Shown in pieces: positions 1 through 61,200 of a DNA stretch of 61,200 bases. Under the pieces are notes generated by a model. That model did no database searches. It worked only from the letters and a program-made list of their open reading frames with translations, and was not told where the DNA came from. The stretch is from a virus (lineage: Duplodnaviria > Caudoviricetes): positions 1 to 61,200 of the IMG/VR virus record IMGVR_UViG_3300046744_000205. One strand, 5' to 3'. How positions within the stretch are numbered: the stretch's first letter is position 1; the number at the start of each line of letters is the position of its first letter. The position numbers and the translations under genes are program-made.

Positions 1-311
1 CTGTTGTTTACAAAACGAATTGTTCTATAGGGAATCGCAGTTGCACTTGGAAGAGTAATAGTATACGTTCCTGAACCACCTGTCCAATCAAAATCAACTA
101 CGTTAACCATTTGAGTAAGTGTTGATGTTCCTCCTGCTGAAGCATTCACAAATAATACAGGCTCAAGTTTTGTAATTGACTCTGTGCAAGACTGACACAA
201 CTCATCAATGGTATACGCATCTCTCATTGCGTTAGCCTGTGAAGAACCTTTGTTCTCCGTTTCTACTCCCGGTGCTACTCCGTGAAATTTTGTCCCTGAT
301 GGTATTGGCAT
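1..311 (-). CDS. Partial allele of 59317-59781 (putative fibre/decoration protein), truncated by window edge
   Basis: ATG at 311, MPIPSGTKFHGVAPGVETENKGSSQANAM..., nearly identical to 59317-59781. Confidence 0.85.
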   Translation of the reverse strand, partial: MPIPSGTKFHGVAPGVETENKGSSQANAMRDAYTIDELCQSCTESITKLEPVLFVNASAGGTSTLTQMVNVVDFDWTGGSGTYTITLPSATAIPYRTIRFVNN

Positions 312-562
312 TATCCTGTATATTTTTTAGTCACTCTTCCTGCCTTAGTGTTAGCTACAACAGTTTTACCTTTTCTTCCTGCTCTCTTTTTCTTACGAGC
401 AGTCTTTGCTCTCTCAGCCTTAGTCATAGACTTAGCCTTAGCAAGTGGCAGACAACGGTCAGGGTTCTTCTTATCCTTGCTTGTGCCACAAGCACCCTTT
501 ATTGACCCATCCGTTCCGATGCGTACCCACTTCTCGTCTCTCCACTTTTTTAACTCACCCAT
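311..562 (-). CDS. Small basic protein (83 aa)
   Basis: ORF track; TAATG coupling at both ends; allele at 60115-60369 differs mostly synonymously. Confidence 0.85.
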   Translation of the reverse strand: MGELKKWRDEKWVRIGTDGSIKGACGTSKDKKNPDRCLPLAKAKSMTKAERAKTARKKKRAGRKGKTVVANTKAGRVTKKYTG

Positions 563-723
563 TAGTAAGACTTCTTTTCACTTCCGTAATATGGGTTGTT
601 CTTTACAGTTCCTCCCATCATTTTTGCAAAAGATGTAGCTTGTGCTTTACCTGTTGCACTATAAGGGAATTTTTTTGTTTTCATCTTGCCCGATGTAGAG
701 CACTTATATTTTACTGTTGGCAT
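562..723 (-). CDS. Small basic protein (53 aa, MPTVKYKCSTSGKMK...)
   Basis: Manual translation; TAATG overlap; allele at 60369-60530. Confidence 0.8.
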   Translation of the reverse strand: MPTVKYKCSTSGKMKTKKFPYSATGKAQATSFAKMMGGTVKNNPYYGSEKKSY

Positions 724-727
724 AATA

Positions 728-850
728 TTATTTTTTTGGCTTAGTGTGTGTGTATCCTTTTTTCTTTAAAGAATTATGCTGAGCTAATGTTTTAGCTACT
801 TTTTTAATTCCTGTTTTACTATACATATTATGTACTTTAAATTTCTTCAT
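728..850 (-). CDS. Small basic protein (40 aa, MKKFKVHNMYSKTG...), left copy only
   Basis: Manual translation; TAATG overlap with upstream gene. Confidence 0.7.
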   Translation of the reverse strand: MKKFKVHNMYSKTGIKKVAKTLAQHNSLKKKGYTHTKPKK

Positions 851-1005
851 TACTTCTTACTCTTCTTTGCGTAGTTAGGGTCTTTACAATATTTACTCGC
901 AGCCATATTCGCATATGCTGAAGGATAGGTATCAAAGGTTCGCTTTGCCCAAGCTATACCTGCTGAACATATCTTGTTACTTTTCTTTTTAGTTCTTCCT
1001 GCCAT
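850..1005 (-). CDS. Small basic protein (51 aa, MAGRTKKKSNKICSAGIAWAKRTFDTYPSAYAN...)
   Basis: Manual translation; same protein at 60535-60690. Confidence 0.8.
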   Translation of the reverse strand: MAGRTKKKSNKICSAGIAWAKRTFDTYPSAYANMAASKYCKDPNYAKKSKK

Positions 1006-1136
1006 TACTTACCTTGTCCTATGTATTGTTTCTTATAGTTCTTTGAACCTTTATTGCTTGATGTCTTAGACTTAGCGTGTACTCCGGGTCTTTTAACTTT
1101 AGCCTTTTTATTATATGAAGATAGTGTTATTGCCAT
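1005..1136 (-). CDS. Small basic protein (43 aa, MAITLSSYNKK...GQGK)
   Basis: Manual translation; diverged allele at 60827-60958. Confidence 0.8.
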   Translation of the reverse strand: MAITLSSYNKKAKVKRPGVHAKSKTSSNKGSKNYKKQYIGQGK

Positions 1137-1387
1137 TATTTTTTTCTTTTAATTCTCCCTATACCTGATCTTATTAATTGAGGTATATCTCCCAATCCTT
1201 TTAAACCTTTTACTTTAGTAGGAGCTACCCTGCCTTTTGTGTTTCTAGGATCTGAAACATTAGGAAGTTTTATTTTATCAATATCTTTGTCTTTCATCCC
1301 TATGTCATCGTATTTTTTTTTTATTTTAGCGTAATTTGCTACTAAGACATCTCCGGGCTTAACAACTTTAGGTTTTCCTTTGTTCAT
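1136..1387 (-). CDS. Small basic protein (83 aa)
   Basis: ORF track; allele at 60958-61200; upstream TAAATTTG -7 element. Confidence 0.8.
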   Translation of the reverse strand: MNKGKPKVVKPGDVLVANYAKIKKKYDDIGMKDKDIDKIKLPNVSDPRNTKGRVAPTKVKGLKGLGDIPQLIRSGIGRIKRKK

Positions 1388-1430
1388 TTTTTATTATCTT
1401 CGTATTGCAAATTTAATCAATTTTATTTTT

Positions 1431-1883
1431 ATGTCTAAACATAACCCTGCACACGATTATTTAAAATATTGGAAGGTTGTTAGGTATTTTGTAAAAGCCA
1501 AATATAAAATAAATACAGCAGATCTAGATATGCTATTATTTTTATACTCTGAAAGGTATTTCTCAAAAAGTCAATTTAAAGAATTTAATGAACTACTATC
1601 TTGGGATATAAATAGATTTAGTAGGTTACTTAGAGATGGTTGGATATCAGTATTTAGAAAACGTCAAGGTAATAAAAAAACATTGTACGAATTATCGTAC
1701 AAAGGAAAACGAATGATTTCTTCTATATATAGTAAACTAAACGGAGAAGAAATACCAATGGACCGATCAAACAACCCTATGTACGCTAAAAACGTAAGTT
1801 ATTCAGATAAGGTATACAAAAACTTTATAACAGATATGAACAAATACATTAGAGAACAACGACAACATCATTCTCAGAAATGA
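1431..1883 (+). CDS. Winged-helix (MarR-like) DNA-binding protein
   Basis: DLDMLLFLY...RLLRDGWI...YELSYKGK wHTH pattern; start chosen at MSKHNP after TATCTTCG. Confidence 0.65.
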   Translation: MSKHNPAHDYLKYWKVVRYFVKAKYKINTADLDMLLFLYSERYFSKSQFKEFNELLSWDINRFSRLLRDGWISVFRKRQGNKKTLYELSYKGKRMISSIYSKLNGEEIPMDRSNNPMYAKNVSYSDKVYKNFITDMNKYIREQRQHHSQK

Positions 1884-2106
1884 TGGTGTATGGCTCATTC
1901 TCAATCAGCATTGTAAACCCTGCTCGCTTATCGTAGTATATCTCGTCATCTTCCTTAATGACCTCTACTGTACTACCCGGCTTTACAACCTTACCCTTCT
2001 TATATCGCATCTGATTTGCATCTTCTGCTGACAACAACAACCCGGAGGAGGTTTTGATTTCCTCCTCGATTGTTTTAATCACTATATACTTTCCTATTGG
2101 TTTCAT
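1849..2106 (-). CDS. groES: Co-chaperonin GroES
   Basis: MKPIGKYIVIK...KTSSGLLL mobile loop...GKVVKPG...IISENDVVVV; coupled to groEL. Confidence 0.92.
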   Translation of the reverse strand: MKPIGKYIVIKTIEEEIKTSSGLLLSAEDANQMRYKKGKVVKPGSTVEVIKEDDEIYYDKRAGFTMLIENEPYTIISENDVVVVL

Positions 2107-3707
2107 TTCTCTTCGTAGCTTCTTGCCATTGTTATAATAGCGTTAGTGGATAGAATAGTTACCGCAACTGATACAGCATTCTGTAGTGCGTTCTTAGTTA
2201 CCTTCAACGGGTCAATAACACCCATCTTGTACATATCACCGAACTCACCTGTCTTAGCATTGTATCCGTAATTCTTTACAGGGTTATCTGTCAGCTTTGA
2301 CGATATGTCATCAACACTTACTCCTGCGTTTCTTATAATTTGCTTAAATGGTTCTAAGCAAGCATAAGCCATAATCTCAACTGCTTTATGGTTATAATCT
2401 TTTCTCTCACCAATAGATGCAACACTAGCGTGCTCTAATGCTACACCACCTCCGGGTAATATACCTTCCTCAAGTGCTGAACGTACTGCACAGACAGCAT
2501 CATCAATCCTGTCATATAGCTCCTTCTGCTCAAGGTCCGTCTTACCACCGGCATATATCACACCTATACCACCTGTTAGTGATGCGATACGAGATAGTAT
2601 AAATTCTTTAGCTTCTTTGTTAGCTGCGTTCTTATGCTGCTCCCATAGCTGCTCAACCCTCTCATCAATCACATCACTATGCGTGTCCTCATCTTTAATG
2701 ATAATAGTTGACTTATCCTCTGCAATAATCTTAGCTGCGTGACCTAGGTCCTCCATTGTCATAATGCTCAGGTCATCACCTGTCTTCTCAGAGAAGTATG
2801 TTGCACCTACCGAGATAGCTATGTCCTGCATCAGCTCGTGCTGCTTGTAACCAAAGTTAGGTGGCTGAACCACACATACCTTCAGGTTACTCTTCATCAC
2901 ATTCGCTGCTAGCGTGTTAAGTACGTTAGTTGAACACGGTGCTATAATCAATAACTTCTTATTTTCCTGTATGATTGGTTTAAGTATGGTCTCAATGTTT
3001 AGTATGTTTGCTATCTCAGCATCACTAACCAACACATATGTATCTTCTAATATACATTCATCCTTCTTTTGATCATTAATGAACAATGGACTAGAGTACC
3101 CTCTATCAACCTTTATACCTCTAGTAGATTCATAATACGTCTCAGACGTCTGCGACCTATCTACGGTCACTATACCGTTCTCTCCTACATCCCCATAAAC
3201 ATCCGCTATGATCTTTCCTAACTCCGGGTCGTTATTTGCAGAAATAGTTGCCACATCTTTGAGGTTTTTCTTTGTAACCTTCCTAGATGACTTCTTTAAG
3301 TTCGCAACAACATCTTCTGTTATCTTTACCATATCACGAAGTACCTCTGTCTTATTTGTGTCATCAATCAGCTCCATACCCTTTAAGACCAAAGCCTCAG
3401 TAAGTACAATAGCTGTTGTCGTTCCATCACCTGCTGATGATGCCGTACGTTCAGAAGCCTCCTTCATCATACGAACCGCTAAGTTCTCTACAGGGTCAAT
3501 TAAGCTAACTGCCTTAGCTACTGTGACACCATCCTTGGTTACTGTAATGCCGTGTGTGTGATTTGGTGATTCGATGAGTACAGTCTGACCTGACGGTCCT
3601 AATGTTGATTTGACTGCATCTGAAATGGTTTTTATACCATTGATGAGTTTGTCTCTTCCCTCCTTACCGAATTTTAAGTTCTTCGGAGTGTATCCGGATT
3701 CATTCAT
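2103..3707 (-). CDS. groEL: Chaperonin GroEL
   Basis: TLGP, TKDGVTVAK, AGDGTTT, GILPGGGVAL, GVIDPLKV motifs; 534 aa; no GGM tail. Confidence 0.98.
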   Translation of the reverse strand: MNESGYTPKNLKFGKEGRDKLINGIKTISDAVKSTLGPSGQTVLIESPNHTHGITVTKDGVTVAKAVSLIDPVENLAVRMMKEASERTASSAGDGTTTAIVLTEALVLKGMELIDDTNKTEVLRDMVKITEDVVANLKKSSRKVTKKNLKDVATISANNDPELGKIIADVYGDVGENGIVTVDRSQTSETYYESTRGIKVDRGYSSPLFINDQKKDECILEDTYVLVSDAEIANILNIETILKPIIQENKKLLIIAPCSTNVLNTLAANVMKSNLKVCVVQPPNFGYKQHELMQDIAISVGATYFSEKTGDDLSIMTMEDLGHAAKIIAEDKSTIIIKDEDTHSDVIDERVEQLWEQHKNAANKEAKEFILSRIASLTGGIGVIYAGGKTDLEQKELYDRIDDAVCAVRSALEEGILPGGGVALEHASVASIGERKDYNHKAVEIMAYACLEPFKQIIRNAGVSVDDISSKLTDNPVKNYGYNAKTGEFGDMYKMGVIDPLKVTKNALQNAVSVAVTILSTNAIITMARSYEEK

Positions 3708-3728
3708 ATTAAATTAAATTATTTGCAG

Positions 3729-3759
3729 CAAATATAAATAATTTTAACGAATGATCAAG
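3729..3759 (-). promoter_or_regulatory. Bacteroidota-type promoter for groEL-groES
   Basis: CTTG-N19-TATATTTG on minus strand. Confidence 0.65.
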
Positions 3760-3952
3760 TGACGATTTTCATTTTTTCTATATAGTAGTAGTAGTAGTAG
3801 TAGTAGTAGTAATTTTTTTTTCTCAATTATTTTAGGGTAAAAATCGTCAAAATCGTCAAGGTATTTGATAATCAGGCTTTTAACCTCTGAAAATCGTCAC
3901 AAAATCGTCAGAAAATCGTCAAAAATCGTCACAAAAAAGGGGATAATCGTGA
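3760..3952. repeat. Iteron module A (AATCGTCA repeats, IHF site, (TAG)n tract)
   Basis: AATCGTCA at 3842, 3851, 3892, 3903, 3914, 3924; inverted copy at 3760; AATCAG-GCTT-TTA at 3870-3882. Confidence 0.85.
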
Positions 3953-3963
3953 AATTACCCCCT
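3933..3963 (-). terminator. Possible intrinsic terminator
   Basis: GGGG-ATAAT/ATTA-CCCC imperfect stem with T run on minus strand. Confidence 0.45.
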
Positions 3964-3996
3964 ATAAACAATTAAAACACAATATAAACAAACTAT

Positions 3997-4170
3997 TTAT
4001 AGTCCGAATATTTTTGATTTTATCTCTCCCAATGCAACTCCTTGAGATAACATTGCGATTTTTTCCATCTTCTTGATGGCTTTTTTATTTTCAACAGCTT
4101 GTTGGATTCCTGTTACTCCATCTTTATTTTTTTGAAGGTGTCCCTTCAATCTATTTTTTGAATTGATCAT
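3997..4170 (-). CDS. Hypothetical protein (57 aa, MINSKNRLKGHLQ...)
   Basis: Manual translation; ATGA coupling to 4167-4316. Confidence 0.6.
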   Translation of the reverse strand: MINSKNRLKGHLQKNKDGVTGIQQAVENKKAIKKMEKIAMLSQGVALGEIKSKIFGL

Positions 4171-4316
4171 AGTTTTTGATATCTAATGTGTAAACTTAAT
4201 AAACCTAAGTACAAGATAAACTCTCCGTAGTCAAAATCCTTATCTACCCCGTAATAAGAAAAGCCTAACGCAAAACCTATCTGAAGCCTGTTCTGTAGAC
4301 TTATCTCATACTGCAT
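4167..4316 (-). CDS. Hypothetical hydrophobic protein (49 aa, MQYEISLQNRLQIGFALGFSYY...)
   Basis: Manual translation; TATATTTG 3 nt upstream of ATG. Confidence 0.65.
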   Translation of the reverse strand: MQYEISLQNRLQIGFALGFSYYGVDKDFDYGEFILYLGLLSLHIRYQKL

Positions 4317-4821
4317 ATGCAAATATAGCATTTTATCAGATATATAGAACCAACGGGTTCTAGGGTTTTTTTATAAAAAGTTTTAAAAAAGAAAAACAAT
4401 TTTTTTTTTGGCTAGGGGAGTGTCTAGTATTGTGGTCACATGGATTTTTTGGCGAATTAGTATAGGCATGGCTATCGCCATAGGCTATGGCTAGCTTTTA
4501 CGCTAGCTATACCCACCTAAACGCTGTGCCGTATGGCTGTGGCTGTGGCTGTTGTAGTTCATAGTGAACTTGCTTGCTTGCTTTGCTAGGGAATAAAGGG
4601 ATTGAGAGTTTCCGACATGTCGGAAAAGGTAAACACGCACTACAAAGGAAGATAACCCAATCACCCGTATTCACTAGGGTAAACAAAACATAGTGTTAAC
4701 ATTTGTTAAAAAAAGCTCATGGAAATAGCCTTGAGCTCATGATCAAAACTGATCAAAAATTAACATTTGTTAATGAGATATGGGCATTTTTAGCCTATTT
4801 TTAGGGTAGCATCAGAATCCT

Positions 4822-4841
4822 CTATCCACAACTTATCCACA
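4822..4841 (+). promoter_or_regulatory. Tandem DnaA boxes
   Basis: CTATCCACA (4822-4830) and perfect TTATCCACA (4833-4841), 11 bp apart. Confidence 0.65.
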
Positions 4842-4903
4842 GGGTAAAGCCTTGGAAATACTAGGAATGTGCTTTCCGATGGGTCGGAAAAGTGTCCGTT
4901 CAA

Positions 4904-4935
4904 TTTGCGTACATCAAATGTATAATGTATATTTG
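4904..4935 (+). promoter_or_regulatory. Early promoter
   Basis: TTTG-N20-TATATTTG. Confidence 0.8.
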
Positions 4936-4972
4936 TATCAAATAATTTAATAATAACATAAAAACAATTATC

Positions 4973-5740
4973 ATGAAAAAAACAATTGAAATTAAGTACA
5001 ACGACTTACTAGAAGTCAACAAAGTAAAGGCTTTCACTAGCCTAGAGAGACAAAACGAATTCGACAAATTCAAGAACATCACATTGGCGAAGTCATTAAT
5101 CATTGGTAAACATATCGCATGGTATGAAGACAAGGGTAGTGAGATGCTAGCAAATGACAACTTCAAGTTTGACTTTAGCAAAACCAAGGATGGGATTATC
5201 AAGACTGCTAAAGCGGGAGAGCAAACTTCAATGAATGCTAAAAATGAAAATTGCGAATTTGTTCACTTTTCTGCTCACTTTTATGGAATCAAAAAATCTG
5301 ATTCTTATGATGCGAGAAAGGTTTACAAGATTGACAAGAAAGTGATTGATGCTTTTCTAGAGCAAATCCAAAAAGATGACAATGCTCTAGCAATGAGAAT
5401 TTCATCGCTTATCAAATTTGCCAAGCAACTAGATGCGGGAGTTAGCCCAGAGGAACAAAATTCCGACGCGTCGGAAAAAGATGAAAGCAAAAAGGCTAGT
5501 CGCAAAGCGAATGTAGTTTTCAGAGTGGGAGCAAATCAGTTCACCGAGTTTGAAGATGGCAAGACCGAAATTAAGGGAGATGCTGAAAAGCTAATCGAGC
5601 AAGCCAAAGCAATGATAGCCAAGCTGAAAATGCAACAAGCTAGAGATGCAAAAAAGCAAGAGCAAGCCGACAAGAAAAAAGCGAAGTCTGATGCAAAGCG
5701 AGCAGAGGAACAAGCGAAGGCTGACATGGAAACGGCTTAA
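4973..5740 (+). CDS. First early protein, possible HTH DNA-binding protein with charged helical C-terminus
   Basis: 255-aa ORF with own promoter and terminator; FSAHFYGIKKSDSYDARKVY segment is HTH-like (weak). Confidence 0.75.
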   Translation: MKKTIEIKYNDLLEVNKVKAFTSLERQNEFDKFKNITLAKSLIIGKHIAWYEDKGSEMLANDNFKFDFSKTKDGIIKTAKAGEQTSMNAKNENCEFVHFSAHFYGIKKSDSYDARKVYKIDKKVIDAFLEQIQKDDNALAMRISSLIKFAKQLDAGVSPEEQNSDASEKDESKKASRKANVVFRVGANQFTEFEDGKTEIKGDAEKLIEQAKAMIAKLKMQQARDAKKQEQADKKKAKSDAKRAEEQAKADMETA

Positions 5741-5757
5741 GCCTAACCACTAACCAC

Positions 5758-5787
5758 AAGCCCACTCATTGAGTGGGCTTTTTTTTT
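5758..5787 (+). terminator. Intrinsic terminator
   Basis: AAGCCCACTC-ATT-GAGTGGGC followed by T9. Confidence 0.9.
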
Positions 5788-6039
5788 ATAATTTTTTTTT
5801 CAAAAAACTATCATATTGTATATAATACTTTGTATTATATGATATGATTTATGTTTGATTACTATGTAATCAAACTATCATCGGCGGTCGCGGGGCAGGT
5901 CGGCGGTCGCGGGCAGATCCAAAAAAGCTTTCCGACGTGTCGGAAAATTCAACATAAATTTATCAAAAAAATAAAAACCAAAATGAAAACAAAAAATCAT
6001 CAAAAATAAAAAGAAAACAAAAAGAAAACTCTACTAAAA

Positions 6040-6071
6040 TTTGGTCATGTCGTACAAATTGCGTACATTCG
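6040..6071 (+). promoter_or_regulatory. Early promoter
   Basis: TTTG-N20-TACATTCG. Confidence 0.7.
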
Positions 6072-6097
6072 TAGTATAATATTAAAAAGGAAAGAAA

Positions 6098-6250
6098 ATG
6101 AAAGAAATCATTGCACTTGTGTGGAAAGACAAAACAATCACGCACAAAAAAGGAAAAAAAGTTGTGACTCAATCAGTTGATGAGTTTATTTATCAGTCAT
6201 TAATAAACCAAGTCACTATTCCGACACGTCGGAAAAAGAAAGATAACTAA
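6098..6250 (+). CDS. Hypothetical protein (50 aa, MKEIIALVWKDK...)
   Basis: Manual translation downstream of promoter. Confidence 0.5.
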   Translation: MKEIIALVWKDKTITHKKGKKVVTQSVDEFIYQSLINQVTIPTRRKKKDN

Positions 6251-6252
6251 AG

Positions 6253-6284
6253 TTTGGTCATATGGTACAAATGCCGTACATTTG
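6253..6284 (+). promoter_or_regulatory. Early promoter
   Basis: TTTG-N20-TACATTTG. Confidence 0.8.
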
Positions 6285-6353
6285 TAGTATAATAATTAAG
6301 AAAGAAAGAAATACTAACCTTTCCGACATGTCGGAAAACAAATTAAAAACAAA

Positions 6354-6725
6354 ATGAAAATAAAACAAAATTTCGCAGATGTAGTTGACATGAAAAGCCA
6401 CCTTGACCAATTTGATTGGAGAGAAGATGAAACAAGTAACAAGCTAGTTACAAACGATTTTGAGTTATCGTACAAGGCTAAATTGACTCAAGGCTATAAT
6501 GCAGGAGCGAGGTGGCACATGCTAATGCCATCAGTTCAAATCAGAGACATAAAGACCAATGAAATATTTTATAGGTGGGACATGTCTACACTAGCAGAGT
6601 GCAGTATCTTTTTAAGATGGTACGAAGAGATAAGAGCAAAAGCAAATAGAGAAAATGCCAATTTTCGTTCACGTAACAGAGCGTCAGCATTAAATAAGTT
6701 TTTTGAAGATTATGAGAGAATGTAG
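6354..6725 (+). CDS. Hypothetical early protein
   Basis: ORF track; A-rich leader. Confidence 0.75.
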   Translation: MKIKQNFADVVDMKSHLDQFDWREDETSNKLVTNDFELSYKAKLTQGYNAGARWHMLMPSVQIRDIKTNEIFYRWDMSTLAECSIFLRWYEEIRAKANRENANFRSRNRASALNKFFEDYERM

Positions 6726-6963
6726 TATAACAAAAGAAAAAATGACTGAAGGATGGATAGATGAAGATGTCTATAAATACTTCAAGTATCAGAAAGATGT
6801 CGTTGCTTATATAAAAAAGATAATGATCGAGGACAATGCTATGGGCGTTGCCGATTGGAATACAAACCAATCTGATGATGACATTTGTGATATAGGATAC
6901 AACCACTTCAATATATATTGGACTGAGTGGGTAGATGATCCATTAGTAGAAGAAGAAGATTAA
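6703..6963 (+). CDS. Hypothetical acidic early protein
   Basis: ORF track. Confidence 0.7.
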   Translation: MKIMRECSITKEKMTEGWIDEDVYKYFKYQKDVVAYIKKIMIEDNAMGVADWNTNQSDDDICDIGYNHFNIYWTEWVDDPLVEEED

Positions 6964-6999
6964 CCTTTCCGATATGTCGGAAAACAAATAAATAAAGTT

Positions 7000-7131
7000 A
7001 TGAGTAAAAATAAACACCAATGCCCGTGGGATCTAGCCTACGAGCAGAACAAAGACAGATATACAAAGGAGCAAATAGATGAAATGCTTCTTTGTGAGAT
7101 TCAAGAATTAATATACCAAGAAAATGATTAG
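7000..7131 (+). CDS. Hypothetical protein (43 aa)
   Basis: Manual translation MSKNKHQCPWDLAY... Confidence 0.55.
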   Translation: MSKNKHQCPWDLAYEQNKDRYTKEQIDEMLLCEIQELIYQEND

Positions 7132-7360
7132 AACATTAAATTTACACTTACTACTTGTAAGTACACACTACGCAGAATTTTTTAGACACATTGCAGAGTC
7201 AAAAGGGGTAGGTTTAGGAGTATTATGCAACCAACTGATTGAGAACAACTACGATTGGGTAGACAGAGTTTTTAGTGACGAGGGTTGGAGAATTGAAGAC
7301 TTAGCACACGATTTTGTAGGACTATTAAAAGTAGACGAACATTTTTTACCAAGAATATAA
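7124..7360 (+). CDS. Hypothetical early protein
   Basis: ORF track. Confidence 0.7.
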   Translation: MIRTLNLHLLLVSTHYAEFFRHIAESKGVGLGVLCNQLIENNYDWVDRVFSDEGWRIEDLAHDFVGLLKVDEHFLPRI

Positions 7361-7392
7361 TTTGGTCACACTAAAGTAATGTACTATATTTG
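7361..7392 (+). promoter_or_regulatory. Early promoter
   Basis: TTTG-N20-TATATTTG. Confidence 0.8.
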
Positions 7393-7415
7393 TACAACAA
7401 TAAAACAATAACACA

Positions 7416-8102
7416 ATGAATTACAAGATTCCAAAGAACCTTTTAAGTAAGGGTTCGACAAACGCAAAGACAGCAAAGAACCACATCGATACGTACATAT
7501 TGTACCTATCACCTTACAATCAGAATAGCTTGGGCATCAATGTATGTCCGAAAGCAAGTGAGGGTTGTGCGAAAGCATGTTTGTTCACGGCAGGCAGGGG
7601 TAAGTTTACCAATGTACAAAACGCTAGGATAAACAAGACAGAGTACTACCTTCAAGACAAGGAGAGGTTTATACTTCAGATGGCATCAGAGTTAGTCAAG
7701 ATAAACAAGAAAGGTAAAGCCTTGATCCGACTAAACGGAACGAGCGACATCGACTTCATAGCATTACTAAAAAAGTATGCCAAGCTAGATGTATTCGACC
7801 TAAATAATCTGATATTCTATGACTACACAAAAATCATAGGCAAGGTACGCAAGTACATAGACAAGCCGTACACACTCACGTTTTCTAGAGCAGAAGACAA
7901 CGAGAACGAGATGATGCAAGCACTACACTTGGGTACAAACGTATCGGTAGTGTTCAATAGAGAACTACCAAGCACATACAGAGGTTTCAAGGTAGTAGAT
8001 GGCGACATAACAGATGTCGAGATGATGAAATATAACGGAGTAATACTTGGACTCAAAGCCAAAGGCGATGCCAAGAAAGATAAAACAGGATTTGTAGTAT
8101 GA
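7416..8102 (+). CDS. Gp88-like (radical-SAM-related) protein
   Basis: NAKTAK, CPKASEGCAKACL, RLNGTSD, FYDYTK, LTFS, GLKAKG motifs. Confidence 0.7.
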   Translation: MNYKIPKNLLSKGSTNAKTAKNHIDTYILYLSPYNQNSLGINVCPKASEGCAKACLFTAGRGKFTNVQNARINKTEYYLQDKERFILQMASELVKINKKGKALIRLNGTSDIDFIALLKKYAKLDVFDLNNLIFYDYTKIIGKVRKYIDKPYTLTFSRAEDNENEMMQALHLGTNVSVVFNRELPSTYRGFKVVDGDITDVEMMKYNGVILGLKAKGDAKKDKTGFVV

Positions 8103-8344
8103 ATAGAATTGAAAAAGCATTTGAAGAACTGAAAAGCAGAGGACTGCCCGTGTTCAAGTACGAACATACAAGCGGATATTTTCAGATAGATACAGAGAGA
8201 TTTAGTTTTAGCAAAATGCAAGAGGGGTATTACCTCGATTACTATGATCAATATTTCAATGAGAACATAGAAAAATTGCTAAACAAGTACGACCTTTATT
8301 ATGAATGGGAAAACCCTGCGGTAGTATCAATACACGATCAATAA
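8099..8344 (+). CDS. Hypothetical early protein
   Basis: ORF track; ATGA coupling. Confidence 0.7.
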   Translation: MNRIEKAFEELKSRGLPVFKYEHTSGYFQIDTERFSFSKMQEGYYLDYYDQYFNENIEKLLNKYDLYYEWENPAVVSIHDQ

Positions 8345-8390
8345 TTCCGACACGTCGGAAAAACAATAACAACTTAAAAATAAAAATAAA

Positions 8391-8765
8391 ATGCCAAAGT
8401 TAACACACGACGAATTTGACAGACACATGGGAAGAAAACGACCCATGTCTTTAGAAAACCCAAACAAACCACTTGTTTGGATTAAATGCAACGAGGTTGT
8501 CTATGTAGAAATTAATGACTACATATATTATATAGACGACTCAACTAACGAGCAAGTAATGAAGAAGTGGAAAAAATCAGAAGTAAGAATTGAAGAATTT
8601 TTAGAAGATTATAACGCTTTAATTAGCGAGTTCAATGAAGAGTTAAGCGGAATAGATGATGCTGAATTGAACTCGGAAGCTAAAACAATTAAAGATGTAC
8701 ATATAGAAAATATACAAGATGACGATTATCTCATCGAAGAGTATTACGAAATTATAAAATTATAA
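8391..8765 (+). CDS. Hypothetical acidic early protein
   Basis: ORF track. Confidence 0.7.
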   Translation: MPKLTHDEFDRHMGRKRPMSLENPNKPLVWIKCNEVVYVEINDYIYYIDDSTNEQVMKKWKKSEVRIEEFLEDYNALISEFNEELSGIDDAELNSEAKTIKDVHIENIQDDDYLIEEYYEIIKL

Positions 8766-8775
8766 AAAGATTAAA

Positions 8776-9186
8776 ATGAAATTACAAGTAAAATTAAATT
8801 TAGATTACGAGACATTTGAAAACATAGTTGTAACCGCACTTGAGGGTGGTAGTAACTATTGGTATATACTAGGCGACATAAAAGGTTGCCCGCTAAGTTT
8901 TGAGATGACCGACAAAGCACCATCAGAACGTATAGCATACGGATTGTGGCACAACAAAGATGCAGAGGTGTATATTCACGATAATGAAATGGACATATGT
9001 GATGATGGAGAAGATGATACAGAGTTGTTGGGCATACTAACATACGATAGTGTGAGAGAGAGAATGCAGTTGGCTACGGAAAACCATTTGAGTGAGTTAG
9101 AGTCAATGATAAGTGGAGATTTTGATGCGTGTACTGCCGACACATTATTTCAAGTATTAGTAATGGGAGAAGTAGTATTTGGGTAA
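8776..9186 (+). CDS. Hypothetical early protein
   Basis: ORF track; ALEGGSNYW and C-terminal DACTADTLFQ...GEVVFG. Confidence 0.75.
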   Translation: MKLQVKLNLDYETFENIVVTALEGGSNYWYILGDIKGCPLSFEMTDKAPSERIAYGLWHNKDAEVYIHDNEMDICDDGEDDTELLGILTYDSVRERMQLATENHLSELESMISGDFDACTADTLFQVLVMGEVVFG

Positions 9187-9193
9187 GGTAAAA

Positions 9194-9225
9194 TTTGGTC
9201 AAACGATGTTATTATTATATATTTG
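9194..9225 (+). promoter_or_regulatory. Early promoter
   Basis: TTTG-N20-TATATTTG. Confidence 0.8.
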
Positions 9226-9288
9226 TACAACAATTATACAACCAATCCCTTTCCGATGAGTCGGAAAGGGTACTTACCCCCAACAAAC

Positions 9289-9492
9289 ATGTATATAGAA
9301 GAATTTTTAATAGCTAAGCCAAGATATTTGTACGTTGAGATAGATGATCTTGATCTAATGTACGAAATGGATTACACAGAAGTTAAACGATTAATAAAAT
9401 GGCATAACGATATGCTTGAAACTAATTACCAAACCATCAATGAGTTCAATGATGATGAGGATTACAGAAAAATAAAAATACAATTAAAATAA
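9289..9492 (+). CDS. Hypothetical early protein
   Basis: In-frame part of track ORF 9223-9492; the TTG start in the track lies inside the promoter. Confidence 0.6.
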   Translation: MYIEEFLIAKPRYLYVEIDDLDLMYEMDYTEVKRLIKWHNDMLETNYQTINEFNDDEDYRKIKIQLK

Positions 9493-9499
9493 AAACAAT

Positions 9500-9733
9500 A
9501 TGAAAGATTTAAAAGAAGTATCAAGCGAGGACTTGAGACAAGAGTTAGAATTACGAGGTTGGTACACCCAAAACTTATGGCACGTTGATAATGTGATGGA
9601 GTTTCACGATTGCACATCAGAATATGCAATGAGATTGCTAGATTTTGTGCTAACATCAGAACACATTACAGATGAAGTGTTCCGTGATATTGATGCATTA
9701 ATAGAACAACATAAACGAAAAGATGATGAATAA
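9500..9733 (+). CDS. Hypothetical early protein
   Basis: ORF track. Confidence 0.7.
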   Translation: MKDLKEVSSEDLRQELELRGWYTQNLWHVDNVMEFHDCTSEYAMRLLDFVLTSEHITDEVFRDIDALIEQHKRKDDE

Positions 9734-10106
9734 TAATAAACTAATAGCAGAATTTATGGAGTTCCCTACTCATACAGATGCAGTAGATGATAGAACAATA
9801 GCATATTATGTTGGCGAAAGTATTATGCATACAGATAATACAGAAAATGAAAACGATTGTGATGTGTTTCATCCCGATGATATGCAATTTCACACCTCGT
9901 GGGATTGGCTGATGCCCGTAGTTGAGAAGATATTCAGTCTTGGATATCACTATGAAATAAAACCAAGATATATGATGATAAAAGAAAGGTTAAGTAATGA
10001 TGAGTCTGAAGTTGTGGTTTTTGAATCTAATTTTAAGGGTCAAAACAAATCGCAAATAGAAATCATATACAATGCAGTAATAGAATTTATAGAAAGTTAT
10101 GAATAG
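9723..10106 (+). CDS. Hypothetical early protein
   Basis: NKLIAEFM...FHTSWDWLMPVVEKI...YNAVIEFI pattern. Confidence 0.75.
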   Translation: MMNNNKLIAEFMEFPTHTDAVDDRTIAYYVGESIMHTDNTENENDCDVFHPDDMQFHTSWDWLMPVVEKIFSLGYHYEIKPRYMMIKERLSNDESEVVVFESNFKGQNKSQIEIIYNAVIEFIESYE

Positions 10107-10386
10107 ATTAATAGTATTTAAAGATGATTTTGTCTTTGTAGATGTAACAGACATTGCAAAGAGTCTTTGGGGTAAAGAAGACTTGTATGTAGTAGATGTA
10201 GATAGACAAATAGAACATCTGATTGAGAGTAATTACCAACTTAAAAATTATTTACATAGTGGAACATTAAGGGTGTGCATCGAAGGTGGACACCTACCCA
10301 CACCAAGCATTGATTGGTGGGATGATTCAGAGAAGATTACCCACGAAGGATATGTTTATGTAAGAACAAAAGATATAATAAAATGA
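10099..10386 (+). CDS. Hypothetical early protein
   Basis: ORF track. Confidence 0.7.
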   Translation: MNRLIVFKDDFVFVDVTDIAKSLWGKEDLYVVDVDRQIEHLIESNYQLKNYLHSGTLRVCIEGGHLPTPSIDWWDDSEKITHEGYVYVRTKDIIK

Positions 10387-10549
10387 ACAGAGAAAGATTA
10401 AGCATTTATGAAGAGTGTAAGATAATAGTTGCACTAGAGAGAAAAGTATTAAGTCTCAAACACGATATCCAACACGCAGGAAGTAATGCGGTGGTTAATA
10501 TGTGGGATACAGAGGTAAAAGAATTAACACAAATAATAAATAAATTAAA

Positions 10550-10765
10550 ATGAAAGTATTTGATAGCATTTATACGGCTGATGGATTTGAAATCTATTGG
10601 CTACACGACCATACAGACACCACACTACAAAATCCTGAGAATGATCTCTATCAACTCGATTACGAGTTTTATGAGGTATGTCAAGAGATAGTACAGAGCG
10701 GTGCTGACTTTGAGAATTATGTTTTTAGTGATAAACAATTAAAAGATATGCGAAATGACAAATAA
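10550..10765 (+). CDS. Hypothetical acidic early protein
   Basis: ORF track. Confidence 0.65.
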   Translation: MKVFDSIYTADGFEIYWLHDHTDTTLQNPENDLYQLDYEFYEVCQEIVQSGADFENYVFSDKQLKDMRNDK

Positions 10766-10837
10766 AAGATTAATCAAGAGGTTTGTGCTTGGGTTTATAT
10801 TATTCCAAGCGACATTAATTCTACTAACTTTTGTGTT

Positions 10838-11320
10838 ATGATTAGTAGATTTATTGTTTTTATGTTAATGTTTGTGCTAGGTTTTCCGACCCGTCGGAAA
10901 CCTAGTCACAAAACAACAGAGAGAACTATCATCTCTGTGCCTGCAAAAGACACGACGTTGTCAGATTGGGATAAGCTTATAAACGCAATCATCTACGTTG
11001 AGAGCAGAGGTAATGACTCTGCGATTGGCGATAGAGGTAAAGCAGTTGGTTGCCTACAGATACACCCTATATGTGTGAGAGAGGTTAACCGAATCTTACG
11101 CAAGAATGATATGCCATTAGTATATACGTTAGAGGATAGATACAACAGAACAAAATCTATTGAGATGTTCAATATCATAGCAGAGCAATACGAGTGCTGT
11201 GAATACATAGAGTTTATGGATTACGCAGAGATAGTAGCAAGGCGATGGAACGGAGGTCCGAGAGGACATAAAAAAAGAGCAACAATTAAATATTTTAACA
11301 AAGTAAAAAAACAATTATGA
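10838..11320 (+). CDS. Lysozyme-fold (transglycosylase/destabilase-like) protein with N-terminal hydrophobic segment
   Basis: AIIYVESRG, AVGCLQI, ARRWNGGP motifs. Confidence 0.75.
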   Translation: MISRFIVFMLMFVLGFPTRRKPSHKTTERTIISVPAKDTTLSDWDKLINAIIYVESRGNDSAIGDRGKAVGCLQIHPICVREVNRILRKNDMPLVYTLEDRYNRTKSIEMFNIIAEQYECCEYIEFMDYAEIVARRWNGGPRGHKKRATIKYFNKVKKQL

Positions 11321-11541
11321 GTAACATGAGTTATTGCAGGTTTGAAAATACTGCACGAGATTTAGAAGATTGCCTAGATGCAATCCAAAACGGAGAGATT
11401 AATGATTTAGGTAGTCAGTATGAGGTAGATGCCTTAGAACAGCTACTTGATTTATGTAGAGACGTTGTAGCATACAAAGATGAAATTCAGGATGCTATTG
11501 ACAACAACAACAACAATGATTTAGATGTAATACCACACTAA
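11317..11541 (+). CDS. Hypothetical protein (MSNMSYCRFENT...)
   Basis: ORF track; ATGA-type coupling. Confidence 0.75.
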   Translation: MSNMSYCRFENTARDLEDCLDAIQNGEINDLGSQYEVDALEQLLDLCRDVVAYKDEIQDAIDNNNNNDLDVIPH

Positions 11542-11542
11542 T

Positions 11543-11827
11543 ATGAAGTATAGAATTATTAACGACAAGACAAACGAAGTAGAATGGGAGTTATTCTCTT
11601 GGGAAGAGGCATCTGAATTGGTAGATATGGAGAAAGAATCCATCATTCAAGTGATTGAATGTAGAAAGTGTTCAAACGATGCAGATGAAAGACACGATGC
11701 GTACGGAATATCTACAGGGTATTGGTGTGATCCGTGTTATCATTCAAACAAGTATCCATATCGCAAAGACGCATATGAGACCATTGAGACGCACGGATAT
11801 GGCGAAAGGCTAGGAAATGATTACTAA
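11543..11827 (+). CDS. Putative zinc-binding protein
   Basis: CRKC...CDPC. Confidence 0.65.
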   Translation: MKYRIINDKTNEVEWELFSWEEASELVDMEKESIIQVIECRKCSNDADERHDAYGISTGYWCDPCYHSNKYPYRKDAYETIETHGYGERLGNDY

Positions 11828-11833
11828 AATAAA

Positions 11834-11864
11834 TTTGCGTACTCAAGATATTATACTATCTTTG
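11834..11864 (+). promoter_or_regulatory. Early/middle promoter
   Basis: TTTG-N19-TATCTTTG. Confidence 0.8.
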
Positions 11865-11889
11865 TACCATTATTAAACACAATATAAAA

Positions 11890-12072
11890 ATGAAAAAAGT
11901 AAAATTTAACGACAATCAGAAGAGGCAATTATCATTGTTTTTATCTGAACAATTAGAAACCTTAGAGAAGGAGAAAAGGATTGGAAGAATTCATTATAAC
12001 AATCCCGAAATTATTAAAACCATTAGGGGAGCTATTGAAGTTGGAATAGCTGAAGAGATATGGAACAGATAA
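11890..12072 (+). CDS. Hypothetical protein
   Basis: ORF track, follows promoter. Confidence 0.65.
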   Translation: MKKVKFNDNQKRQLSLFLSEQLETLEKEKRIGRIHYNNPEIIKTIRGAIEVGIAEEIWNR

Positions 12073-12091
12073 TATTAACCAATTAAACACA

Positions 12092-12484
12092 ATGAAATCA
12101 ATTAGACAACAATTATTAGATGCCAAGACATTTGGTGCAGACAAACTAGAGATTCAAAGGTTACAACAACTTTTGAATGAGGAAGAGGCTTACAGAATCG
12201 ATGAGATATTTGATGAGGAATCAGATAGTGAGTTTCAGATTAAAGAGGTAACAAATCAGTTACAAGAATTATTAATTAAGAAGAACAGAGCATATGGCAA
12301 CTCGGCACTAGAGCCATTGAACGTATTCTCAAGTCAGAACGCAGTAGATTCTCTGTGTGCTAGACTAGATGACAAGTTAAGCAGAATCAAGAACAAAGGG
12401 CTAAACGATAAGACAGAAGACACGTTATTCGATTTAGCAGGGTATTTAATATTATTAATTATAGCAAAAAATGAGCAAGACTAA
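12092..12484 (+). CDS. DUF1599/nucleotide-modification-associated domain 1-like protein
   Basis: KKNRAYGNS, RLDDKLSRI, EDTLFDLAGYLIL motifs. Confidence 0.75.
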   Translation: MKSIRQQLLDAKTFGADKLEIQRLQQLLNEEEAYRIDEIFDEESDSEFQIKEVTNQLQELLIKKNRAYGNSALEPLNVFSSQNAVDSLCARLDDKLSRIKNKGLNDKTEDTLFDLAGYLILLIIAKNEQD

Positions 12485-12615
12485 ACAATTATTAGACGAT
12501 ATGCACTCTATGGATTTTTATAGTGTGTATGCAGATTCGGAGTATTGGTACAACGAGTGGGAGAAGATCAACAGAGAGAGAGTAAACAATTCAGATAAAA
12601 TTATATTAAAAAAAA

Positions 12616-12909
12616 ATGAAACACCATAAGTTTAAAATTTACGCAGAGAGAATCGCAGAAGAGTTTGATATATCAATCAAAGCATTGTTCTGTAAAAACA
12701 AAAGCAGGAACATAGTAGACGCACGTTACATATTATATCTAACGTGTGCTAAGAAAGGATTTAAGCCGTGTGATATAGAAAGGCTTATGGCTAAAAATAA
12801 GTACAAAATCAAGCACAACAGCATTTTACATGGTATCGATGTGATGAAACAGAAGATTGAATTTGAAGATGACTACAGAGATTTAGTAGACGAATTATGT
12901 ACGATTTAG
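12616..12909 (+). CDS. DnaA domain IV-like HTH protein
   Basis: KSRNIVDARYILY...KHNSILHG resembles DnaA C-terminal R..IV.AR....Y...DH.TV.H. Confidence 0.6.
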   Translation: MKHHKFKIYAERIAEEFDISIKALFCKNKSRNIVDARYILYLTCAKKGFKPCDIERLMAKNKYKIKHNSILHGIDVMKQKIEFEDDYRDLVDELCTI

Positions 12910-13295
12910 AAGACATATTTGATCAGGCATTTACTGATAATAAATCAGTAAAAAGGATTGAGAACGGATACCAATCCGTAAGGCTACTAGACGTTAAGAT
13001 CCTTAAGGATGATTACACGCACGACATCGATTTACTTAATACAAGTAAGCGGTACTACCAAAGACTAACCGATCAGGAGTTTGATACTTTTAAAGGAAAA
13101 GGTTGGAGATATGGTGTGTATGTCGTAACTTTGTCTAACTATCGTTCAAAACTTGATAAGGTTGAGAAGAGTATTCGAGACGAAGTTAATGGTAAAGGTA
13201 GCGAGAAAACAATCAGACAATTAAAGGCAACAAGGGATTCTTTGATGTCAAATTATACACAATTAAATAATAAGTTAAATGAGCAAACAAACTAA
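12897..13295 (+). CDS. Hypothetical protein
   Basis: ORF track. Confidence 0.7.
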   Translation: MYDLEDIFDQAFTDNKSVKRIENGYQSVRLLDVKILKDDYTHDIDLLNTSKRYYQRLTDQEFDTFKGKGWRYGVYVVTLSNYRSKLDKVEKSIRDEVNGKGSEKTIRQLKATRDSLMSNYTQLNNKLNEQTN

Positions 13296-13866
13296 ACCGA
13301 GTTATGAAATCTTGTCATCTATAAACGTAAAAGACAAGGTAGAAAGAAAAGGTAGAATGGATTACCTATCGTGGGCAAATGCGTGGCATATGCTTAAGCA
13401 ACAATATCCATCAGCACAACGTATCGTATACGAAGATCCTGCAACGGGATGGAACTACTTCTCTGATGGTAGATCATCTTGGGTAAAGGTTGGGATTGTA
13501 GTTAATGATGTTGAACACATCGATTACCTACCAATTATGGACTTCCGTAACAAAGCTATTGTAGCAGACGATGTTACATCTATGGATGTCAACAAAACTA
13601 TTCAGCGTTCAACTGCTAAGGCTATTGCAATGCACGGATTAGGTCTGTCGCTTTGGAAGGGTGAGGATGTTCCTGAAATGGTAACTAAGTCAGAGCCTGT
13701 TAAAAAGATAGCACTCAAGGTTAATGATTCTAATTGGGCTAAGGTTGAGAGATATGTATTGCAGAACAAGGGTAGCTTAAATATAGATGAGATTGTTGTC
13801 AATCTATCTAAGAAGTATACCATTAATGCAACTACCAAGAAAGAACTTCAAAGGATTCTTAAGTAA
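13279..13866 (+). CDS. Single-strand annealing protein (Sak3/DUF1071-like)
   Basis: YLSWANAW, YLPIMDFRNK, NKTIQRSTAKAIAMHGLGL motifs. Confidence 0.85.
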   Translation: MSKQTKPSYEILSSINVKDKVERKGRMDYLSWANAWHMLKQQYPSAQRIVYEDPATGWNYFSDGRSSWVKVGIVVNDVEHIDYLPIMDFRNKAIVADDVTSMDVNKTIQRSTAKAIAMHGLGLSLWKGEDVPEMVTKSEPVKKIALKVNDSNWAKVERYVLQNKGSLNIDEIVVNLSKKYTINATTKKELQRILK

Positions 13867-14597
13867 TGGATGTTATTGAAATGTTACGGGATGACACCAA
13901 CTACTATGGTGACTTCGGTAAGCAGTACCTATCTAATTCAGATATAGGTACACTACTGAAAGATCCTAGTCAGTTTGGTGTTACACAAATAGACAATCCG
14001 AACTTTGCTAAGGGAAGATACTTTCATCAGTTGATACTTGAACCAAGTAAGGCAGAGAATATTGAGTATGTTACTGCAAGTACACGCACAACAAAGGTGT
14101 ATAAGGAATACTGCTTAAATAAGGGTATTCACTATGCATTACTTGAGAGTGAGGTTGAAGATATACAGAGGTTAGTTTCAAAAATGTTGAGCAACTACAC
14201 ATTCTTTGATGATATCAGAAACGAGGGCAATGAGTATGAAGTACCTGCTGTTGGTAAGATATGTGGTCAGATGTGGAAAGGAAAGGCAGATATTGTACAT
14301 CCTGATATGCTAATAGATTTGAAGACTACATCTAATATAGATGACTTTAAGTGGAGTGCAAGGAGGTATAACTACGATAGCCAAGCATACATATATCAAT
14401 CGTTGTTTAATAAACCATTAGTATTCTACGCAATAGAGAAAGGTACAGGTAGGTTAGGTATATATAGACCAACTACAGAGTTTCTTGAACGTGGAGAAGA
14501 TAAGGTTGAGAGAGCAGTAGAGGTATACAAAAAGTTTTTTGCAGAAAATGCAAAGGAAAACATTAACGACTACTATATAGAGGAGGAGTTAATTTAA
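13866..14597 (+). CDS. PD-(D/E)XK exonuclease (RecE/DUF3799-like)
   Basis: LSNS, GRYFHQLILEP, KGKADI...IDLKTT, YDSQAYIY; adjacent to SSAP. Confidence 0.85.
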   Translation: MDVIEMLRDDTNYYGDFGKQYLSNSDIGTLLKDPSQFGVTQIDNPNFAKGRYFHQLILEPSKAENIEYVTASTRTTKVYKEYCLNKGIHYALLESEVEDIQRLVSKMLSNYTFFDDIRNEGNEYEVPAVGKICGQMWKGKADIVHPDMLIDLKTTSNIDDFKWSARRYNYDSQAYIYQSLFNKPLVFYAIEKGTGRLGIYRPTTEFLERGEDKVERAVEVYKKFFAENAKENINDYYIEEELI

Positions 14598-14605
14598 TTA
14601 TGATA

Positions 14606-14673
14606 AGGTGGGTTCGTACTTCCCAATCGTACCACACCTAAATTAATTGGGATAAATTTTATATATAATTATT
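14606..14673 (+). promoter_or_regulatory. Predicted H-type pseudoknot plus AU-rich leader of putative SSB
   Basis: Stem 14606-14616/14628-14639; loop TCCCAAT pairs with ATTGGGA at 14646-14652. Confidence 0.6.
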
Positions 14674-14937
14674 ATGTCAAACGAGACAATTTTTGCAGAT
14701 GGATTCATCTTCAAGAGAAAAGAAAACGCACCTGAATTTGTAGTAGGGTCGCAATCAATTAAAGTAGAAGAGGCAATTGCATTTCTTCAAGCAAACCAAA
14801 AGAATGGATGGGTTAACCTAGACATCAAGCAGAGTAAAGGTGGCAAATATTACTGCCAACTTGATACTTGGCAACCTAAACCAAAGAAGGATGTGATGGA
14901 AGTGGTCAGCGAAAAAAGCGATGAACTGCCATTCTAA
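14674..14937 (+). CDS. Putative single-stranded DNA-binding protein
   Basis: Follows SSAP+exonuclease; acidic SDELPF C-terminus typical of SSBs. Confidence 0.6.
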   Translation: MSNETIFADGFIFKRKENAPEFVVGSQSIKVEEAIAFLQANQKNGWVNLDIKQSKGGKYYCQLDTWQPKPKKDVMEVVSEKSDELPF

Positions 14938-14958
14938 AACCCCTTAAGAATAAGTAAC

Positions 14959-15005
14959 GGGGGGTTATATTCCGACACGTCGGAAACCATAACTCCCCTT
15001 TATTT
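14959..15005 (+). terminator. Terminator-like hairpin capped by the 16-bp palindrome
   Basis: GGGGTTAT...palindrome...ATAACTCCCC then TTTATTT. Confidence 0.55.
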
Positions 15006-15016
15006 GCTCTAGTGAA

Positions 15017-15184
15017 TGACGAAAATAAAATTTCCTATACTACTACTACTACTATATATATAATTTTATTTTTTTATCTCGTATGTGTAAAAATAATCGT
15101 CAAAATCGTCAACATACTTAGTAATCAACTACTTAAGTCAAAATAATCGTCACAAAATCGTCACAACAATGGAAAAAAACGTCA
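15017..15184. repeat. Iteron module B, candidate replication origin
   Basis: AATCGTCA at 15095, 15104, 15145, 15156; inverted TGACGA at 15017; AATCAA-CTAC-TTA at 15123-15135; abuts primase-helicase start. Confidence 0.85.
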
Positions 15185-17556
15185 CAATATTTAAAAACAT
15201 CAAAGAAACAGAGACCCCTTTCTATAGAAGCATAAGCTTTGTATTGGATAGGATAAAGAACGGTGATAGTAAGGATCTAGTAAAGAGAATAAGGTCTGAG
15301 AAGGATAAGACAGCACGAAACGATCTAAAGAAAAATCTACCTGCTGTGTGCTTTAGTGGTAAATTTAATAAAAGAAATGATAACTCATTAGTAGAGCATA
15401 GTGGTTTCATATGTCTAGACTTTGATAACTATGCAAAGGTTAAGGATATGCAGGATGATAAGTCCAAGATATCTAAAGACAAGTATGTCTATTCTGTTTT
15501 TGTATCTCCATCAGGTAAGGGTCTTAAGGTTATCGTAAAGATACCTTGCGATATAGAAAACCATGTAAACTATTTTATATCATTAGAAGAATACTTCTCT
15601 TCTCCATACTTCGATAAGACATCTAAGAATATAAGTAGGGTCTGTTATGAGTCTTATGATAAGGATATCTATGTCAATGAAGACTCTAAGATGTGGGATA
15701 AGATAAAAGAAAGGGAGTATAAAGAGATTGATGTGTCATCTACATATAAAAGCATACCTATAACGGATGAGACAAAAATAATAGACATATTGATGAAGTG
15801 GTGGGAGAAGAAGTATCCCATGAACGAGGGTCAAAGAAACCACAACGCATATATATTAGCTATGGCATTTAATGATTATGGTATAGTTAAAACAACAGCA
15901 TCATATATATTAAACCAATACTCTAATGACGACTTCCCTGTAAGCGAGATACACAACACTATAGAGTCAGCATACAGAAATACAAATAAGTTTAACACAA
16001 AGTACTATGAGGATGAGGATAAGATAAACTATATTAAACTAAAATTAAGAGGCGGTGCTACAAGAAATGAAATTATATCTGAGATTCTTGATGAGAATGA
16101 TGATCTATCTTCTGATGATATTGGTAAGGTCGTTACGGATATTGAAAAAGAGCAATCTAGCACGCAGTTTTGGAGTAAAAGCGAAAAGGGTACAATAAAA
16201 ATAATAGCATACTCATTTAAAAAGTTTTTAGAAAAAAATGGATTCTATAAGATATATCCTGAGGGTAGTCAGAACTATATATTTGTTCGTATAGTTACAA
16301 ACCTTATTGATAACACATCGGCAGAGGAGATAAAAGACTTTGTTCTAGATCACCTTATGGGAATAGAAGACATTTCTATATATAACTTTTTTGCAGAGAG
16401 GGTTTCTTATTTTCAAGATAACTTTTTAAATCTATTAGAAACTATTGATATACACTTCATGGAAGACACGAAGGATTATTCTTATCTTTATTATCAAAAC
16501 TGTGCTGTAAAGGTAACAAGAGATGGTATTGAAGTAATAGACTATATGGATTTAGATGGTTATGTTTGGAAGGATCATGTGATAAATAGAAGCTTTGCTT
16601 TATGTGATGTGGATGATTGTGATTACAAGACATTTATATCTAGAATATGTAATAATAAAAGAGATAGGATAGATACAATTGAATCAACAATTGGTTTTAT
16701 GATGCACGGATATAAGAATCTGTCTTACTGCCCGGCTGTAATATTAAATGATGAGGTTATGTCTGAGAATCCTGAAGGAGGAACAGGTAAAGGAATATTT
16801 ATGAATGCACTAGGTCATATGAAAAAGCTAGTAGTGATTGATGGCAAGGCATTCAACTTTGAGAAGTCATTCCCATATCAAACCGTATCAGCAGATACAC
16901 AGCTACTATGTTTTGATGATGTAAAAAAATCATTTGACTTTGAAAGATTATTCAGCGTTATTACTGAAGGTCTTACGTTGGAGAAGAAAAACAAGGATGC
17001 AATAAAGATACCATACATAAAGTCACCTAAGGTTGCCATAACAACAAACTACGCTATTAAGGGGAGTGGTAATTCATTTGCAAGACGTAAGTGGGAGATT
17101 GAATTACATCAGCACTACAACAGAAACAATACACCATATGATGAGTTTGGTAGACACTTCTTTGAAGATTGGGATAGAGACGAATGGTGTTTGTTTGATA
17201 GCTACATGGTTAACTGCCTTAGTAGTTATATGAGAACAGGTCTTATGGAAAGCGATTTCGTAAACCTCAAAGCTAGATCATTAGAGGCTACAACCTGCTA
17301 TGATTTTATTGAATGGTGTGGTGTTATAAATGGAGATCCAAATCCAATACTACCATTAGATACTAGGCTTATGGGTAATGAATTGTTTAATCATTTTGTT
17401 TTAGATTATCCTGACTACGGTCCAAGAGCAAAGCTATCTATTAGTCGGACTGTTTTTTACAGATGGATAAAGGCTTATGGTATGTATATGACCGGCAGAG
17501 AACCTGAGAAAGGAAAAGACAACTATGGGCAATGGATCATATTAAGAAGCAGATGA
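15169..17556 (+). CDS. Primase-helicase (BT4734/VirE-N-like primase, PriCT, P-loop helicase)
   Basis: KKNLPAVCFSG, ICLDFD, SPSGKGLK, DKTSKNISRVCYES, EGQRN, GGTGKG Walker A, FDD Walker B. Confidence 0.88.
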   Translation: MEKNVTIFKNIKETETPFYRSISFVLDRIKNGDSKDLVKRIRSEKDKTARNDLKKNLPAVCFSGKFNKRNDNSLVEHSGFICLDFDNYAKVKDMQDDKSKISKDKYVYSVFVSPSGKGLKVIVKIPCDIENHVNYFISLEEYFSSPYFDKTSKNISRVCYESYDKDIYVNEDSKMWDKIKEREYKEIDVSSTYKSIPITDETKIIDILMKWWEKKYPMNEGQRNHNAYILAMAFNDYGIVKTTASYILNQYSNDDFPVSEIHNTIESAYRNTNKFNTKYYEDEDKINYIKLKLRGGATRNEIISEILDENDDLSSDDIGKVVTDIEKEQSSTQFWSKSEKGTIKIIAYSFKKFLEKNGFYKIYPEGSQNYIFVRIVTNLIDNTSAEEIKDFVLDHLMGIEDISIYNFFAERVSYFQDNFLNLLETIDIHFMEDTKDYSYLYYQNCAVKVTRDGIEVIDYMDLDGYVWKDHVINRSFALCDVDDCDYKTFISRICNNKRDRIDTIESTIGFMMHGYKNLSYCPAVILNDEVMSENPEGGTGKGIFMNALGHMKKLVVIDGKAFNFEKSFPYQTVSADTQLLCFDDVKKSFDFERLFSVITEGLTLEKKNKDAIKIPYIKSPKVAITTNYAIKGSGNSFARRKWEIELHQHYNRNNTPYDEFGRHFFEDWDRDEWCLFDSYMVNCLSSYMRTGLMESDFVNLKARSLEATTCYDFIEWCGVINGDPNPILPLDTRLMGNELFNHFVLDYPDYGPRAKLSISRTVFYRWIKAYGMYMTGREPEKGKDNYGQWIILRSR

Positions 17557-18971
17557 AAGGATTATATCAGATAACAGCACAGAAGGGGAAAAAGATAATA
17601 TCTTCTGAAGTATACGGAGATTCTGACGATAAAGCCTCTCTGTTTGCGAGGCTAATGAATAGACATAAGATTGTTCATTCACAAAGACCATTGTTTAAGA
17701 TTATTGAAATAAAGTTAAACAAAGATATGAGTAAATCAAGTTTTAAGTTTAGAGATTACCAAAAGAAAATAATCAATGACGGTAGTGACGTATTGATTGA
17801 CAAGGGATTCCTGTACCTCGCTATGGAAGTGAGGACAGGAAAAACCCTAACAAGCCTTGGTATTGCTGATAAGATTGGTGTAGGTAATGTTCTTTTCTTG
17901 ACAAAGAAAAAAGCGATCAGCACCATCGAGTCTGACTACGCAATGCTTAACCCTAAATATAACCTAGTGGTTATGAACTACGAGAGCATCCACAAGCTAC
18001 CACAAGATATGTGGGACTTTATTGTATGTGATGAGGCACACAGTATGGGTGCGTTCCCTAAGCCAAGTAAACGTGCCAAGCAAGTGCGTGAGCTGATAGC
18101 TAAGAACAATCCATATGTCATACTGATGTCAGGAACACCAACACCTGAATCATTCAGTCAGATGTATCATCAGGTCTATGGTATAAAAAACAACCCATTT
18201 AAGCAGTATAAGAACTTCTATAGATTCTGTGATGACTATGTAAGGGTAACTGAAAAGAAGATAAATGGTCTTACAATTAGAGATTACTCTAACGGAAATC
18301 AGAGTATAATTGATGTAATGAAAGCATACACGATTAGTTACTCTCAGAAAGAGGCGGGTTTTAAGGTTGATACCCGGGAACATAAGCTGTATGTAAAGAT
18401 GGATGATGTTACATACAAGGTGGCTAATAAACTTAAGAAGGATCTAGTGGTTGAAGGAAAAGATGAGGCTATACTTGGAGACACTAGTGTAAAGCTAATG
18501 ACTAAGTTACATCAGATATATTCAGGCACGGTTAAGTTTGAATCAGGTAACTCAAAGATACTTGATTTGAGCAAAGCGAGCTTTATACACGATAACTTTG
18601 GCGACAGTAAGGTAGGTATCTTCTATAAGTTTAAAGAGGAGTACAACGCCTTAAAAGAGGTGTACGGGGATAATCTATGTACAGAGCTAGATGAGTTCAA
18701 TACAACAGATAAAACCATAGCCCTACAGATTCAATCAGGTAGAGAAGGTATTAGTCTTCGCAAAGCTAAGGCATTAGTGTACTATAATATTGATTTTAGT
18801 GCCACAAGCTATTGGCAGAGTAGGGATAGGATGACAACTAAGGATAGATTAGAGAGTGATGTGTATTGGGTATTTGCCGAAGGTGGTATTGAAGATAAGA
18901 TATACAAGGCTGTATCTAACAAGAAAGACTACACCACTAAACACTTTAAGAAAGATTTGTTAACTTTGTAG
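17553..18971 (+). CDS. SF2 (SNF2-like) helicase
   Basis: RDYQ, EVRTGKT, DEAH, SGTP, GREGISL, QSRDR; ATGA overlap with primase stop. Confidence 0.88.
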   Translation: MKGLYQITAQKGKKIISSEVYGDSDDKASLFARLMNRHKIVHSQRPLFKIIEIKLNKDMSKSSFKFRDYQKKIINDGSDVLIDKGFLYLAMEVRTGKTLTSLGIADKIGVGNVLFLTKKKAISTIESDYAMLNPKYNLVVMNYESIHKLPQDMWDFIVCDEAHSMGAFPKPSKRAKQVRELIAKNNPYVILMSGTPTPESFSQMYHQVYGIKNNPFKQYKNFYRFCDDYVRVTEKKINGLTIRDYSNGNQSIIDVMKAYTISYSQKEAGFKVDTREHKLYVKMDDVTYKVANKLKKDLVVEGKDEAILGDTSVKLMTKLHQIYSGTVKFESGNSKILDLSKASFIHDNFGDSKVGIFYKFKEEYNALKEVYGDNLCTELDEFNTTDKTIALQIQSGREGISLRKAKALVYYNIDFSATSYWQSRDRMTTKDRLESDVYWVFAEGGIEDKIYKAVSNKKDYTTKHFKKDLLTL

Positions 18972-18973
18972 CA

Positions 18974-19363
18974 ATGAAAAGCAGAAGAAACTCTCGTGCC
19001 GGCAAGCACCCATCTTATGATAAGCTAGGTATGTCTGAAGAAAGACGTAAGAAAAAAATAGCATATGATAAGAAATACCACGCCACAAAAAAACGTAAAA
19101 AGTATCGTGCAGAACTTAATAGAAAGAACAAAGAGGAAGGTACTTATGGTAATGGTGATGGGAAGGATGCTAGTCACACAAAAGACGGACGCTTGGTTAA
19201 AGAAAAAAGAAGCAGTAATCGTGCTAGGAATGGTCAGAACGGCAAGTCCACTAAGAGAGACTTGAGTAAACCATTATCTAAAAGTAAGTTCGATCCTGCT
19301 GATTACAATAAAAATGGTTACGTCTCCAAGAAAGAACGGAGAAGGTACAACAAAAATAAATGA
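18974..19363 (+). CDS. Basic HNH-like protein with C-terminal EF-hand-like loop
   Basis: GDGKDASH...SNRARN; DYNKNGYVSKKE. Confidence 0.55.
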   Translation: MKSRRNSRAGKHPSYDKLGMSEERRKKKIAYDKKYHATKKRKKYRAELNRKNKEEGTYGNGDGKDASHTKDGRLVKEKRSSNRARNGQNGKSTKRDLSKPLSKSKFDPADYNKNGYVSKKERRRYNKNK

Positions 19364-19602
19364 CCGAACAGCAGATACAGAAGAAGAGGATAAAAGAATT
19401 AGAAGAGAAAGGATATTACGTTCTTAAGTTAGTTAAGACGAATAAGAATGGAATCCCCGATGTATTAGCAATACCACCCGGCGCTGCTGTCATATTTAGC
19501 GAGATCAAAACCAAGACAGGTAAGCTGTCAAAACTACAAGAATATAGACTAAAAGAACTTAGTACATTCGGTTTTAAAACTGAAGTGTATAGAGGTGAAT
19601 AA
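19360..19602 (+). CDS. VRR-NUC nuclease
   Basis: EQQIQ, GIPD, FSEIK, GKLSKLQ. Confidence 0.85.
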   Translation: MTEQQIQKKRIKELEEKGYYVLKLVKTNKNGIPDVLAIPPGAAVIFSEIKTKTGKLSKLQEYRLKELSTFGFKTEVYRGE

Positions 19603-19614
19603 TTAATTAATAAT

Positions 19615-19776
19615 ATGAATAATACAACAGACAGTCATCATCCCCTAAACCAACAGTTTTGGGAGTATGGTCAAAACTTTTGTGTAGATTGCTTGAGGTC
19701 AGGAGACCTTGTGTTAGACTGCACACACAGCACAGAAGTCTTGTGTAAAGAATGCAAGGCTTTAAGAGAGAAATAA
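19615..19776 (+). CDS. Small zinc-finger protein (53 aa)
   Basis: Manual translation; CVDC...CKEC; followed by terminator. Confidence 0.55.
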   Translation: MNNTTDSHHPLNQQFWEYGQNFCVDCLRSGDLVLDCTHSTEVLCKECKALREK

Positions 19777-19805
19777 AAAAAGCCCTCTTGGTCTTGAGGG
19801 CTTTT
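19777..19805 (+). terminator. Intrinsic (possibly bidirectional) terminator
   Basis: AAAAGCCCTC...GAGGGCTTTT. Confidence 0.75.
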
Positions 19806-19873
19806 AATAATGATAAAGAAATAATCCCTTTCAGGGAATAGCACAAAATTAAATTAAATAAATTAAAAAACAA

Positions 19874-20503
19874 ATGAAATTAGTAAAAGATGTAGATACG
19901 GAATATAAAGATTATTTGCGTATCAGAAATGTTTTAAAAAAAGGGTACAGCGACCCTAGTACAATATCCTCTCTTTGTAAAAAGCATTGGGCAGATACTG
20001 AAAGAATTAAAAATGTAAAAGAAAAACTAGAGCATCTCGTTGAGTGGGGTCAGGTTGAAAAGATTGAAACACAGAAAAGCATCGGTGTAAAAAGTGGAGT
20101 GGTTAAAACATATAAGTACGTCCTTAAAGAAACCTCACCATCATTATATTCATCTCTAGGTGTAGATAGTGTTGTCGGATGGCAAAAAATAGGCAGTATG
20201 AAAGGTAGAATAAGATTTGATAAGTTACTTAATATTATATCTAGCTTTTACTCACAGCCAAAATTATTGATACTTTCTAATTGTAGGAGAAGAGAATTTG
20301 TAGTTCCTAGGCAAATGTTCTGTTACATCGCTAAATTCAATATGCCTAATATAACATTAAAAGAGATAGGTTCTTTTTTAGGAGGTAGGGATCACTCTAC
20401 AGTTATACATGGCATTAAAACAGCAGGAGATCTTATTGAAACAGATAAGCAATTTAGGGAAGAATATAAAAGGTTAGAAAGTTTTATTTTATCTAAGTTA
20501 TGA
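19874..20503 (+). CDS. Protein with C-terminal DnaA domain IV
   Basis: RRREFVVPRQMFCY...TLKEIGSFLGGRDHSTVIHG, the DnaA signature. Confidence 0.85.
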   Translation: MKLVKDVDTEYKDYLRIRNVLKKGYSDPSTISSLCKKHWADTERIKNVKEKLEHLVEWGQVEKIETQKSIGVKSGVVKTYKYVLKETSPSLYSSLGVDSVVGWQKIGSMKGRIRFDKLLNIISSFYSQPKLLILSNCRRREFVVPRQMFCYIAKFNMPNITLKEIGSFLGGRDHSTVIHGIKTAGDLIETDKQFREEYKRLESFILSKL

Positions 20504-20748
20504 GTATGTTATCTACAATATTGGAATGGTTTGACGAAGAGGAATTTTTAATAGCAGATGGTTTCGATGAAGCTATTATCGGCATAGATGAATCTTCATA
20601 TAGAATAATATATTCTTGCAAGAAATGCATACAGATATTAATGGACGAAGGTATGCTTCATGAAGATGCAATAGAGCATTTTGAATACAACGTCAGGGGA
20701 TCTTACGTAGGAGAAAAAACACCAATATGGTGCGTTGATCATATTTAA
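20500..20748 (+). CDS. Hypothetical phage protein
   Basis: ADGFDEAIIG...YNVRGSYVGEKTP. Confidence 0.75.
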   Translation: MSMLSTILEWFDEEEFLIADGFDEAIIGIDESSYRIIYSCKKCIQILMDEGMLHEDAIEHFEYNVRGSYVGEKTPIWCVDHI

Positions 20749-20780
20749 TTTGCATAATTAAAATATATTACTTAGGTTTG
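20749..20780 (+). promoter_or_regulatory. Promoter
   Basis: TTTG-N20-TAGGTTTG. Confidence 0.7.
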
Positions 20781-20791
20781 AAACCACAGGG

Positions 20792-20980
20792 ATGAAAATA
20801 TCTGCATACGAAAAGGAGAGATTAGCTCACATCAACTACAAGATGGGAGTTATTCACGACTTTGTAGATGACATCTATGAACTTCTAGTCGACAGAGATT
20901 TTGATGAATTGAGTGATGTGCTTGTCGAGTTAATCGAGGAGTTAAGAGAAATTCAATTATCAATTACCGATGAGCTATAG
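20792..20980 (+). CDS. Hypothetical acidic protein
   Basis: ORF track. Confidence 0.65.
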   Translation: MKISAYEKERLAHINYKMGVIHDFVDDIYELLVDRDFDELSDVLVELIEELREIQLSITDEL

Positions 20981-21686
20981 TGATTTTAGACCAAGACTAA
21001 AAGGCAACAAGAAAGATGCCTACCTAAATTTAACCAAAAACGAAAAGCGTATACTTGTTATAGGTGACCTGCACGCTCCATTTACCCTTGAAGGGTACTT
21101 TGAGTTCTGTAAGGACACCTATGCAAAGTATAATTGCAATCAAGTAATATTTATTGGTGATATAATAGACAATCATTACTCGTCATTTCACGCAACAGAC
21201 CCGGATGGGATGGGCGGTGGAGATGAGCTTGACTATGCGATTGAAGAGATTGCTAAGTGGCGAGATGAGTTTCCAAAAGCAGATGTGTGTATTGGAAACC
21301 ACGATAGAATAATAATGCGTAAGGCTTTTGATTCTCAGATTCCTGCACGTTGGATTAAAAATTACAATGATGTACTTGGAACTAATTGGAATTGGGTTGA
21401 GCAGGTTGTCTATGATGGTGTACAATACGTTCACGGTGAAGGAGGAACAGCACGAACTAAATCTAAGAATGATATGATGTCAACCGTGCAGGGGCATATT
21501 CATACACAGGCATATACCGAATGGAATGTAGGTAAGAACTTTAAGATATTCGGAATGCAGGTAGGTTGTGGAGTTGATGGTAAGTCATACGCAGCAGCGT
21601 ATGCTAAGAACTTCAAGAAGCAAGCTATTGGATGTGGTGTAGTATTTGGTGGACATACAGCAATTAACTGTATGATGGAGCTATGA
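20970..21686 (+). CDS. Calcineurin-like metallophosphoesterase
   Basis: GDLH, GDIID, GNHD, HG, GHIH motifs. Confidence 0.92.
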   Translation: MSYSDFRPRLKGNKKDAYLNLTKNEKRILVIGDLHAPFTLEGYFEFCKDTYAKYNCNQVIFIGDIIDNHYSSFHATDPDGMGGGDELDYAIEEIAKWRDEFPKADVCIGNHDRIIMRKAFDSQIPARWIKNYNDVLGTNWNWVEQVVYDGVQYVHGEGGTARTKSKNDMMSTVQGHIHTQAYTEWNVGKNFKIFGMQVGCGVDGKSYAAAYAKNFKKQAIGCGVVFGGHTAINCMMEL

Positions 21687-22117
21687 CAAAAAGATTTGAA
21701 TCAAAAAAAGATTTGGATAGAGAGTCCAAAGCAATAAAAAAATTCTTAAGTGCATTTAATGGTTCGGCAATCAAGCTAGGACCACACGATATAGACTACA
21801 AGATATTTGACAATGACGGTAATGCTATATGCTATGCTGAGGTAAAGGGTAGGATAAGAGATATGAAAGATGCATATCCACTACCGATAGCTGCTAGAAA
21901 ATTAGTTAAATTAGCAGACAAAGAACTTGAAGGAGTTATTATATGGGCTTGCAATGATGGCATCATATACGGTCAACCTTCTAAGCTAAAAGGAACAGTA
22001 AGGTACGCAGGCAGAATTCCAAGACCGGGAGCAGCTAATGACCAAGAGATAATGATATACTACAGCAAACAAGACAATTTAAAATGGAAAACAGACCAAA
22101 CTACGAAGAATTCATAA
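21683..22117 (+). CDS. PD-(D/E)XK (restriction-like) nuclease
   Basis: E...IDY...AEVKGR. Confidence 0.6.
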   Translation: MTKRFESKKDLDRESKAIKKFLSAFNGSAIKLGPHDIDYKIFDNDGNAICYAEVKGRIRDMKDAYPLPIAARKLVKLADKELEGVIIWACNDGIIYGQPSKLKGTVRYAGRIPRPGAANDQEIMIYYSKQDNLKWKTDQTTKNS

Positions 22118-22141
22118 TAGCATTATTAATAAATTCAGCTA

Positions 22142-22321
22142 TTATTTTATACGTCCTAAAGGTTTTATTCTAAACTTTTTAGGCTTAAAAACATTCTTGT
22201 TTTTTTTAGGCTTCTTCCTTTCAGGAAGATTACTTGATCCATATTTCCTCTCCCACTTTTTTGCAAGTTCGGGGAGATTCTTATACATATATCTTCTTTG
22301 GGCTTTACTTTTAAATGGCAT
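22142..22321 (-). CDS. Small basic protein (59 aa, MPFKSKAQRRYMY...)
   Basis: Manual translation; last gene of late block. Confidence 0.7.
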   Translation of the reverse strand: MPFKSKAQRRYMYKNLPELAKKWERKYGSSNLPERKKPKKNKNVFKPKKFRIKPLGRIK

Positions 22322-22330
22322 ATCAAACTA

Positions 22331-25300
22331 TCATCTTCTCTTACTTCTCGTGTTTCGTCCTTCTCTTTTTGCTCCTGACCTTCCCTTTTCCCCTGTAGGA
22401 GCTTTTACATCTCCAAGTCTGTCAATGAATTTTTGCTCTTCAGCTTCCTCTTTTTTTACGGCATCTACATAATCTTTATCTCTCACTTCTTGTCTTAATC
22501 TATTAGGCTGATAAGAAGGAGTTACGCCTAATGCGTTCATCATTTCCTCTTCTTGTTCCATAAAATCCATTTTATCTGCTGAGAAATAATTATAAGTGCC
22601 AATAAAAGGATCAACATTAAATCCTACTAAAGCCTCAGCCGCAGGTCTAGCAGAATTAAATAAGAATCCTCTGTCAGAATCAGCATTTTTTAATGTTCTT
22701 CGGTAAATGACATTAAATGGATTTACCACATCTTGAGATCTAAATTTAGGTTTTTCATAAAAATCGTTATCTAAATACGCTATAGCCTTTCCTCCTAAGT
22801 CAAGCTCTTCTAGCGTACTACCAATTAAGGGGACTGCATATAATTGCTTCGTAAATAACATAATCTCTTTAAGAGAATCCATCACTTCCTTTAAATCTTC
22901 ATCATCTCCCTTTATTAACCTGAATATATTAGCTGTCATTTCAAATAGTATGTTTACTAAAAACCCATTTATAACAAAGCTTCTTACATCTTCTGTCCTT
23001 GGGACTTGACTTGAAAAAATAGACCTATATATATTTCTAGTGCTTTGAGCTAGTTTATTTTGTTGTGCAAAAATTGCACTACCAAACATAAGAAAAGTTC
23101 TTACTAAAGGATTCTTAGAACCTTGCAATTGAGTTCTTTCTGTTTCCCTTCTAGTTTGCTGAGTAGAGTTATAGTCGTTAAGTAATCTAAGTGCATCACT
23201 TTTATTCATGCCATTGGCAATATTTCTTTTGTAGTTGATCATATATCCAAGAACACCAAGAACATCACCAATAGTTGTTGGTGCACCTTGAACGGCAGCA
23301 AGCTTTGCAGCACCTCTATCAGCCCTAGTAAACTTTCTTCTTCCACCTCTTAATCTAATTCCTGTTCCTGATTCCAAACTATATACCTCACCTTTAAGTG
23401 CCTGCTTCCAACGATCTTTAAAATCAGGAGAAGCTTCAAGGGCTTCAGCAATAACACCATCTTTGCCTATCAAATCCTTTCCTAGTGACGCATACATTCT
23501 TGCAGCATCAATTAAAAACATCATTAAATCTACTCTTCTTCTAATAATTGATGGCACTTTTCCTTTGTAGTTCTCACCAAAATAATCATATTTAGGGAAA
23601 GCCTGAATAAATGATATAGTTTGTTTCGCAATCTGTATAGTTTTGAAACCTAAAACAACCCTAGTCATATTACTTAGCAATCCTCTAAAAGGAGCAAAAC
23701 CTTTATATGCATCTACACCAAGTGAATTAGGCGATAACTGTTTAAGAACAAATGCTCTAATTGCATTATCAATATAAAGATTTTTAAGAAGGATTTTAAC
23801 AGCAGGTATTTCAAAAAAAGATTGAAGTTCTTTAGCTCCCTTTGCATAAGCCTTATATCCCTCCATGGTATTTATATACCTGTCAAGTTTTGTGAAAAAA
23901 TCTATATCTGTTAAATCAACATCTGTTTCTTTATCTGTTCTTGCTTTCCAATATGGAGCTGTTTCTGTGTTGAAAGATTCAGAGAAATTTCCATCTTTTG
24001 TTAATTCGCTATATTTTTTACTATCTTTTTCTGTACTTAATGTCGTTAATGGGAAATAATTTTCTATTGCTCCTAAATTATTATAGTTTACTTCAGAATA
24101 TACTTCATTTATACCATCATAGTATTCATTACTTAAAAAGTCTACGATAGAATCGGCAAATGCTGTTAATTCTTTTCCAAGATGTTTTTCTATAGCATCT
24201 ATTTTATCTTGAGTAAATCCTTGTTTCTCAAGTTTTTTCTTTACATTTTCATTTTTCCAATACGCATATATGGTCATAAGCTCACTAGGACCAAACGTAC
24301 CTATACTTTTGCCCCCCAAAGAACTAACGATACCATCTATTTCCATGCTACCCTTTCTTTGTGCTATAACCTGAATAGCTTTGTATCCTTTTAGCGTTAC
24401 CCCTGTCTTTGACTTATATTTAGCACCTATGTTATCTACTATTGAATTTAATTTTTTTTCCATAGCCTGCAACCCTGCAAGTCTATTCGTATTCATTACA
24501 TTCAACTTATCGTATATTTTTTTTCTAAATAGATTAAACCCTTTGGTAGTCCTGTCAGCTATATTGGTTAGCGTTTCAATGTTATTCATAAGATTATTTT
24601 TAAGTGATCTTATCATATAGGTATAACCACCGTATTTAAATAACTTTACATAATCACTAATCGCTTCAGGTATTTTTAGTTGTTTAAACTTTTTATATAT
24701 TTCTAGTCTTTTAGCTTTTATTTGGTTGTTGTCTAAGAGATTTCCTTTATCATCAAATAACTCAGGGTTGGTTTCTTTTATTTGATTTACAGCTTCTGCT
24801 TCTTCCTCTAAACGCTTTTTAGACTCAATAGACTGTATATCTTTTAAAACTTGTATACCTTCTTTTTTATTACTTTTTAAACCATTATATACCTCAATAA
24901 CCTCCTCCAAAGTCATATTGTCTATGTTGTTAAACATTTTATATGCCAAGAAATCATTATATATTTTAATCTCTTTTGGAGTTAGTTTTTCTTCTTTGTC
25001 TACTTTTTCTTGTATTTGATCATTTAAATATTGGTTTTCATTTATGGCTGCTGCCAACGCATCTATTTTTATTTGATCTCCACTAGTTAATGTTTGAAAA
25101 ATATCTTTTGCACTTTTAAAGAAACTTTTGGCATCCTTACCAATTTTTGCTTTTCTTGTAGAGCTATCTTTTATAAGTTTTTTTATTGACTTAATAGTCT
25201 TTGCTTTATCGGATGCTCTCTTTTTTCGTATAGCATTTAATATTTTTTCTGTTTCTATTTTTACATTAACCATCGTTAATGATCCAATGCTTTTTATAAT

Positions 25301-28300
25301 ATCATTTAAAACTTTTCTTTCATCTTTACTAAGCTGTAATGTTGAAACATTAGACAAAGCCATTCTTTTCATTTCTTGAATAACTTTAGCTAAGTCTTTT
25401 GTCCCTTTTACTCTATCTCTAATACTCTTTCTGAGGTTATTTATTTTTTTCTGAAAAGTAAAGTTACCCTCTTTTAGATTAATCGATCTATTAAACCCAT
25501 CAATTAATTGCATCTTTACTAGTGCATTTTGCTTTTTAAATATAGGATTAGATTTTAATATTTTTATACCCTGCTCCCTTACTTTTGTTACAGATGCTTT
25601 TTTATTTTTATTAATAAATTTATCTAACTCTTTCTTTACTTCTTGAAATAGCTTAACAGCACTTTTTGCACCATCAGCAACCGTTTGAAACTCTACAGGA
25701 ATTTTAGTAAATATGTCAAGGTTTATTTCTAAAGCAGCATCTATGTCTTTTGCTTTAAATTTTCTATCAATAAGAACTTTTCTTATTGCTGCATCCGGGA
25801 TATCTTTACTTCTACCGTATTTAATGATATCATACATTGAATCACCATCAGGAGCTGTCATTAATTGCAATGCATCATTAAACGCATCTACGTTCTCTTC
25901 AAATAGTTTTTCGCCTGACAATAAATCAACAGATACAGCCTGAACAAATTCATCTAATGTAACGTCTTCAAGTTGTTCGGCGGTATACTTAGATATACCC
26001 ATTAACTTCTTTACATTTTGAAATAGGTCTTTTAAGAATTCTTTAAAGCCTTTTCTTTCTGCGGAAGCCTTAACAAAAGATTCACCCTTATCCCCTATTG
26101 CAGTAGCTAAAGCTTCTTCATAAATATATGTATTTATCTGCTCATCAGTAGCACCATTTTTTCTCATCTGATCGGTCACCCTTTTATAATCAGAACTTTG
26201 TTTTACGGCATCTACATAAGATTTCCCTTCTTTACTTTGTATAAGATCCATTCCTTTATTGTATAATAAAGGTTTTAGTTTCTTAACTACGTTTAACCAT
26301 ATATGTCCAAATTCATGTAGTGGTGTGTTGAAATTTTCAAAAGCAGGATTTAAATATAATTTTCCATTATATATAGCACCATAAATTTTTTGATTCTTAG
26401 TAGAAAGTTTTTTAGCATTCAAGTCATTAACTAACGCATCAAATTCCTCTTGAGTTGTAGAAACCCCTACACTTGGAAATGCTTTTGTTAGCCTATTTAC
26501 AAACTTTTCGTAAGCAGTTGCAACTTTTTCTGTTATCTCATAAGCTGTACTAGTTGTTACCATTGCAGATTGCCCTGCATATCCTATGGCTTCTGATCTA
26601 GTAAAGTCAGTTAATTCTGAAAGCGGACCTAATGATTCTTCAATTAATGTTCTTGTAGCTGTTAAAGATTTTGTTTTTAATATTTGCTTTAAAGCATCAG
26701 AAACTTTTTTTCTATCCTTATCTTTTAATTTCTTTACATCACCTTTCAATAAAGTTTTTACAATATTATCTATTGCATTTTTTCTCTCTTTTGGTTTAAG
26801 TGATTTATCATCAGTCTTTCTCTTTGCTTCTTTTATCTTGTTGTATACATTAGACTCAGACTCCGTTGCGTCTCTTTTTACATCTCCTGTTCTTTTTCTA
26901 TCTAAACCTAAAGATCTTTCTTCTAGTTCAGAGAAATACTTATCCGTAACGCTATAGTATGGAACGGACTCTTCCATAACACCAATAGCTCTACCTCTTA
27001 TGTATATAGGGTAATTATTATGTGTATCTAAACCTTCTTCTATTTGCTGTTCTGTAGATATTTTTGCTGACTCTATTATGTCTTTTATTCCTTGGTCGTA
27101 TTGTTTTTTGTTTATTTCTTTTCTATCAAGCTTAGCATCAAGTTCTTTTTTTAAATCGCTAACTTTTACACCATCCTTATTTGTTATTTCAAGAACAGTT
27201 GTCATTGTTCCAACAGGTTGGTCTTTTATAAACTGCTCACTATTTTCATCAACTAATGTCTTCAAAGAAACGCCTAGGTTCTGAAGCTCTTTTGAAACTT
27301 CTGTCCCTGCATCCATTTCTAAATCTTCAGCGAGTATACTCTGCATTGCAGCAGCTCTAGTTTTTACACCTTCGTTTTCTTGAAGTAATTTAAAGAACGA
27401 TAATGTATCGTTGCTTTTTTCTAAATGTTTCTTTGCATTTTTTACATTTTTATCTGTTGATTTTGAGATATGGTCTTTGACCAAATTCCAAATTTCTGCC
27501 TTTTTTTCTTGAGGAATTTTTTCATCTAACGCATTAGCCGTTTCTATGTTTGAATATATTCCTCCATCACCCATATTATAAACTACGGATGCGTCACCAT
27601 TCATAGCACCCCTAATTATACGGTTTGCTGCTTGCTCCTTAATAGAAGCCCAAGCAACTTTCCCAAACATACCATCCATTAATGGGAAGAACGATCCCCC
27701 CATTTTTTTATATTTATTGGTTTTTTTATTATATGGCTTACTAGGATCTTCTAATTGAACTTTAAGCTTATCTGCCATTAAAAGATTTAATTTTTTACCA
27801 ATTATATCTTTTAATTTAAAACCCTTTACCTTTTCAATTAAGCTTTTATTTTCTTTAAAATCAACAGGTTTTGGTGATACATCAGGTTCTTCAATTTCAA
27901 ATGCTTCTTCAGATTCTTCTTGCTCGTCTAGGTTGCTAAATGTTTCTATAGCCTTTTCCTTTAACTTATCTTTTCTTTCGTCAGCAGTACCTTCTTCAGC
28001 TAATTGAAACTGAGGATCTTCAGACTTTATAAGATCTTCTAATCTTTTTGCTTCTTCGTCGATAAATTCTTGTGTTTCATCTACATCTGCTGATGTTTCT
28101 AATATGGCATCATCTTTTATGATGTATTGCTCTTCAACTGTACCTCTTGCATCACGAGTAATTAGTTTCACAACCTGAGCATCCGAATCGTCAATTAGTT
28201 TCTCCTCTTGCTTTTTTACCTCACTTAAAGGTTGATTTGTATCTTCAACTTTTACCACGTCAATCGTAGTGCCGGGAGGAACTGTGAATTTTTTTAATGG

Positions 28301-31228
28301 CTTGTCTCCTTTGTAATCACTAGCTAATTTCTTATCAGCAGCAGCAAATTCACCTTTCTCTATTTTGTGTGCCGAAAAAGGCTTACCATCTTTTATTTTA
28401 GGCTGCATACCCTTAAATAAGGTTTGCTCCTCAGTAGTTGTTATTTGTTCTCCCGGAGTCTTAGCTTGTTCAAGCTCAACTTTTGCTTCAGTTTTAAGTG
28501 GTTTCTTTATTTCTTTAAATTGACTGCCATCTTTTATTATTCCTGCCCCCCCTAACTCTATATAATTTGACCCTTCATCAAATTCTGTCTTATTCTCACC
28601 CCCATCTGTTATTTTTCCTACCTTAACAAAACCTTTTAAAACTCTTCCATAACCTTGAGCAAAACTCATAGACTCAGAAATATAAGTTCCGCCGGAAAGA
28701 TCATCTTTTAACTGCTCTCTACTTGCTTTTGTTCCATGAAACATGACTCTTGGCATCATGTTTTTGTCTGTCATTACTGTTACATTGTTTTCTGACAATA
28801 TTTTTAATCTGTTTTCTTTAGTTTTTTCATTAGTTGGTAGATTATCATATTGTTCTTTTGCTTTCTGCCAATCCCCGTACTTATCTATAAACTCATCAGA
28901 TGTTATCGTATCAATTATATCTTGAGATGTTATATCTTCTTTATTATCCTTAATATCTTTTATGTCTTTTTTATTACTTTCCGCTATTTCAGGATTTTCA
29001 CTTTTAGATAATTTTTCAGCAACTTCCAACCCTTCGTTAATAGATTTCTCTATATCTTCATATGCTACAGTTTCTTCAGGGTTTATTTTTTGTTTTCTTT
29101 CTTCTTGTATTTTTATATCAGGTGCAGCTTCTTCAGTTACTTTTTCTTCAACCTCTACTTCAGGTGCAGCTTCTTCAGCTACGTCTTCGGCAACTTCATT
29201 TACTATTTTTTGGGCATCTTGATTTACTTCTTTTTCTATTTCACCAAACTTAGCCTTAACATCATCAGTTTGCCCTGAAAGCCAATCTTTGTAAGTGTCT
29301 GCAAATTGCTGACCTGCTTTTGTTGCACTACCAAATAAAACACCCATTCCAAATGTAGATAATCCAAATTCCAAATTTTGATCTAACTTCCCGAATCTTT
29401 CAACCCAAAGGTCTTTTACTTTCTTTAAATCTCCATCTGATTCATTAATTATATTACCTAACTCGTTACCATACTCCTCAGCCATTTCACCCAATCCTGT
29501 GCCTGTTCTTTGTGCAGCAGCAGCCAAAAATTTATGTGCTTTAGATGCATTTTTGCCAAAAGCTTTGAGCATTGTCTGCATATATAAATTTCTTCTACCT
29601 ACAGCAGAAAGTGCTTTTGAAAATGTTTCACCTAAAGCACCTGATAAGAATGAAGCCTCATCTTTAACTGCTTCATCTCCAAAAAATTGTGCAGCTTCGT
29701 AGGTTATACCCTGCTCAGCAGCACCTAATAAAAATTTACTAAACCTGTTGGTATCTTTTAGTTTATCAAAAGCCCTTCCTATTTTTGTTATATTTTTTAA
29801 ACCCCTAACAGTACCACCTGCAAGAGCAAAATCTTTCATCATAGCTAGGGTTGTGCCTGTCATAGACCCGGCTTTTTCGCCTGTAGTCATATCAAAAGAT
29901 GACTCTAATGCTTTAATATTTTCTTCTGATATATCTTTACCTACATCAGCTTTCTGTAGTACGTCGAAAATAATACTAGACTCTTCTTGCTCTGTAGTAG
30001 ATAAACTTGCATCGCTAATAGTAGAAGCAAAGGATTTACCAAATTGACTAAAAAAATTATCTTCTTTTAATGCTTTTCTGTTTAATAAAGCAATTGGTGT
30101 TAATGCCTCAAGTTTTTTATATGCCCTAACATATCTTCTAATAACAGGACTAGCCCCTGATATGTCATCAATAAGTGGTATAGTAGAAAGAACCATATCT
30201 GAAGCTCTCATCGCATCTCTAGCTTCATCATATTCTAATACCGCAGCATCATAATAGTTGAGGAACTTTTCATAAGGAGTCTCACCTTCTTGCTTTTGCA
30301 TTTCAGGTGTACTTACGTAAATTTCTTTAGCTGCTTCAACAGGTTTAAAAAAAGATTTATACTTAGTTTGTAGTTTTAATAAATTTTCTTTTAGTTGTTT
30401 GTTTTCAGGATCTTTAGATAATTCAAATCTAGCCTTCTTTATAGCTTCTTGATTTTCATTAAGATATTGTTCTTTGATTTTTGTTAGACTTTGTTCATAC
30501 CCTTCTTTTTCTTTAATTGCATCACTAAGAGCTTTTTCAGAATTTCGAAGCCATTTGTTTTGTTCAGGGTCTTTATATATTTCTATTCTTTCGTCGACGT
30601 TTTTTATATCCTGCAACAATTTATACTCACGTTTATCTGATTCACCTAGAAACCCTGAAGCCATTTCATACCTCATGTCTCTAATTTGATCTTTATTTTC
30701 GTATATATTGTTATCAATTAAAGACTGATCCTTTTCTTTAACTTTTTTTACATAGTCTAAATTTTCAAATTGTTCTTCAGGTATAGTTGGTGCTTCAAAT
30801 TGTTGTTCTGTTTCCGGAGCAGTTATAGGCTCAACAGACATTGGATCAAACCTACTTTTTTTTTGTGGTGGTTGTTCTTGTTTTTTCGGAGGATCTATAG
30901 TTTCTCCGACAAGCATTATATCCTCTTCACCTGATGATGAGTCCGAAGAACCATTTCCTTCCTGAACTTGCTCTGTAATAGATTCCGTAACCTCCATCTC
31001 TCCATTTGATTCTGAAGAGTCTTTTTTTTTTAAACCTACATTATCTTTCCACGTGCCTAGATCACTTTCTACAAAACCATTTTGCGACAAATACGAATGC
31101 ACATTATCCTGTACATTTTCTTTTGAAGCAATATTGTTTTTCCATGTTTCAAAATCACTTTGAGTTTTATTATCAGCAGTAAGCTGATTCCAAATGTTTT
31201 TTAATCTTTTATCGTCCATGTTGTTCAA
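22331..31228 (-). CDS. Giant internal virion/ejection polyvalent protein (2965 aa) with ART-like and zincin domains
   Basis: Position after tail genes; FIDKYGDW...PRVMFHGT; TPLHEFGHIW...EEALA. Confidence 0.8.
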   Translation of the reverse strand: MNNMDDKRLKNIWNQLTADNKTQSDFETWKNNIASKENVQDNVHSYLSQNGFVESDLGTWKDNVGLKKKDSSESNGEMEVTESITEQVQEGNGSSDSSSGEEDIMLVGETIDPPKKQEQPPQKKSRFDPMSVEPITAPETEQQFEAPTIPEEQFENLDYVKKVKEKDQSLIDNNIYENKDQIRDMRYEMASGFLGESDKREYKLLQDIKNVDERIEIYKDPEQNKWLRNSEKALSDAIKEKEGYEQSLTKIKEQYLNENQEAIKKARFELSKDPENKQLKENLLKLQTKYKSFFKPVEAAKEIYVSTPEMQKQEGETPYEKFLNYYDAAVLEYDEARDAMRASDMVLSTIPLIDDISGASPVIRRYVRAYKKLEALTPIALLNRKALKEDNFFSQFGKSFASTISDASLSTTEQEESSIIFDVLQKADVGKDISEENIKALESSFDMTTGEKAGSMTGTTLAMMKDFALAGGTVRGLKNITKIGRAFDKLKDTNRFSKFLLGAAEQGITYEAAQFFGDEAVKDEASFLSGALGETFSKALSAVGRRNLYMQTMLKAFGKNASKAHKFLAAAAQRTGTGLGEMAEEYGNELGNIINESDGDLKKVKDLWVERFGKLDQNLEFGLSTFGMGVLFGSATKAGQQFADTYKDWLSGQTDDVKAKFGEIEKEVNQDAQKIVNEVAEDVAEEAAPEVEVEEKVTEEAAPDIKIQEERKQKINPEETVAYEDIEKSINEGLEVAEKLSKSENPEIAESNKKDIKDIKDNKEDITSQDIIDTITSDEFIDKYGDWQKAKEQYDNLPTNEKTKENRLKILSENNVTVMTDKNMMPRVMFHGTKASREQLKDDLSGGTYISESMSFAQGYGRVLKGFVKVGKITDGGENKTEFDEGSNYIELGGAGIIKDGSQFKEIKKPLKTEAKVELEQAKTPGEQITTTEEQTLFKGMQPKIKDGKPFSAHKIEKGEFAAADKKLASDYKGDKPLKKFTVPPGTTIDVVKVEDTNQPLSEVKKQEEKLIDDSDAQVVKLITRDARGTVEEQYIIKDDAILETSADVDETQEFIDEEAKRLEDLIKSEDPQFQLAEEGTADERKDKLKEKAIETFSNLDEQEESEEAFEIEEPDVSPKPVDFKENKSLIEKVKGFKLKDIIGKKLNLLMADKLKVQLEDPSKPYNKKTNKYKKMGGSFFPLMDGMFGKVAWASIKEQAANRIIRGAMNGDASVVYNMGDGGIYSNIETANALDEKIPQEKKAEIWNLVKDHISKSTDKNVKNAKKHLEKSNDTLSFFKLLQENEGVKTRAAAMQSILAEDLEMDAGTEVSKELQNLGVSLKTLVDENSEQFIKDQPVGTMTTVLEITNKDGVKVSDLKKELDAKLDRKEINKKQYDQGIKDIIESAKISTEQQIEEGLDTHNNYPIYIRGRAIGVMEESVPYYSVTDKYFSELEERSLGLDRKRTGDVKRDATESESNVYNKIKEAKRKTDDKSLKPKERKNAIDNIVKTLLKGDVKKLKDKDRKKVSDALKQILKTKSLTATRTLIEESLGPLSELTDFTRSEAIGYAGQSAMVTTSTAYEITEKVATAYEKFVNRLTKAFPSVGVSTTQEEFDALVNDLNAKKLSTKNQKIYGAIYNGKLYLNPAFENFNTPLHEFGHIWLNVVKKLKPLLYNKGMDLIQSKEGKSYVDAVKQSSDYKRVTDQMRKNGATDEQINTYIYEEALATAIGDKGESFVKASAERKGFKEFLKDLFQNVKKLMGISKYTAEQLEDVTLDEFVQAVSVDLLSGEKLFEENVDAFNDALQLMTAPDGDSMYDIIKYGRSKDIPDAAIRKVLIDRKFKAKDIDAALEINLDIFTKIPVEFQTVADGAKSAVKLFQEVKKELDKFINKNKKASVTKVREQGIKILKSNPIFKKQNALVKMQLIDGFNRSINLKEGNFTFQKKINNLRKSIRDRVKGTKDLAKVIQEMKRMALSNVSTLQLSKDERKVLNDIIKSIGSLTMVNVKIETEKILNAIRKKRASDKAKTIKSIKKLIKDSSTRKAKIGKDAKSFFKSAKDIFQTLTSGDQIKIDALAAAINENQYLNDQIQEKVDKEEKLTPKEIKIYNDFLAYKMFNNIDNMTLEEVIEVYNGLKSNKKEGIQVLKDIQSIESKKRLEEEAEAVNQIKETNPELFDDKGNLLDNNQIKAKRLEIYKKFKQLKIPEAISDYVKLFKYGGYTYMIRSLKNNLMNNIETLTNIADRTTKGFNLFRKKIYDKLNVMNTNRLAGLQAMEKKLNSIVDNIGAKYKSKTGVTLKGYKAIQVIAQRKGSMEIDGIVSSLGGKSIGTFGPSELMTIYAYWKNENVKKKLEKQGFTQDKIDAIEKHLGKELTAFADSIVDFLSNEYYDGINEVYSEVNYNNLGAIENYFPLTTLSTEKDSKKYSELTKDGNFSESFNTETAPYWKARTDKETDVDLTDIDFFTKLDRYINTMEGYKAYAKGAKELQSFFEIPAVKILLKNLYIDNAIRAFVLKQLSPNSLGVDAYKGFAPFRGLLSNMTRVVLGFKTIQIAKQTISFIQAFPKYDYFGENYKGKVPSIIRRRVDLMMFLIDAARMYASLGKDLIGKDGVIAEALEASPDFKDRWKQALKGEVYSLESGTGIRLRGGRRKFTRADRGAAKLAAVQGAPTTIGDVLGVLGYMINYKRNIANGMNKSDALRLLNDYNSTQQTRRETERTQLQGSKNPLVRTFLMFGSAIFAQQNKLAQSTRNIYRSIFSSQVPRTEDVRSFVINGFLVNILFEMTANIFRLIKGDDEDLKEVMDSLKEIMLFTKQLYAVPLIGSTLEELDLGGKAIAYLDNDFYEKPKFRSQDVVNPFNVIYRRTLKNADSDRGFLFNSARPAAEALVGFNVDPFIGTYNYFSADKMDFMEQEEEMMNALGVTPSYQPNRLRQEVRDKDYVDAVKKEEAEEQKFIDRLGDVKAPTGEKGRSGAKREGRNTRSKRR

Positions 31229-32998
31229 TTAACCCATATCCATTTCTTCTGTCAATTTGGTAGCTTGGGCGTTTGTTAAATTTCTTTTTATAAAATCTAA
31301 TAAGTTACCATTTTCAGATGATATTTCAACAGATTTCTCACCTGACTTATCACCCCTTGGTTTTATGATCGCTTTCCATCCCGACCTACCTGACATTATT
31401 TTTATATTTGTTTTAGGTAAATCTAAATATTTTGCTAATGTTCTTTGCAATACAGATGTTGCTGCTTCTTTTGAAAGACCCGTTACATCGTATTCTTCCT
31501 TCGTCATAGATCGAATAACCCGATCTTTTGGCATCGTTCTTAATGGCTTGTCATCTAATACATTAGATAGTTTTCTATTTGGATCATATCTATTGCCTTG
31601 TAATACCCTTCCATAATCTTTTTGGAAAGTCTGAGGAACAAAATAATTACTGTATCTTCTGAGCCACACTTCTTGACTTAATTGGCTTCCATCTTCATCA
31701 AAAAAGCTCATAAATTCAGGCTGCTCTCCTGTTGTGTATGTTAATTGTACACCCTTTGGTGTTCTTAGTATAGATTTTATTCCTGCGTTAAGACCACCTA
31801 AATTTGTTTTTGCTGTTGATATCTCCTCAGAAGTTCCATACCACAGGTTAGAAATAGATGTTAAGAAATCGCTAGCATTAGCACCCCCCGGAGATGGCTT
31901 GGGAGGAGGTTTTGGAGTCACAGCTCTGATTCTCCCCGTTTCATCTACATCAACTGTTCTATCTATCTTGCTTCTAAGCTCTGTTCTTATCTTGTTTTCG
32001 ACTACTTCTTCTTGCTCTTTTGTTATATCTGCTTCTAATTGTCCGTTAGAGTTGTAGAAAACCTTAACCCTATCACTACCCTTGCAGTCTTCTCCCGGAT
32101 CGCATACGGAATATTCGTTTCCTGTATTAGGATCTTTACCTACATAATCCATAAGTAATGACCTTAGGTTTTGAGGGTTGCTCATCATAGATTGAATGTA
32201 TCCGTTTTCAGCAGCTAAATAATCTTTACTAATTTTCTTTAGTTCATCGGGAACATTTACATCTGCACCAACCTTAGTTATATCTTCAACAGTAGTTATT
32301 GTTCCGGCTTTTTGGTAGTTGGCTAATTCCCTAAATACATATTGGAACTCCCCTAAGCCTGTTGCAATATCAGTTATATTTTTACTTGCATCATATATAT
32401 CAGGACTGTCCATATATATATTAGCTATTGCTTCCATACTAGCCGTATCATTTGGATCTGTACTATTTACAAAGCCACCCTTCCCATCAGGCACTAAAAC
32501 ATTAGCAACGACGTTACCATTATCCTGCATTACTAAACGCATGCCGTTGAGATCAGTAAACTTATTTATTTTATCTAAATTCTGTTGGGTAAATTTACTC
32601 ATCTTACCCTCCTCTGACTGCTTCATAAGAACACCATATTGCTGCTGAATATTTTCAAATAGATTCATAGCTTTGCCGGTACTTTGCGTAGCCCTTTGCA
32701 ATATCGTCATATATTTTTCTCTGCTTATCTCTCCCCTGTCATACATCCTTTTGAAATTGCCGATCTTTGGAACAACTTCACCTTGTGCGAACTCCATTGC
32801 TCTTGTATTCCATTCGGTATTAGCACCTAAAGGAATATCTATGTTTGTTGCTACCTCCGTTAAATCTTCAACAGCCTGAGCCCTACCTTGTTTTCTTTGT
32901 TGTGCACCAAGAATTTTATCAGAAAACCCTTTACTTACTTCAGCCCAATCTACCTGACTGTCTGCACCTCTTTCTACATATCCAAACTTACTTGCCAT
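31229..32998 (-). CDS. Putative internal virion protein
   Basis: Position; helical N-terminus. Confidence 0.6.
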   Translation of the reverse strand: MASKFGYVERGADSQVDWAEVSKGFSDKILGAQQRKQGRAQAVEDLTEVATNIDIPLGANTEWNTRAMEFAQGEVVPKIGNFKRMYDRGEISREKYMTILQRATQSTGKAMNLFENIQQQYGVLMKQSEEGKMSKFTQQNLDKINKFTDLNGMRLVMQDNGNVVANVLVPDGKGGFVNSTDPNDTASMEAIANIYMDSPDIYDASKNITDIATGLGEFQYVFRELANYQKAGTITTVEDITKVGADVNVPDELKKISKDYLAAENGYIQSMMSNPQNLRSLLMDYVGKDPNTGNEYSVCDPGEDCKGSDRVKVFYNSNGQLEADITKEQEEVVENKIRTELRSKIDRTVDVDETGRIRAVTPKPPPKPSPGGANASDFLTSISNLWYGTSEEISTAKTNLGGLNAGIKSILRTPKGVQLTYTTGEQPEFMSFFDEDGSQLSQEVWLRRYSNYFVPQTFQKDYGRVLQGNRYDPNRKLSNVLDDKPLRTMPKDRVIRSMTKEEYDVTGLSKEAATSVLQRTLAKYLDLPKTNIKIMSGRSGWKAIIKPRGDKSGEKSVEISSENGNLLDFIKRNLTNAQATKLTEEMDMG

Positions 32999-33007
32999 AT
33001 ATTATAA

Positions 33008-33856
33008 TTAAAAACCTGTGTTACTACGTCCTCTAGGGTAATCCAAAATATTCGGGTAAAGTGAAGGCGTGCTGCTATATTTAGGTGTCATTATATTAGG
33101 CATCAATTGTAATTCATTACCCTGCCCAAAATCAGCTCCCTGAGTAAAACTAAATATTGGATCGTAAGGGTTAAATTGAGTTGTACTAGGCACTATAGGT
33201 GCTATAGGTGATGTCTGCATAATAGAAGACTGACCGGTATTTGTTACCCCCATTGCTGCAAGTTGTGCCGCTTCACGTCCTGCACGTCTATCTGCTATGT
33301 TGGCTTTTATTTTTTTTGATAGCTGTCCATCTGACTGATCCATTCCTAATGCTACCGCAGATCCCGCAGTACTAAGACCTCCCTCTACCCCTTCTTTAAT
33401 TTGTCTATCAAGATCAGACATATATAGCTCTTGTCCTGCTTTTTCTTGAAGTTCTATGCCTGCTAATGCATCATACTCCTGTTCTTTAGAACGTGCTTTT
33501 AATAGATCTAAATCATAAATATCCCCTGCCATTTGAGATGCTATATTTGCGTCTATCGCTTGTTTTTGAGAATAAACACCACCTATTCTTCCCGCACCTC
33601 TATCTGACTCTCTAAGTGCTTCTATAGCCTGTGCTGCTGAAACATTTGCAGCTTCCTGCTGCCTAATATATGCTTCCTTTGCTATAGCCATACCTTCAAA
33701 TGCGTTTTTCTTTACAAGTTTTTTAGCATTTGCCATAGCCCTTTCTGCATCCCTCTCTGCTTGTTTCCTCAATGATGATGCTTGGTTTGCCTGCTCAAAG
33801 TTTTTATATGCTCCATAAGCCATTAAACCTATCTGAATTGCTGCTCCTATCGCCAT
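33008..33856 (-). CDS. Putative internal virion (ejection) protein
   Basis: Ala/Gly/Gln-rich helical, hydrophobic N-terminus; first of three genes of increasing size. Confidence 0.6.
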   Translation of the reverse strand: MAIGAAIQIGLMAYGAYKNFEQANQASSLRKQAERDAERAMANAKKLVKKNAFEGMAIAKEAYIRQQEAANVSAAQAIEALRESDRGAGRIGGVYSQKQAIDANIASQMAGDIYDLDLLKARSKEQEYDALAGIELQEKAGQELYMSDLDRQIKEGVEGGLSTAGSAVALGMDQSDGQLSKKIKANIADRRAGREAAQLAAMGVTNTGQSSIMQTSPIAPIVPSTTQFNPYDPIFSFTQGADFGQGNELQLMPNIMTPKYSSTPSLYPNILDYPRGRSNTGF

Positions 33857-33894
33857 AATAATATTCTTTGTGATTTAGCACAAAGATAATAAAT

Positions 33895-34725
33895 TTAAGG
33901 GAAACTTTTCATAACCTCTGACTCAACAGCAAATAACTCAACTTTTGTATTCTTAGAATAACTTAAATCAAATACTGCATAGTGCCCTAATACACCGTGA
34001 GATTCAGCAACTGAGTTCTTGATAAACAAGAAGGTCTCTACGTTTGTTGGTATTGGCGTAGTCCCGGCAGGTGATGTGCTTATAACAACATTATTAATAC
34101 CCCCTCTAAGGTTTACGTTAATAGCTGTTACGTTTCCTGCATACACAGGCACATTACTGCTTGACAAAAAGTAAAAGTAGTCATCAACACTTAATATATT
34201 ACCTATCTGAATTGTTGTTGCGAAGTTTATTGTAGCAGCCCCTGAAACAATAGCTACTGTCGTACTATTACCTATACCGTTTAAGGAACGCAATGAATTT
34301 TCAGGTAAAGCAGCAGGTGTAGAGCCTAAGCCCTTATTCCTAACAAACGCAAACCAACTCTGCTCTTTCTTTTCAAAATAACTATAGTCTACGAATCCTG
34401 AATCTTGTATATCAGTTTTAAGGGTAGCTGCCCAAGCATCATCTCCCTCTAAATTAAGCGTTTTAAAGAGCTTATTCTCTAGTGGTGACACATTGAATAC
34501 GCTTTCCATAGTAGATGGCTTAAACGCCTCAGATGCAGTACCTACTTGAGTCCACCATTGTGAATAGAATGTATTTCTACTCTCGTTCACATTATGACGG
34601 TAAATGTTACCTCCCTTAAAGGTATAAAAATATTGATTCATTCCTATCATCCAATCAGGAAAATAAGTATAGAAGGATGGAAATCCCTGTACTCCTTCGT
34701 CATATGTTAGTGTATAATTTGGCAT
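33895..34725 (-). CDS. Tail structural protein
   Basis: Beta-rich; within tail operon. Confidence 0.6.
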   Translation of the reverse strand: MPNYTLTYDEGVQGFPSFYTYFPDWMIGMNQYFYTFKGGNIYRHNVNESRNTFYSQWWTQVGTASEAFKPSTMESVFNVSPLENKLFKTLNLEGDDAWAATLKTDIQDSGFVDYSYFEKKEQSWFAFVRNKGLGSTPAALPENSLRSLNGIGNSTTVAIVSGAATINFATTIQIGNILSVDDYFYFLSSSNVPVYAGNVTAINVNLRGGINNVVISTSPAGTTPIPTNVETFLFIKNSVAESHGVLGHYAVFDLSYSKNTKVELFAVESEVMKSFP

Positions 34726-34728
34726 ATC

Positions 34729-35634
34729 TTAACAGTTTGTTTTAGCTATTATTACTCCGTTTGCATCGACCTCAATATATTGAGTCGCACTTATTTTATA
34801 AAACCCTTGAGCTAGTACATTACTTCCATATGCATCTGAGAATACCCAATCATTAACAGCAGGAGTTCCTGATGTTCCTGATACAGGAGCATTATATATT
34901 GATGTATTTATTACACTAAATCCACACGCCTGTGCTTTCGTGTTACCCCTAACTGATGATAAAAAACTTGTCAGTAGAACAGGACACTCAACCTCCACAG
35001 TAAATGCCGTTGAAGAGCAAGTACCTACCATATCAATATTTATATTGTTTGGAGACGCAGCAACTTTTGGTATCACCATAACACAAACTCCCGGGTCTGA
35101 ACTTGATAAACTTATTTCGCCTGCTTGAGGAGTTACACTTGTTGTTGTTCCCGTATTTTGAAATCCTACTCCATTTTTATACTTATACTTAATAAGGTTG
35201 CTATATGTTGTCCCTGCTGAAAGGCAAGCATTTGCTGTACCAAGATAAGTGTATCCACCTGATACTGTGCTACCGTGATACCCATCCACAGGAGAACTTA
35301 GCTTATTATACAGAACACCATTATATGTAGCTCGTATGCCATCAGGGATTAACACAGGAGTAAACTTAACGATAACAGCACCCAAAGTAGCTCCTAAATC
35401 AACATTAAGTTCGTATACACCATTGTTTAGCGAGCCTGTGCCTATAGGACTACCACAAGGAGTTAAGCACTCCGGGCAGTTTTGTATAGGTCCTAATATT
35501 CCACTAACCTGTTCTCTGCTTATACCACTCCCATCAGCATAGAATCCATCTGCACTAATAATAGTTAATGCAGCATTGTCAAATACTGTTGTTGAGTTTT
35601 CTAGTGTTGTTCCGTTTAAGTAATGTATCGCCAT
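34729..35634 (-). CDS. Tail-associated structural protein
   Basis: Gly/Ser/Thr-rich, Cys-containing; within tail operon. Confidence 0.55.
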   Translation of the reverse strand: MAIHYLNGTTLENSTTVFDNAALTIISADGFYADGSGISREQVSGILGPIQNCPECLTPCGSPIGTGSLNNGVYELNVDLGATLGAVIVKFTPVLIPDGIRATYNGVLYNKLSSPVDGYHGSTVSGGYTYLGTANACLSAGTTYSNLIKYKYKNGVGFQNTGTTTSVTPQAGEISLSSSDPGVCVMVIPKVAASPNNINIDMVGTCSSTAFTVEVECPVLLTSFLSSVRGNTKAQACGFSVINTSIYNAPVSGTSGTPAVNDWVFSDAYGSNVLAQGFYKISATQYIEVDANGVIIAKTNC

Positions 35635-35646
35635 AATTTAATTATT

Positions 35647-38600
35647 TTAACAATTGCAGCACGAGTTTTCTATTGTTGCTCCAAAACATAAATCATCCTG
35701 AGTTGATAATCTGTAATCCCAAATCAAGTACAAATAAGCTCCTGTATTCGGCATTGTAAATGTAGAAAAGTATCTATCAGGTTCGCCTGTAGCATTTATT
35801 GGAGCAGCTGTTGTAGCTGCTGCAAGTAGTGATTTTATATCTGCAACATTATTGTAATATCTTGTATTACTTCTTAAATATCTGAAGTTATTTACATTTT
35901 TATTAAATACAAAATCATCAAAGTTAATCTTATTAGATATAATACTAACAGTAGCTGAATCAGCAGGAATTACACCTGCTCCCTGAAGCCCTGTTATTTG
36001 GTCATAATCAGATATTACAAACTCAGTTGTATTGTTATTGTCGAAAGAAACTAATCGTGAATGTAATGGCGATACAAATGCACCATCAGTCCAACTATAT
36101 TCGCTGTGTATGTATTTGTCATTATCCGCATCGCTTGTAATAGATACAGGAATAATAGTAATAGTTTCTGCGACAGGACACCCAACAGTAATTCCTCGTA
36201 TATAGCTTTTATTTGTCGAAGAATTTCTAACTACCAAAGAAACCTTTTGGTCAGCAACAGAACTTTTCTGAATAGTTATTGTAGCATCCGCAGGAGGGTT
36301 GGGGCTATTGTATGTGGTAGTAGTTCCTGCATATGTATAGTCTATACTAAATGATTGATTGCCCGAAACTGATGAGTCTATATCTATAACTATATTGACA
36401 TCTCCAACTAGGTCTCCTACATCAACGCAGAAATCATAAGGTTTAGCCACATCTACAACTATATTACCTACTATTACACCACAGTCTATGCAATCTATAT
36501 CAACAGGTTTAACAATGTCATTTGAACTAAGAACATACTCATCCATATACGGGTCGAATCCACCTAGCTTTTGAGTCTCAAATGAATCTATAAATAAATC
36601 TCTAAACCAACTACGCATACCTTGTTCAGATATAACAGTCAGCTTTTCATTCTGAGCTGCACTACCTTTAAGCTGTATTACAGCACCACGCTTAGCATCT
36701 GTAAAGTATTTATCTGCACCCCATTGTACAAAACTCTCAGGGTTATTAGATATACCATACTCTTCTGTACGAGCTACTTGCTTGCCTAATACTTCAGGTA
36801 CTGTAACCAATGCACTACCACCTGTAGCACCTGTTATCATTTCTTTGCCTTGAAGGACATATGATATTCTGTCTTCCTGTAGTGTAAGTATGTCAGTCTC
36901 TCTGCCAAATAGTTTTTGGATAGGTCCAAATGTACGTTCAAGTGGTTTAAAGTTTAGTAATCCTAAATTAAACTCATTAAGTTTATTTATATTATTCTCT
37001 TCGTTATATACACCACTATATGTCAAGTCAGCAAAACGATGTGCTTCTTTATATTCTTGTTCATCTGTGGTGTAAACCCTGTTTCCAAGGTTAAATGTTT
37101 TACCTACAATTGAATCTCTTATCTTGTAACTCTCAGCACCATTTCCAAATGAATAGCAATTATAAAAATCTGTATTAACTATGGCAGATTGAGATGCAGT
37201 TTGTGTGCGAATATTTCCTTGGTGAAATCCATTTGAGTCAATTGTATATGTATCTGCGGATTCAAACCAAACATCAGGTAACGCATCTTGAGGCTCTGAT
37301 TCAAATATAACAACACCATCAGCTCTATATACATCGATTGTTGCTATTGATATTGACTGCTTATCCTTTCTATCTCCGCATTGTTTAGTTCCTACCATAT
37401 TTAAGACAGCAGGAAAAGTAGTTCCGTTTCCTTCTACATACCAAAATATATTTCTAGATAATCCTGTTTTTAAAGGAGATGTTGGAAATAAATAACTATT
37501 AGCATAATATGCTCTTTTTATAGTAGAAAACTCATTTCTATTATTAGGGTCAGTTGGAAATTCTGCACTATCCAATACTCCTTGAAAATTCTCTCCTATA
37601 AGAAAGTCAAACATATTATCATAATTCTTTGATGCTGTCATTTGTGCAGATAACTCCATTCTTATAGGGGAACAATTACCTTTTCCGTTTCTACCAAAAT
37701 TTAATGTTATAAATACTCTCGAGCCCAAAGGAACAGTATATTCTACATAATTTCCTGAGCTATTTAAAACAGACATTGGGTATTGAACGCCTGCATAAAC
37801 ACCGGGATTATCACTAACAGTAGAGTCGGGGTAAGTCCCAACAAATCCCCATTCTGAATTTGAACCAAATTCTCCTCTTTGTTGACCATACAATACAGAA
37901 GAATTTTCTTGCTCAGCTATGTTTATAGAGTTAGTTCCTATCTTCATATAAGAACCTACTAAACTTCCTGTTTCAATTTCATTCACTGCGTATACTTTCT
38001 TTTCCAATACAGTCACATAAATACAGCTTGTAGTTGCACCTCCCGAATCTTTTTTAACAATAAGTCTATCTCCTACCTCTATTTTTTGAGAGTTCTCTCC
38101 CTCTAAAAGAAAATATGCATAATTTGCATCAGTAGTTCTGTAATATATGTTGCTATATATTACATCATAATTTTCCTCGTCAGGCTTTATAACAAACTTA
38201 TAATTCGTAGCCCATTCAGGAGCAATTTGTCTTGGCGGTATATTTACCTGTATAGTGTTTCTAGTTGAAGATGCACTACAAGGAACGTGAAGTGAATTGT
38301 TATTACTAACGAGTGCTGTACTTGAACGACCATAATCATCCATATAAACTATTCCCGTTTCATACCCTCTATTACTATGAAGACTGCCTATGGTAGGACT
38401 TGTTCTAATAGTAGAATTTATAAATGTTACTTCATAAAATTCATATATATCTTCTGATGTGTTAGTACCTACAGTTACGTTATCTACAAAACGCATATAA
38501 GGTAACTTAAATATTATAGAATCTTTTAATAAGCCGGTGCTAAATGCTGTAATACCTATCGGCTCATTTTGCTCATACCCTGTAACACCAACAAGGTCTG

Positions 38601-40263
38601 CTCCGCTTGTAGCACTAGCGTATTTTTTTACAGAGCCGCTTGTAGTAGGAGAAGGTAAGCTAGCAGGTATAGCACAATTAAAAATATCCGTAAATGTATT
38701 CCCATCGCAAGATTTATCTCCTGTAGGAGCATATACAGGTTTAATATTTCTTGGACTAATACTACCTACTTTATTTACAAATTCATCACTTGTTGCTAGC
38801 TCATATACGCTATTATAATTACTAGTTAAAGTAATTGAAAAAGAAATATCTAATTCACCTGTTTGCGATGTTGGCTGAGGATTACTTGATGGAGCAAATC
38901 CAACTCCTGATGATACATCGCTGTGTTTAAAACTTAAATCAAAAGTTAATGTATTTCCGGCTTTAAAATCTTTTACAAAACTTGATAAGTTAATAGCTCC
39001 TGAACCACTTGTTGTTACGGTAATACCCCTAGATGGTATAGTGTAGGTAGTAGCAAGCTCACTTCCCTCTACTTCATTTTCATTTATATTTTCACTTAAT
39101 AATCCAACTGTGTATTCTATTTGTGTTGGCACACCGTTTCTTTCTAAATTATATCCATCTATATAGTTACCATATATAAGTCTATTACCCATTATTGTTT
39201 GGGCTAAAGCAAAACGTGGTACATTGTCATATATTCTTAGTATCTCAGAATCAGGTAATATTGTAAATATATTACTGTTTGTAAATGTATATGTTTCAGT
39301 TGAGTTATCTGAAAACCCTCTATCTGTTTTATTAAATTTATCTATAACTTTTATAGTGCTGTTTTGAGCTTCTTTAAATAATAAATCAATACTTTCAACT
39401 AAAGGACCACCCGTGTTATAAGATACTAATGCTGAATTATAAAAGTTTGTCATACCCTCATTCAAATTACTATTTGGTGTGTAATCAAAATTTTTAGGAA
39501 CAAACGCAGGGTCTGAAAATGGAGATGTTGCAGAATATTCTCCATCAGCATATCTATACCTATATGCAAAACATATAAACCTATCTTCTAAATAATTATC
39601 TTCTGCTAAAGGTATTTGTTGCAGCTCAATAGTAGGTGCAAATAATGGTGGTCTTTTTATAACCAATAACCTTTCAGCTAATAGTAAAGGATTATTTCCA
39701 AAATCTACTATTCTAGGTGCAGATAATACAGGATTGTCGTATCCGCTTTTTATATTAATAAATCTTGGTGGATTTATATTGTCTGTAAAAAACAATAAAT
39801 TTTCTACTAAATCTACACCTGTAATTAAATATTTTGAGTCAAAGTTTAATGTTGTGTTTACATTTCCACCATCGTTTACACTAATAACGTGATAATCAAT
39901 TATATTGTCAGTAGTATTATACGATACTATCAAATCTATCTTTCCTGTTGGAAATAATGACGTAGGTGAACCTGAACCATCTCTAGCAAAAAAAGGGTCG
40001 TGAACAAACCAATATATAGTTTCATTAGCCCCATCTTCATATGCACCAATGCATTTAGCTTGAGTGCTTAATTTTTCGTTATTGTATTCTAACGCAGTTA
40101 GACCTAAGTTACCCTTAGTGTTTTCTATTACACCAATCTCAGAGTTTTCTGTAGACCCCATACGAACATTTATCGCATCTATATATTCGCCATCAGGGAT
40201 AAGTCGTTCATCAACCGACTTATTCATTCTACCTTTTATGAAGTTTCTTGTAATATTCGCCAT
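35647..40263 (-). CDS. Tail nozzle/stabilisation protein
   Basis: GRMNKSVDERLIPDGEYIDAIN N-terminus, LFFTDNINPPRFIN, YGISNNPESF, YFTDAKRG. Confidence 0.75.
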   Translation of the reverse strand: MANITRNFIKGRMNKSVDERLIPDGEYIDAINVRMGSTENSEIGVIENTKGNLGLTALEYNNEKLSTQAKCIGAYEDGANETIYWFVHDPFFARDGSGSPTSLFPTGKIDLIVSYNTTDNIIDYHVISVNDGGNVNTTLNFDSKYLITGVDLVENLLFFTDNINPPRFINIKSGYDNPVLSAPRIVDFGNNPLLLAERLLVIKRPPLFAPTIELQQIPLAEDNYLEDRFICFAYRYRYADGEYSATSPFSDPAFVPKNFDYTPNSNLNEGMTNFYNSALVSYNTGGPLVESIDLLFKEAQNSTIKVIDKFNKTDRGFSDNSTETYTFTNSNIFTILPDSEILRIYDNVPRFALAQTIMGNRLIYGNYIDGYNLERNGVPTQIEYTVGLLSENINENEVEGSELATTYTIPSRGITVTTSGSGAINLSSFVKDFKAGNTLTFDLSFKHSDVSSGVGFAPSSNPQPTSQTGELDISFSITLTSNYNSVYELATSDEFVNKVGSISPRNIKPVYAPTGDKSCDGNTFTDIFNCAIPASLPSPTTSGSVKKYASATSGADLVGVTGYEQNEPIGITAFSTGLLKDSIIFKLPYMRFVDNVTVGTNTSEDIYEFYEVTFINSTIRTSPTIGSLHSNRGYETGIVYMDDYGRSSTALVSNNNSLHVPCSASSTRNTIQVNIPPRQIAPEWATNYKFVIKPDEENYDVIYSNIYYRTTDANYAYFLLEGENSQKIEVGDRLIVKKDSGGATTSCIYVTVLEKKVYAVNEIETGSLVGSYMKIGTNSINIAEQENSSVLYGQQRGEFGSNSEWGFVGTYPDSTVSDNPGVYAGVQYPMSVLNSSGNYVEYTVPLGSRVFITLNFGRNGKGNCSPIRMELSAQMTASKNYDNMFDFLIGENFQGVLDSAEFPTDPNNRNEFSTIKRAYYANSYLFPTSPLKTGLSRNIFWYVEGNGTTFPAVLNMVGTKQCGDRKDKQSISIATIDVYRADGVVIFESEPQDALPDVWFESADTYTIDSNGFHQGNIRTQTASQSAIVNTDFYNCYSFGNGAESYKIRDSIVGKTFNLGNRVYTTDEQEYKEAHRFADLTYSGVYNEENNINKLNEFNLGLLNFKPLERTFGPIQKLFGRETDILTLQEDRISYVLQGKEMITGATGGSALVTVPEVLGKQVARTEEYGISNNPESFVQWGADKYFTDAKRGAVIQLKGSAAQNEKLTVISEQGMRSWFRDLFIDSFETQKLGGFDPYMDEYVLSSNDIVKPVDIDCIDCGVIVGNIVVDVAKPYDFCVDVGDLVGDVNIVIDIDSSVSGNQSFSIDYTYAGTTTTYNSPNPPADATITIQKSSVADQKVSLVVRNSSTNKSYIRGITVGCPVAETITIIPVSITSDADNDKYIHSEYSWTDGAFVSPLHSRLVSFDNNNTTEFVISDYDQITGLQGAGVIPADSATVSIISNKINFDDFVFNKNVNNFRYLRSNTRYYNNVADIKSLLAAATTAAPINATGEPDRYFSTFTMPNTGAYLYLIWDYRLSTQDDLCFGATIENSCCNC

Positions 40264-40264
40264 A

Positions 40265-41188
40265 TTATTTTATCCACTTATCTTGACCTCTTAGATTCAT
40301 TAACAATCGACCCGGGTGGATATTACTTATTCTTATCTTAGCGTTTCTTAATAAAGCAGTTTTTCTTTTCTGTGCTCTTCGTACAACGTACTCCTGCACA
40401 TTAAGTTTACTATTTAATATTGCGTATTCGATATATGCATAAACATAATCTTCAAATAATTTATTTACACTAATCTTAGAGTCATCCCCACCTTCCATAC
40501 CATCAGATACATACTCAAGTATACAAAGCTCTCCACTCATACCTGAGCTAAAGTTTATAACACCTGATGCTTTATCTATCTTAAATGTAGGATTTATATT
40601 TGCTGTTTCTGTATTCAAACCATATCGTGCACCGATAGCATAATCAAAATACCAATTACCTTCATAATAGTATCCTTCCATTCCATCAAATTGACTTCCT
40701 TGATTAAGGTATATACTTTTCTTTTGGTTTGTAATTCTATCTAAATCAATCTGAGAAAACTGTGGTGACAATGCATTACCATCAGAATCAAATAATATTC
40801 TATTATTATTGTCTTGTAAGTACGCAAGAGAAGAGTTTATTTGAATATTCTCAGTTAGTGGTCTAAGTAAACCATCTTTGTATATATTTACTCTAACCCA
40901 ATTAACGTAGTCTGAAGGCAATATATATCGTAAAGAGTCATTCACATTCAACTCCAATACTTTAAGCTCTTTAAACGCATCGTAATTAAGTTCTTGTATT
41001 GCTCGCTTTGCGTGAAACAATACCTTAAATCTTTCCTCGTTATTTACAAGTGAATGGTTTCCATTGTACATCAACATAAAGTTGTTGACTATATCATACA
41101 AGCTGACATATTGGTATGAACCCCAATTCGCATCCTCAGGAGTTGCTCCTCCATTTTCATAATATTGATACTGTGATATATATGCCAT
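40265..41188 (-). CDS. Tail adaptor/ring protein
   Basis: LPSDYVNWVR; position before nozzle gene. Confidence 0.65.
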   Translation of the reverse strand: MAYISQYQYYENGGATPEDANWGSYQYVSLYDIVNNFMLMYNGNHSLVNNEERFKVLFHAKRAIQELNYDAFKELKVLELNVNDSLRYILPSDYVNWVRVNIYKDGLLRPLTENIQINSSLAYLQDNNNRILFDSDGNALSPQFSQIDLDRITNQKKSIYLNQGSQFDGMEGYYYEGNWYFDYAIGARYGLNTETANINPTFKIDKASGVINFSSGMSGELCILEYVSDGMEGGDDSKISVNKLFEDYVYAYIEYAILNSKLNVQEYVVRRAQKRKTALLRNAKIRISNIHPGRLLMNLRGQDKWIK

Positions 41189-42123
41189 TATTGTTGATTA
41201 TCTTTTTGTTCTTCTAAATTAGCAAACTGAACTACCTGAGCTTCTCTTATCTGTATACCTGAGTATTGAAGTATCTTAATTGATAAATTTACTTCATCAC
41301 TAATTGGTAACTCAAAGTCTTGATAATCCGATTGAGATTGGTCAAATACAGGCTGCCCTCCTGTAAGTGTACTATATGTCCACTTAGGGTCTTTAGGGTA
41401 TCTAATATACTGACTAAATACCTGACCGGGATTGTTTATTGTTTTTGGCAATACTGTTACCGAATCAGTATTTAAAGAATACGCAGGAAAAGTTTTAGTA
41501 GGTGCAGTAAGTAATGAGTTAGCTAACATACTAATCTTACTATTTGTTACCTTCTCTGCCTCATAGTTCTCAGGTTTAAATATAGAATATGGTTTTCCAT
41601 TACCCGTACCCGGGGGGAATATATTGTCTTCCAAGTTAAGTATAGTATTAGATACGTTTGTAATTGTTGTTTGTTCTAATGTATCTAAATTTACTGCTAT
41701 ATCGCCAACAGATACAACACCTGCAAAACCACTATCCTTCATTGTAAATGGCTGTGGACTTGTTTGGTTATTTCCACCCTTTAAAAAAGTAGTATATGCC
41801 AATACCTTATTTAATAAATAGTAATCATCTCCTGTAGTTAATTGAGATGGTGTAAGATATCTGTTAAATGCTTTTTGGTCAAAGTTTCTTATTGTTGAGA
41901 ATGTATCTATAGACTCTTCAATGCCCTTTGTCATATCAGCATACTCAGACCCTGATATCCTAGCGTTCTCTTTATTAATAGCCGTATTGTAATCACTAAA
42001 GTAATTTTCAAAGATTTCTAGCTGTGCTTGCTTAGCAAACAGATTAAAATCCTGTGGAGATATATATCCATAGTTGTTCTTGTTAAGAACCGAAAAGACT
42101 GTATTTCTTACTGAGTTTATCAT
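41188..42123 (-). CDS. Tail adaptor/ring protein
   Basis: LNKNNYGYISPQDFNLFAKQAQ, YIRYPKDP, DFELP. Confidence 0.65.
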   Translation of the reverse strand: MINSVRNTVFSVLNKNNYGYISPQDFNLFAKQAQLEIFENYFSDYNTAINKENARISGSEYADMTKGIEESIDTFSTIRNFDQKAFNRYLTPSQLTTGDDYYLLNKVLAYTTFLKGGNNQTSPQPFTMKDSGFAGVVSVGDIAVNLDTLEQTTITNVSNTILNLEDNIFPPGTGNGKPYSIFKPENYEAEKVTNSKISMLANSLLTAPTKTFPAYSLNTDSVTVLPKTINNPGQVFSQYIRYPKDPKWTYSTLTGGQPVFDQSQSDYQDFELPISDEVNLSIKILQYSGIQIREAQVVQFANLEEQKDNQQ

Positions 42124-42147
42124 AATAAACTTTTGTACAAAGATAAC

Positions 42148-42181
42148 AAAAAAAAAGAGTCCGATGAAAAATCGGACTCTT
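42148..42181 (-). terminator. Intrinsic terminator
   Basis: GAGTCCGAT/ATCGGACTC stem, T9 on minus strand. Confidence 0.85.
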
Positions 42182-42204
42182 ATGATTTTGAAAGTTAATT
42201 ATTC

Positions 42205-42534
42205 TTACGAAGAGTATTCAACTTCAATTTGAGCTACTCCTGTAATAGCATACTTAGGGCTAAGCGTGTAGTAAGGATTAGTCCAACTTGTCTGTAAAGC
42301 TGATTCAATAGCATCTACGATACTGTTTAACTGCTCTTTAGTTTTAGCCGCATCTGCTGCTGTTGTAGCTGTAATCTCAAATCCTAAGACTTCAGAAGCT
42401 CCGGTGGCTTTGTGACCTACTATACCGTAAAGAATTTTAACCTTAGTGTTTGCTCCTACTTCTACTCCAAGAATGTTCTTAATTGGAATTAAGTGAAAAG
42501 CATCACTTAGACTGATTTTTAGAAATTTTTCCAT
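42205..42534 (-). CDS. Hypothetical (possibly capsid auxiliary) protein
   Basis: Monocistronic; start taken at MEKFLKI. Confidence 0.65.
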   Translation of the reverse strand: MEKFLKISLSDAFHLIPIKNILGVEVGANTKVKILYGIVGHKATGASEVLGFEITATTAADAAKTKEQLNSIVDAIESALQTSWTNPYYTLSPKYAITGVAQIEVEYSS

Positions 42535-42601
42535 AATAATAAATAATTTGTTAGTTAAAAACATCATCTTCGTGATGATGACTGTACTGCAAATATAAGT
42601 C

Positions 42602-42634
42602 AAAAAAAATACCCATATTTTTCAATATGGGTAT
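42602..42634 (-). terminator. Intrinsic terminator
   Basis: ATACCCATATT/AATATGGGTAT stem, T run on minus strand. Confidence 0.85.
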
Positions 42635-42656
42635 CTTTAATTTATTCAAATGCTGA

Positions 42657-43406
42657 TTATACTTCTATAAGATTTTCAAGCATTTTTAGTGAGTCAATTC
42701 CTTCATCACTCTGCAAGTATGATGTTGCTAAATACAATGGGTCTTCATTGAATGGAACAACAAGCATTCTTGTTTTGTTAAATGGCGTATTAAACCATAT
42801 TTCCTTATTATTTCTTCTAAAGGTTAATAACCCTTTATCAAAGAACAGTTGTACTGTACCTTGAACCTTCATTGTTGGGTCATTAATAGCATCTAAAAAG
42901 TCACTTGGATTGCTTTTAGCAAATATTAATATATCTCTTTTTAGTTCAGCAGTAGATATATTCGATGTATCTCTACCAAACAATACACGAGATATTGTTT
43001 CTATTTGTTCTATAGATAATTTACTTGCCTCAACAAGTGCATCTACTTCAAGGTTTAATATTTCAACCTCTTCTTTTGCATCCTTAGCATCATCAACCTC
43101 TACAAATCTTTTTCCATTCATAGGATGGTAATGTAAAAATTCTTGAAGCACAGGATTATTTGCAGGAACGTAAAGCATACCATCTTCAAAAACAATTGGC
43201 TCTAAAATAAGATTACCATCTTGCTCATCCTCGAATGGGGACTTTTGGTTTCTAGCATATCTAAGTGGTCTGTTTTCATTTTTTTCTTCATCGAAGTAAA
43301 GTAATGAATAGCTCCTAGAACTTTTCGTTGGTATCATAAACGATAAGGGAGCTTTGTCTGATGTTAATTTGTAGGTTTTAGCTACAGATATTTTTTTATT
43401 TTTCAT
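42657..43406 (-). CDS. Hypothetical virion-associated protein
   Basis: Directly downstream of capsid gene. Confidence 0.65.
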   Translation of the reverse strand: MKNKKISVAKTYKLTSDKAPLSFMIPTKSSRSYSLLYFDEEKNENRPLRYARNQKSPFEDEQDGNLILEPIVFEDGMLYVPANNPVLQEFLHYHPMNGKRFVEVDDAKDAKEEVEILNLEVDALVEASKLSIEQIETISRVLFGRDTSNISTAELKRDILIFAKSNPSDFLDAINDPTMKVQGTVQLFFDKGLLTFRRNNKEIWFNTPFNKTRMLVVPFNEDPLYLATSYLQSDEGIDSLKMLENLIEV

Positions 43407-43427
43407 TTGATTTAATTTATAATTTTT

Positions 43428-43457
43428 AAAAAAAAGGGGTGATATTTCACACCCCTT
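43428..43457 (-). terminator. Intrinsic terminator after capsid gene
   Basis: AAGGGGTG/CACCCCTT stem, T run. Confidence 0.85.
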
Positions 43458-43473
43458 GTAATGTTAGTTATTC

Positions 43474-44928
43474 TTAATCTTTAAAGATAAAGAAGTTGTT
43501 TGCACCCATAGTACATACAGCTCTCTCAGAAAGGAAGTGTACTTCCATTGCATCAAGGTCGCTATTCATTGCACCACCTGCTGAACCTGTAATCCACGTT
43601 TTGTAACGTCTATCTTCAGTTTCTGAAGCTCTATAACGAACGTGTAAGAAAGGTCGCTTAGCATTCTTTCCAAGAACTTGGTCGTAAACAGTAGTAGAAC
43701 CCGCAGGTACTAATAATCCGTTAACTGCACCTGCTCCTGTAAGACCACCACGCATAGTTGGGTCGTTTAGGTATTTCCAATCAGTTTTGTAGAAATCGTA
43801 ACCTCTACGGAATCCTGTGAAACCTAAATTTAGAGCCATATCCTTATCGTTGTCAAATAGTCCGTAAGACGTACCACCTGCACCGTAAGAATTTTGAGCT
43901 GCTAACATATCATCAATATCAAAACCGAACTCTCTGTTCAAGAATATAACATTCTCTTCTATTGAACCCTGCTTATCTAATCGTCTAATGATGTTGTCAA
44001 AGTCAGCTAATGCCGCAGGATTACCACCTGCCCATACGTTCCCTCGGTCTTCTACTGTGTAGAAAATACCTTCAGTTCCTTTGAAACCTGCTGCAACTGC
44101 ACCTGAACCTGCTACTGCCGGCTCAGCTTCAATCATTGCTGTCTCTAGGTAGTCATCAAAACGTAAACGAGTTTCGTGCTCTGATTTTAAGTACCATAGG
44201 TATCCTGTAGCACCGTTTTCAGTAGTTACTTCTACCCATCCGATTTGAGCCATATCAGAACCTGATACTGCATACTTATCTTTAAGGATAATTGGAGAAC
44301 ATTCAAAGATGTCATCATCTGCTTCCAAAGAACCATCCATTCCGGATTGTCCTTTTTTAAACTCAGAACCGTAGATAAACATACTATATTTGTCTCCTGA
44401 TGCTTTAGTCATACCTAATGCTTCGTAAAAAGCAACTTTAAATTGACCATTTGATAAACTTGCTGCTGCATCAGGACCTACATTTGTAACAATACCTTTA
44501 TTAGTGGTAGCTGTAGCTGAAGAACCTGTATTTGGTGTAAGCATAACTGTTTGACCTACTCTAATAGCTATAGAACCTGCTGTTAATCCTATTGTAGCAC
44601 GGTTAGGTACTAATGCATCATTAACAGTAAATACTGCTGTATCTGAATTAGCTAATGCTCCTGATGTAGTACAGTCTACATATTTAGTGTGTAGTCTTCC
44701 TTGCTCAGCCCATTTAATAAGGTCAGAGTTAGAAGGCATTTCTGCTCCTACCATTCTAAGGAATGAGGAGATTGTACGATTACCATATCTTTCAAATTCT
44801 TTCTCATAAGTATCAGGTAGATACTGATTCAAGAAATCAAAGTTGGTAATATAATTTGTTGCGAGTGGGACTTGCTGTGCACTTGGCTGCAAATCAAACC
44901 CGGGGGTTGTTTGGACACTTCCTGCCAT
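43474..44928 (-). CDS. Major capsid protein
   Basis: 484 aa; order portal-scaffold-this gene; IKWAEQGRLH; strong terminator after. Confidence 0.85.
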   Translation of the reverse strand: MAGSVQTTPGFDLQPSAQQVPLATNYITNFDFLNQYLPDTYEKEFERYGNRTISSFLRMVGAEMPSNSDLIKWAEQGRLHTKYVDCTTSGALANSDTAVFTVNDALVPNRATIGLTAGSIAIRVGQTVMLTPNTGSSATATTNKGIVTNVGPDAAASLSNGQFKVAFYEALGMTKASGDKYSMFIYGSEFKKGQSGMDGSLEADDDIFECSPIILKDKYAVSGSDMAQIGWVEVTTENGATGYLWYLKSEHETRLRFDDYLETAMIEAEPAVAGSGAVAAGFKGTEGIFYTVEDRGNVWAGGNPAALADFDNIIRRLDKQGSIEENVIFLNREFGFDIDDMLAAQNSYGAGGTSYGLFDNDKDMALNLGFTGFRRGYDFYKTDWKYLNDPTMRGGLTGAGAVNGLLVPAGSTTVYDQVLGKNAKRPFLHVRYRASETEDRRYKTWITGSAGGAMNSDLDAMEVHFLSERAVCTMGANNFFIFKD

Positions 44929-44955
44929 AATTTTTCTTTTTTTTAATTTTTAAAC

Positions 44956-46050
44956 TTATTTTTTACTTCTAATTTTTAAACCTCTACCCGAGTCGCTGCC
45001 GAGAGATTTAATTTGCATCCCGCCTTTAGAAGTCACTTCAGGTGTTTTGCGTTCAGACATATTAATGTTTTTCGTCTTACGCATCACATCGTCAGTTGCC
45101 TCTGCTTTACCTTGTTCGTAAAAGAACTTGGCAAACTTTTCAGGATTCATTGCAATAGACAAAGCCTTGTGGTATCCTACTGCATCTTCAACAAGTCCAT
45201 CTTCATTCAAAAACTTTTTTAAAAAAGTTGATGTGTCAGATTGAGCTTTCTTTAGTTCAGTAGCGTCACCCGGAGAATAAGTTACTTTTTTATCGTCAAG
45301 CGTGAACTCAAAACCTTTGAACTCACTTCCGAATACATCATTAGTTTTTTTAATAAACCAATCATGCTTTCTTCGTAACTCTTCTTCGTAAGTCTTTGAT
45401 GACTCTATATATTGTTTATATGCCTCAAGATCTTTTGAATCGCTTTCAGAAATAGAACTCCCACTTGACTCAAGGGGAACTCTGTACTTTTCCTTCTGCT
45501 CATTAAAATACTTCTTGGCTTTAGCAATAGTCTTTTTCCTTGCTATTTTGATTTTCTTAATGTCAGCATCATCATCTAGATCCTCATCATATGAGTACTC
45601 ATCCATTAACATATCAATGTCTTCTGAGTCTAGACCTTCTTCAGTTGCACTAAGATATTCTCGTAGCAATGTGTCAGGGGTCAATTCATCAAAGTCTTTG
45701 TTTAATCTAACATAGTCATCGATTCCTCTTCCTGTTTCTTTTTTGTACTTGTAATAAGCTGCAACATCTTCAGGCATCTCTTCAGATTCCTGAGCTGCTG
45801 TAAGCTCATCAAGAGAATTTATTTCTCTTCCGTACTTATTCTTAATAAATGAAAGAACACTTTCCTCGTTTAACTCTGAGGGTTGAGTTGTATCTTCTTC
45901 CTTGGTTTCTTCTTGAGCAACAATCTCAGTTGTTTCTTCAGTTTCGACCTCTTCATTTAACTTTTCTTCGTGCTTTTCGAGTAACTCCTGTTCAACTTGT
46001 TGTACAGACTTTTCCTCAGCAACACCTACTTCTTTTACTTTAATTTCCAT
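44956..46050 (-). CDS. Putative capsid scaffolding protein
   Basis: Acidic helical protein between portal and capsid. Confidence 0.7.
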   Translation of the reverse strand: MEIKVKEVGVAEEKSVQQVEQELLEKHEEKLNEEVETEETTEIVAQEETKEEDTTQPSELNEESVLSFIKNKYGREINSLDELTAAQESEEMPEDVAAYYKYKKETGRGIDDYVRLNKDFDELTPDTLLREYLSATEEGLDSEDIDMLMDEYSYDEDLDDDADIKKIKIARKKTIAKAKKYFNEQKEKYRVPLESSGSSISESDSKDLEAYKQYIESSKTYEEELRRKHDWFIKKTNDVFGSEFKGFEFTLDDKKVTYSPGDATELKKAQSDTSTFLKKFLNEDGLVEDAVGYHKALSIAMNPEKFAKFFYEQGKAEATDDVMRKTKNINMSERKTPEVTSKGGMQIKSLGSDSGRGLKIRSKK

Positions 46051-46095
46051 TTGATTTGATTTTATGCAAAATTAAACAAAAAATAATTATGTTTT

Positions 46096-48531
46096 TTACC
46101 TAGGATCAAACTCAGCTAGGTCAAACCCATCTAGACTATCCTCGTTAGATTCAAAGTTCATAGGTGGTAAATTATTCTTTCTTTGATTTATTAATTTTGA
46201 TTGCTCAGTATTTTGTTGGCTAATCCTATCTGACTTAGCTTTTTCTCTATTATCTTCTCTACTTTGAAGCTGTTGTGATTCCATACCTCTAATCTGCATA
46301 TTTAAGCTAAACTCTTTATCCATTAATTGAGATTTAAGCATTGCTTCATTTTTCATCTTTTCAATATCAAATGCTATTTCTGCTTGCTTAATCTGCATTG
46401 TAGATTGCGTTTCTGCTTGAAGTTTCTGCATAGATGCTTGAGCAGCCATCTGCTGAGATTGCATTTGCTGCTGAGCCTGAATAGCCTGAGCCTGCATCTT
46501 CATTTTTTCCTCTCTCTCTTGTTTAGCCTTACGTTTTACTTTTAGTAACTGATTAGCTAACTTAATATTTCTAATCTCACGAATATCAATTGCATCTTCA
46601 AGATCTATACCTCCTTTTGACAATGCCACCTGAATGTTTTGTTCAAGCATTGCTTTTTGCTCCTCGTCAGGAGAAACCTCAATAAAAATGCCAAAGTCAT
46701 ATAAATATAAATCATTTATATCATTTAATATGGCTACATTGTATTTACCTATTTTATTAATGAACTCATCTTTAAAATCAGAATACTGCAATACATCACT
46801 AACTCTATAGGATAAACTTTCAGATAATGATCTATACATATAAAGACTTCCATCTAGTATGTGTCTAGTTGCTGTATTTGAATTAGCTGCTGCTAGTTTC
46901 TGTAATCCAACCAAAGAATCAGGATCAGGCATACTGCCATCTCTAGCTTCATTTAGTCCCGTTACATTTCTAATTTGGTTTAGATAATGATTATAATTAC
47001 CTATAAGCATTTGAGTTTTAGATGCACCTGAGTTAGATGTTAGCTGCTGTATTGGTACTCTTGCGTTGTTAAATTCACCATCGCCTGTATAGCTTCTACC
47101 AATAACACTACCTGTTTGGAAATATAGTCTTAATGCATCTTCAGGGTTGTATGCTGCTCCTGTACCTAAGTCTACTTCATTCAATCCATCAGCATCAATA
47201 AACACACCATCAGGTACAACCTTAGCAATAACTTGCTGTAGTTTTAAATGAGTAATCTGAATCAAATCAGCAAATGGTATCATACGTCTAACTAAAGACT
47301 CAATAACACCTTTATACATTCTTGGTGCTGTAGCAACGTAGTTAGGAAGTGCGTGCTGTGTAGCAGACTTTGGTCTCACCATATTCTCAGCCATTTCCCA
47401 TTTAAGCATTATGTTAGTACCCATAACCATAACACCGTTATACCACACATCAATGGTCTTTTCTACTTTTTCAAATGACCCTTCCTCCATCATCTCTTCG
47501 GGTGGATTGAATTGGTCATCTTTTTCTACCATTGATATAGCTCCACTATCTTTTATCTTTTTCTTATATACAACCTTTTTAGTTGTCTTATAATTAAAGT
47601 ACATTAAAGTGGTAGTGTCTCTATAAAATATATCATTATCATAATACTGAGCTACGTTGTAGTAATCATACCAAGACTGCCCATATTTAGATATTTCTTC
47701 TAAGTCTGCATTTGTTAATGTAGGATCTATTTTCTTTAGCTCAATAATAGGAACTGTTTTAATTTCACCCCAATAGAAACAATCTTTAAAGTTAGGGTCT
47801 TCGGTGTAGCTATACACAATATTAGCAGGGTCTACATATTCAACCTTTACGCCTGCCCCCGGCAAAAACTCTGTCTTAGCTACACCAATTCCTAATACAG
47901 TTAAGTCATAATCAATTCTCTTACGAATATCCTCGTAATGATTTTCGTCGAACATTGTTTCAATAGCAGTCTCCTCTGCTATTTCAATCGCAGGCTTGTA
48001 ATTAAGCTGCATATACAATGATAATTCTTCGTCAGAACTAGGCATTTCTTGAGGACTCATACTAAATGGATTTATCCCTGTTTGTTCTTGTATATTTTCT
48101 AATATAGGTTTTGCCGCAATTTCTCCTTCAAGCAATTGTTGAAACCTACTTCTTCTTGACTGAGATAAAGCATCTTGAGAATATGCCTTAACTTTAAATA
48201 GTCTATCAGACATACCGTTAACAACGATGTCTACGAACTTTGGTAATATAGGGACAGGTGTCCAATCTAGGTTTAAGTATGATAAGTCACCATCTACGGC
48301 TAACTCATTTTTATATTTTCCTACAGATTGCTCACCTCGAGCATATAGTCTTAGTCTGTGAAAATCTCCCCATTGGCTATAAAATCTACATTGTCTCCCA
48401 TCTTTCTTGAACCATTCATATTGAATTGCTTGTCCAATCTGCAAACCAAATTCATCAGTAGCTTTCTCGGCATCTGATACAAATTGACTAGGGAATCCTG
48501 TAGATGATATGTTTATTTTAACATCGTTCAT
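46096..48531 (-). CDS. Portal protein
   Basis: 811 aa after terminase; PILPKFVDIVV; Gln-rich C-terminal coiled coil. Confidence 0.85.
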   Translation of the reverse strand: MNDVKINISSTGFPSQFVSDAEKATDEFGLQIGQAIQYEWFKKDGRQCRFYSQWGDFHRLRLYARGEQSVGKYKNELAVDGDLSYLNLDWTPVPILPKFVDIVVNGMSDRLFKVKAYSQDALSQSRRSRFQQLLEGEIAAKPILENIQEQTGINPFSMSPQEMPSSDEELSLYMQLNYKPAIEIAEETAIETMFDENHYEDIRKRIDYDLTVLGIGVAKTEFLPGAGVKVEYVDPANIVYSYTEDPNFKDCFYWGEIKTVPIIELKKIDPTLTNADLEEISKYGQSWYDYYNVAQYYDNDIFYRDTTTLMYFNYKTTKKVVYKKKIKDSGAISMVEKDDQFNPPEEMMEEGSFEKVEKTIDVWYNGVMVMGTNIMLKWEMAENMVRPKSATQHALPNYVATAPRMYKGVIESLVRRMIPFADLIQITHLKLQQVIAKVVPDGVFIDADGLNEVDLGTGAAYNPEDALRLYFQTGSVIGRSYTGDGEFNNARVPIQQLTSNSGASKTQMLIGNYNHYLNQIRNVTGLNEARDGSMPDPDSLVGLQKLAAANSNTATRHILDGSLYMYRSLSESLSYRVSDVLQYSDFKDEFINKIGKYNVAILNDINDLYLYDFGIFIEVSPDEEQKAMLEQNIQVALSKGGIDLEDAIDIREIRNIKLANQLLKVKRKAKQEREEKMKMQAQAIQAQQQMQSQQMAAQASMQKLQAETQSTMQIKQAEIAFDIEKMKNEAMLKSQLMDKEFSLNMQIRGMESQQLQSREDNREKAKSDRISQQNTEQSKLINQRKNNLPPMNFESNEDSLDGFDLAEFDPR

Positions 48532-50774
48532 CTAATAATTTCGCTAATATTTCCTTTATTGCTATACTTTGCAAAGTTAATCTTTATTTTTGATTGTTTT
48601 TTCTCCGACACGTATAGATGCTTTTGTGTAGCCATAATTGCTAACCCTGAACTTATAGAAGCATCAAACTTTGTTCTGTTATTTATATCGAACTTAGCCC
48701 AATCCTCAAGCGTTCTAGTAAATGGCATAGATCCTATGTCTTCCGAGTCTCTATATGTACCTTCTACATCAAACCCTACATACTTTTCTATATATGACTC
48801 AATAGCTGCTGCGTGTGCCTGCTTAACATCCTCGCTACTGTTAGGTATACCACCTAATTCTTTTTCTGTTTTTGATAACTTATTGTATGATTTGTCAGGT
48901 CTGTTTGTACAGAATCCTCTGTATCCCCTGTTCTTAAAATGATACAGTAACCTTGGCTTATTGTTCTCTATAAGTATTGGCATTCCATAAAATACGCAAG
49001 CCATCAATACCTCTTCAAAAAATATCTCTGCTGTCTGTGGTCTAGCTACATATTCCAAAAAAAACTCATTACTTGGTGCTTCATCCATATTAAATGTAGT
49101 TACCCCGTGCAATGCTCCATTAGAGCCACCACCACCTACTGTGCCCGATATGTCATATGAGTCACAACCAAACGCACCTATGTGTTCATTCCCGGGATAC
49201 TTAATTCCGTTTCTATCAACCACCCTATTCTGTAAGTTCTTATTAGGTGTCCAACTTACATTGAACCTACCACGCTTATCCGGACTAAACACAACCTCAC
49301 TATCCTTAACACCATTCTTCCAATGAAAGCTACCTCGTGTTATATGATGCTCTTTTATTAATGCATCGTTATAATCTATCTGCTGATATATTTTAGTTAA
49401 GTTAAATATGGATTGCTTACTTTCATCCCTAAATGCGTGTGACTCTGTTCGTGGAAACTGACGATAAAATTCGTTGAGTGCATCTGCATCGTTTTTTAAT
49501 GACGATACTTCATTCTCCCAATAGTCTATAGCACCCTGAAATATCATCTCATTATCTACACCTAGCACAGACTTAGCAGGTTTCCTAAATACAGGCATCC
49601 CAAACCTATCTATGAATCCTTCCATATTCCACTCCATTGGGATGAAAAGTGAATACATACCACTTTTAGTCTGACCGTTTGAATTACGATTTAAAACATT
49701 AGAGTCATTATATAGCTTTTTAAAATTATCACCACCCTTGTTAAGTGCATTAGATGTAGAACCCATCATACACTTACCTATAATCTTACTACCTAGTCGC
49801 AAACAGGTTTTAGTTACTCGCCAATTGTTTAAAATATTATTTGGCTTTATCCACTTACCACTCTCATCGTGTACTAGCAATAATAACTTCTCACCATCAT
49901 AGCTGTTATCATCTGTATTTTTCCAATCTATTGTGGTATCCAACCCAAACAACTCATCATCGCTTGTGTCGTACATATTCTTCTTGGTAATCTTAGCTGC
50001 CGGTATACGAAATGCAAGCTCTGTCTTCGGCTTGTCCATACCATCCATAATCGGTTTAAAAAAGAAAGGTAGCCTACTATTTATAGGCACAACCTTATCA
50101 GTAAACATCTTCTTAGCATCTGAACCTGTCTTTGATAATATACCAACCCTTGAATCTTTTGCAAGCGTTCCTGTATTAACACACTCAGAAGAACTCATAA
50201 ACGAGAACCCCGAACGTCTTATCTTAAGATATGTCATACCGAAACTTCTTTTGTCAGCTTTACAAGCCTCCCAAAATATATAGAGTATACGATTTGCTTC
50301 ACGATAGTCCGGATACCCAACATCAATAGATGTCCATTGCAGGTACATATAATGTGCTCCTGTCATATATGTAGGCACGCCATTGTTCATAAACCAATGC
50401 CCATACTCTCGTGAATCAAATTCAGATTCAATATAATCAACCCACCTATCTTTAAACTCAGATGGCTTATCATTCCATTGGAATATAGATTGAATCTTCT
50501 GTAAGTCTTTTGGTATTTCTTCTCTCTGCCAATACTGCTCCTCTTTCTTACCACTTCTTTTGTACACCTTATTAGGTAATAGTGGTAATGCTATAGGCAA
50601 TCCCTGTATAGACACTACTTCACCTATCTCACCGGTCTTAGATATGATAACCATATCATACTTTTCGTCATATCCATACTTCCACGTTTTTGCCTTGTTT
50701 TTATTTTTTAAGACACTCTTTGGGACGTAATCTTCTAGTGTGACGTATAAGTTATTTTGACCTTCGTTCTGCAA
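48528..50774 (-). CDS. terL: Terminase large subunit
   Basis: KIRRSGFS Walker A variant, LLVHDESGK Walker B, GSTSN, GCDSYD and ILIENNK nuclease motifs. Confidence 0.9.
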   Translation of the reverse strand: MQNEGQNNLYVTLEDYVPKSVLKNKNKAKTWKYGYDEKYDMVIISKTGEIGEVVSIQGLPIALPLLPNKVYKRSGKKEEQYWQREEIPKDLQKIQSIFQWNDKPSEFKDRWVDYIESEFDSREYGHWFMNNGVPTYMTGAHYMYLQWTSIDVGYPDYREANRILYIFWEACKADKRSFGMTYLKIRRSGFSFMSSSECVNTGTLAKDSRVGILSKTGSDAKKMFTDKVVPINSRLPFFFKPIMDGMDKPKTELAFRIPAAKITKKNMYDTSDDELFGLDTTIDWKNTDDNSYDGEKLLLLVHDESGKWIKPNNILNNWRVTKTCLRLGSKIIGKCMMGSTSNALNKGGDNFKKLYNDSNVLNRNSNGQTKSGMYSLFIPMEWNMEGFIDRFGMPVFRKPAKSVLGVDNEMIFQGAIDYWENEVSSLKNDADALNEFYRQFPRTESHAFRDESKQSIFNLTKIYQQIDYNDALIKEHHITRGSFHWKNGVKDSEVVFSPDKRGRFNVSWTPNKNLQNRVVDRNGIKYPGNEHIGAFGCDSYDISGTVGGGGSNGALHGVTTFNMDEAPSNEFFLEYVARPQTAEIFFEEVLMACVFYGMPILIENNKPRLLYHFKNRGYRGFCTNRPDKSYNKLSKTEKELGGIPNSSEDVKQAHAAAIESYIEKYVGFDVEGTYRDSEDIGSMPFTRTLEDWAKFDINNRTKFDASISSGLAIMATQKHLYVSEKKQSKIKINFAKYSNKGNISEIIR

Positions 50775-51033
50775 ATCCTTGTTTTGTATCTATCTTACTT
50801 TTACCTTTTTCAGCAGACTCTAACGCCTCCCTTTCAAGTTCTATCCTATTTAATATCTCAAACGCATCAAATATTGCTAACTTCTTTGTAGCTGCTGCAT
50901 TCTTTAGTTTATCGGCAGCAAGATCATCTTCCGGGTCGTGCTTTATAATATCTTCCTTAGCAACCTTTATTAACTGCTCAACAGCTCTATGACCTGCCTG
51001 TATTATTTTTTTCTTTGTTTCCTTTACGTTCAT
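50752..51033 (-). CDS. Putative terminase small subunit
   Basis: Small helical protein overlapping terL start. Confidence 0.5.
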   Translation of the reverse strand: MNVKETKKKIIQAGHRAVEQLIKVAKEDIIKHDPEDDLAADKLKNAAATKKLAIFDAFEILNRIELEREALESAEKGKSKIDTKQGFAERRSK

Positions 51034-51593
51034 AGGCTCATTGTTATTTGATGGTCGTATACTCTATATAGCTTTTCATCATCAACCGTAAACTCATACT
51101 CGCTATCAGGAGTAAAGCTAATTCTATCCCCGGGCTTTAATCCCATAGATGTCAGATACTCGTTAGGATATTTCATTATACCTACTAACGGCTCTTCTAC
51201 ACTATTCTTATATATAACAGAATCCTCTTTTTTGATAGGCTCTACAAAACAATATCTATCGTGTGCGTTCCAACCCTTATCATTCTTATACATAAAGAAC
51301 TGTTCGTTGTCTACAAAAAATAGGTCATCCTTAAAAAAGCTCCTTCCGCTTTTTTGCCTACCTTTCATATCGTTATAAAACTTAAATACGTTGTGATGTA
51401 CGAGTAAGGTGTCTCCTACCTTGACTCCTCCTGTGTAGCCGATTGGAAGCTCGACAACCTCAGCATATCTGTTTGAAAACATATGGTCTTCTTCAGATGT
51501 ACTAACGACAAGCTCTAGTCCTGCTATCTCTCTTGTATTGTCGTATCGTCTTCCTTTTAATGGCTTTACTATAAAGTAAAACGGTGATTTCAT
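51030..51593 (-). CDS. Tandem GroES-like co-chaperonin
   Basis: Two GroES-like halves: FIVKP...AEVVELP...VKVGDTLLV and DRYCFVEP...LKPGDRISF...EFTVDDEKLYRVYDHQI. Confidence 0.6.
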   Translation of the reverse strand: MKSPFYFIVKPLKGRRYDNTREIAGLELVVSTSEEDHMFSNRYAEVVELPIGYTGGVKVGDTLLVHHNVFKFYNDMKGRQKSGRSFFKDDLFFVDNEQFFMYKNDKGWNAHDRYCFVEPIKKEDSVIYKNSVEEPLVGIMKYPNEYLTSMGLKPGDRISFTPDSEYEFTVDDEKLYRVYDHQITMSL

Positions 51594-51820
51594 TAAAAGT
51601 TTATGTTGTATTCAATAGATACGGGTACGGTTTCATTAAACTCTTTCCAAACAAATACTTCTTGCCCGGACTGTATCCATATCTCGATTGATTTTTTTTC
51701 TTTATTAAATTTAATTAAATGTATTGTATGACTATTATTCAGGACAGACTGACCTGTTATATAGTGCATAGCACCCGACTTATAGTCAGGACCAATAGAT
51801 ATCTTTCTAATAATGCCCAT
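51593..51820 (-). CDS. Hypothetical protein (MGIIRKISIG...)
   Basis: TAATG coupling at both ends. Confidence 0.7.
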   Translation of the reverse strand: MGIIRKISIGPDYKSGAMHYITGQSVLNNSHTIHLIKFNKEKKSIEIWIQSGQEVFVWKEFNETVPVSIEYNINF

Positions 51821-52077
51821 TAATAAACAACGCACACAACGCTAGAGCTTGTTCCGTCTCCTGCGTTTCTGTACATTCTACCTGTCGCTAGTCCTGCTGA
51901 TTTAGCAGCAGCATTAGTTGCGTATACAGGAAGGGTTACTGTTGATTGAGCTAATAATGCAAGTATAGAATCTACTGTGTAGTTCTTAGTTTTATTTGCA
52001 TCTTGTTCGTCAGAACCTATTAATATATCTGTTAGGTTAACTTGACCTGATATTGGGTATGTACTAATTATCGCCAT
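51820..52077 (-). CDS. Putative small structural protein
   Basis: ORF track. Confidence 0.6.
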   Translation of the reverse strand: MAIISTYPISGQVNLTDILIGSDEQDANKTKNYTVDSILALLAQSTVTLPVYATNAAAKSAGLATGRMYRNAGDGTSSSVVCVVY

Positions 52078-52294
52078 TTGTTACTTTTCCTGTTTGCACG
52101 TTGATGACTGCATCATCTCCGTATTTTTCTAATAATTTTTTCTCTTCCTTAATGTAAGCAGCTTTCATTGACTCTATCTCTTTTAATAAAGCATCCTGTG
52201 CAATGAAGGTGTCAGCTATTCTGATTTTAACATTGTTATACTCTGTTACTAATCCTTGCAATAGATCTAGCTCATCTTTACTTAATTCTTTCAT
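52064..52294 (-). CDS. Hypothetical coiled-coil protein
   Basis: Start at MKELSK after TATATTTG. Confidence 0.65.
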   Translation of the reverse strand: MKELSKDELDLLQGLVTEYNNVKIRIADTFIAQDALLKEIESMKAAYIKEEKKLLEKYGDDAVINVQTGKVTNGDN

Positions 52295-52339
52295 TTGATT
52301 ATATTTTTTACAAATATAAAACTTTTTTATCTTTGCAGT

Positions 52340-52612
52340 ATGAAGAGTCCACAAGTAATTATTTTTATAGCTTTATATTCACTTATAGCTACAGCCATTA
52401 TAACTAATCTATTGTTTGTTAAAAAAGCAGAGAATAGGATTATATCACCTAAACACAATATTATATCTACCGATACGGTATATATGTCTATTGATAGCTT
52501 GGATTCTAAAAGAGATACAATTAAATTATACTATGAAACAAAAGTTAGTAATTATCATATACTTCCTTCTTCTGAACGTATCAGTCTATTCGCAAGTCGC
52601 ATTAATAGATAA
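52340..52612 (+). CDS. Membrane-anchored protein, possible spanin-like component
   Basis: N-terminal TM helix; own promoter; beside endolysin. Confidence 0.5.
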   Translation: MKSPQVIIFIALYSLIATAIITNLLFVKKAENRIISPKHNIISTDTVYMSIDSLDSKRDTIKLYYETKVSNYHILPSSERISLFASRINR

Positions 52613-52913
52613 TAACGGAGATACATTGGTTGCCATCACTCTTGAGCAGATGGATAACATATACGTTGAGCTAATCCAAAAAGATAGCCTAATGGAACAA
52701 GCTACTATAAGCTCTTCTAAGGAAGCTAAACTATATGAGCTAGTAACTATATCCGAAAATAACCTAAAGTCCTGTGAGAAGGTCTTAAAAGACGTAGGAG
52801 ACAGTAATATCTATTTACTGTCTGAAAACAAAAAGAAAGATAGTAAACTTAAAAGGACTAGAAAGGTTGCCATATATACTACTATTTTTGCTATACTTAG
52901 TATCCTTCTTTAG
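52533..52913 (+). CDS. Signal peptide + coiled coil + C-terminal TM protein, possible spanin-like component
   Basis: MKQKLVIIIYFLLLNVSVYSQ; overlaps preceding gene. Confidence 0.5.
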   Translation: MKQKLVIIIYFLLLNVSVYSQVALIDNNGDTLVAITLEQMDNIYVELIQKDSLMEQATISSSKEAKLYELVTISENNLKSCEKVLKDVGDSNIYLLSENKKKDSKLKRTRKVAIYTTIFAILSILL

Positions 52914-53301
52914 ATACATCAAAACTTGGGCAAGCCTTGTTAGAATATTCATTGTGACCGTGAACGGTGCTGCCCGGATATCTTTTCTTTAGTTCATCTA
53001 TAAGCCATATAAGGGCTTCTTTTTGTGCGTGTGTTCTTGTGTCTTTAGGATTCTTATAAGACTTATCCATTCCTCCCGCATATGCGATTCCTATGCTATC
53101 TTTGTTGTGTCCTCTAGTGTGAGCACCTACCTTTGATTCGGGTCTACCTACCTCAACCGTTCCGTTCAATGTTATAAGATAGTGGTATCCTACATCTGAG
53201 AAGTTTCTAGCTAAATGCCAAGTTCTTACCTCTCCTACTGTAACGTCTCTACCTTCAGGGGTAGCTGTGCAATGCACAATGATTCTGTTTATGTCTCTCA
53301 C
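52897..53301 (-). CDS. Endolysin, N-acetylmuramoyl-L-alanine amidase (T7 lysozyme-like)
   Basis: IIVHCTAT, GYHY, GAH, SIGI, HGH, KACPSF. Confidence 0.95.
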   Translation of the reverse strand: MRDINRIIVHCTATPEGRDVTVGEVRTWHLARNFSDVGYHYLITLNGTVEVGRPESKVGAHTRGHNKDSIGIAYAGGMDKSYKNPKDTRTHAQKEALIWLIDELKKRYPGSTVHGHNEYSNKACPSFDVSKEGY

Positions 53302-53720
53302 TTGATTTGCTTTTTAATATCTTTGATTTGTGTAATGGATTCTTTAAATTTATCTATAAAAGAGTAGCCTTTTAAAACTACCCAAGATTCATCCATTGAT
53401 TTTACCTCATTTAGAATGAGGACCAAAGATACTATTTTAGTTGAAAAGAAATCAAAATCTAAAATACTTTTTATTAATTCATTTAATATTAACGTATCTA
53501 AAAGAAATACTAAAATAACAACGCCCAAGTAACCTACAGTTTTTGGAACATATCCCTTTCTAAAATCTCTACTAGTTACAGGCTTATTTTGCTTTTTAGC
53601 TTTAGCTATTCCAAATGCTGTATCTAAAATTGTAGATAGACCTACTACAAGTAGCAATCCACCAACCGGTGCAAAAAATAAATATAAACTTTTCAATATG
53701 CTACTTAGAGTTATCTTCAT
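53298..53720 (-). CDS. Holin
   Basis: Three hydrophobic segments, LDTAFGI, EVKSMDE; coupled to endolysin. Confidence 0.8.
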   Translation of the reverse strand: MKITLSSILKSLYLFFAPVGGLLLVVGLSTILDTAFGIAKAKKQNKPVTSRDFRKGYVPKTVGYLGVVILVFLLDTLILNELIKSILDFDFFSTKIVSLVLILNEVKSMDESWVVLKGYSFIDKFKESITQIKDIKKQIK

Positions 53721-53722
53721 CG

Positions 53723-54073
53723 TTATTCTTCTTCAGGCGTTTCACAATACTCAGGATACTGAGTACAATATGTTTTAACCCATAAATTATTATCTCCTGC
53801 GAACGTATGTACAACATCATCAGGCTCAGGATAAACAGCTTCACTTGAAAACTTATCAGAGTCTGTGTTCCATAATATATCTACACTCCATAGTGTACTT
53901 AGATTCTCGCAGTTACCTTCGTCATCGTAGGCATAGCATATGTGCCCTATCTCTGCTACAGCATTTACATCAGACGTATACGAAACATTACCTTCTGCAT
54001 CAGTAGTTGTAATACTTTTCTTGGCTGTCTGCCAAGCTGCTTCATTTGTAAATTCGTATTTCTTAAAAATCAT
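53723..54073 (-). CDS. Fibre-associated protein
   Basis: Coupled to 54070-55629. Confidence 0.55.
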   Translation of the reverse strand: MIFKKYEFTNEAAWQTAKKSITTTDAEGNVSYTSDVNAVAEIGHICYAYDDEGNCENLSTLWSVDILWNTDSDKFSSEAVYPEPDDVVHTFAGDNNLWVKTYCTQYPEYCETPEEE

Positions 54074-55629
54074 AATGTTGTTAATGTTATTAGTTCAGCA
54101 TTTGTAAGTATTTCTTTAAATAAAATTAATGATTTTATTCGTTGTTTTTTACCTTGTAAGTTTGGGTCTTGTAATGCAACTGTGTCAAGACTACTTGGAA
54201 TGCTTCCACTCGTGTATGTTTTCACCAAAGAGCCATTTAAATATATTTTAAAATTGTTTGCTTGGTAAGTTATTGCAATTTTATTTGTTTCTAAAAATGT
54301 CACAAGTGTTGAATTGTTAATCTCTATTGCACCACCTACTTGCACAATAAATGCGATGTATGATCCGTTTCTATAAGCAAGAATTCTATTACTTGTTGAG
54401 TTACCCAAATTAACTTCTACAAATGTAAAATTACTGTCTTCTGTCAAATCAAATTCTGAATATAAAGTGCCTTGTGTTTGACCTATTAATGCAGATGCAC
54501 TTGTTAATATGCCACTATCTGCGGTGCGAGTTACTGTGCTTCCGCTTGTTGGGATGATGGATGTAGAATAGCTGCCAACCTCTGCTTGTGCGTGTTGCAA
54601 ATATATGAAATCCCCATTGCTTGTATTAACGCTTCCAACTGCATTTGCAATATAAACTTGAACAGACCCCGAACCACTTGCAACAGACATATTTAATCTA
54701 TACCATTCATTACCCACACTTTCAATACTTGCACTTGTAACACTTGCTTGACTTCCAATAGAGCCTGATTCAAGATTATAATATACAACTCCGCTTCCTA
54801 ATACAACCGCAACAAATTTTGAATTTCCGGCTTTAGCATAAATTGAAAAAGTATATGCACCACTTGAGAGAGAATTTGAATTTATTCTATCATTATTGCT
54901 TCCGTTACCCACTAATTTCCAAGCATCTGTTGAGTTAAAAATTCCGCTTTGATTTCCAATAATTGTCGCATTCGTTAGAACCCAAGTAGTGTTTAACTGA
55001 TTAGATTGAAGTATATTATTCGTTCTCTGAGGTTCAAGTAATAAACTCGGACAACTTCCATCGCTATAATCCAAGCGAGGTACATCGTTTTCGATTACTT
55101 CTTTTACTGATACGTTGTCGATTGATAAAGTTGTTCCACTTGCTCCTCTTGCTTGAAGATAAAGAGTTGTATTTATGCTTGCAACTCCATAAAGACTAAA
55201 TGTTCCATTAGATGAAACCTCTTGTGTTGTGCCACCCGCACCCAAAACAACAAGAATACCACCTTTCACGTAATTAGATATTGTAAATGTAACCTTATAT
55301 TTTTTCCCAATTTCAACAACACTTGACTGTGTTATATTAGTTCCGTTAGGGGTTGAGGAATAATTTAAAGTTCCGTTTGATATAGTAACTCCGTTTGCGT
55401 TAACTCCGTTCCAATTACTGCTACTTGCAAAATCTCCATTGGTTACTAATTCCGTTGTGCTAACTACCGAAGCAGTCTCTATCAACCCCTCACTATTTAC
55501 CCTCGTTCCGCTTGATGAACGTGAGAAAGTGAAGTCGCCATTTCCATTACTCGGAATTTGCGAATATAGTTTTGTTGATTTATACCCACTTGGTATCTGA
55601 ACTAAACTTGCCTTGTCTAATAAACTCAT
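54070..55629 (-). CDS. Tail fibre/receptor-binding protein with carbohydrate-binding-like domains
   Basis: FTFSRSS, ELVTNGDF...IDNVSVKE, PRLDY, LLLEPQRTN, TSIIPTSGSTVTR, LamG-like C-terminus. Confidence 0.75.
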   Translation of the reverse strand: MSLLDKASLVQIPSGYKSTKLYSQIPSNGNGDFTFSRSSSGTRVNSEGLIETASVVSTTELVTNGDFASSSNWNGVNANGVTISNGTLNYSSTPNGTNITQSSVVEIGKKYKVTFTISNYVKGGILVVLGAGGTTQEVSSNGTFSLYGVASINTTLYLQARGASGTTLSIDNVSVKEVIENDVPRLDYSDGSCPSLLLEPQRTNNILQSNQLNTTWVLTNATIIGNQSGIFNSTDAWKLVGNGSNNDRINSNSLSSGAYTFSIYAKAGNSKFVAVVLGSGVVYYNLESGSIGSQASVTSASIESVGNEWYRLNMSVASGSGSVQVYIANAVGSVNTSNGDFIYLQHAQAEVGSYSTSIIPTSGSTVTRTADSGILTSASALIGQTQGTLYSEFDLTEDSNFTFVEVNLGNSTSNRILAYRNGSYIAFIVQVGGAIEINNSTLVTFLETNKIAITYQANNFKIYLNGSLVKTYTSGSIPSSLDTVALQDPNLQGKKQRIKSLILFKEILTNAELITLTTL

Positions 55630-55796
55630 ATCGCATCTAAATTGTTAATTATATCTATCACACAATCAAGTGACTCTACCACTCCTCCATCAGCAATGAC
55701 ACGATCCTTGTAGTCGTTAGCAATTTTTGCTCCCGGACCTACGTCTCCACCCTGCCCTGTTAGTGCGTTTGATATGCCTATTAGAAGTCCTATCAT
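55626..55796 (-). CDS. Small hypothetical protein (56 aa)
   Basis: Manual translation MIGLLIGISNAL...; ATGA coupling. Confidence 0.55.
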   Translation of the reverse strand: MIGLLIGISNALTGQGGDVGPGAKIANDYKDRVIADGGVVESLDCVIDIINNLDAI

Positions 55797-56057
55797 TTAC
55801 CAAAGAGCAATAATCTCAGATGCTGCTGTTCCTGTTGCAAAAACTTTTACAACCTGTACAGGAATAAATCCTACAGGTGCGTTTTTAAATGTAACGTCAT
55901 CTCCACCTGATGTTGTGACCTTAAGGTCTCCTGCAACACCAACGTAAAGAACACATCCGTTGTTTACTCCTGCTCCTCCACCTACTGTTGGTATCTCAGC
56001 CGTGTCAGATGGCGTAACTGCTGCTGCTCTATATGCTTGTAATTTTTGATATGCCAT
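55797..56057 (-). CDS. Small structural protein
   Basis: AAAVTPSD, LYVGVAGDLKV, PVQVVKVFATGT. Confidence 0.65.
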   Translation of the reverse strand: MAYQKLQAYRAAAVTPSDTAEIPTVGGGAGVNNGCVLYVGVAGDLKVTTSGGDDVTFKNAPVGFIPVQVVKVFATGTAASEIIALW

Positions 56058-56227
56058 AATTTATTCTTCTTCTTTTTCTTCTGCCGGGAATACATCTCTT
56101 ATTGCATCCACGATTGCAGCTACGTCATCTAAACTATAACATCCTTTTTGAATTGCTAGGTTTAATGCCGTTACGATTGTTTGCTTACTTTCTTCCATTT
56201 TATTTAATTTAATTAGTTAGTGTTAAT

Positions 56228-56563
56228 TTACCAAGGTAAAGGAGTGTCCTCAGGGCTAACAGGAGGTGTAATCTCGCTGTCAATCATTCCGCCAACTGAT
56301 GCTTCTAAGTTTGAAACTCCGTCTTCTCCTAGTTCCTCTTTAACCCAACCTACAACCATTGCATCGGTTAAGTCTGCGTAAGGTGTAAAGCTCTCGCCCT
56401 GTACCACTTCAAATGAAGCTGTTCCACTCAATGAAGCTGTGTAGGTCTCGCCTCCACTTTCTTCTGTTCCTACCACTTCGTAGATTGAATCTACAACGTA
56501 ATCTGTTTCTTTGTCTGTATCTATAGTGTATAGATTGGTGACTGTCCAAGTATAATTTTTCAT
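56228..56563 (-). CDS. Fibre-associated/assembly protein
   Basis: YTWTV...FTPYADLT...VGWVK...LPW. Confidence 0.65.
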   Translation of the reverse strand: MKNYTWTVTNLYTIDTDKETDYVVDSIYEVVGTEESGGETYTASLSGTASFEVVQGESFTPYADLTDAMVVGWVKEELGEDGVSNLEASVGGMIDSEITPPVSPEDTPLPW

Positions 56564-56582
56564 TTTACAAATATAATATTTT

Positions 56583-58712
56583 TTATGCTGCTACTATTGG
56601 TATTTTATAATTCACTCCGTTTATTTTAACAGTCCACGTTTTGTCTACCGTTACTGTTTCAGTAGTTATTGTTCCTGCGTTAACACTAGCACTACCTACA
56701 ACAAATTGATTGTTTGCTGTTGCTGTTGCTGCCCTACCTAAAATAACACTACCACTAAAGTTACCACTAGCCGCTTCCATACCAACTGCTGTATTACTAA
56801 TACCGCTAGTATTATCAGATATAGCTTTATAACCTATTCCTGTATTATTAGAACCTGTATTATCTTTTAATGATTGCCAACCTATTGCTGTAGAATTTGA
56901 ACCTGTAGCGTTAGAATACAATGCTAATTGCCCCATTGCAACGTTATTATTTCCTGTTGAATTATAAAACATTGCTTGATGACCACTTGCTGCATTATTA
57001 GAACCTGTGGTGTTATTTGCTAACGCTTGATAACCTACTGATGTAAGATTTGCACCTGTTGTATTACTTAATAAATTTTCACGTCCTATAGATACATTAC
57101 TTGTACCTGTAGTATTAGTAACTAATGCCTGTGAACCAATTGCAGTATTACTACTCGCTGTTGTATTTGATTTTAATGCTTGATAACCTATTGCAGTATT
57201 ATTATAACCTGTTGTGTTAGCATAAAGGGCTTGATAACCGACTGCTGCGTGACTACTACCTATAGTGTTAAGTTCTAATGCTTGATTTCCAACTGCTGTA
57301 TTAGCGTTTGCGGTGGTGTTATTGTATAATGCCGCATAACCAAATGCTGAATTATTACCACCTGTAGTATTTAAATATAATGCCTGTCTACCAACTGCTG
57401 TATTTGTACCTCCTGTAAGGTTATTACTTAATGCTAAATAACCTACTGCTACGTTATTTGCACCTGTAGTGTTATATCTTAAAGAATCATAACCAAATGC
57501 TGAATTATTAGCACCTGTGGTATTTTGACGCATCGCATTAGAACCACTTGCAGTATTGTTAGAAGCTGTGGTATTTTGACGCAATGCTTGATAACCAATT
57601 GCGGTATTTAAAACCCCTGTTGAATTTGAAAATAATGCTTCACTTCCAATTGATACGTTATTAATACCTGTAGTATTACTAAATAATGCTCTATTACCGA
57701 ATGAGGAATTATTATTTCCTGTAGTATTTAAATATAATGCCTGTCGACCTACTGCTGTATTTGTCCCACCTGTGGTATTAGCGAATAATGCTTGATAACC
57801 ACTTGCGACATTATTAGAACCTGTTTGATTGCCCCTTAATGCCTGTAAACCTACTGCAACATTATTAGTACCTGTTGTGTTACCACGTAATGATTCATAA
57901 CCATAAGCTGCATTAGATGAACCTGAAATGTTAAAAACCATTGATTGATAACCACTTGCAACATTATTAGAACCTGTGGAATTAGTATATAATGCTGAAA
58001 TTCCTACTGCTGTATTATTAGAACCTGTAGTGTTTGTACTTAATGCTTCACTTCCAAATGCTGAATTGCCACTTGCTGTTGTATTACTTTTTAATGCATC
58101 TCTACCAATTGCTGTATTACTAGAACCTGTTGTGTTAGCCCTTAATGCGTGATAACCACTTGCGACATTGCTAACTCCTGTGGTATTAAATAATAATGTT
58201 TGATAACCATTAGCAGTATTGTTAGCTCCTGTGGTATTTGAATTTAATGATTGATACCCCGATGCTGTATTATTACTACCTGTTGTGTTTAAAAGTAAAG
58301 CTCTTTGACCTATTGCAGTATTAAAACTACCTGTTGTATTAGTAAGTAATGCCCTAGAACCCATTGCTGTGTTTTGACCACCTGTTGTATTACTTATTAA
58401 CGCATCATTACCAAATGCAGCGTTAGTTATTACACTTCCTGCTCCTGTATTCCATACAGATGTTCCGTTGTCGTTTAGTAAGCTGTCTGCAATTGTATGT
58501 GCACCTGTAGCAGTATTGTTAATAAACTTAGCGACCTTATTAGCTGTACCTGTCCCTGATATATTATCAGCAGGAACACCGCCAACAGTATCTGCAATGT
58601 CTTGCATTGTAAAATACTCTGCTCTTGCATTTGTTGAAGATGAGCCTTTATCTACTATGGTGACACCTGTTGTGTCTCCTCTAAACTGTGTATTACTTGG
58701 TATAATAGCCAT
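56583..58712 (-). CDS. Fibre protein with 14-aa repeats (YadA-head-like beta-roll)
   Basis: About 40 repeats of N-T-A-x-G-x-x-A-L-x-x-N-T-T-G type. Confidence 0.8.
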   Translation of the reverse strand: MAIIPSNTQFRGDTTGVTIVDKGSSSTNARAEYFTMQDIADTVGGVPADNISGTGTANKVAKFINNTATGAHTIADSLLNDNGTSVWNTGAGSVITNAAFGNDALISNTTGGQNTAMGSRALLTNTTGSFNTAIGQRALLLNTTGSNNTASGYQSLNSNTTGANNTANGYQTLLFNTTGVSNVASGYHALRANTTGSSNTAIGRDALKSNTTASGNSAFGSEALSTNTTGSNNTAVGISALYTNSTGSNNVASGYQSMVFNISGSSNAAYGYESLRGNTTGTNNVAVGLQALRGNQTGSNNVASGYQALFANTTGGTNTAVGRQALYLNTTGNNNSSFGNRALFSNTTGINNVSIGSEALFSNSTGVLNTAIGYQALRQNTTASNNTASGSNAMRQNTTGANNSAFGYDSLRYNTTGANNVAVGYLALSNNLTGGTNTAVGRQALYLNTTGGNNSAFGYAALYNNTTANANTAVGNQALELNTIGSSHAAVGYQALYANTTGYNNTAIGYQALKSNTTASSNTAIGSQALVTNTTGTSNVSIGRENLLSNTTGANLTSVGYQALANNTTGSNNAASGHQAMFYNSTGNNNVAMGQLALYSNATGSNSTAIGWQSLKDNTGSNNTGIGYKAISDNTSGISNTAVGMEAASGNFSGSVILGRAATATANNQFVVGSASVNAGTITTETVTVDKTWTVKINGVNYKIPIVAA

Positions 58713-58720
58713 AATTTTTT

Positions 58721-58876
58721 TTATTTATCGTAAGGGAATATTCTATTTAGTGTATCTTTTCTTTCAGCACATCCACAAGACTTACCTGTGGCTTTAGCTA
58801 CTGTATCTACAACTTTTTTTATTCCGGTTGCTTTTGTAATTTTTTCTACTGTATCTCCTAATCCTTTTGATTTCAT
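58721..58876 (-). CDS. Small protein (51 aa, MKSKGLGDTVEKITKATGIK...CGC)
   Basis: Manual translation; ATGA coupling. Confidence 0.75.
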   Translation of the reverse strand: MKSKGLGDTVEKITKATGIKKVVDTVAKATGKSCGCAERKDTLNRIFPYDK

Positions 58877-59010
58877 TTGCATTTACATTCTTTATTTGGA
58901 CACTTAGTCACGTCAAACATAAGACTCAACATAGTAGCATTCCATTTACATTGGAACTTGCACCACTCGTGCTGAATCCACATACCTGCTTTTATTAATA
59001 GTTTTCCCAT
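58873..59010 (-). CDS. Small Cys-rich protein (45 aa)
   Basis: Start MGKLLIK 5 nt after TATATTTG. Confidence 0.6.
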   Translation of the reverse strand: MGKLLIKAGMWIQHEWCKFQCKWNATMLSLMFDVTKCPNKECKCK

Positions 59011-59023
59011 TGTTGCAAATATA

Positions 59024-59314
59024 CTAATATTTTCCTCGTCTATTTTTTGGTGAGCTCTTAGTTGAACCTCCTTTTCCTGCCCATAATTTCTTACAAGACC
59101 AATAACGTGCACTTAACTTGTTTGTTGCTGTACCACACTTGTGACGAGCCTTAAATGACTTGCGTGCAGCAGCAGAATAGTTGTGACCATATCCCTTAGC
59201 ACCAAAGTGAATTAACTTCTCCTTGCCACCGGCACAAGCCTTAACCATTTTTTTCTTACCTGCTCTATCGGATCTCATTACCCGATTACATTTCATTTTA
59301 CTTTTCGTTGCCAT
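59024..59314 (-). CDS. Small basic protein
   Basis: KLIHFGAKG, ARKSFKARHKC, SARYWSCKKLW. Confidence 0.8.
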   Translation of the reverse strand: MATKSKMKCNRVMRSDRAGKKKMVKACAGGKEKLIHFGAKGYGHNYSAAARKSFKARHKCGTATNKLSARYWSCKKLWAGKGGSTKSSPKNRRGKY

Positions 59315-59316
59315 AG

Positions 59317-59781
59317 TTATGTTGATTTAGCTTGTATTACTATCCATTCAGTACCATCAGACCAAACTGCACATCCGTTATATGCTTTGTTAATTTCATA
59401 TGAAGCACCTCCATCTATTGTTTCACCCGAAGGTGCAGCAATCGCTATTTTATTACTTGCAGTAACTGTACTGTTGTTTACAAAACGAATTGTTCTATAG
59501 GGAATCGCAGTTGCACTTGGAAGAGTAATAGTATACGTTCCTGAACCACCTGTCCAATCAAAATCAACTACGTTAACCATTTGAGTAAGTGTTGATGCTC
59601 CTCCTGCTGAAGCGTTAATAAATAATACAGGCTCAAGTTTTGTAATTGACTCTGTGCAAGACTGACACAACTCATCAATGGTGTACGCATCTCTCATTGC
59701 GTTAGACTGTGCAGAGCCTTTGTTCTCTGTTTCTACTCCCGATGCTACTCCGTGAAATTTTGTCCCTGATGGTATTGGCAT
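59317..59781 (-). CDS. Putative fibre/decoration protein
   Basis: N-terminus homologous to 56583-58712; TITLPSA...ETIDG...SDGTEW C-terminal module. Confidence 0.7.
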   Translation of the reverse strand: MPIPSGTKFHGVASGVETENKGSAQSNAMRDAYTIDELCQSCTESITKLEPVLFINASAGGASTLTQMVNVVDFDWTGGSGTYTITLPSATAIPYRTIRFVNNSTVTASNKIAIAAPSGETIDGGASYEINKAYNGCAVWSDGTEWIVIQAKST

Positions 59782-59782
59782 A

Positions 59783-60118
59783 TCAATAATTAAATAAAGT
59801 GTTATTAGAACTGTTATTAGTTTTCTTAGTTTTTTTAGGTTTAATTTTTTTTACGTCCTTGCCTTTAGTAACTTTTCTTTTAATTAATTTATCAGGGGTA
59901 GTAGAGCCTGAGTGTCCATACCCCACATAGGTATCTACCTTCTTACGCTTTACCCCTTCATCATCTATAAAAACTTGCTTTTCTCTTCTTATTGGACCGA
60001 AGCGTGTTGATATTGATTTATATCCCGGACTAACAATTTCATTTATAGGGTCAAATCCTTTTGACACCTTTCTAGAAATTATGTTTTTCCTTCTTGCTTT
60101 CTTAAATGGGTTTTTCAT
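59783..60118 (-). CDS. Basic protein (111 aa), right copy only
   Basis: ORF track; absent at equivalent junction (311). Confidence 0.7.
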   Translation of the reverse strand: MKNPFKKARRKNIISRKVSKGFDPINEIVSPGYKSISTRFGPIRREKQVFIDDEGVKRKKVDTYVGYGHSGSTTPDKLIKRKVTKGKDVKKIKPKKTKKTNNSSNNTLFNY

Positions 60119-60369
60119 CGCTTTGTAAATTTTTTAGTTACTCTTCCTGCTTTAGTGTTAGCCACGACAGTTTTACCTTTCCTCCCTGCTCTCTTTTTCT
60201 TACGAGCAGTCTTTGCTCTTTCAGACTTAGTCATTGACTTAGCCTTAGCAAGTGGCAGACAGCGGTCAGGGTTCTTCTTATCCTTGCTTGTACCACAAGC
60301 ACCCTTTATTGACCCATCTGTTCCGATGCGTACCCACTTCTCGTCTCTCCACTTCTTTAACTCACCCAT
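60115..60369 (-). CDS. Small basic protein, allele of 311-562
   Basis: Near-identical translation. Confidence 0.85.
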   Translation of the reverse strand: MGELKKWRDEKWVRIGTDGSIKGACGTSKDKKNPDRCLPLAKAKSMTKSERAKTARKKKRAGRKGKTVVANTKAGRVTKKFTKR

Positions 60370-60530
60370 TAGTAAGACTTCTTCTCACTTCCGTAGTATG
60401 GGTTGTTCTTTAAACTCCCTCCTGTCATTTTTGCGAAAGCTGATGCTTTTGCTTTACCTGTTGCACTATAAGGGAATTTTCTTGTTTTCATCTTGCCCGA
60501 TGTAGAGCACTTATATTTTACTGTTGGCAT
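60369..60530 (-). CDS. Small basic protein, allele of 562-723
   Basis: MPTVKYKCST... Confidence 0.8.
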   Translation of the reverse strand: MPTVKYKCSTSGKMKTRKFPYSATGKAKASAFAKMTGGSLKNNPYYGSEKKSY

Positions 60531-60534
60531 AATA

Positions 60535-60690
60535 TTACTTTTTACTTTTTTTTGCGTAGTTAGGATCTTTACAATATTTACTCGCAGCCATATTCGCATA
60601 TGCTGAAGGATAGGTATCAAAGGTTCGCTTTGCCCAAGCTATACCTGCTGAACATATCTTATTACTTTTCTTTTTAGTTCTTCCTGCCAT
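60535..60690 (-). CDS. Small basic protein, allele of 850-1005
   Basis: Manual translation. Confidence 0.8.
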   Translation of the reverse strand: MAGRTKKKSNKICSAGIAWAKRTFDTYPSAYANMAASKYCKDPNYAKKSKK

Positions 60691-60830
60691 TACTTTACTT
60701 TATTATAAACCTGTAAAGCTATTGGCGTAAAAAGTTTTTGAGCCAAAGAACTAGTTGGTTCATTTGTATTAATTTTGTCTTTGTGTGTTGGTGCTAATGG
60801 GAATCCCAAGTTTCTTTTGTAATTATTCAT
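60690..60830 (-). CDS. Small protein (46 aa, MNNYKRNLGFPLAPT...), right copy only
   Basis: Manual translation; ATGA and TAATG coupling. Confidence 0.65.
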   Translation of the reverse strand: MNNYKRNLGFPLAPTHKDKINTNEPTSSLAQKLFTPIALQVYNKVK

Positions 60831-60958
60831 CTTCCTTGTCCTTTATATATTTTTTTATAATTCTTGGAGCTTTTTAATTTTGAGCTTTTAGATTTAGCGT
60901 GCACTCCTTTACGCTTAATCTTCTGTTTTTTACTATATGAAGTTAATGTTATTGCCAT
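60827..60958 (-). CDS. Small basic protein, diverged allele of 1005-1136
   Basis: MAITLTSYSKK...GQGR. Confidence 0.8.
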   Translation of the reverse strand: MAITLTSYSKKQKIKRKGVHAKSKSSKLKSSKNYKKIYKGQGR

Positions 60959-61200
60959 TATTGTTTTCTTTTATTGACGATTCTTCCTATACCTGATCTT
61001 ATTAATTTAGGTATATCTCCTAATCCTCTTAACCCTTTTACTTTAGTAGGAGCTACCCTGCCTTTTGTGTTTCTAGGATTTGAAACATTAGGAAGTTTTA
61101 TTTTATCAATATCTTTGTCTTTCATCCCGATGTCATCGTATTTCTTTTTTACTTTAGCGTAATTTGCTACTAAGACATCTCCGGGCTTAACAACTTTATG
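60958..61200 (-). CDS. Partial allele of 1136-1387
   Basis: KVVKPGDVLVANYAK...; 5' end cut by window edge. Confidence 0.8.
   Translation of the reverse strand, partial: HKVVKPGDVLVANYAKVKKKYDDIGMKDKDIDKIKLPNVSNPRNTKGRVAPTKVKGLRGLGDIPKLIRSGIGRIVNKRKQ

Follow-up and report, generated by a model that had tools for sequence, protein, structure and literature searches.

Does this phage genome really lack the four-letter word CCAG/CTGG, and if so, was the word removed under pressure from the host or from an enzyme of the phage itself? The window, that is, the whole 61,200-nucleotide stretch analysed here (IMGVR_UViG_3300046744_000205), is a complete phage genome. The initial annotation had claimed that the word is nearly absent and that it is broader than CCWGG and non-palindromic, and had offered two alternatives: a host defence with a 4-bp asymmetric target, or a phage enzyme attacking CCAG in host DNA, with the nuclease at 21683-22117 and the ART-like domains of the virion protein as candidates. 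As shown below, its observation is confirmed, while its interpretation is only partly supported.

We first counted the word on both strands. CCAG occurs once (5447-5450, + strand) and CTGG never in the 61,200 bases (GC 0.349), while CCTG occurs 272 times, CAGG 144, CCGG 59 and CTAG 157. Under a maximum-order Markov null, 1 CCAG/CTGG was observed against 232.2 expected (z -15.2), which makes it the most under-represented of all 4-mers. In 200 synonymous-codon shuffles within 79 crude ORFs covering 93% of the genome, CCAG was 1 against 121.3 +/- 8.0 (lowest shuffle 95) and CTGG 0 against 83.7 +/- 8.0 (lowest 65), i.e., about 205 in total. Amino-acid content and codon usage therefore do not explain the loss. 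In addition, CCTG/CAGG is over-represented (416 against 290), which fits synonymous replacement.

The purge is uniform along the genome, whereas the purges of GATC and CATG are confined to parts of it, which suggests a pressure that travels with the lineage. On the other hand, CCAG is not the only avoided word. The absence of GGCC, also claimed by the initial annotation, is real (0 against 35), and GCGC (1/30), CASTG (1/44), CTGCAG (0/15), AACGTT (1/14), GGNNCC (0/36), CAGCTG (1/15), CGCG (3/21), CATG (38/193) and GATC (99/205) are depleted as well.

Several other explanations are already contradicted by the counts, and we regard them as very unlikely. Avoidance of Dcm/EcoRII sites (CCWGG), of which CCAG is part, would confine the loss to CCAGG/CCTGG, but although CCWGG is indeed 0, CCAGA, CCAGC and CCAGT are missing as well as CCAGG; by contrast, two other loci (L331 and L332) lack only CCAGG. 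Escape from Type III restriction needs the loss of only one orientation, but both are lost in the window and in all purged loci. Very-short-patch repair is known to shift CTAG and CCAG frequencies in E. coli (PMC4687349), but it raises CCAG rather than removing it, and mutational bias of this kind or deamination would have to account for a purge that holds against the codon-shuffle null. An assembly or sequencing artefact is contradicted by the presence of the purge in more than 100 independent assemblies with intact reading frames.

The features to which the following analyses refer are these:

1..61200 (no strand), the whole phage genome, purged of CCAG/CTGG on both strands
5447..5450 (+), the only CCAG in the genome, inside the early ORF 4973-5740 and 10 nt upstream of the 16-bp palindrome TTCCGACGCGTCGGAA (5461-5476)
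20792..20980 (+), a conserved 62-aa early gene that marks the start of the variable nuclease slot in relatives, according to synteny tables
20970..21686 (+), a metallophosphoesterase gene immediately upstream of the nuclease (Pfam Metallophos; PHROG 221)
21683..22117 (+), the last gene of the early/replication block, encoding a 144-aa PD-(D/E)XK nuclease ("type A"; Pfam PF24579 PDDEXK_14) with a predicted Hjc-like fold

We considered whether the sole CCAG is a conserved functional target, such as an origin or pac site, and rejected this, because four complete relatives (G005, G006, G008 and G009; G labels denote terminase-sampled genomes) have no CCAG at all.

How far does the trait extend among relatives? 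Of 85 sequences (83 related loci sampled by terminase, the window and one extra genome piece), 50 are CCAG-free, 25 are normal and 10 are intermediate. That is, the trait is clade-wide but patchy, and the terminase tree needs at least 9-12 changes of state.

We then carried out the correlation between depletion and the 21683-22117 gene that had been proposed beforehand, and it came out strikingly positive. When 79 window ORFs were compared with 6 purged and 6 unpurged complete or near-complete relatives, only 21683-22117 tracks the purge. The neighbouring metallophosphoesterase does not, being present at 83% identity in the purged G005 and at 79% in the unpurged G002C198. Among terminase-sampled genomes whose slot is covered, 8 of 8 purged ones carry either type A or a second nuclease, the G009-type, there (the window, MW202828, G005-G009 and G022), and 0 of 6 unpurged ones do (G001C21, G001C10, G001C9, G003C65, G011 and G002C198). 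Four purged fragments lacking the nuclease also lack the slot's neighbour gene, and are thus uninformative.

Sampling by the gene itself gave the same picture. A search of IMG/VR found 347 stretches, of which the best 80 loci (57-94% identity) were kept. Of these, 78 are below 6% of expected CCAG, and the other 2 have 7/107 and 10/77, although GATC, CATG, CTAG, GGCC and GCGC vary among the same loci. All 14 loci with the G009-type nuclease at the slot are also purged, while all 10 loci with an HNH nuclease there have normal CCAG. Divergent "type B" homologues have E53 mostly replaced by L, K55 replaced by I or V, and the GGRxPRxG loop deleted. They sit in genomes with normal CCAG at 13 of 13 loci, plus L310 and G002C198 (L labels denote individual loci). 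In one MAG bin, type A sits on a CCAG-free contig (0 against 10.9 expected) and type B on a normal one (10 against 9.9). Moreover, a variant of type A (EVKGKSS with an altered loop; L275 and L294) goes with a changed avoided word, since all 30 residual sites are CCAGR and none is CCAGY. These later counts mostly come from direct word searches rather than Markov expectations, and all counts are of contigs, not of phylogenetically independent events.

What kind of protein is type A? The profile match to PF24579 is 35.1 bits against a cut-off of 25 (E 1.9e-8). D36/D38 and E53-V-K55 are conserved in carriers with purged genomes, and in the AlphaFold2 model (pLDDT 88.9) the strands lie at 39-42 and 48-56. 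However, the copy of G008 has K55 replaced by S and lacks the loop, yet its genome is 0/272. The best fold match in PDB is archaeal Hjc, a Holliday-junction resolvase, though the match is modest (E 0.013, TM 0.48-0.58), and this points to a generic phage function. The G009-type matches Hjc with E 3e-5 and TM 0.50-0.62. An hhalign comparison of the two nucleases found no similarity (probability 0.1), so their kinship rests only on shared topology and shared best fold match. A sequence profile of type A against PDB chains gave only a chance match (E 0.91), PHROGs gave only an unnamed family, BFVD fold matches are unnamed viral proteins, and a homodimer prediction gave no verdict and is not used as evidence. 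No cultured phage in the phage database carries either nuclease. No DNA methyltransferase family was found among the 30 window proteins scanned, out of about 79 ORFs, and 0 of 401 genomes of the class of a Flavobacteriaceae MAG (G001), a sample rather than the whole class, matched the profile of the family.

Based on the above analyses, we tentatively prefer, with less than even confidence, the reading that the early nuclease of the phage is the selective agent. In this view, a minimal Hjc-like PD-(D/E)XK enzyme, with no partner methyltransferase among the window proteins scanned, would cut or nick duplex DNA at CCAG (or CCAGY in one lineage) and so break up host DNA or DNA of competing phages every few hundred bases. 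The phage genome would be immune because every CCAG/CTGG has been removed by synonymous and conservative substitutions, and lineages that lost, replaced or inactivated the nuclease would let CCAG drift back to normal frequency. What our data establish is the purge, its spread through the clade, and its strict co-occurrence with this nuclease subfamily and with a same-fold nuclease at the same slot; sequence-specific cleavage at CCAG, the target of that cleavage and the direction of evolutionary change are inferred, the cleavage only from the association with the purge, and causality is not shown. In favour of this reading, no intact type A gene was found in an unpurged genome, whereas a neutral passenger gene should have survived some of the changes of state on the terminase tree. 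Nevertheless, two families without detectable sequence similarity would need the same specificity, intact relatives of the G009-type family (30-41% identity) occur in unpurged phages, and a CCAG-rich phage that acquired such a nuclease would destroy itself.

The main rival, to which we give almost as much weight, is host restriction. Hosts of the purged phages, probably Flavobacteriia or other Bacteroidota, would carry a restriction system, most plausibly Type IIS-like, that cuts at single unmethylated CCAG sites, the phages would have escaped by losing every site, and the slot nuclease would be an ordinary resolvase whose allele is linked to, or adapted to, that host pool. The prior favours this explanation, since restriction-site avoidance is the established cause of such purges and the same genomes lack GATC, CATG, CTAG, GGCC, GCGC, CASTG, GGNNCC and others in patchy combinations. 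Other short asymmetric words are purged in relatives with no link to this gene family: CCCG is 1/40 in G002C198, 4/34 in G001C9, and 0 in L008, L022, L255-258 and L264, and ACAGC, CATCC and GGTGA are purged in some. We tried to tie the CCCG purge to type B, but this failed, as L252-254 carry type B with normal CCCG and G001C9 is CCCG-poor without the family. Calleviruses of Cellulophaga show CCAG as their most depleted 4-mer (136/232 and 131/231, i.e., 0.57-0.59) with no homologue of either nuclease in the phage database. CCAG-specific methyltransferases are reported in H. pylori A45 and T. phaeum (PMC10689673), a CCAG Type II motif marked "not unique" is listed for Sporosarcina P32a (PMC5930826), and Flavobacterium strains carry 9-15 R-M systems (PMC11837570).

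On the other hand, no CCAG-cutting enzyme was found in the papers searched, no host is known for any purged phage, and MAG labels of phage contigs (Aliivibrio, archaea and others) are too inconsistent to name one. Host restriction does not explain why an intact type A gene is never seen in an unpurged genome despite at least 9 state changes, why the homologue in unpurged genomes has lost the E-x-K motif, or why a nuclease variant coincides with a shift of the avoided word to CCAGY. In addition, CCAG is purged in carriers spanning GC 0.32-0.44 with very different sets of other avoided sites, which implies diverse hosts.

A combined model, which we consider unlikely, is that hosts methylate CCAG and the phage nuclease is methyl-directed, like the small enzymes NhoI or DpnI, so that it would destroy methylated host DNA while lack of CCAG keeps phage DNA both unmethylated and uncut. 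NhoI, the Eco15I N-terminal domain and DpnI do appear among the fold matches (E 0.06-0.1), and CCAG methyltransferases exist (PMC10689673), but these matches are weak and rank below the resolvases, and nothing in the data bears on methylation.

If the phage enzyme is the agent, this would be self-immunity by loss of the target site rather than by DNA modification, a new route to telling self from non-self that would be widespread in uncultured aquatic phages, given the 347 stretches encoding relatives of the nuclease family in IMG/VR. It would also give a very small, solitary enzyme with a 4-bp asymmetric specificity, of interest as a frequent cutter or nickase, and explain how these abundant phages could dispose of host or rival phage DNA. 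If the host is the agent, the data point to an uncharacterised and very widespread CCAG-directed defence in aquatic Bacteroidota, as purged relatives make up more than half of the terminase-sampled set. In either case, the strict gene-word association is a directly testable lead and shows that avoided words can be used to assign specificities to orphan nucleases.

Among known systems, restriction-site avoidance in virulent phages (PMC6286503) shares the near-total loss of a short word by synonymous change, the patchiness among relatives and the accompanying loss of several palindromic sites; staphylococcal phage K, which is free of GATC, is a classic case. What differs here is that the word is a 4-bp asymmetric one for which we found no cutting enzyme in print, and that the loss tracks a phage gene rather than any known host. 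In halovirus Hardycor1 (PMC7911831), asymmetric tetramers including CCAG (odds 0.11), CAGC and CATC are also strongly under-represented, but this is an archaeal virus with depletion rather than absence, and we saw no link to a viral nuclease in the text consulted. The CCAG-specific methyltransferase of H. pylori A45 (PMC10689673) has the same 4-bp word as its target, though it comes from an unrelated bacterium, and its type and any partner nuclease are not stated in the text consulted. Type IIS enzymes with 4-bp asymmetric sites (MnlI CCTC, AciI CCGC, Sth132I CCCG) show that single words of this kind can be restriction targets, and CCCG is itself purged in some relatives; however, they are cellular enzymes with partner methyltransferases, and none is known to us for CCAG. 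T7 endonuclease I (gp3) and archaeal Hjc (PDB 2wcw) are likewise small PD-(D/E)XK nucleases of about 140-150 aa, and T7 gp3 is both a resolvase and a contributor to host DNA breakdown, but these enzymes are structure-specific, not sequence-specific, with modest fold similarity (TM 0.48-0.61) and 12-16% sequence identity. Finally, chlorella viruses encode frequent-cutting nicking enzymes such as Nt.CviPII (CCD), i.e., virus-encoded nucleases with a very short asymmetric target used against host DNA. Those viruses protect themselves by methylation with a cognate methyltransferase, while here no methyltransferase was found among the proteins scanned, and protection would come from loss of the site.

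We have first examined whether the near-complete absence of CCAG/CTGG is real. In the complete phage genome record of 61,200 bases (GC 0.349), CTGG never occurs and CCAG occurs only once, close to the first of six copies of the inverted-repeat word CCGAC-NN-GTCGG (one exact, CCGACGCGTCGG, and five with one mismatch), which are all found in the early region:
5447-5450, the only CCAG, 10 nt upstream of the first inverted-repeat copy
5463-5474, + strand, inverted-repeat copy
5932-5943, + strand, inverted-repeat copy
6221-6232, + strand, inverted-repeat copy
8347-8358, + strand, inverted-repeat copy
10886-10897, + strand, inverted-repeat copy
14972-14983, + strand, inverted-repeat copy
No such copy is expected by chance. 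These words are probably early regulatory or terminator sites.

A maximum-order Markov model expects 232 copies of CCAG/CTGG, and it is the most under-represented of all tetramers (z -15). We have also shuffled the synonymous codons 200 times within each of 79 crude ORFs covering 93% of the genome, and obtained 121 +/- 8 CCAG and 84 +/- 8 CTGG, with no shuffle below 95 and 65, respectively. Protein sequence and codon usage therefore do not explain the absence. In addition, CCTG/CAGG is over-represented (416 against 290), as expected if CCA-G and xCT-GGx were replaced by synonymous neighbours. Avoidance of CCWGG cannot account for the purge, because CCAGA, CCAGC and CCAGT are missing too. Thus the observation made in the initial annotation, a genome almost without CCAG/CTGG, is confirmed, and its side remark that GGCC is lacking is also right (0 against 35 expected). 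However, CCAG is one of many avoided words: GCGC (1/30, observed/expected), CASTG (1/44), CTGCAG (0/15), AACGTT (1/14), GGNNCC (0/36), CAGCTG (1/15), CATG (38/193) and GATC (99/205).

Within the genome, the losses of GATC and CATG are regional. Both are absent from the core structural block (36000-45000) and rare downstream of it (45000-61200), but are present at roughly half of expectation or less elsewhere (1-36000), while the absence of CCAG, the single copy aside, extends everywhere. A relative with 98% terminase identity (locus L003; L numbers denote the sampled loci) has neither GATC nor CATG, which suggests a mosaic history for these two sites, unlike CCAG.

The genome has GroEL, a Sak annealing protein, a DUF3799 exonuclease, a primase-helicase, an SNF2 helicase, a P22-like portal and a large terminase. 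The nearest named record is an uncultured podovirus, MW202828.1, at about 70% nucleotide identity over 5 kb. Cultured relatives, including Flavobacterium elemo phages, Maribacter Panino, and Cellulophaga and Tenacibaculum phages, are distant, with terminase identity of 46% or less. On present evidence, the host is probably in Flavobacteriia or Bacteroidota.

To see how far the purge extends, we searched IMG/VR with the terminase, found at least 600 related stretches and kept the best 80 loci. The counted set consisted of 85 sequences, i.e., the window, those 80 loci, MW202828 in two pieces, Panino and elemoC. Of these, 50 have CCAG/CTGG below 6% of expectation (for example 0/105, 0/103 and 0/102 in 22-kb loci), 10 are intermediate and 25 are normal. 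Both orientations are lost together, so this is not the one-orientation escape seen with Type III enzymes. On a FastTree terminase tree of 83 rows, the purged state needs at least 12 changes, 9 of which are forced by well-supported branches, while shuffled labels need 26.5 on average. The state is therefore heritable, but has switched many times.

Of 39 loci from MAG bins, only one is fully purged. Locus L112 (CP070801.1, labelled an Aenigmatarchaeota chromosome) holds, at about 6-16 kb, a 10-kb CCAG-free block that includes a terminase relative; the block is flanked by CCAG-rich sequence and the locus holds 300 N. It looks like a phage fragment scaffolded into a MAG 'chromosome'. In locus L086, a terminase relative (80% identity) lies inside a contig of 3,001,278 bases from a Saprospiraceae MAG with normal CCAG, which could be an integrated or misassembled phage and so a possible host lead. 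The cultured phages are not purged. However, in the two Calleviruses, Cellulophaga phage phi38:1 (136/232, or 0.59 of expectation) and Calle_2 (131/231, or 0.57), CCAG is the most under-represented tetramer and its depletion is spread evenly along the genome.

The complete relatives (G numbers denote genomes, C numbers their contigs) fall into two clean groups. The purged ones are G005 (0/289), G006 (0/272), G007 (2/334), G008 (0/272), G009 (0/195) and MW202828 (4/288). Those not purged are G004 (276/303), G001C21 (328/334), G001C10 (326/309), G002C198 (412/384) and G003C65 (343/340), while G001C9 is intermediate at 153/287. In G003C65, the terminase match (37620-39851) has 4 in-frame stops (1 TGA, 3 TAA), which could be assembly errors or a decaying gene. 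The purged genomes also lack GATC, CATG and often CTAG, and in G005, G006, G007 and G009 asymmetric 5-mers are purged in different combinations: ACAGC (0/66 and 1/50), CATCC (1/64), GGTGA (1/39) and AGCTC (2/46, 10/72 and 1/36). This suggests several Type IIS-like pressures on this phage group.

We have then compared all the 79 window ORFs with these 12 genomes by tblastn, and only one tracks the purge:
21683-22117, last gene of the early block, a putative PDDEXK endonuclease (type A)
It is present in MW202828 and G005-G008 at 44-63% identity, and absent from G001C21, G001C10, G001C9 and G003C65. G002C198 has a 35% copy (type B), and the contig of G004 ends before the slot. The gene follows a conserved 62-aa gene and, in some genomes, a metallophosphoesterase. 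Its product matches Pfam PF24579, 'phage putative PDDEXK endonuclease', at 35.1 bits against a cut-off of 25. At the same slot, the purged G009 has a different 145-aa protein with a clear D...E-L-K motif (G009-type), the unpurged G003C65 and G001C21 have an HNH, endonuclease-VII-like protein, and G001C10 and G001C9 have only a long phosphoesterase.

We have also sampled by the gene instead of by the terminase. A six-sequence type A profile found 347 stretches in IMG/VR, of which the best 80 loci (57-94% identity) are all purged, 78 of them below 6% of expectation and the other two at 7/107 and 10/77. Among these loci GATC, CATG, CTAG, GGCC and GCGC vary freely, and GC ranges from 0.32 to 0.44. 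All 14 loci found for the G009-type have 0-3 CCAG. The G002C198 copy found 44 loci, of which the 13 most like it (58-100% identity) have 62-150 CCAG each, which is normal, while the remainder are type A by motif and are purged. The 10 close relatives found for the HNH protein have 79-114 CCAG each. One MAG bin holds both forms, with type A on a contig with 0 CCAG against 10.9 expected, and type B on a contig with 10 against 9.9. Nine further unpurged records have no member of the family, though several of them are incomplete. Among the terminase-sampled genomes whose slot is covered, 8 of 8 purged ones carry type A or the G009-type predicted nuclease, while 0 of 6 unpurged ones do. All these association counts are of contigs, not of independent events.

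In the alignment, carriers with purged genomes keep D36, D38 and E53-V-K55-G-R together with a basic loop WGGRxPRxGxxND, with the exception of G008, whose type A copy has K55 replaced by S and no loop, yet whose genome is 0/272. In type B, E53 is mostly L, K55 is I or V, and the loop is deleted; this is probably a dead nuclease. A variant in loci L275 and L294 (EVKGKSS with an altered loop) sits in genomes with partial depletion (21 against 88 expected in L294, and 9 sites in L275). All 30 residual sites there are CCAGA or CCAGG, and the avoided word in that lineage is therefore CCAGY.

The structure models of type A (pLDDT 88.9) and the G009-type protein (pLDDT 81.5) are confident, and show the same order of helices and strands. 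For both, the best solved match is the archaeal Holliday-junction resolvase Hjc, with E 0.013 and TM 0.48-0.58 for type A, and E 3e-5 for the G009-type protein. Small restriction enzymes (NhoI, DpnI, PvuII), RecU and SPARDA nucleases rank lower. The predicted fold is thus a minimal PD-(D/E)XK nuclease nearest to resolvases, and on its own does not tell a resolvase from a sequence-specific enzyme.

On the other hand, we do have evidence that cuts against the phage enzyme as the selective agent, besides the G008 copy. The G009-type family has intact members at 30-41% identity in unpurged phages. In G003C65 and G001C21 these lie between the primase and helicase genes. Loci L331 (G003:C78) and L332 (G003:C12) also carry a 39-41% relative, and in these two contigs CCAGC and CCAGT are plentiful (32 and 36 matches) and only CCAGG is absent, which means CCWGG avoidance. 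The two Calleviruses are partly depleted, and no homologue of either nuclease was found in the phage database. A second asymmetric tetramer, CCCG/CGGG, is absent or nearly so in a different subset of relatives that have normal CCAG (G002C198, i.e., L165-L167; G001C9, i.e., L161-L164; L005, L008, L012, L022, L251, L255-L258 and L264), with no tie to this nuclease family. Furthermore, CCAG methyltransferases exist in bacteria (PMC10689673, PMC5930826), CCAG is under-represented in a halovirus (PMC7911831), and Flavobacterium strains carry many R-M systems (PMC11837570). Acquiring a CCAG nuclease would also be lethal for a CCAG-rich phage, so gains are hard to picture.

Overall, host restriction has the stronger prior, and these phages clearly suffer it at many sites. 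It needs an extra assumption, though, to explain why an intact type A gene is never found in an unpurged genome despite repeated switches of state, why the homologue in unpurged genomes has lost its catalytic motif, and why a change in the nuclease goes with a change in the avoided word. The phage-enzyme model explains these directly, but in turn it must assume that two very different Hjc-like proteins share one specificity, and that so small a protein reads an asymmetric 4-bp word. While the purge and its co-occurrence with these genes are seen directly in the sequences, cleavage at CCAG by the predicted nuclease is only inferred. We tentatively place the phage-enzyme model first, at somewhat less than even likelihood, with host restriction only slightly behind it; a methyl-directed hybrid is unlikely, and so are the remaining readings. 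The interpretation in the initial annotation, which had offered both a host defence and a phage enzyme and had named 21683-22117 as a candidate, is thus supported in part.

In the literature searched, we have found no report of a CCAG-free phage clade, nor of a phage protected from its own nuclease by loss of the target word, although supplementary material and papers outside the library searched may hold such a report. Avoidance of sites is itself known, and so are phage nucleases that attack host DNA.

What the first reader, a model, noticed from the sequence alone, without database searches (positions are those of the whole stretch)
4610..14985. Eleven copies of a 16-bp palindrome mark the early region in a decaying gradient
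Seen: TTCCGA-N4-TCGGAA with invariant arms at 4610, 4874, 5461, 5930, 6219, 6321, 6967, 8345, 9251, 10884 and 14970; I found none in the other 46 kb. Seven fall in the first 2.4 kb and then gaps widen to 1-4 kb. Copies lie upstream of promoters, in leaders, between genes, inside ORFs in different frames (NSDASEK at 5461; PTRRK at 6219 and 10884) and in a terminator loop, so they are selected as nucleic acid regardless of context. That is unlike ordinary operators and more like parS/matS-type domain markers. Inference: a site-plus-protein system acting on the DNA that enters first (pulling, membrane tethering, shielding from nucleases, or regional shut-off). Candidate binders: the first early protein 4973-5740, which contains a site itself, the wHTH 1431-1883, or an ejected virion protein. 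This is my best candidate for an undescribed system.
Basis: partly seen in the sequence, partly recalled or inferred. Interest (0 to 1): 0.85.

Follow-up and report, generated by a model that had tools for sequence, protein, structure and literature searches.

The report
Lineage-specific palindromes with candidate phage binder
A marine phage carries eleven copies of one 16-base palindrome in its early genes, and related phages carry their own versions only when they also encode one unknown first early protein, which points to an undescribed phage gene-control protein and its sites.

Summary
There are 11 exact TTCCGA-N4-TCGGAA sites, with 0 expected by chance, all at 4610-14985 of a complete 61.2-kb phage genome.

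The feature belongs to a whole phage family. Of 80 relatives fetched through the primase, 29 carry their own repeated palindrome in the same region: GTGTC-N6-GACAC in two variants, GTCTC-N6-GAGAC, or GTCGT-NN-ACGAC. Closer relatives keep TTCCGA-N4-TCGGAA. Between the window and a relative whose first early protein is 64% identical, the arms match at 84 of 84 positions, the spacer at 17 of 28 and the flanks at 420 of 560.

The palindromes co-occur with one unannotated protein, the first early gene product (window 4973-5740). It is found in 23 of 27 palindrome-bearing records and 1 of 23 palindrome-free records. It is predicted to form a homodimer.

Best reading (about 0.5): these are double-stranded DNA operators of this dimeric regulator, acting on early transcription. 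This works like stoperators or KorB-OB, in an apparently lytic phage with a new protein family.

Main rival (about 0.25): RNA hairpins read on the sense strand.

The winged-helix candidate at 1380-1883 is rejected. The "DNA that enters first" idea has no support.

The parts
4610..4625 (.). Site 1, TTCCGACATGTCGGAA. It lies in the 640-base non-coding region upstream of the early operon. A palindrome sits at the matching position in relatives of other classes.
4874..4889 (.). Site 2, TTCCGATGGGTCGGAA, centred about 60 bases upstream of the inferred start of promoter P1.
4905..4935 (+). P1, a Bacteroidota-type promoter match (TTG-N20-TATATTTG) in front of the first early gene. This is a consensus match only.
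4973..5740 (+). First early gene. It encodes a 255-aa protein of an unannotated family that co-occurs with the palindromes and is predicted to form a homodimer. It is the candidate binder.
5461..5476 (.). Site 3, inside the first early gene. It encodes NSDASEK in the predicted disordered linker.
5930..5945 (.). Site 4, downstream of a terminator-like hairpin (about 5758-5787) and of a promoter match at 5830-5857.
6219..6234 (.). Site 5, at the 3' end of the small ORF 6098-6250, about 64 bases upstream of the inferred start of promoter 6254-6284.
6321..6336 (.). Site 6, in the leader of gene 6354-6725. It is about +30 to +45 from the inferred start, and 17 bases separate it from the ATG.
6967..6982 (.). 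Site 7, between the stop codon at 6963 and the ATG at 7000.
8345..8360 (.). Site 8, directly after the stop codon at 8344, with 30 bases before the ATG at 8391.
9251..9266 (.). Site 9, in a leader about +19 to +34 from promoter match 9195-9225. Flanking CCCT/AGGG extends the dyad.
10884..10899 (.). Site 10, near the 5' end of ORF 10838-11320, at the tip of a hairpin of about 20 bp.
14970..14985 (.). Site 11, in the loop of the terminator-like hairpin (14959-15005) between gene 14674-14937 and the primase gene. A palindrome of the relative's own class sits in this gap in other classes, and the gap is empty in relatives that lack the protein.

Best explanation
The 16-base palindromes are double-stranded DNA binding sites (operators) for a phage-encoded, sequence-specific regulator. 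The regulator is most likely the product of the first early gene (4973-5740). It would bind as a symmetric dimer, with one helix-turn-helix-like unit on each 6-base arm; the arm centres are 10 bases apart. Host RNA polymerase starts the early operon at Bacteroidota-type promoters. As the first early protein accumulates, it occupies sites upstream of promoters, in leaders and at gene junctions, and it changes early transcription. The most likely effect is damping or shut-off, by promoter-proximal repression and by blocking elongation. Each phage lineage has its own site and protein variant. Shown here: the sites, their conservation, the family-wide pattern, and the co-occurrence with the protein. 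Inferred: that the protein binds, that it binds DNA and not RNA, and the direction of the effect.
For: 1. Non-random and constrained. There are 11 sites against 0 expected. Between the window and L238 the arms match at 84 of 84 positions, the spacer at 17 of 28, and 40-base flanks at 420 of 560. Sites are gained and lost at individual junctions.
2. Family-wide pattern with changing specificity. Of the 80 primase-linked loci, 29 carry 3 to 13 copies of their own palindrome in the same region: 17 with GTGTCYT-NN-ARGACAC, 4 with GTGTCG-type, 3 with GTCTC-N6-GAGAC and 5 with GTCGT-NN-ACGAC. Positions are kept while the sequence differs. Examples are the gap before the primase and the non-coding region upstream of the first early gene.
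3. Co-occurrence. A profile of the first early protein family hits 24 of 50 whole records. These are 23 of 27 palindrome-bearing records and 1 of 23 palindrome-free records; that one hit covers only the N-terminal part of the profile. The 4 misses are records that are 64 to 84% complete. Scanned genome-wide, 6 of 6 protein-positive complete genomes have 10 to 18 dispersed palindromes and 0 of 5 protein-negative ones have any. It is the only gene family found in all five classes, in 19 of 27 positive loci and 0 of 19 negative loci.
4. Not just linkage. In the primase tree, lineages with and without the pair are interleaved. L161 keeps the same ordered early genes as its class-A relatives but lacks the protein and every palindrome, including the one at the conserved junction before the primase, about 9 kb away.
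5. The protein. The window protein is a remote homologue of the family (hhalign probability 93.7%, E 2e-7). The AlphaFold models show a helical N-terminal domain with a helix-turn-helix-like pair (residues 96-104 and 108-118), a disordered acidic linker and a long C-terminal helix. The residues after the nearly invariant Ser109 differ by palindrome class.
6. Dimer. For two copies, complex prediction scored 0.71 against a best control of 0.00 out of 3 controls. That mark was reached by 20 of 30 proteins solved as pairs of one chain and by 1 of 23 solved as single chains. The runs agree in at least 48% of contacts, and the partner's pLDDT is at least 59. The interface (residues 5-65 and 180-225) leaves the helix-turn-helix-like part free.
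7. Geometry and variation fit DNA read-out. The arms are invariant, the centre is variable, and the copies show no compensatory changes in the arms. In the GTGTC class, the pair next to the centre occurs as T-A, C-G, T-G and also as the non-pairing C-A on the sense strand. That fits independent half-sites, not a stem.
8. Position. Sites 4610 and 4874 lie upstream of the only promoter match in the divergent non-coding region, so they are probably not in early RNA. This last point is an inference.
Against: No binding has been shown, and the protein has no recognisable DNA-binding family. Pfam, PHROGs, the PDB by sequence, and Foldseek against PDB and BFVD all gave nothing significant. The best fold leads for the N-terminal domain are ParB (E 2.0, probability 0.14) and SopB-DNA (E 9.9), neither significant.

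The site centre is not oriented at random, which a symmetric dimer on DNA does not explain. In this class the spacer is always Y-N-N-G on the sense strand, giving C-G or T-G and never C-A, and L238 has 7 of 8 sites as CACG. In five GTGTC-class genomes the centre reads CA on the inferred sense strand in the majority. My tally is about 47 against 15. The strand map is crude and homologous sites are counted more than once. The bias includes late-region sites that lie on the other DNA strand.

Many sites sit 17 to 37 bases before a start codon. Three of the 11 sites sit at the tip of longer hairpins.

Co-occurrence is partly confounded by shared descent and by exchange of early-region modules. The classing of these genes as 'early' rests on gene order and promoter matches only.
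Confidence: 0.5

Rival explanations
1. The palindromes act as RNA hairpins in the early polycistronic transcripts. Each would have a 6-bp stem and a Y-N-N-G tetraloop, and a phage protein would read them to control processing, stability, anti-termination or translation of the next gene. That protein could again be the first early protein.
For: The spacer is Y-N-N-G on the sense strand in all copies seen. That gives C-G or the wobble-compatible U-G and never C-A. The centre orientation follows the direction of transcription in five GTGTC-class genomes, including late genes on the other strand. Most copies lie between genes, often 17 to 37 bases before the ATG. Three of the 11 copies extend into long hairpins of -16 to -22 kcal/mol. 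A palindrome-free lineage (L217) has variable-sequence hairpins at the same kind of junction. The early region appears in RNA libraries, though at low depth and with DNA carry-over not excluded.
Against: The stems are invariant and the loops vary, which is the reverse of most protein-RNA hairpin recognition. No arm covariation is seen among copies. The bare hairpin is weak at -5.5 kcal/mol. In the GTGTC class a non-pairing C-A is common next to the centre, which leaves a 5-bp stem. Two conserved sites lie upstream of the only promoter match. Flank complementarity is absent for most sites. There is no Rfam match. The wobble asymmetry rests on about four independent changes.
Confidence: 0.25
2. 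The sites are DNA marks for a ParB/KorB-like or organising function, and not for simple repression. A protein would load at them and spread or slide from the region next to a candidate origin. The role could be in replication, compaction, protection or DNA entry.
For: The sites are 16-bp palindromes clustered next to a non-coding region with DnaA-box-like words and iterons. One site lies inside the candidate binder's own gene. The best fold leads, though not significant, are the ParB and SopB DNA-binding domains. KorB sites can lie kilobases from their promoters (PMC11790492, passages read).
Against: No ParB N-terminal domain is found in the genome or in the protein. No physical genome end or entry polarity is known. 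Relatives have sites spread through the late region too. The fold leads have E values of 2 or more.
Confidence: 0.1
3. The sites are selfish or recombination-promoting short repeats, like the PeSL cassettes of T4-type phages or like REP elements. They would spread among gene junctions without a dedicated regulatory role.
For: Sites are gained and lost at junctions. Some copies share longer flanks: 6321 and 6967 share about 35 bases. The promoter region is duplicated at about 6040 and 6254. The phage encodes a Sak-type annealing protein and an exonuclease. PeSLs are described as small composite terminator/promoter repeats that mediate gene shuffling (PMC4122927, abstract read).
Against: A 16-bp repeat is short for homologous exchange. 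The arms are perfectly conserved across relatives whose first early protein is 64% identical, while the flanks diverge. There are no degenerate copies. The strict link to one protein family and the class switching at kept positions need a reader of the sequence.
Confidence: 0.07
4. The sites are recognised by a host factor, a Flavobacteriia regulator whose regulon the phage borrows.
For: The early promoters are of host type, and borrowing host regulators is common in phages. The second point is general knowledge and was not tested here.
Against: The palindrome changes among close phage lineages. It is present only where one phage protein is present. A scan of 185,579 species genomes for the 18-base form gave scattered single hits in unrelated taxa and no Flavobacteriia cluster among the rows listed.
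Confidence: 0.04
5. The sites are hairpin promoters for a virion-carried RNA polymerase, as in phage N4. The 2965-aa protein would be that polymerase.
For: The hairpins have a lineage-specific sequence and lie upstream of early genes. The late module ends in a giant ORF of unknown function. The properties of N4 are recalled and come from no call.
Against: The giant ORF gave no Pfam, PHROG or PDB hit and matched none of the polymerase motifs that I tried. No T7-type polymerase domain was found, although that search's control was uninformative. The giant ORF family occurs in palindrome-free relatives as well: 24 of its 39 loci carry none of the A, B, C or T palindromes. Host-type promoters precede the early genes. 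Some sites lie inside genes and in a terminator loop.
Confidence: 0.02

Closest known systems
Stoperators and the immunity repressor of Cluster A mycobacteriophages (L5 gp71 type)
   Same: Both have many copies of one short site spread over the phage genome, in promoter regions and in short gaps between genes. Both show an orientation that correlates with transcription, and both have lineage-specific site and protein pairs (PMC9283540, passages read; PMC6550527, search listing only).
   Different: Stoperators are 13-base asymmetric sites bound by a monomer with two DNA-binding domains, in temperate phages. Here the sites are 12- to 16-base palindromes and the candidate binder is a predicted homodimer of an unrelated, unannotated family. 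No integrase or resolvase was found, and the copies are concentrated in the early region.
KorB and its OB operators on plasmid RK2, and ParB-parS more generally
   Same: Both have a palindromic site in many copies at mixed distances from promoters, some far from any promoter, bound by a dimeric helix-turn-helix protein that acts as a global regulator (PMC11790492, passages read). The number of OB sites, 12, and their position classes are recalled and come from no call.
   Different: KorB is a ParB-family CTP-dependent clamp. No ParB N-terminal domain is found here, and no ParA or KorA partner was identified. The fold resemblance to the ParB and SopB DNA-binding domains is not significant.
Lambda N protein and boxB (nut) hairpins
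   Same: In both, the first early gene product reads a short hairpin with a lineage-specific sequence in early transcripts. This is recalled knowledge and comes from no call.
   Different: Lambda has about two nut sites per genome, which are recognised through the loop by a small arginine-rich peptide. Here there are 11 copies with variable loops and invariant stems, and two copies lie upstream of the promoter.
PeSL cassettes of T4-type phages
   Same: Both are repeated short regulatory motifs at the junctions of small, variable early genes (PMC4122927, abstract read).
   Different: PeSLs are composite promoter plus stem-loop units thought to act through recombination. Here the promoters are separate, the 16-base unit stands alone, and it is tied to one protein family.
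D29 Gp36, a MerR-type repressor of a lytic mycobacteriophage
   Same: It is a phage-encoded DNA-binding repressor that tunes early and late genes downstream of its site in a lytic phage (PMC12266134, abstract read).
   Different: Gp36 binds GC-rich direct repeats and belongs to the MerR family. Here there are many dispersed palindromes, and no MerR or other known family is detected.

Membership tests
Stoperator system (Cluster A mycobacteriophage repressor) | Asymmetric 13-base site bound by a monomer | tested here: not met
   The sites are dyad-symmetric, and the candidate binder is predicted to be a homodimer.
Stoperator system (Cluster A mycobacteriophage repressor) | Many sites in promoters and short intergenic gaps, oriented with transcription | tested here: met
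   The orientation can be read only from the site centre. It is biased but not absolute (about 47 against 15 in five relatives, by a crude strand map).
Stoperator system (Cluster A mycobacteriophage repressor) | Homology of the binder to the L5 gp71-type repressor | tested here: not met
   No match to any PDB chain by sequence, and the solved repressor is in the PDB. No significant fold match.
Stoperator system (Cluster A mycobacteriophage repressor) | Blocks transcription elongation when bound | not testable with these tools
   This needs a reporter assay or in vitro transcription.
ParB/KorB with parS/OB | ParB N-terminal (CTP-binding) domain | tested here: not met
   PF02195 is absent from the genome, and the protein has no Pfam hit.
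ParB/KorB with parS/OB | Palindromic site of 13 to 16 bases in several copies, bound by a dimer | tested here: inconclusive
   The sites are present and the dimer prediction passes, but binding has not been shown.
ParB/KorB with parS/OB | ParB-type helix-turn-helix DNA-binding fold | tested here: inconclusive
   The best Foldseek leads are 7o0n (ParB, E 2.0, probability 0.14) and 3mkz (SopB-DNA, E 9.9). Neither is significant.
N4-type hairpin promoters | Virion RNA polymerase encoded by the phage | tested here: not met
   The giant ORF has no family, PDB or motif match. The PF00940 search was negative, but its control was uninformative.
N4-type hairpin promoters | Transcripts start a fixed short distance downstream of the hairpin | not testable with these tools
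   Only assembled contigs of RNA runs were available.
REP elements with RAYT transposase | An HUH/tyrosine transposase gene accompanies the repeats | tested here: not met
   No such family was found among the proteins scanned. Not every small ORF was scanned.
Known RNA families (Rfam 15) | Match of the sites to a curated covariance model | tested here: not met
   The one match in 3700-15300 is a sub-threshold hit on a terminator at 5721-5786, not on a site.
PeSL cassettes | Composite early promoter plus stem-loop in one repeated unit | tested here: not met
   The promoter matches are separate from the sites and lie at varied distances. Most sites have no shared flanks.

The most novel reading that the evidence does not exclude
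The palindromes and the first early protein form a lineage-switchable 'punctuation' system that is read in the direction of transcription. The reading would be either of RNA hairpins or of polar DNA roadblocks. The system would time or partition the early polycistronic transcripts of lytic marine phages. At least five natural specificities exist (TTCCGA, GTGTCYT, GTGTCG, GTCTC and GTCGT arms), carried by a protein fold with no known relative. A variant of this reading: because both gene arms diverge from a candidate origin, the orientation could instead follow replication direction, which would make the sites polar marks for the replication fork.
Probability: 0.25. Interest if true: 0.8.

Novelty: new variant of a known kind. 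Interest (0 to 1): 0.62.

Why it matters
If the reading is right, a widespread group of uncultured marine phages controls its early genes with a dispersed operator set and a regulator from a protein family that has no annotation and no known fold relative. These phages have genomes of about 60 kb, 215 relatives were detected through one gene, and the window's early region was held by 20 of the 21 sequencing runs listed, from 11 studies.

The family offers at least five natural site and protein specificities. That gives a ready-made test bed for how DNA or RNA recognition codes switch, and possibly a set of orthogonal regulators for Bacteroidota genetics.

It would also extend the stoperator and KorB logic, in which many identical sites sit at mixed positions, to an apparently lytic phage. 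Gene timing in Bacteroidota phages is poorly understood.

Tried and rejected
1. Same motif elsewhere. Scans of IMG/VR for the 17- and 18-base forms gave only single, unrelated hits. No locus had a cluster. A megablast of 4400-15200 against 50,697 phage records gave no match.

2. Relatives found through the 228-aa gene (5 loci) had no motif and no repeated palindrome. A search of viral contigs with the first early protein found nothing. Metagenome contigs did give relatives.

3. Winged-helix protein 1380-1883 as the binder: rejected. It is a core gene in 34 of 50 records and in 24 of 25 near-complete ones.

4. Giant ORF as a virion RNA polymerase: nothing supports it.

5. Annotation of the first early protein. 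Pfam, PHROGs, the PDB by sequence, Foldseek against PDB and BFVD, and the ESM Atlas gave no usable name. The Atlas row 'translation repressor' scored 0.89, which is below the level the tool calls a lead.

6. RNA evidence. Four RNA runs hold parts of the region, but only as short, low-depth contigs. They show no ends, strand or processing and cannot exclude DNA carry-over. Nothing is concluded from covered or uncovered parts.

7. Flank complementarity as a general feature: rejected. Most sites have none, and for most genomes the mean extension is near the random control.

8. Other early families, such as the 316-aa and 357-aa proteins, also track some classes. They are absent from the window's class and from the GTCTC class.

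9. SSB-like small protein (14674-14937): it is widespread and not specific.

10. Temperate lifestyle: no tyrosine integrase or serine recombinase domain was found.

12. Paper searches found no description of these palindromes or of this phage group. Supplementary files were not opened.

Full report
**Observation.** Dinucleotide-preserving shuffles give none. The window is a whole virus record of 61,200 bases with an estimated completeness of 100, so the restriction to 4610-14985 holds for the full genome. Allowing two mismatches adds only two unrelated hits, against 1.16 expected. The copies are therefore all-or-none. On the + strand the spacer reads Y-N-N-G in 11 of 11 copies. The base after the site is A in 11 of 11, and the base before it is T in 7 of 11.

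**Genome context.** All sites lie in the + strand block 4400-22100. That block encodes small unknown proteins, a Sak-type annealing protein, an exonuclease, a primase-helicase, a helicase and nucleases. The rest of the genome is on the - strand and holds the terminase, portal, structural proteins and a 2965-aa ORF. Calling the + strand block 'early' is an inference from this layout.

The nearest named phages, all distant, infect Flavobacterium, Polaribacter, Cellulophaga, Maribacter and Tenacibaculum. Matches to the Bacteroidota promoter consensus with a fixed spacing (TTG-N20-TAnnTTTG) lie in the gene gaps at 4905-4935, 6254-6284, 7362-7392 and 9195-9225, with looser-spaced ones at 5830-5857 and 11835-11864.

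Relative to these promoter matches the sites sit at mixed positions:
- about -60 (4874) and about -64 (6219);
- +19 to +45 in leaders (6321, 9251) and about +66 (5930);
- at junctions without a promoter (6967, 8345);
- inside ORFs (5461, 10884);
- in the loop of the terminator-like hairpin before the primase gene (14970);
- about 325 bases upstream of the first promoter (4610).

The 'gradient' follows the distribution of open junctions. Genes between about 9.5 and 14.6 kb mostly abut or overlap.

**The same motif elsewhere.** Scans of IMG/VR for the extended motif gave only single, unrelated hits. A scan of one genome per prokaryote species gave scattered single hits in unrelated taxa.

Metagenome contigs found through the first early protein do carry the motif. 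Their protein identity to the window runs from 100% down to 63%, and they hold 3 to 11 copies per contig with invariant arms. I compared seven homologous sites between the window and L238, whose first early protein is 64% identical. The arms match at 84 of 84 positions, the spacers at 17 of 28, and the 40-base flanks at 420 of 560. Sites also turn over. L238 has a site in the leader of the 228-aa gene where the window has none, and the in-ORF site is lost in L238 and L239.

**A family-wide pattern.** The primase-helicase has 215 relatives in IMG/VR, of which 80 loci were kept. A de novo scan shows that many carry a different palindrome in 3 to 13 copies in the same region:
- 17 loci with GTGTCYT-NN-ARGACAC;
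- 4 loci with a GTGTCG-type site;
- 3 loci with GTCTC-N6-GAGAC;
- 5 loci with GTCGT-NN-ACGAC.

Positions are kept while the sequence changes. The gap between the small SSB-like gene and the primase holds TTCCGACACGTCGGAA in the window and the relative's own palindrome in the GTGTC classes. It holds none in relatives without a palindrome family. The non-coding region upstream of the first early gene holds one palindrome at a matching place in three classes.

In five complete GTGTC-class genomes there are 10 to 18 sites. Roughly half to two-thirds lie in the early/replication block. The rest are scattered, mostly in gene gaps just after a stop codon and 17 to 40 bases before the next start. The confinement to one block is therefore a trait of the window's lineage, not of the system.

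**Which gene goes with the palindromes.** I clustered all ORFs of the loci. Only one family is found in every palindrome class and in no palindrome-free locus (19 of 27 against 0 of 19). It is the first gene after the divergent non-coding region.

The window's 255-aa protein (4973-5740) did not cluster with it by BLAST, but it is a remote homologue (hhalign probability 93.7%, E 2e-7; alignment). A profile search of 50 whole records found the family in 24. These are 23 of the 27 palindrome-bearing records and 1 of the 23 without palindromes, and that single match covers only the N-terminal part of the profile. The four misses are records 64 to 84% complete.

Scanned genome-wide, 6 of 6 protein-positive complete genomes have a dispersed palindrome family and 0 of 5 protein-negative complete genomes have one. 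The only repeated palindromes in the negatives are 9-base-period collagen-like coding repeats.

In the primase tree, lineages with and without the pair are interleaved. L161 shares the ordered early genes of its class-A relatives but lacks both the protein and every palindrome, including the one before the primase. That argues against mere physical linkage. Descent and module exchange still inflate the raw counts.

I reject it.

**The protein.** It has no Pfam, PHROG or PDB relative. AlphaFold models have mean pLDDT of 78 and 75. They give a helical N-terminal domain with a helix-turn-helix-like pair (96-104 and 108-118), a disordered acidic linker that contains the in-ORF site, a small hairpin and a long C-terminal helix.

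Foldseek finds nothing significant. The best leads for the N-terminal domain are ParB (E 2.0, probability 0.14) and the SopB DNA-binding domain on DNA (E 9.9). I treat these as leads only.

Two copies of the protein pass the complex test. The score is 0.71, against a best control of 0.00 out of 3 controls. That mark was reached by 20 of 30 proteins solved as pairs of one chain and by 1 of 23 solved as single chains. The runs agree in at least 48% of contacts, and the partner's pLDDT is at least 59. The predicted interface leaves the helix-turn-helix-like part free. The residues after the nearly invariant Ser109 differ by palindrome class.

**DNA or RNA.** These points favour DNA:
- The arms are invariant, the centre varies, and there are no compensatory arm changes.
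- In the GTGTC class, the pair next to the centre appears as T-A, C-G, T-G and the non-pairing C-A on the sense strand.
- Most sites have no flank complementarity.
- The bare hairpin is weak at -5.5 kcal/mol.
- Two conserved sites lie upstream of the only promoter match.
- The candidate binder is predicted to be a symmetric dimer.

These points favour RNA, or at least a transcription-oriented reading:
- The sense-strand Y-N-N-G spacer gives C-G or U-G and never C-A.
- L238 has 7 of 8 sites as CACG.
- In five GTGTC-class genomes the centre reads CA on the inferred sense strand about 47 times against 15. This tally includes late-region sites on the other DNA strand. It uses a crude strand map and counts homologous sites repeatedly.
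- Sites are often close to start codons.
- Three of the 11 sites sit atop long hairpins.

Rfam has no match. The RNA runs that hold the phage are only low-depth contigs and say nothing about ends. I put DNA operators at about 0.5 and RNA hairpins at about 0.25.

**Comparison with known systems.** In how it works, this is closest to the stoperators of Cluster A mycobacteriophages. Those have many sites in promoters and short gene gaps, oriented with transcription and specific to each lineage (PMC9283540). It also resembles KorB with its OB palindromes on RK2, which can lie kilobases from the promoters they control (PMC11790492).

It is not a member of either family. The sites are palindromic where stoperators are asymmetric. 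The binder is a predicted dimer of an unrelated family. No ParB domain is present. No integrase or resolvase was found, so the phage looks lytic. PeSL cassettes (PMC4122927), lambda N and boxB (recalled) and N4 hairpin promoters (recalled) share single features but fail on others.

My paper searches found no description of these palindromes or of this phage group. Supplementary files were not consulted.

**Verdict.** It is one instance of a family-wide system that switches specificity between lineages and is tied to one unannotated first early protein. The mechanism remains inferred. The entry-polarity idea has no support. I rate it a new variant of a known kind, with interest 0.62.

Noticed in passing
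window 3783-3931 and 15038-15163: Two similar modules. Each has a trinucleotide run ((TAG)9 at 3783-3809; (TAC)5 at 15038-15052) followed by AATCGTCA iterons (6 copies at 3842-3931; 4 copies at 15095-15163, ending just before the primase ATG). Relatives keep this layout before their primase, with their own iteron word (AATCAACA or AATCGACA). Two proteins carry a DnaA C-terminal helix-turn-helix: 19874-20503 (E 1.7e-16) and 12616-12909 (weak, below the Pfam cut-off). They may be the readers of the iterons.
   Followed up: partly
window 4332-4972: The 640-base non-coding region between the divergent gene blocks holds DnaA-box-like words (TATCCACA at 4823, TTATCCACA at 4833), TTAACATTTGTTAA twice (4696, 4760), an A/T-rich stretch and GC-rich short repeats. 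The box words are kept in L236 and L237. It is a candidate replication origin.
   Followed up: partly
window 22331-31228 (- strand): A 2965-aa ORF at the end of the late block has no Pfam, PHROG or PDB hit. The family occurs in 39 of the loci examined, with or without palindromes.
   Followed up: partly
window 2103-3707 (- strand): A phage-encoded GroEL-like chaperonin (PHROG 5725, E 1.8e-139).
   Followed up: no
L217:781-4875: A palindrome-free relative has ten gene junctions built from a variable-sequence hairpin followed by a conserved leader of about 30 bases (GTCAGTTACAAAC...ATG). This is a different solution at the same kind of junction.
   Followed up: partly
L227:2213-4620: Four copies of a structured element of about 60 bases lie before genes. 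By eye it resembles an acceptor stem plus a T-arm-like hairpin, so it may be a tRNA-like processing signal.
   Followed up: no
L291:2219-2404: An Odoribacteraceae genome bin has the same 18-base palindrome five times at a 42-base period. It is a tandem array unrelated to the phage.
   Followed up: no
window 14674-14937: An 87-aa protein ending in an acidic tail with LPF. It is conserved before the primase in 54 loci. The tail is reminiscent of SSB C-terminal tips; that resemblance is recalled and was not tested.
   Followed up: no
window 5882-5913; 6040-6095 and 6254-6300: A GC-rich direct repeat (CGGCGGTCGCGGG twice) lies just before site 5930 in a genome of about 35% G+C. A promoter-like stretch is duplicated before two small genes.
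   Followed up: no
G005:36655-38100; G011:263-2010; also G014: Dense GGACC-N4-GGTCC and GGTCC-N4-GGACC words at a 9-base period are collagen-like coding repeats. They can be mistaken for a palindrome family.
   Followed up: no
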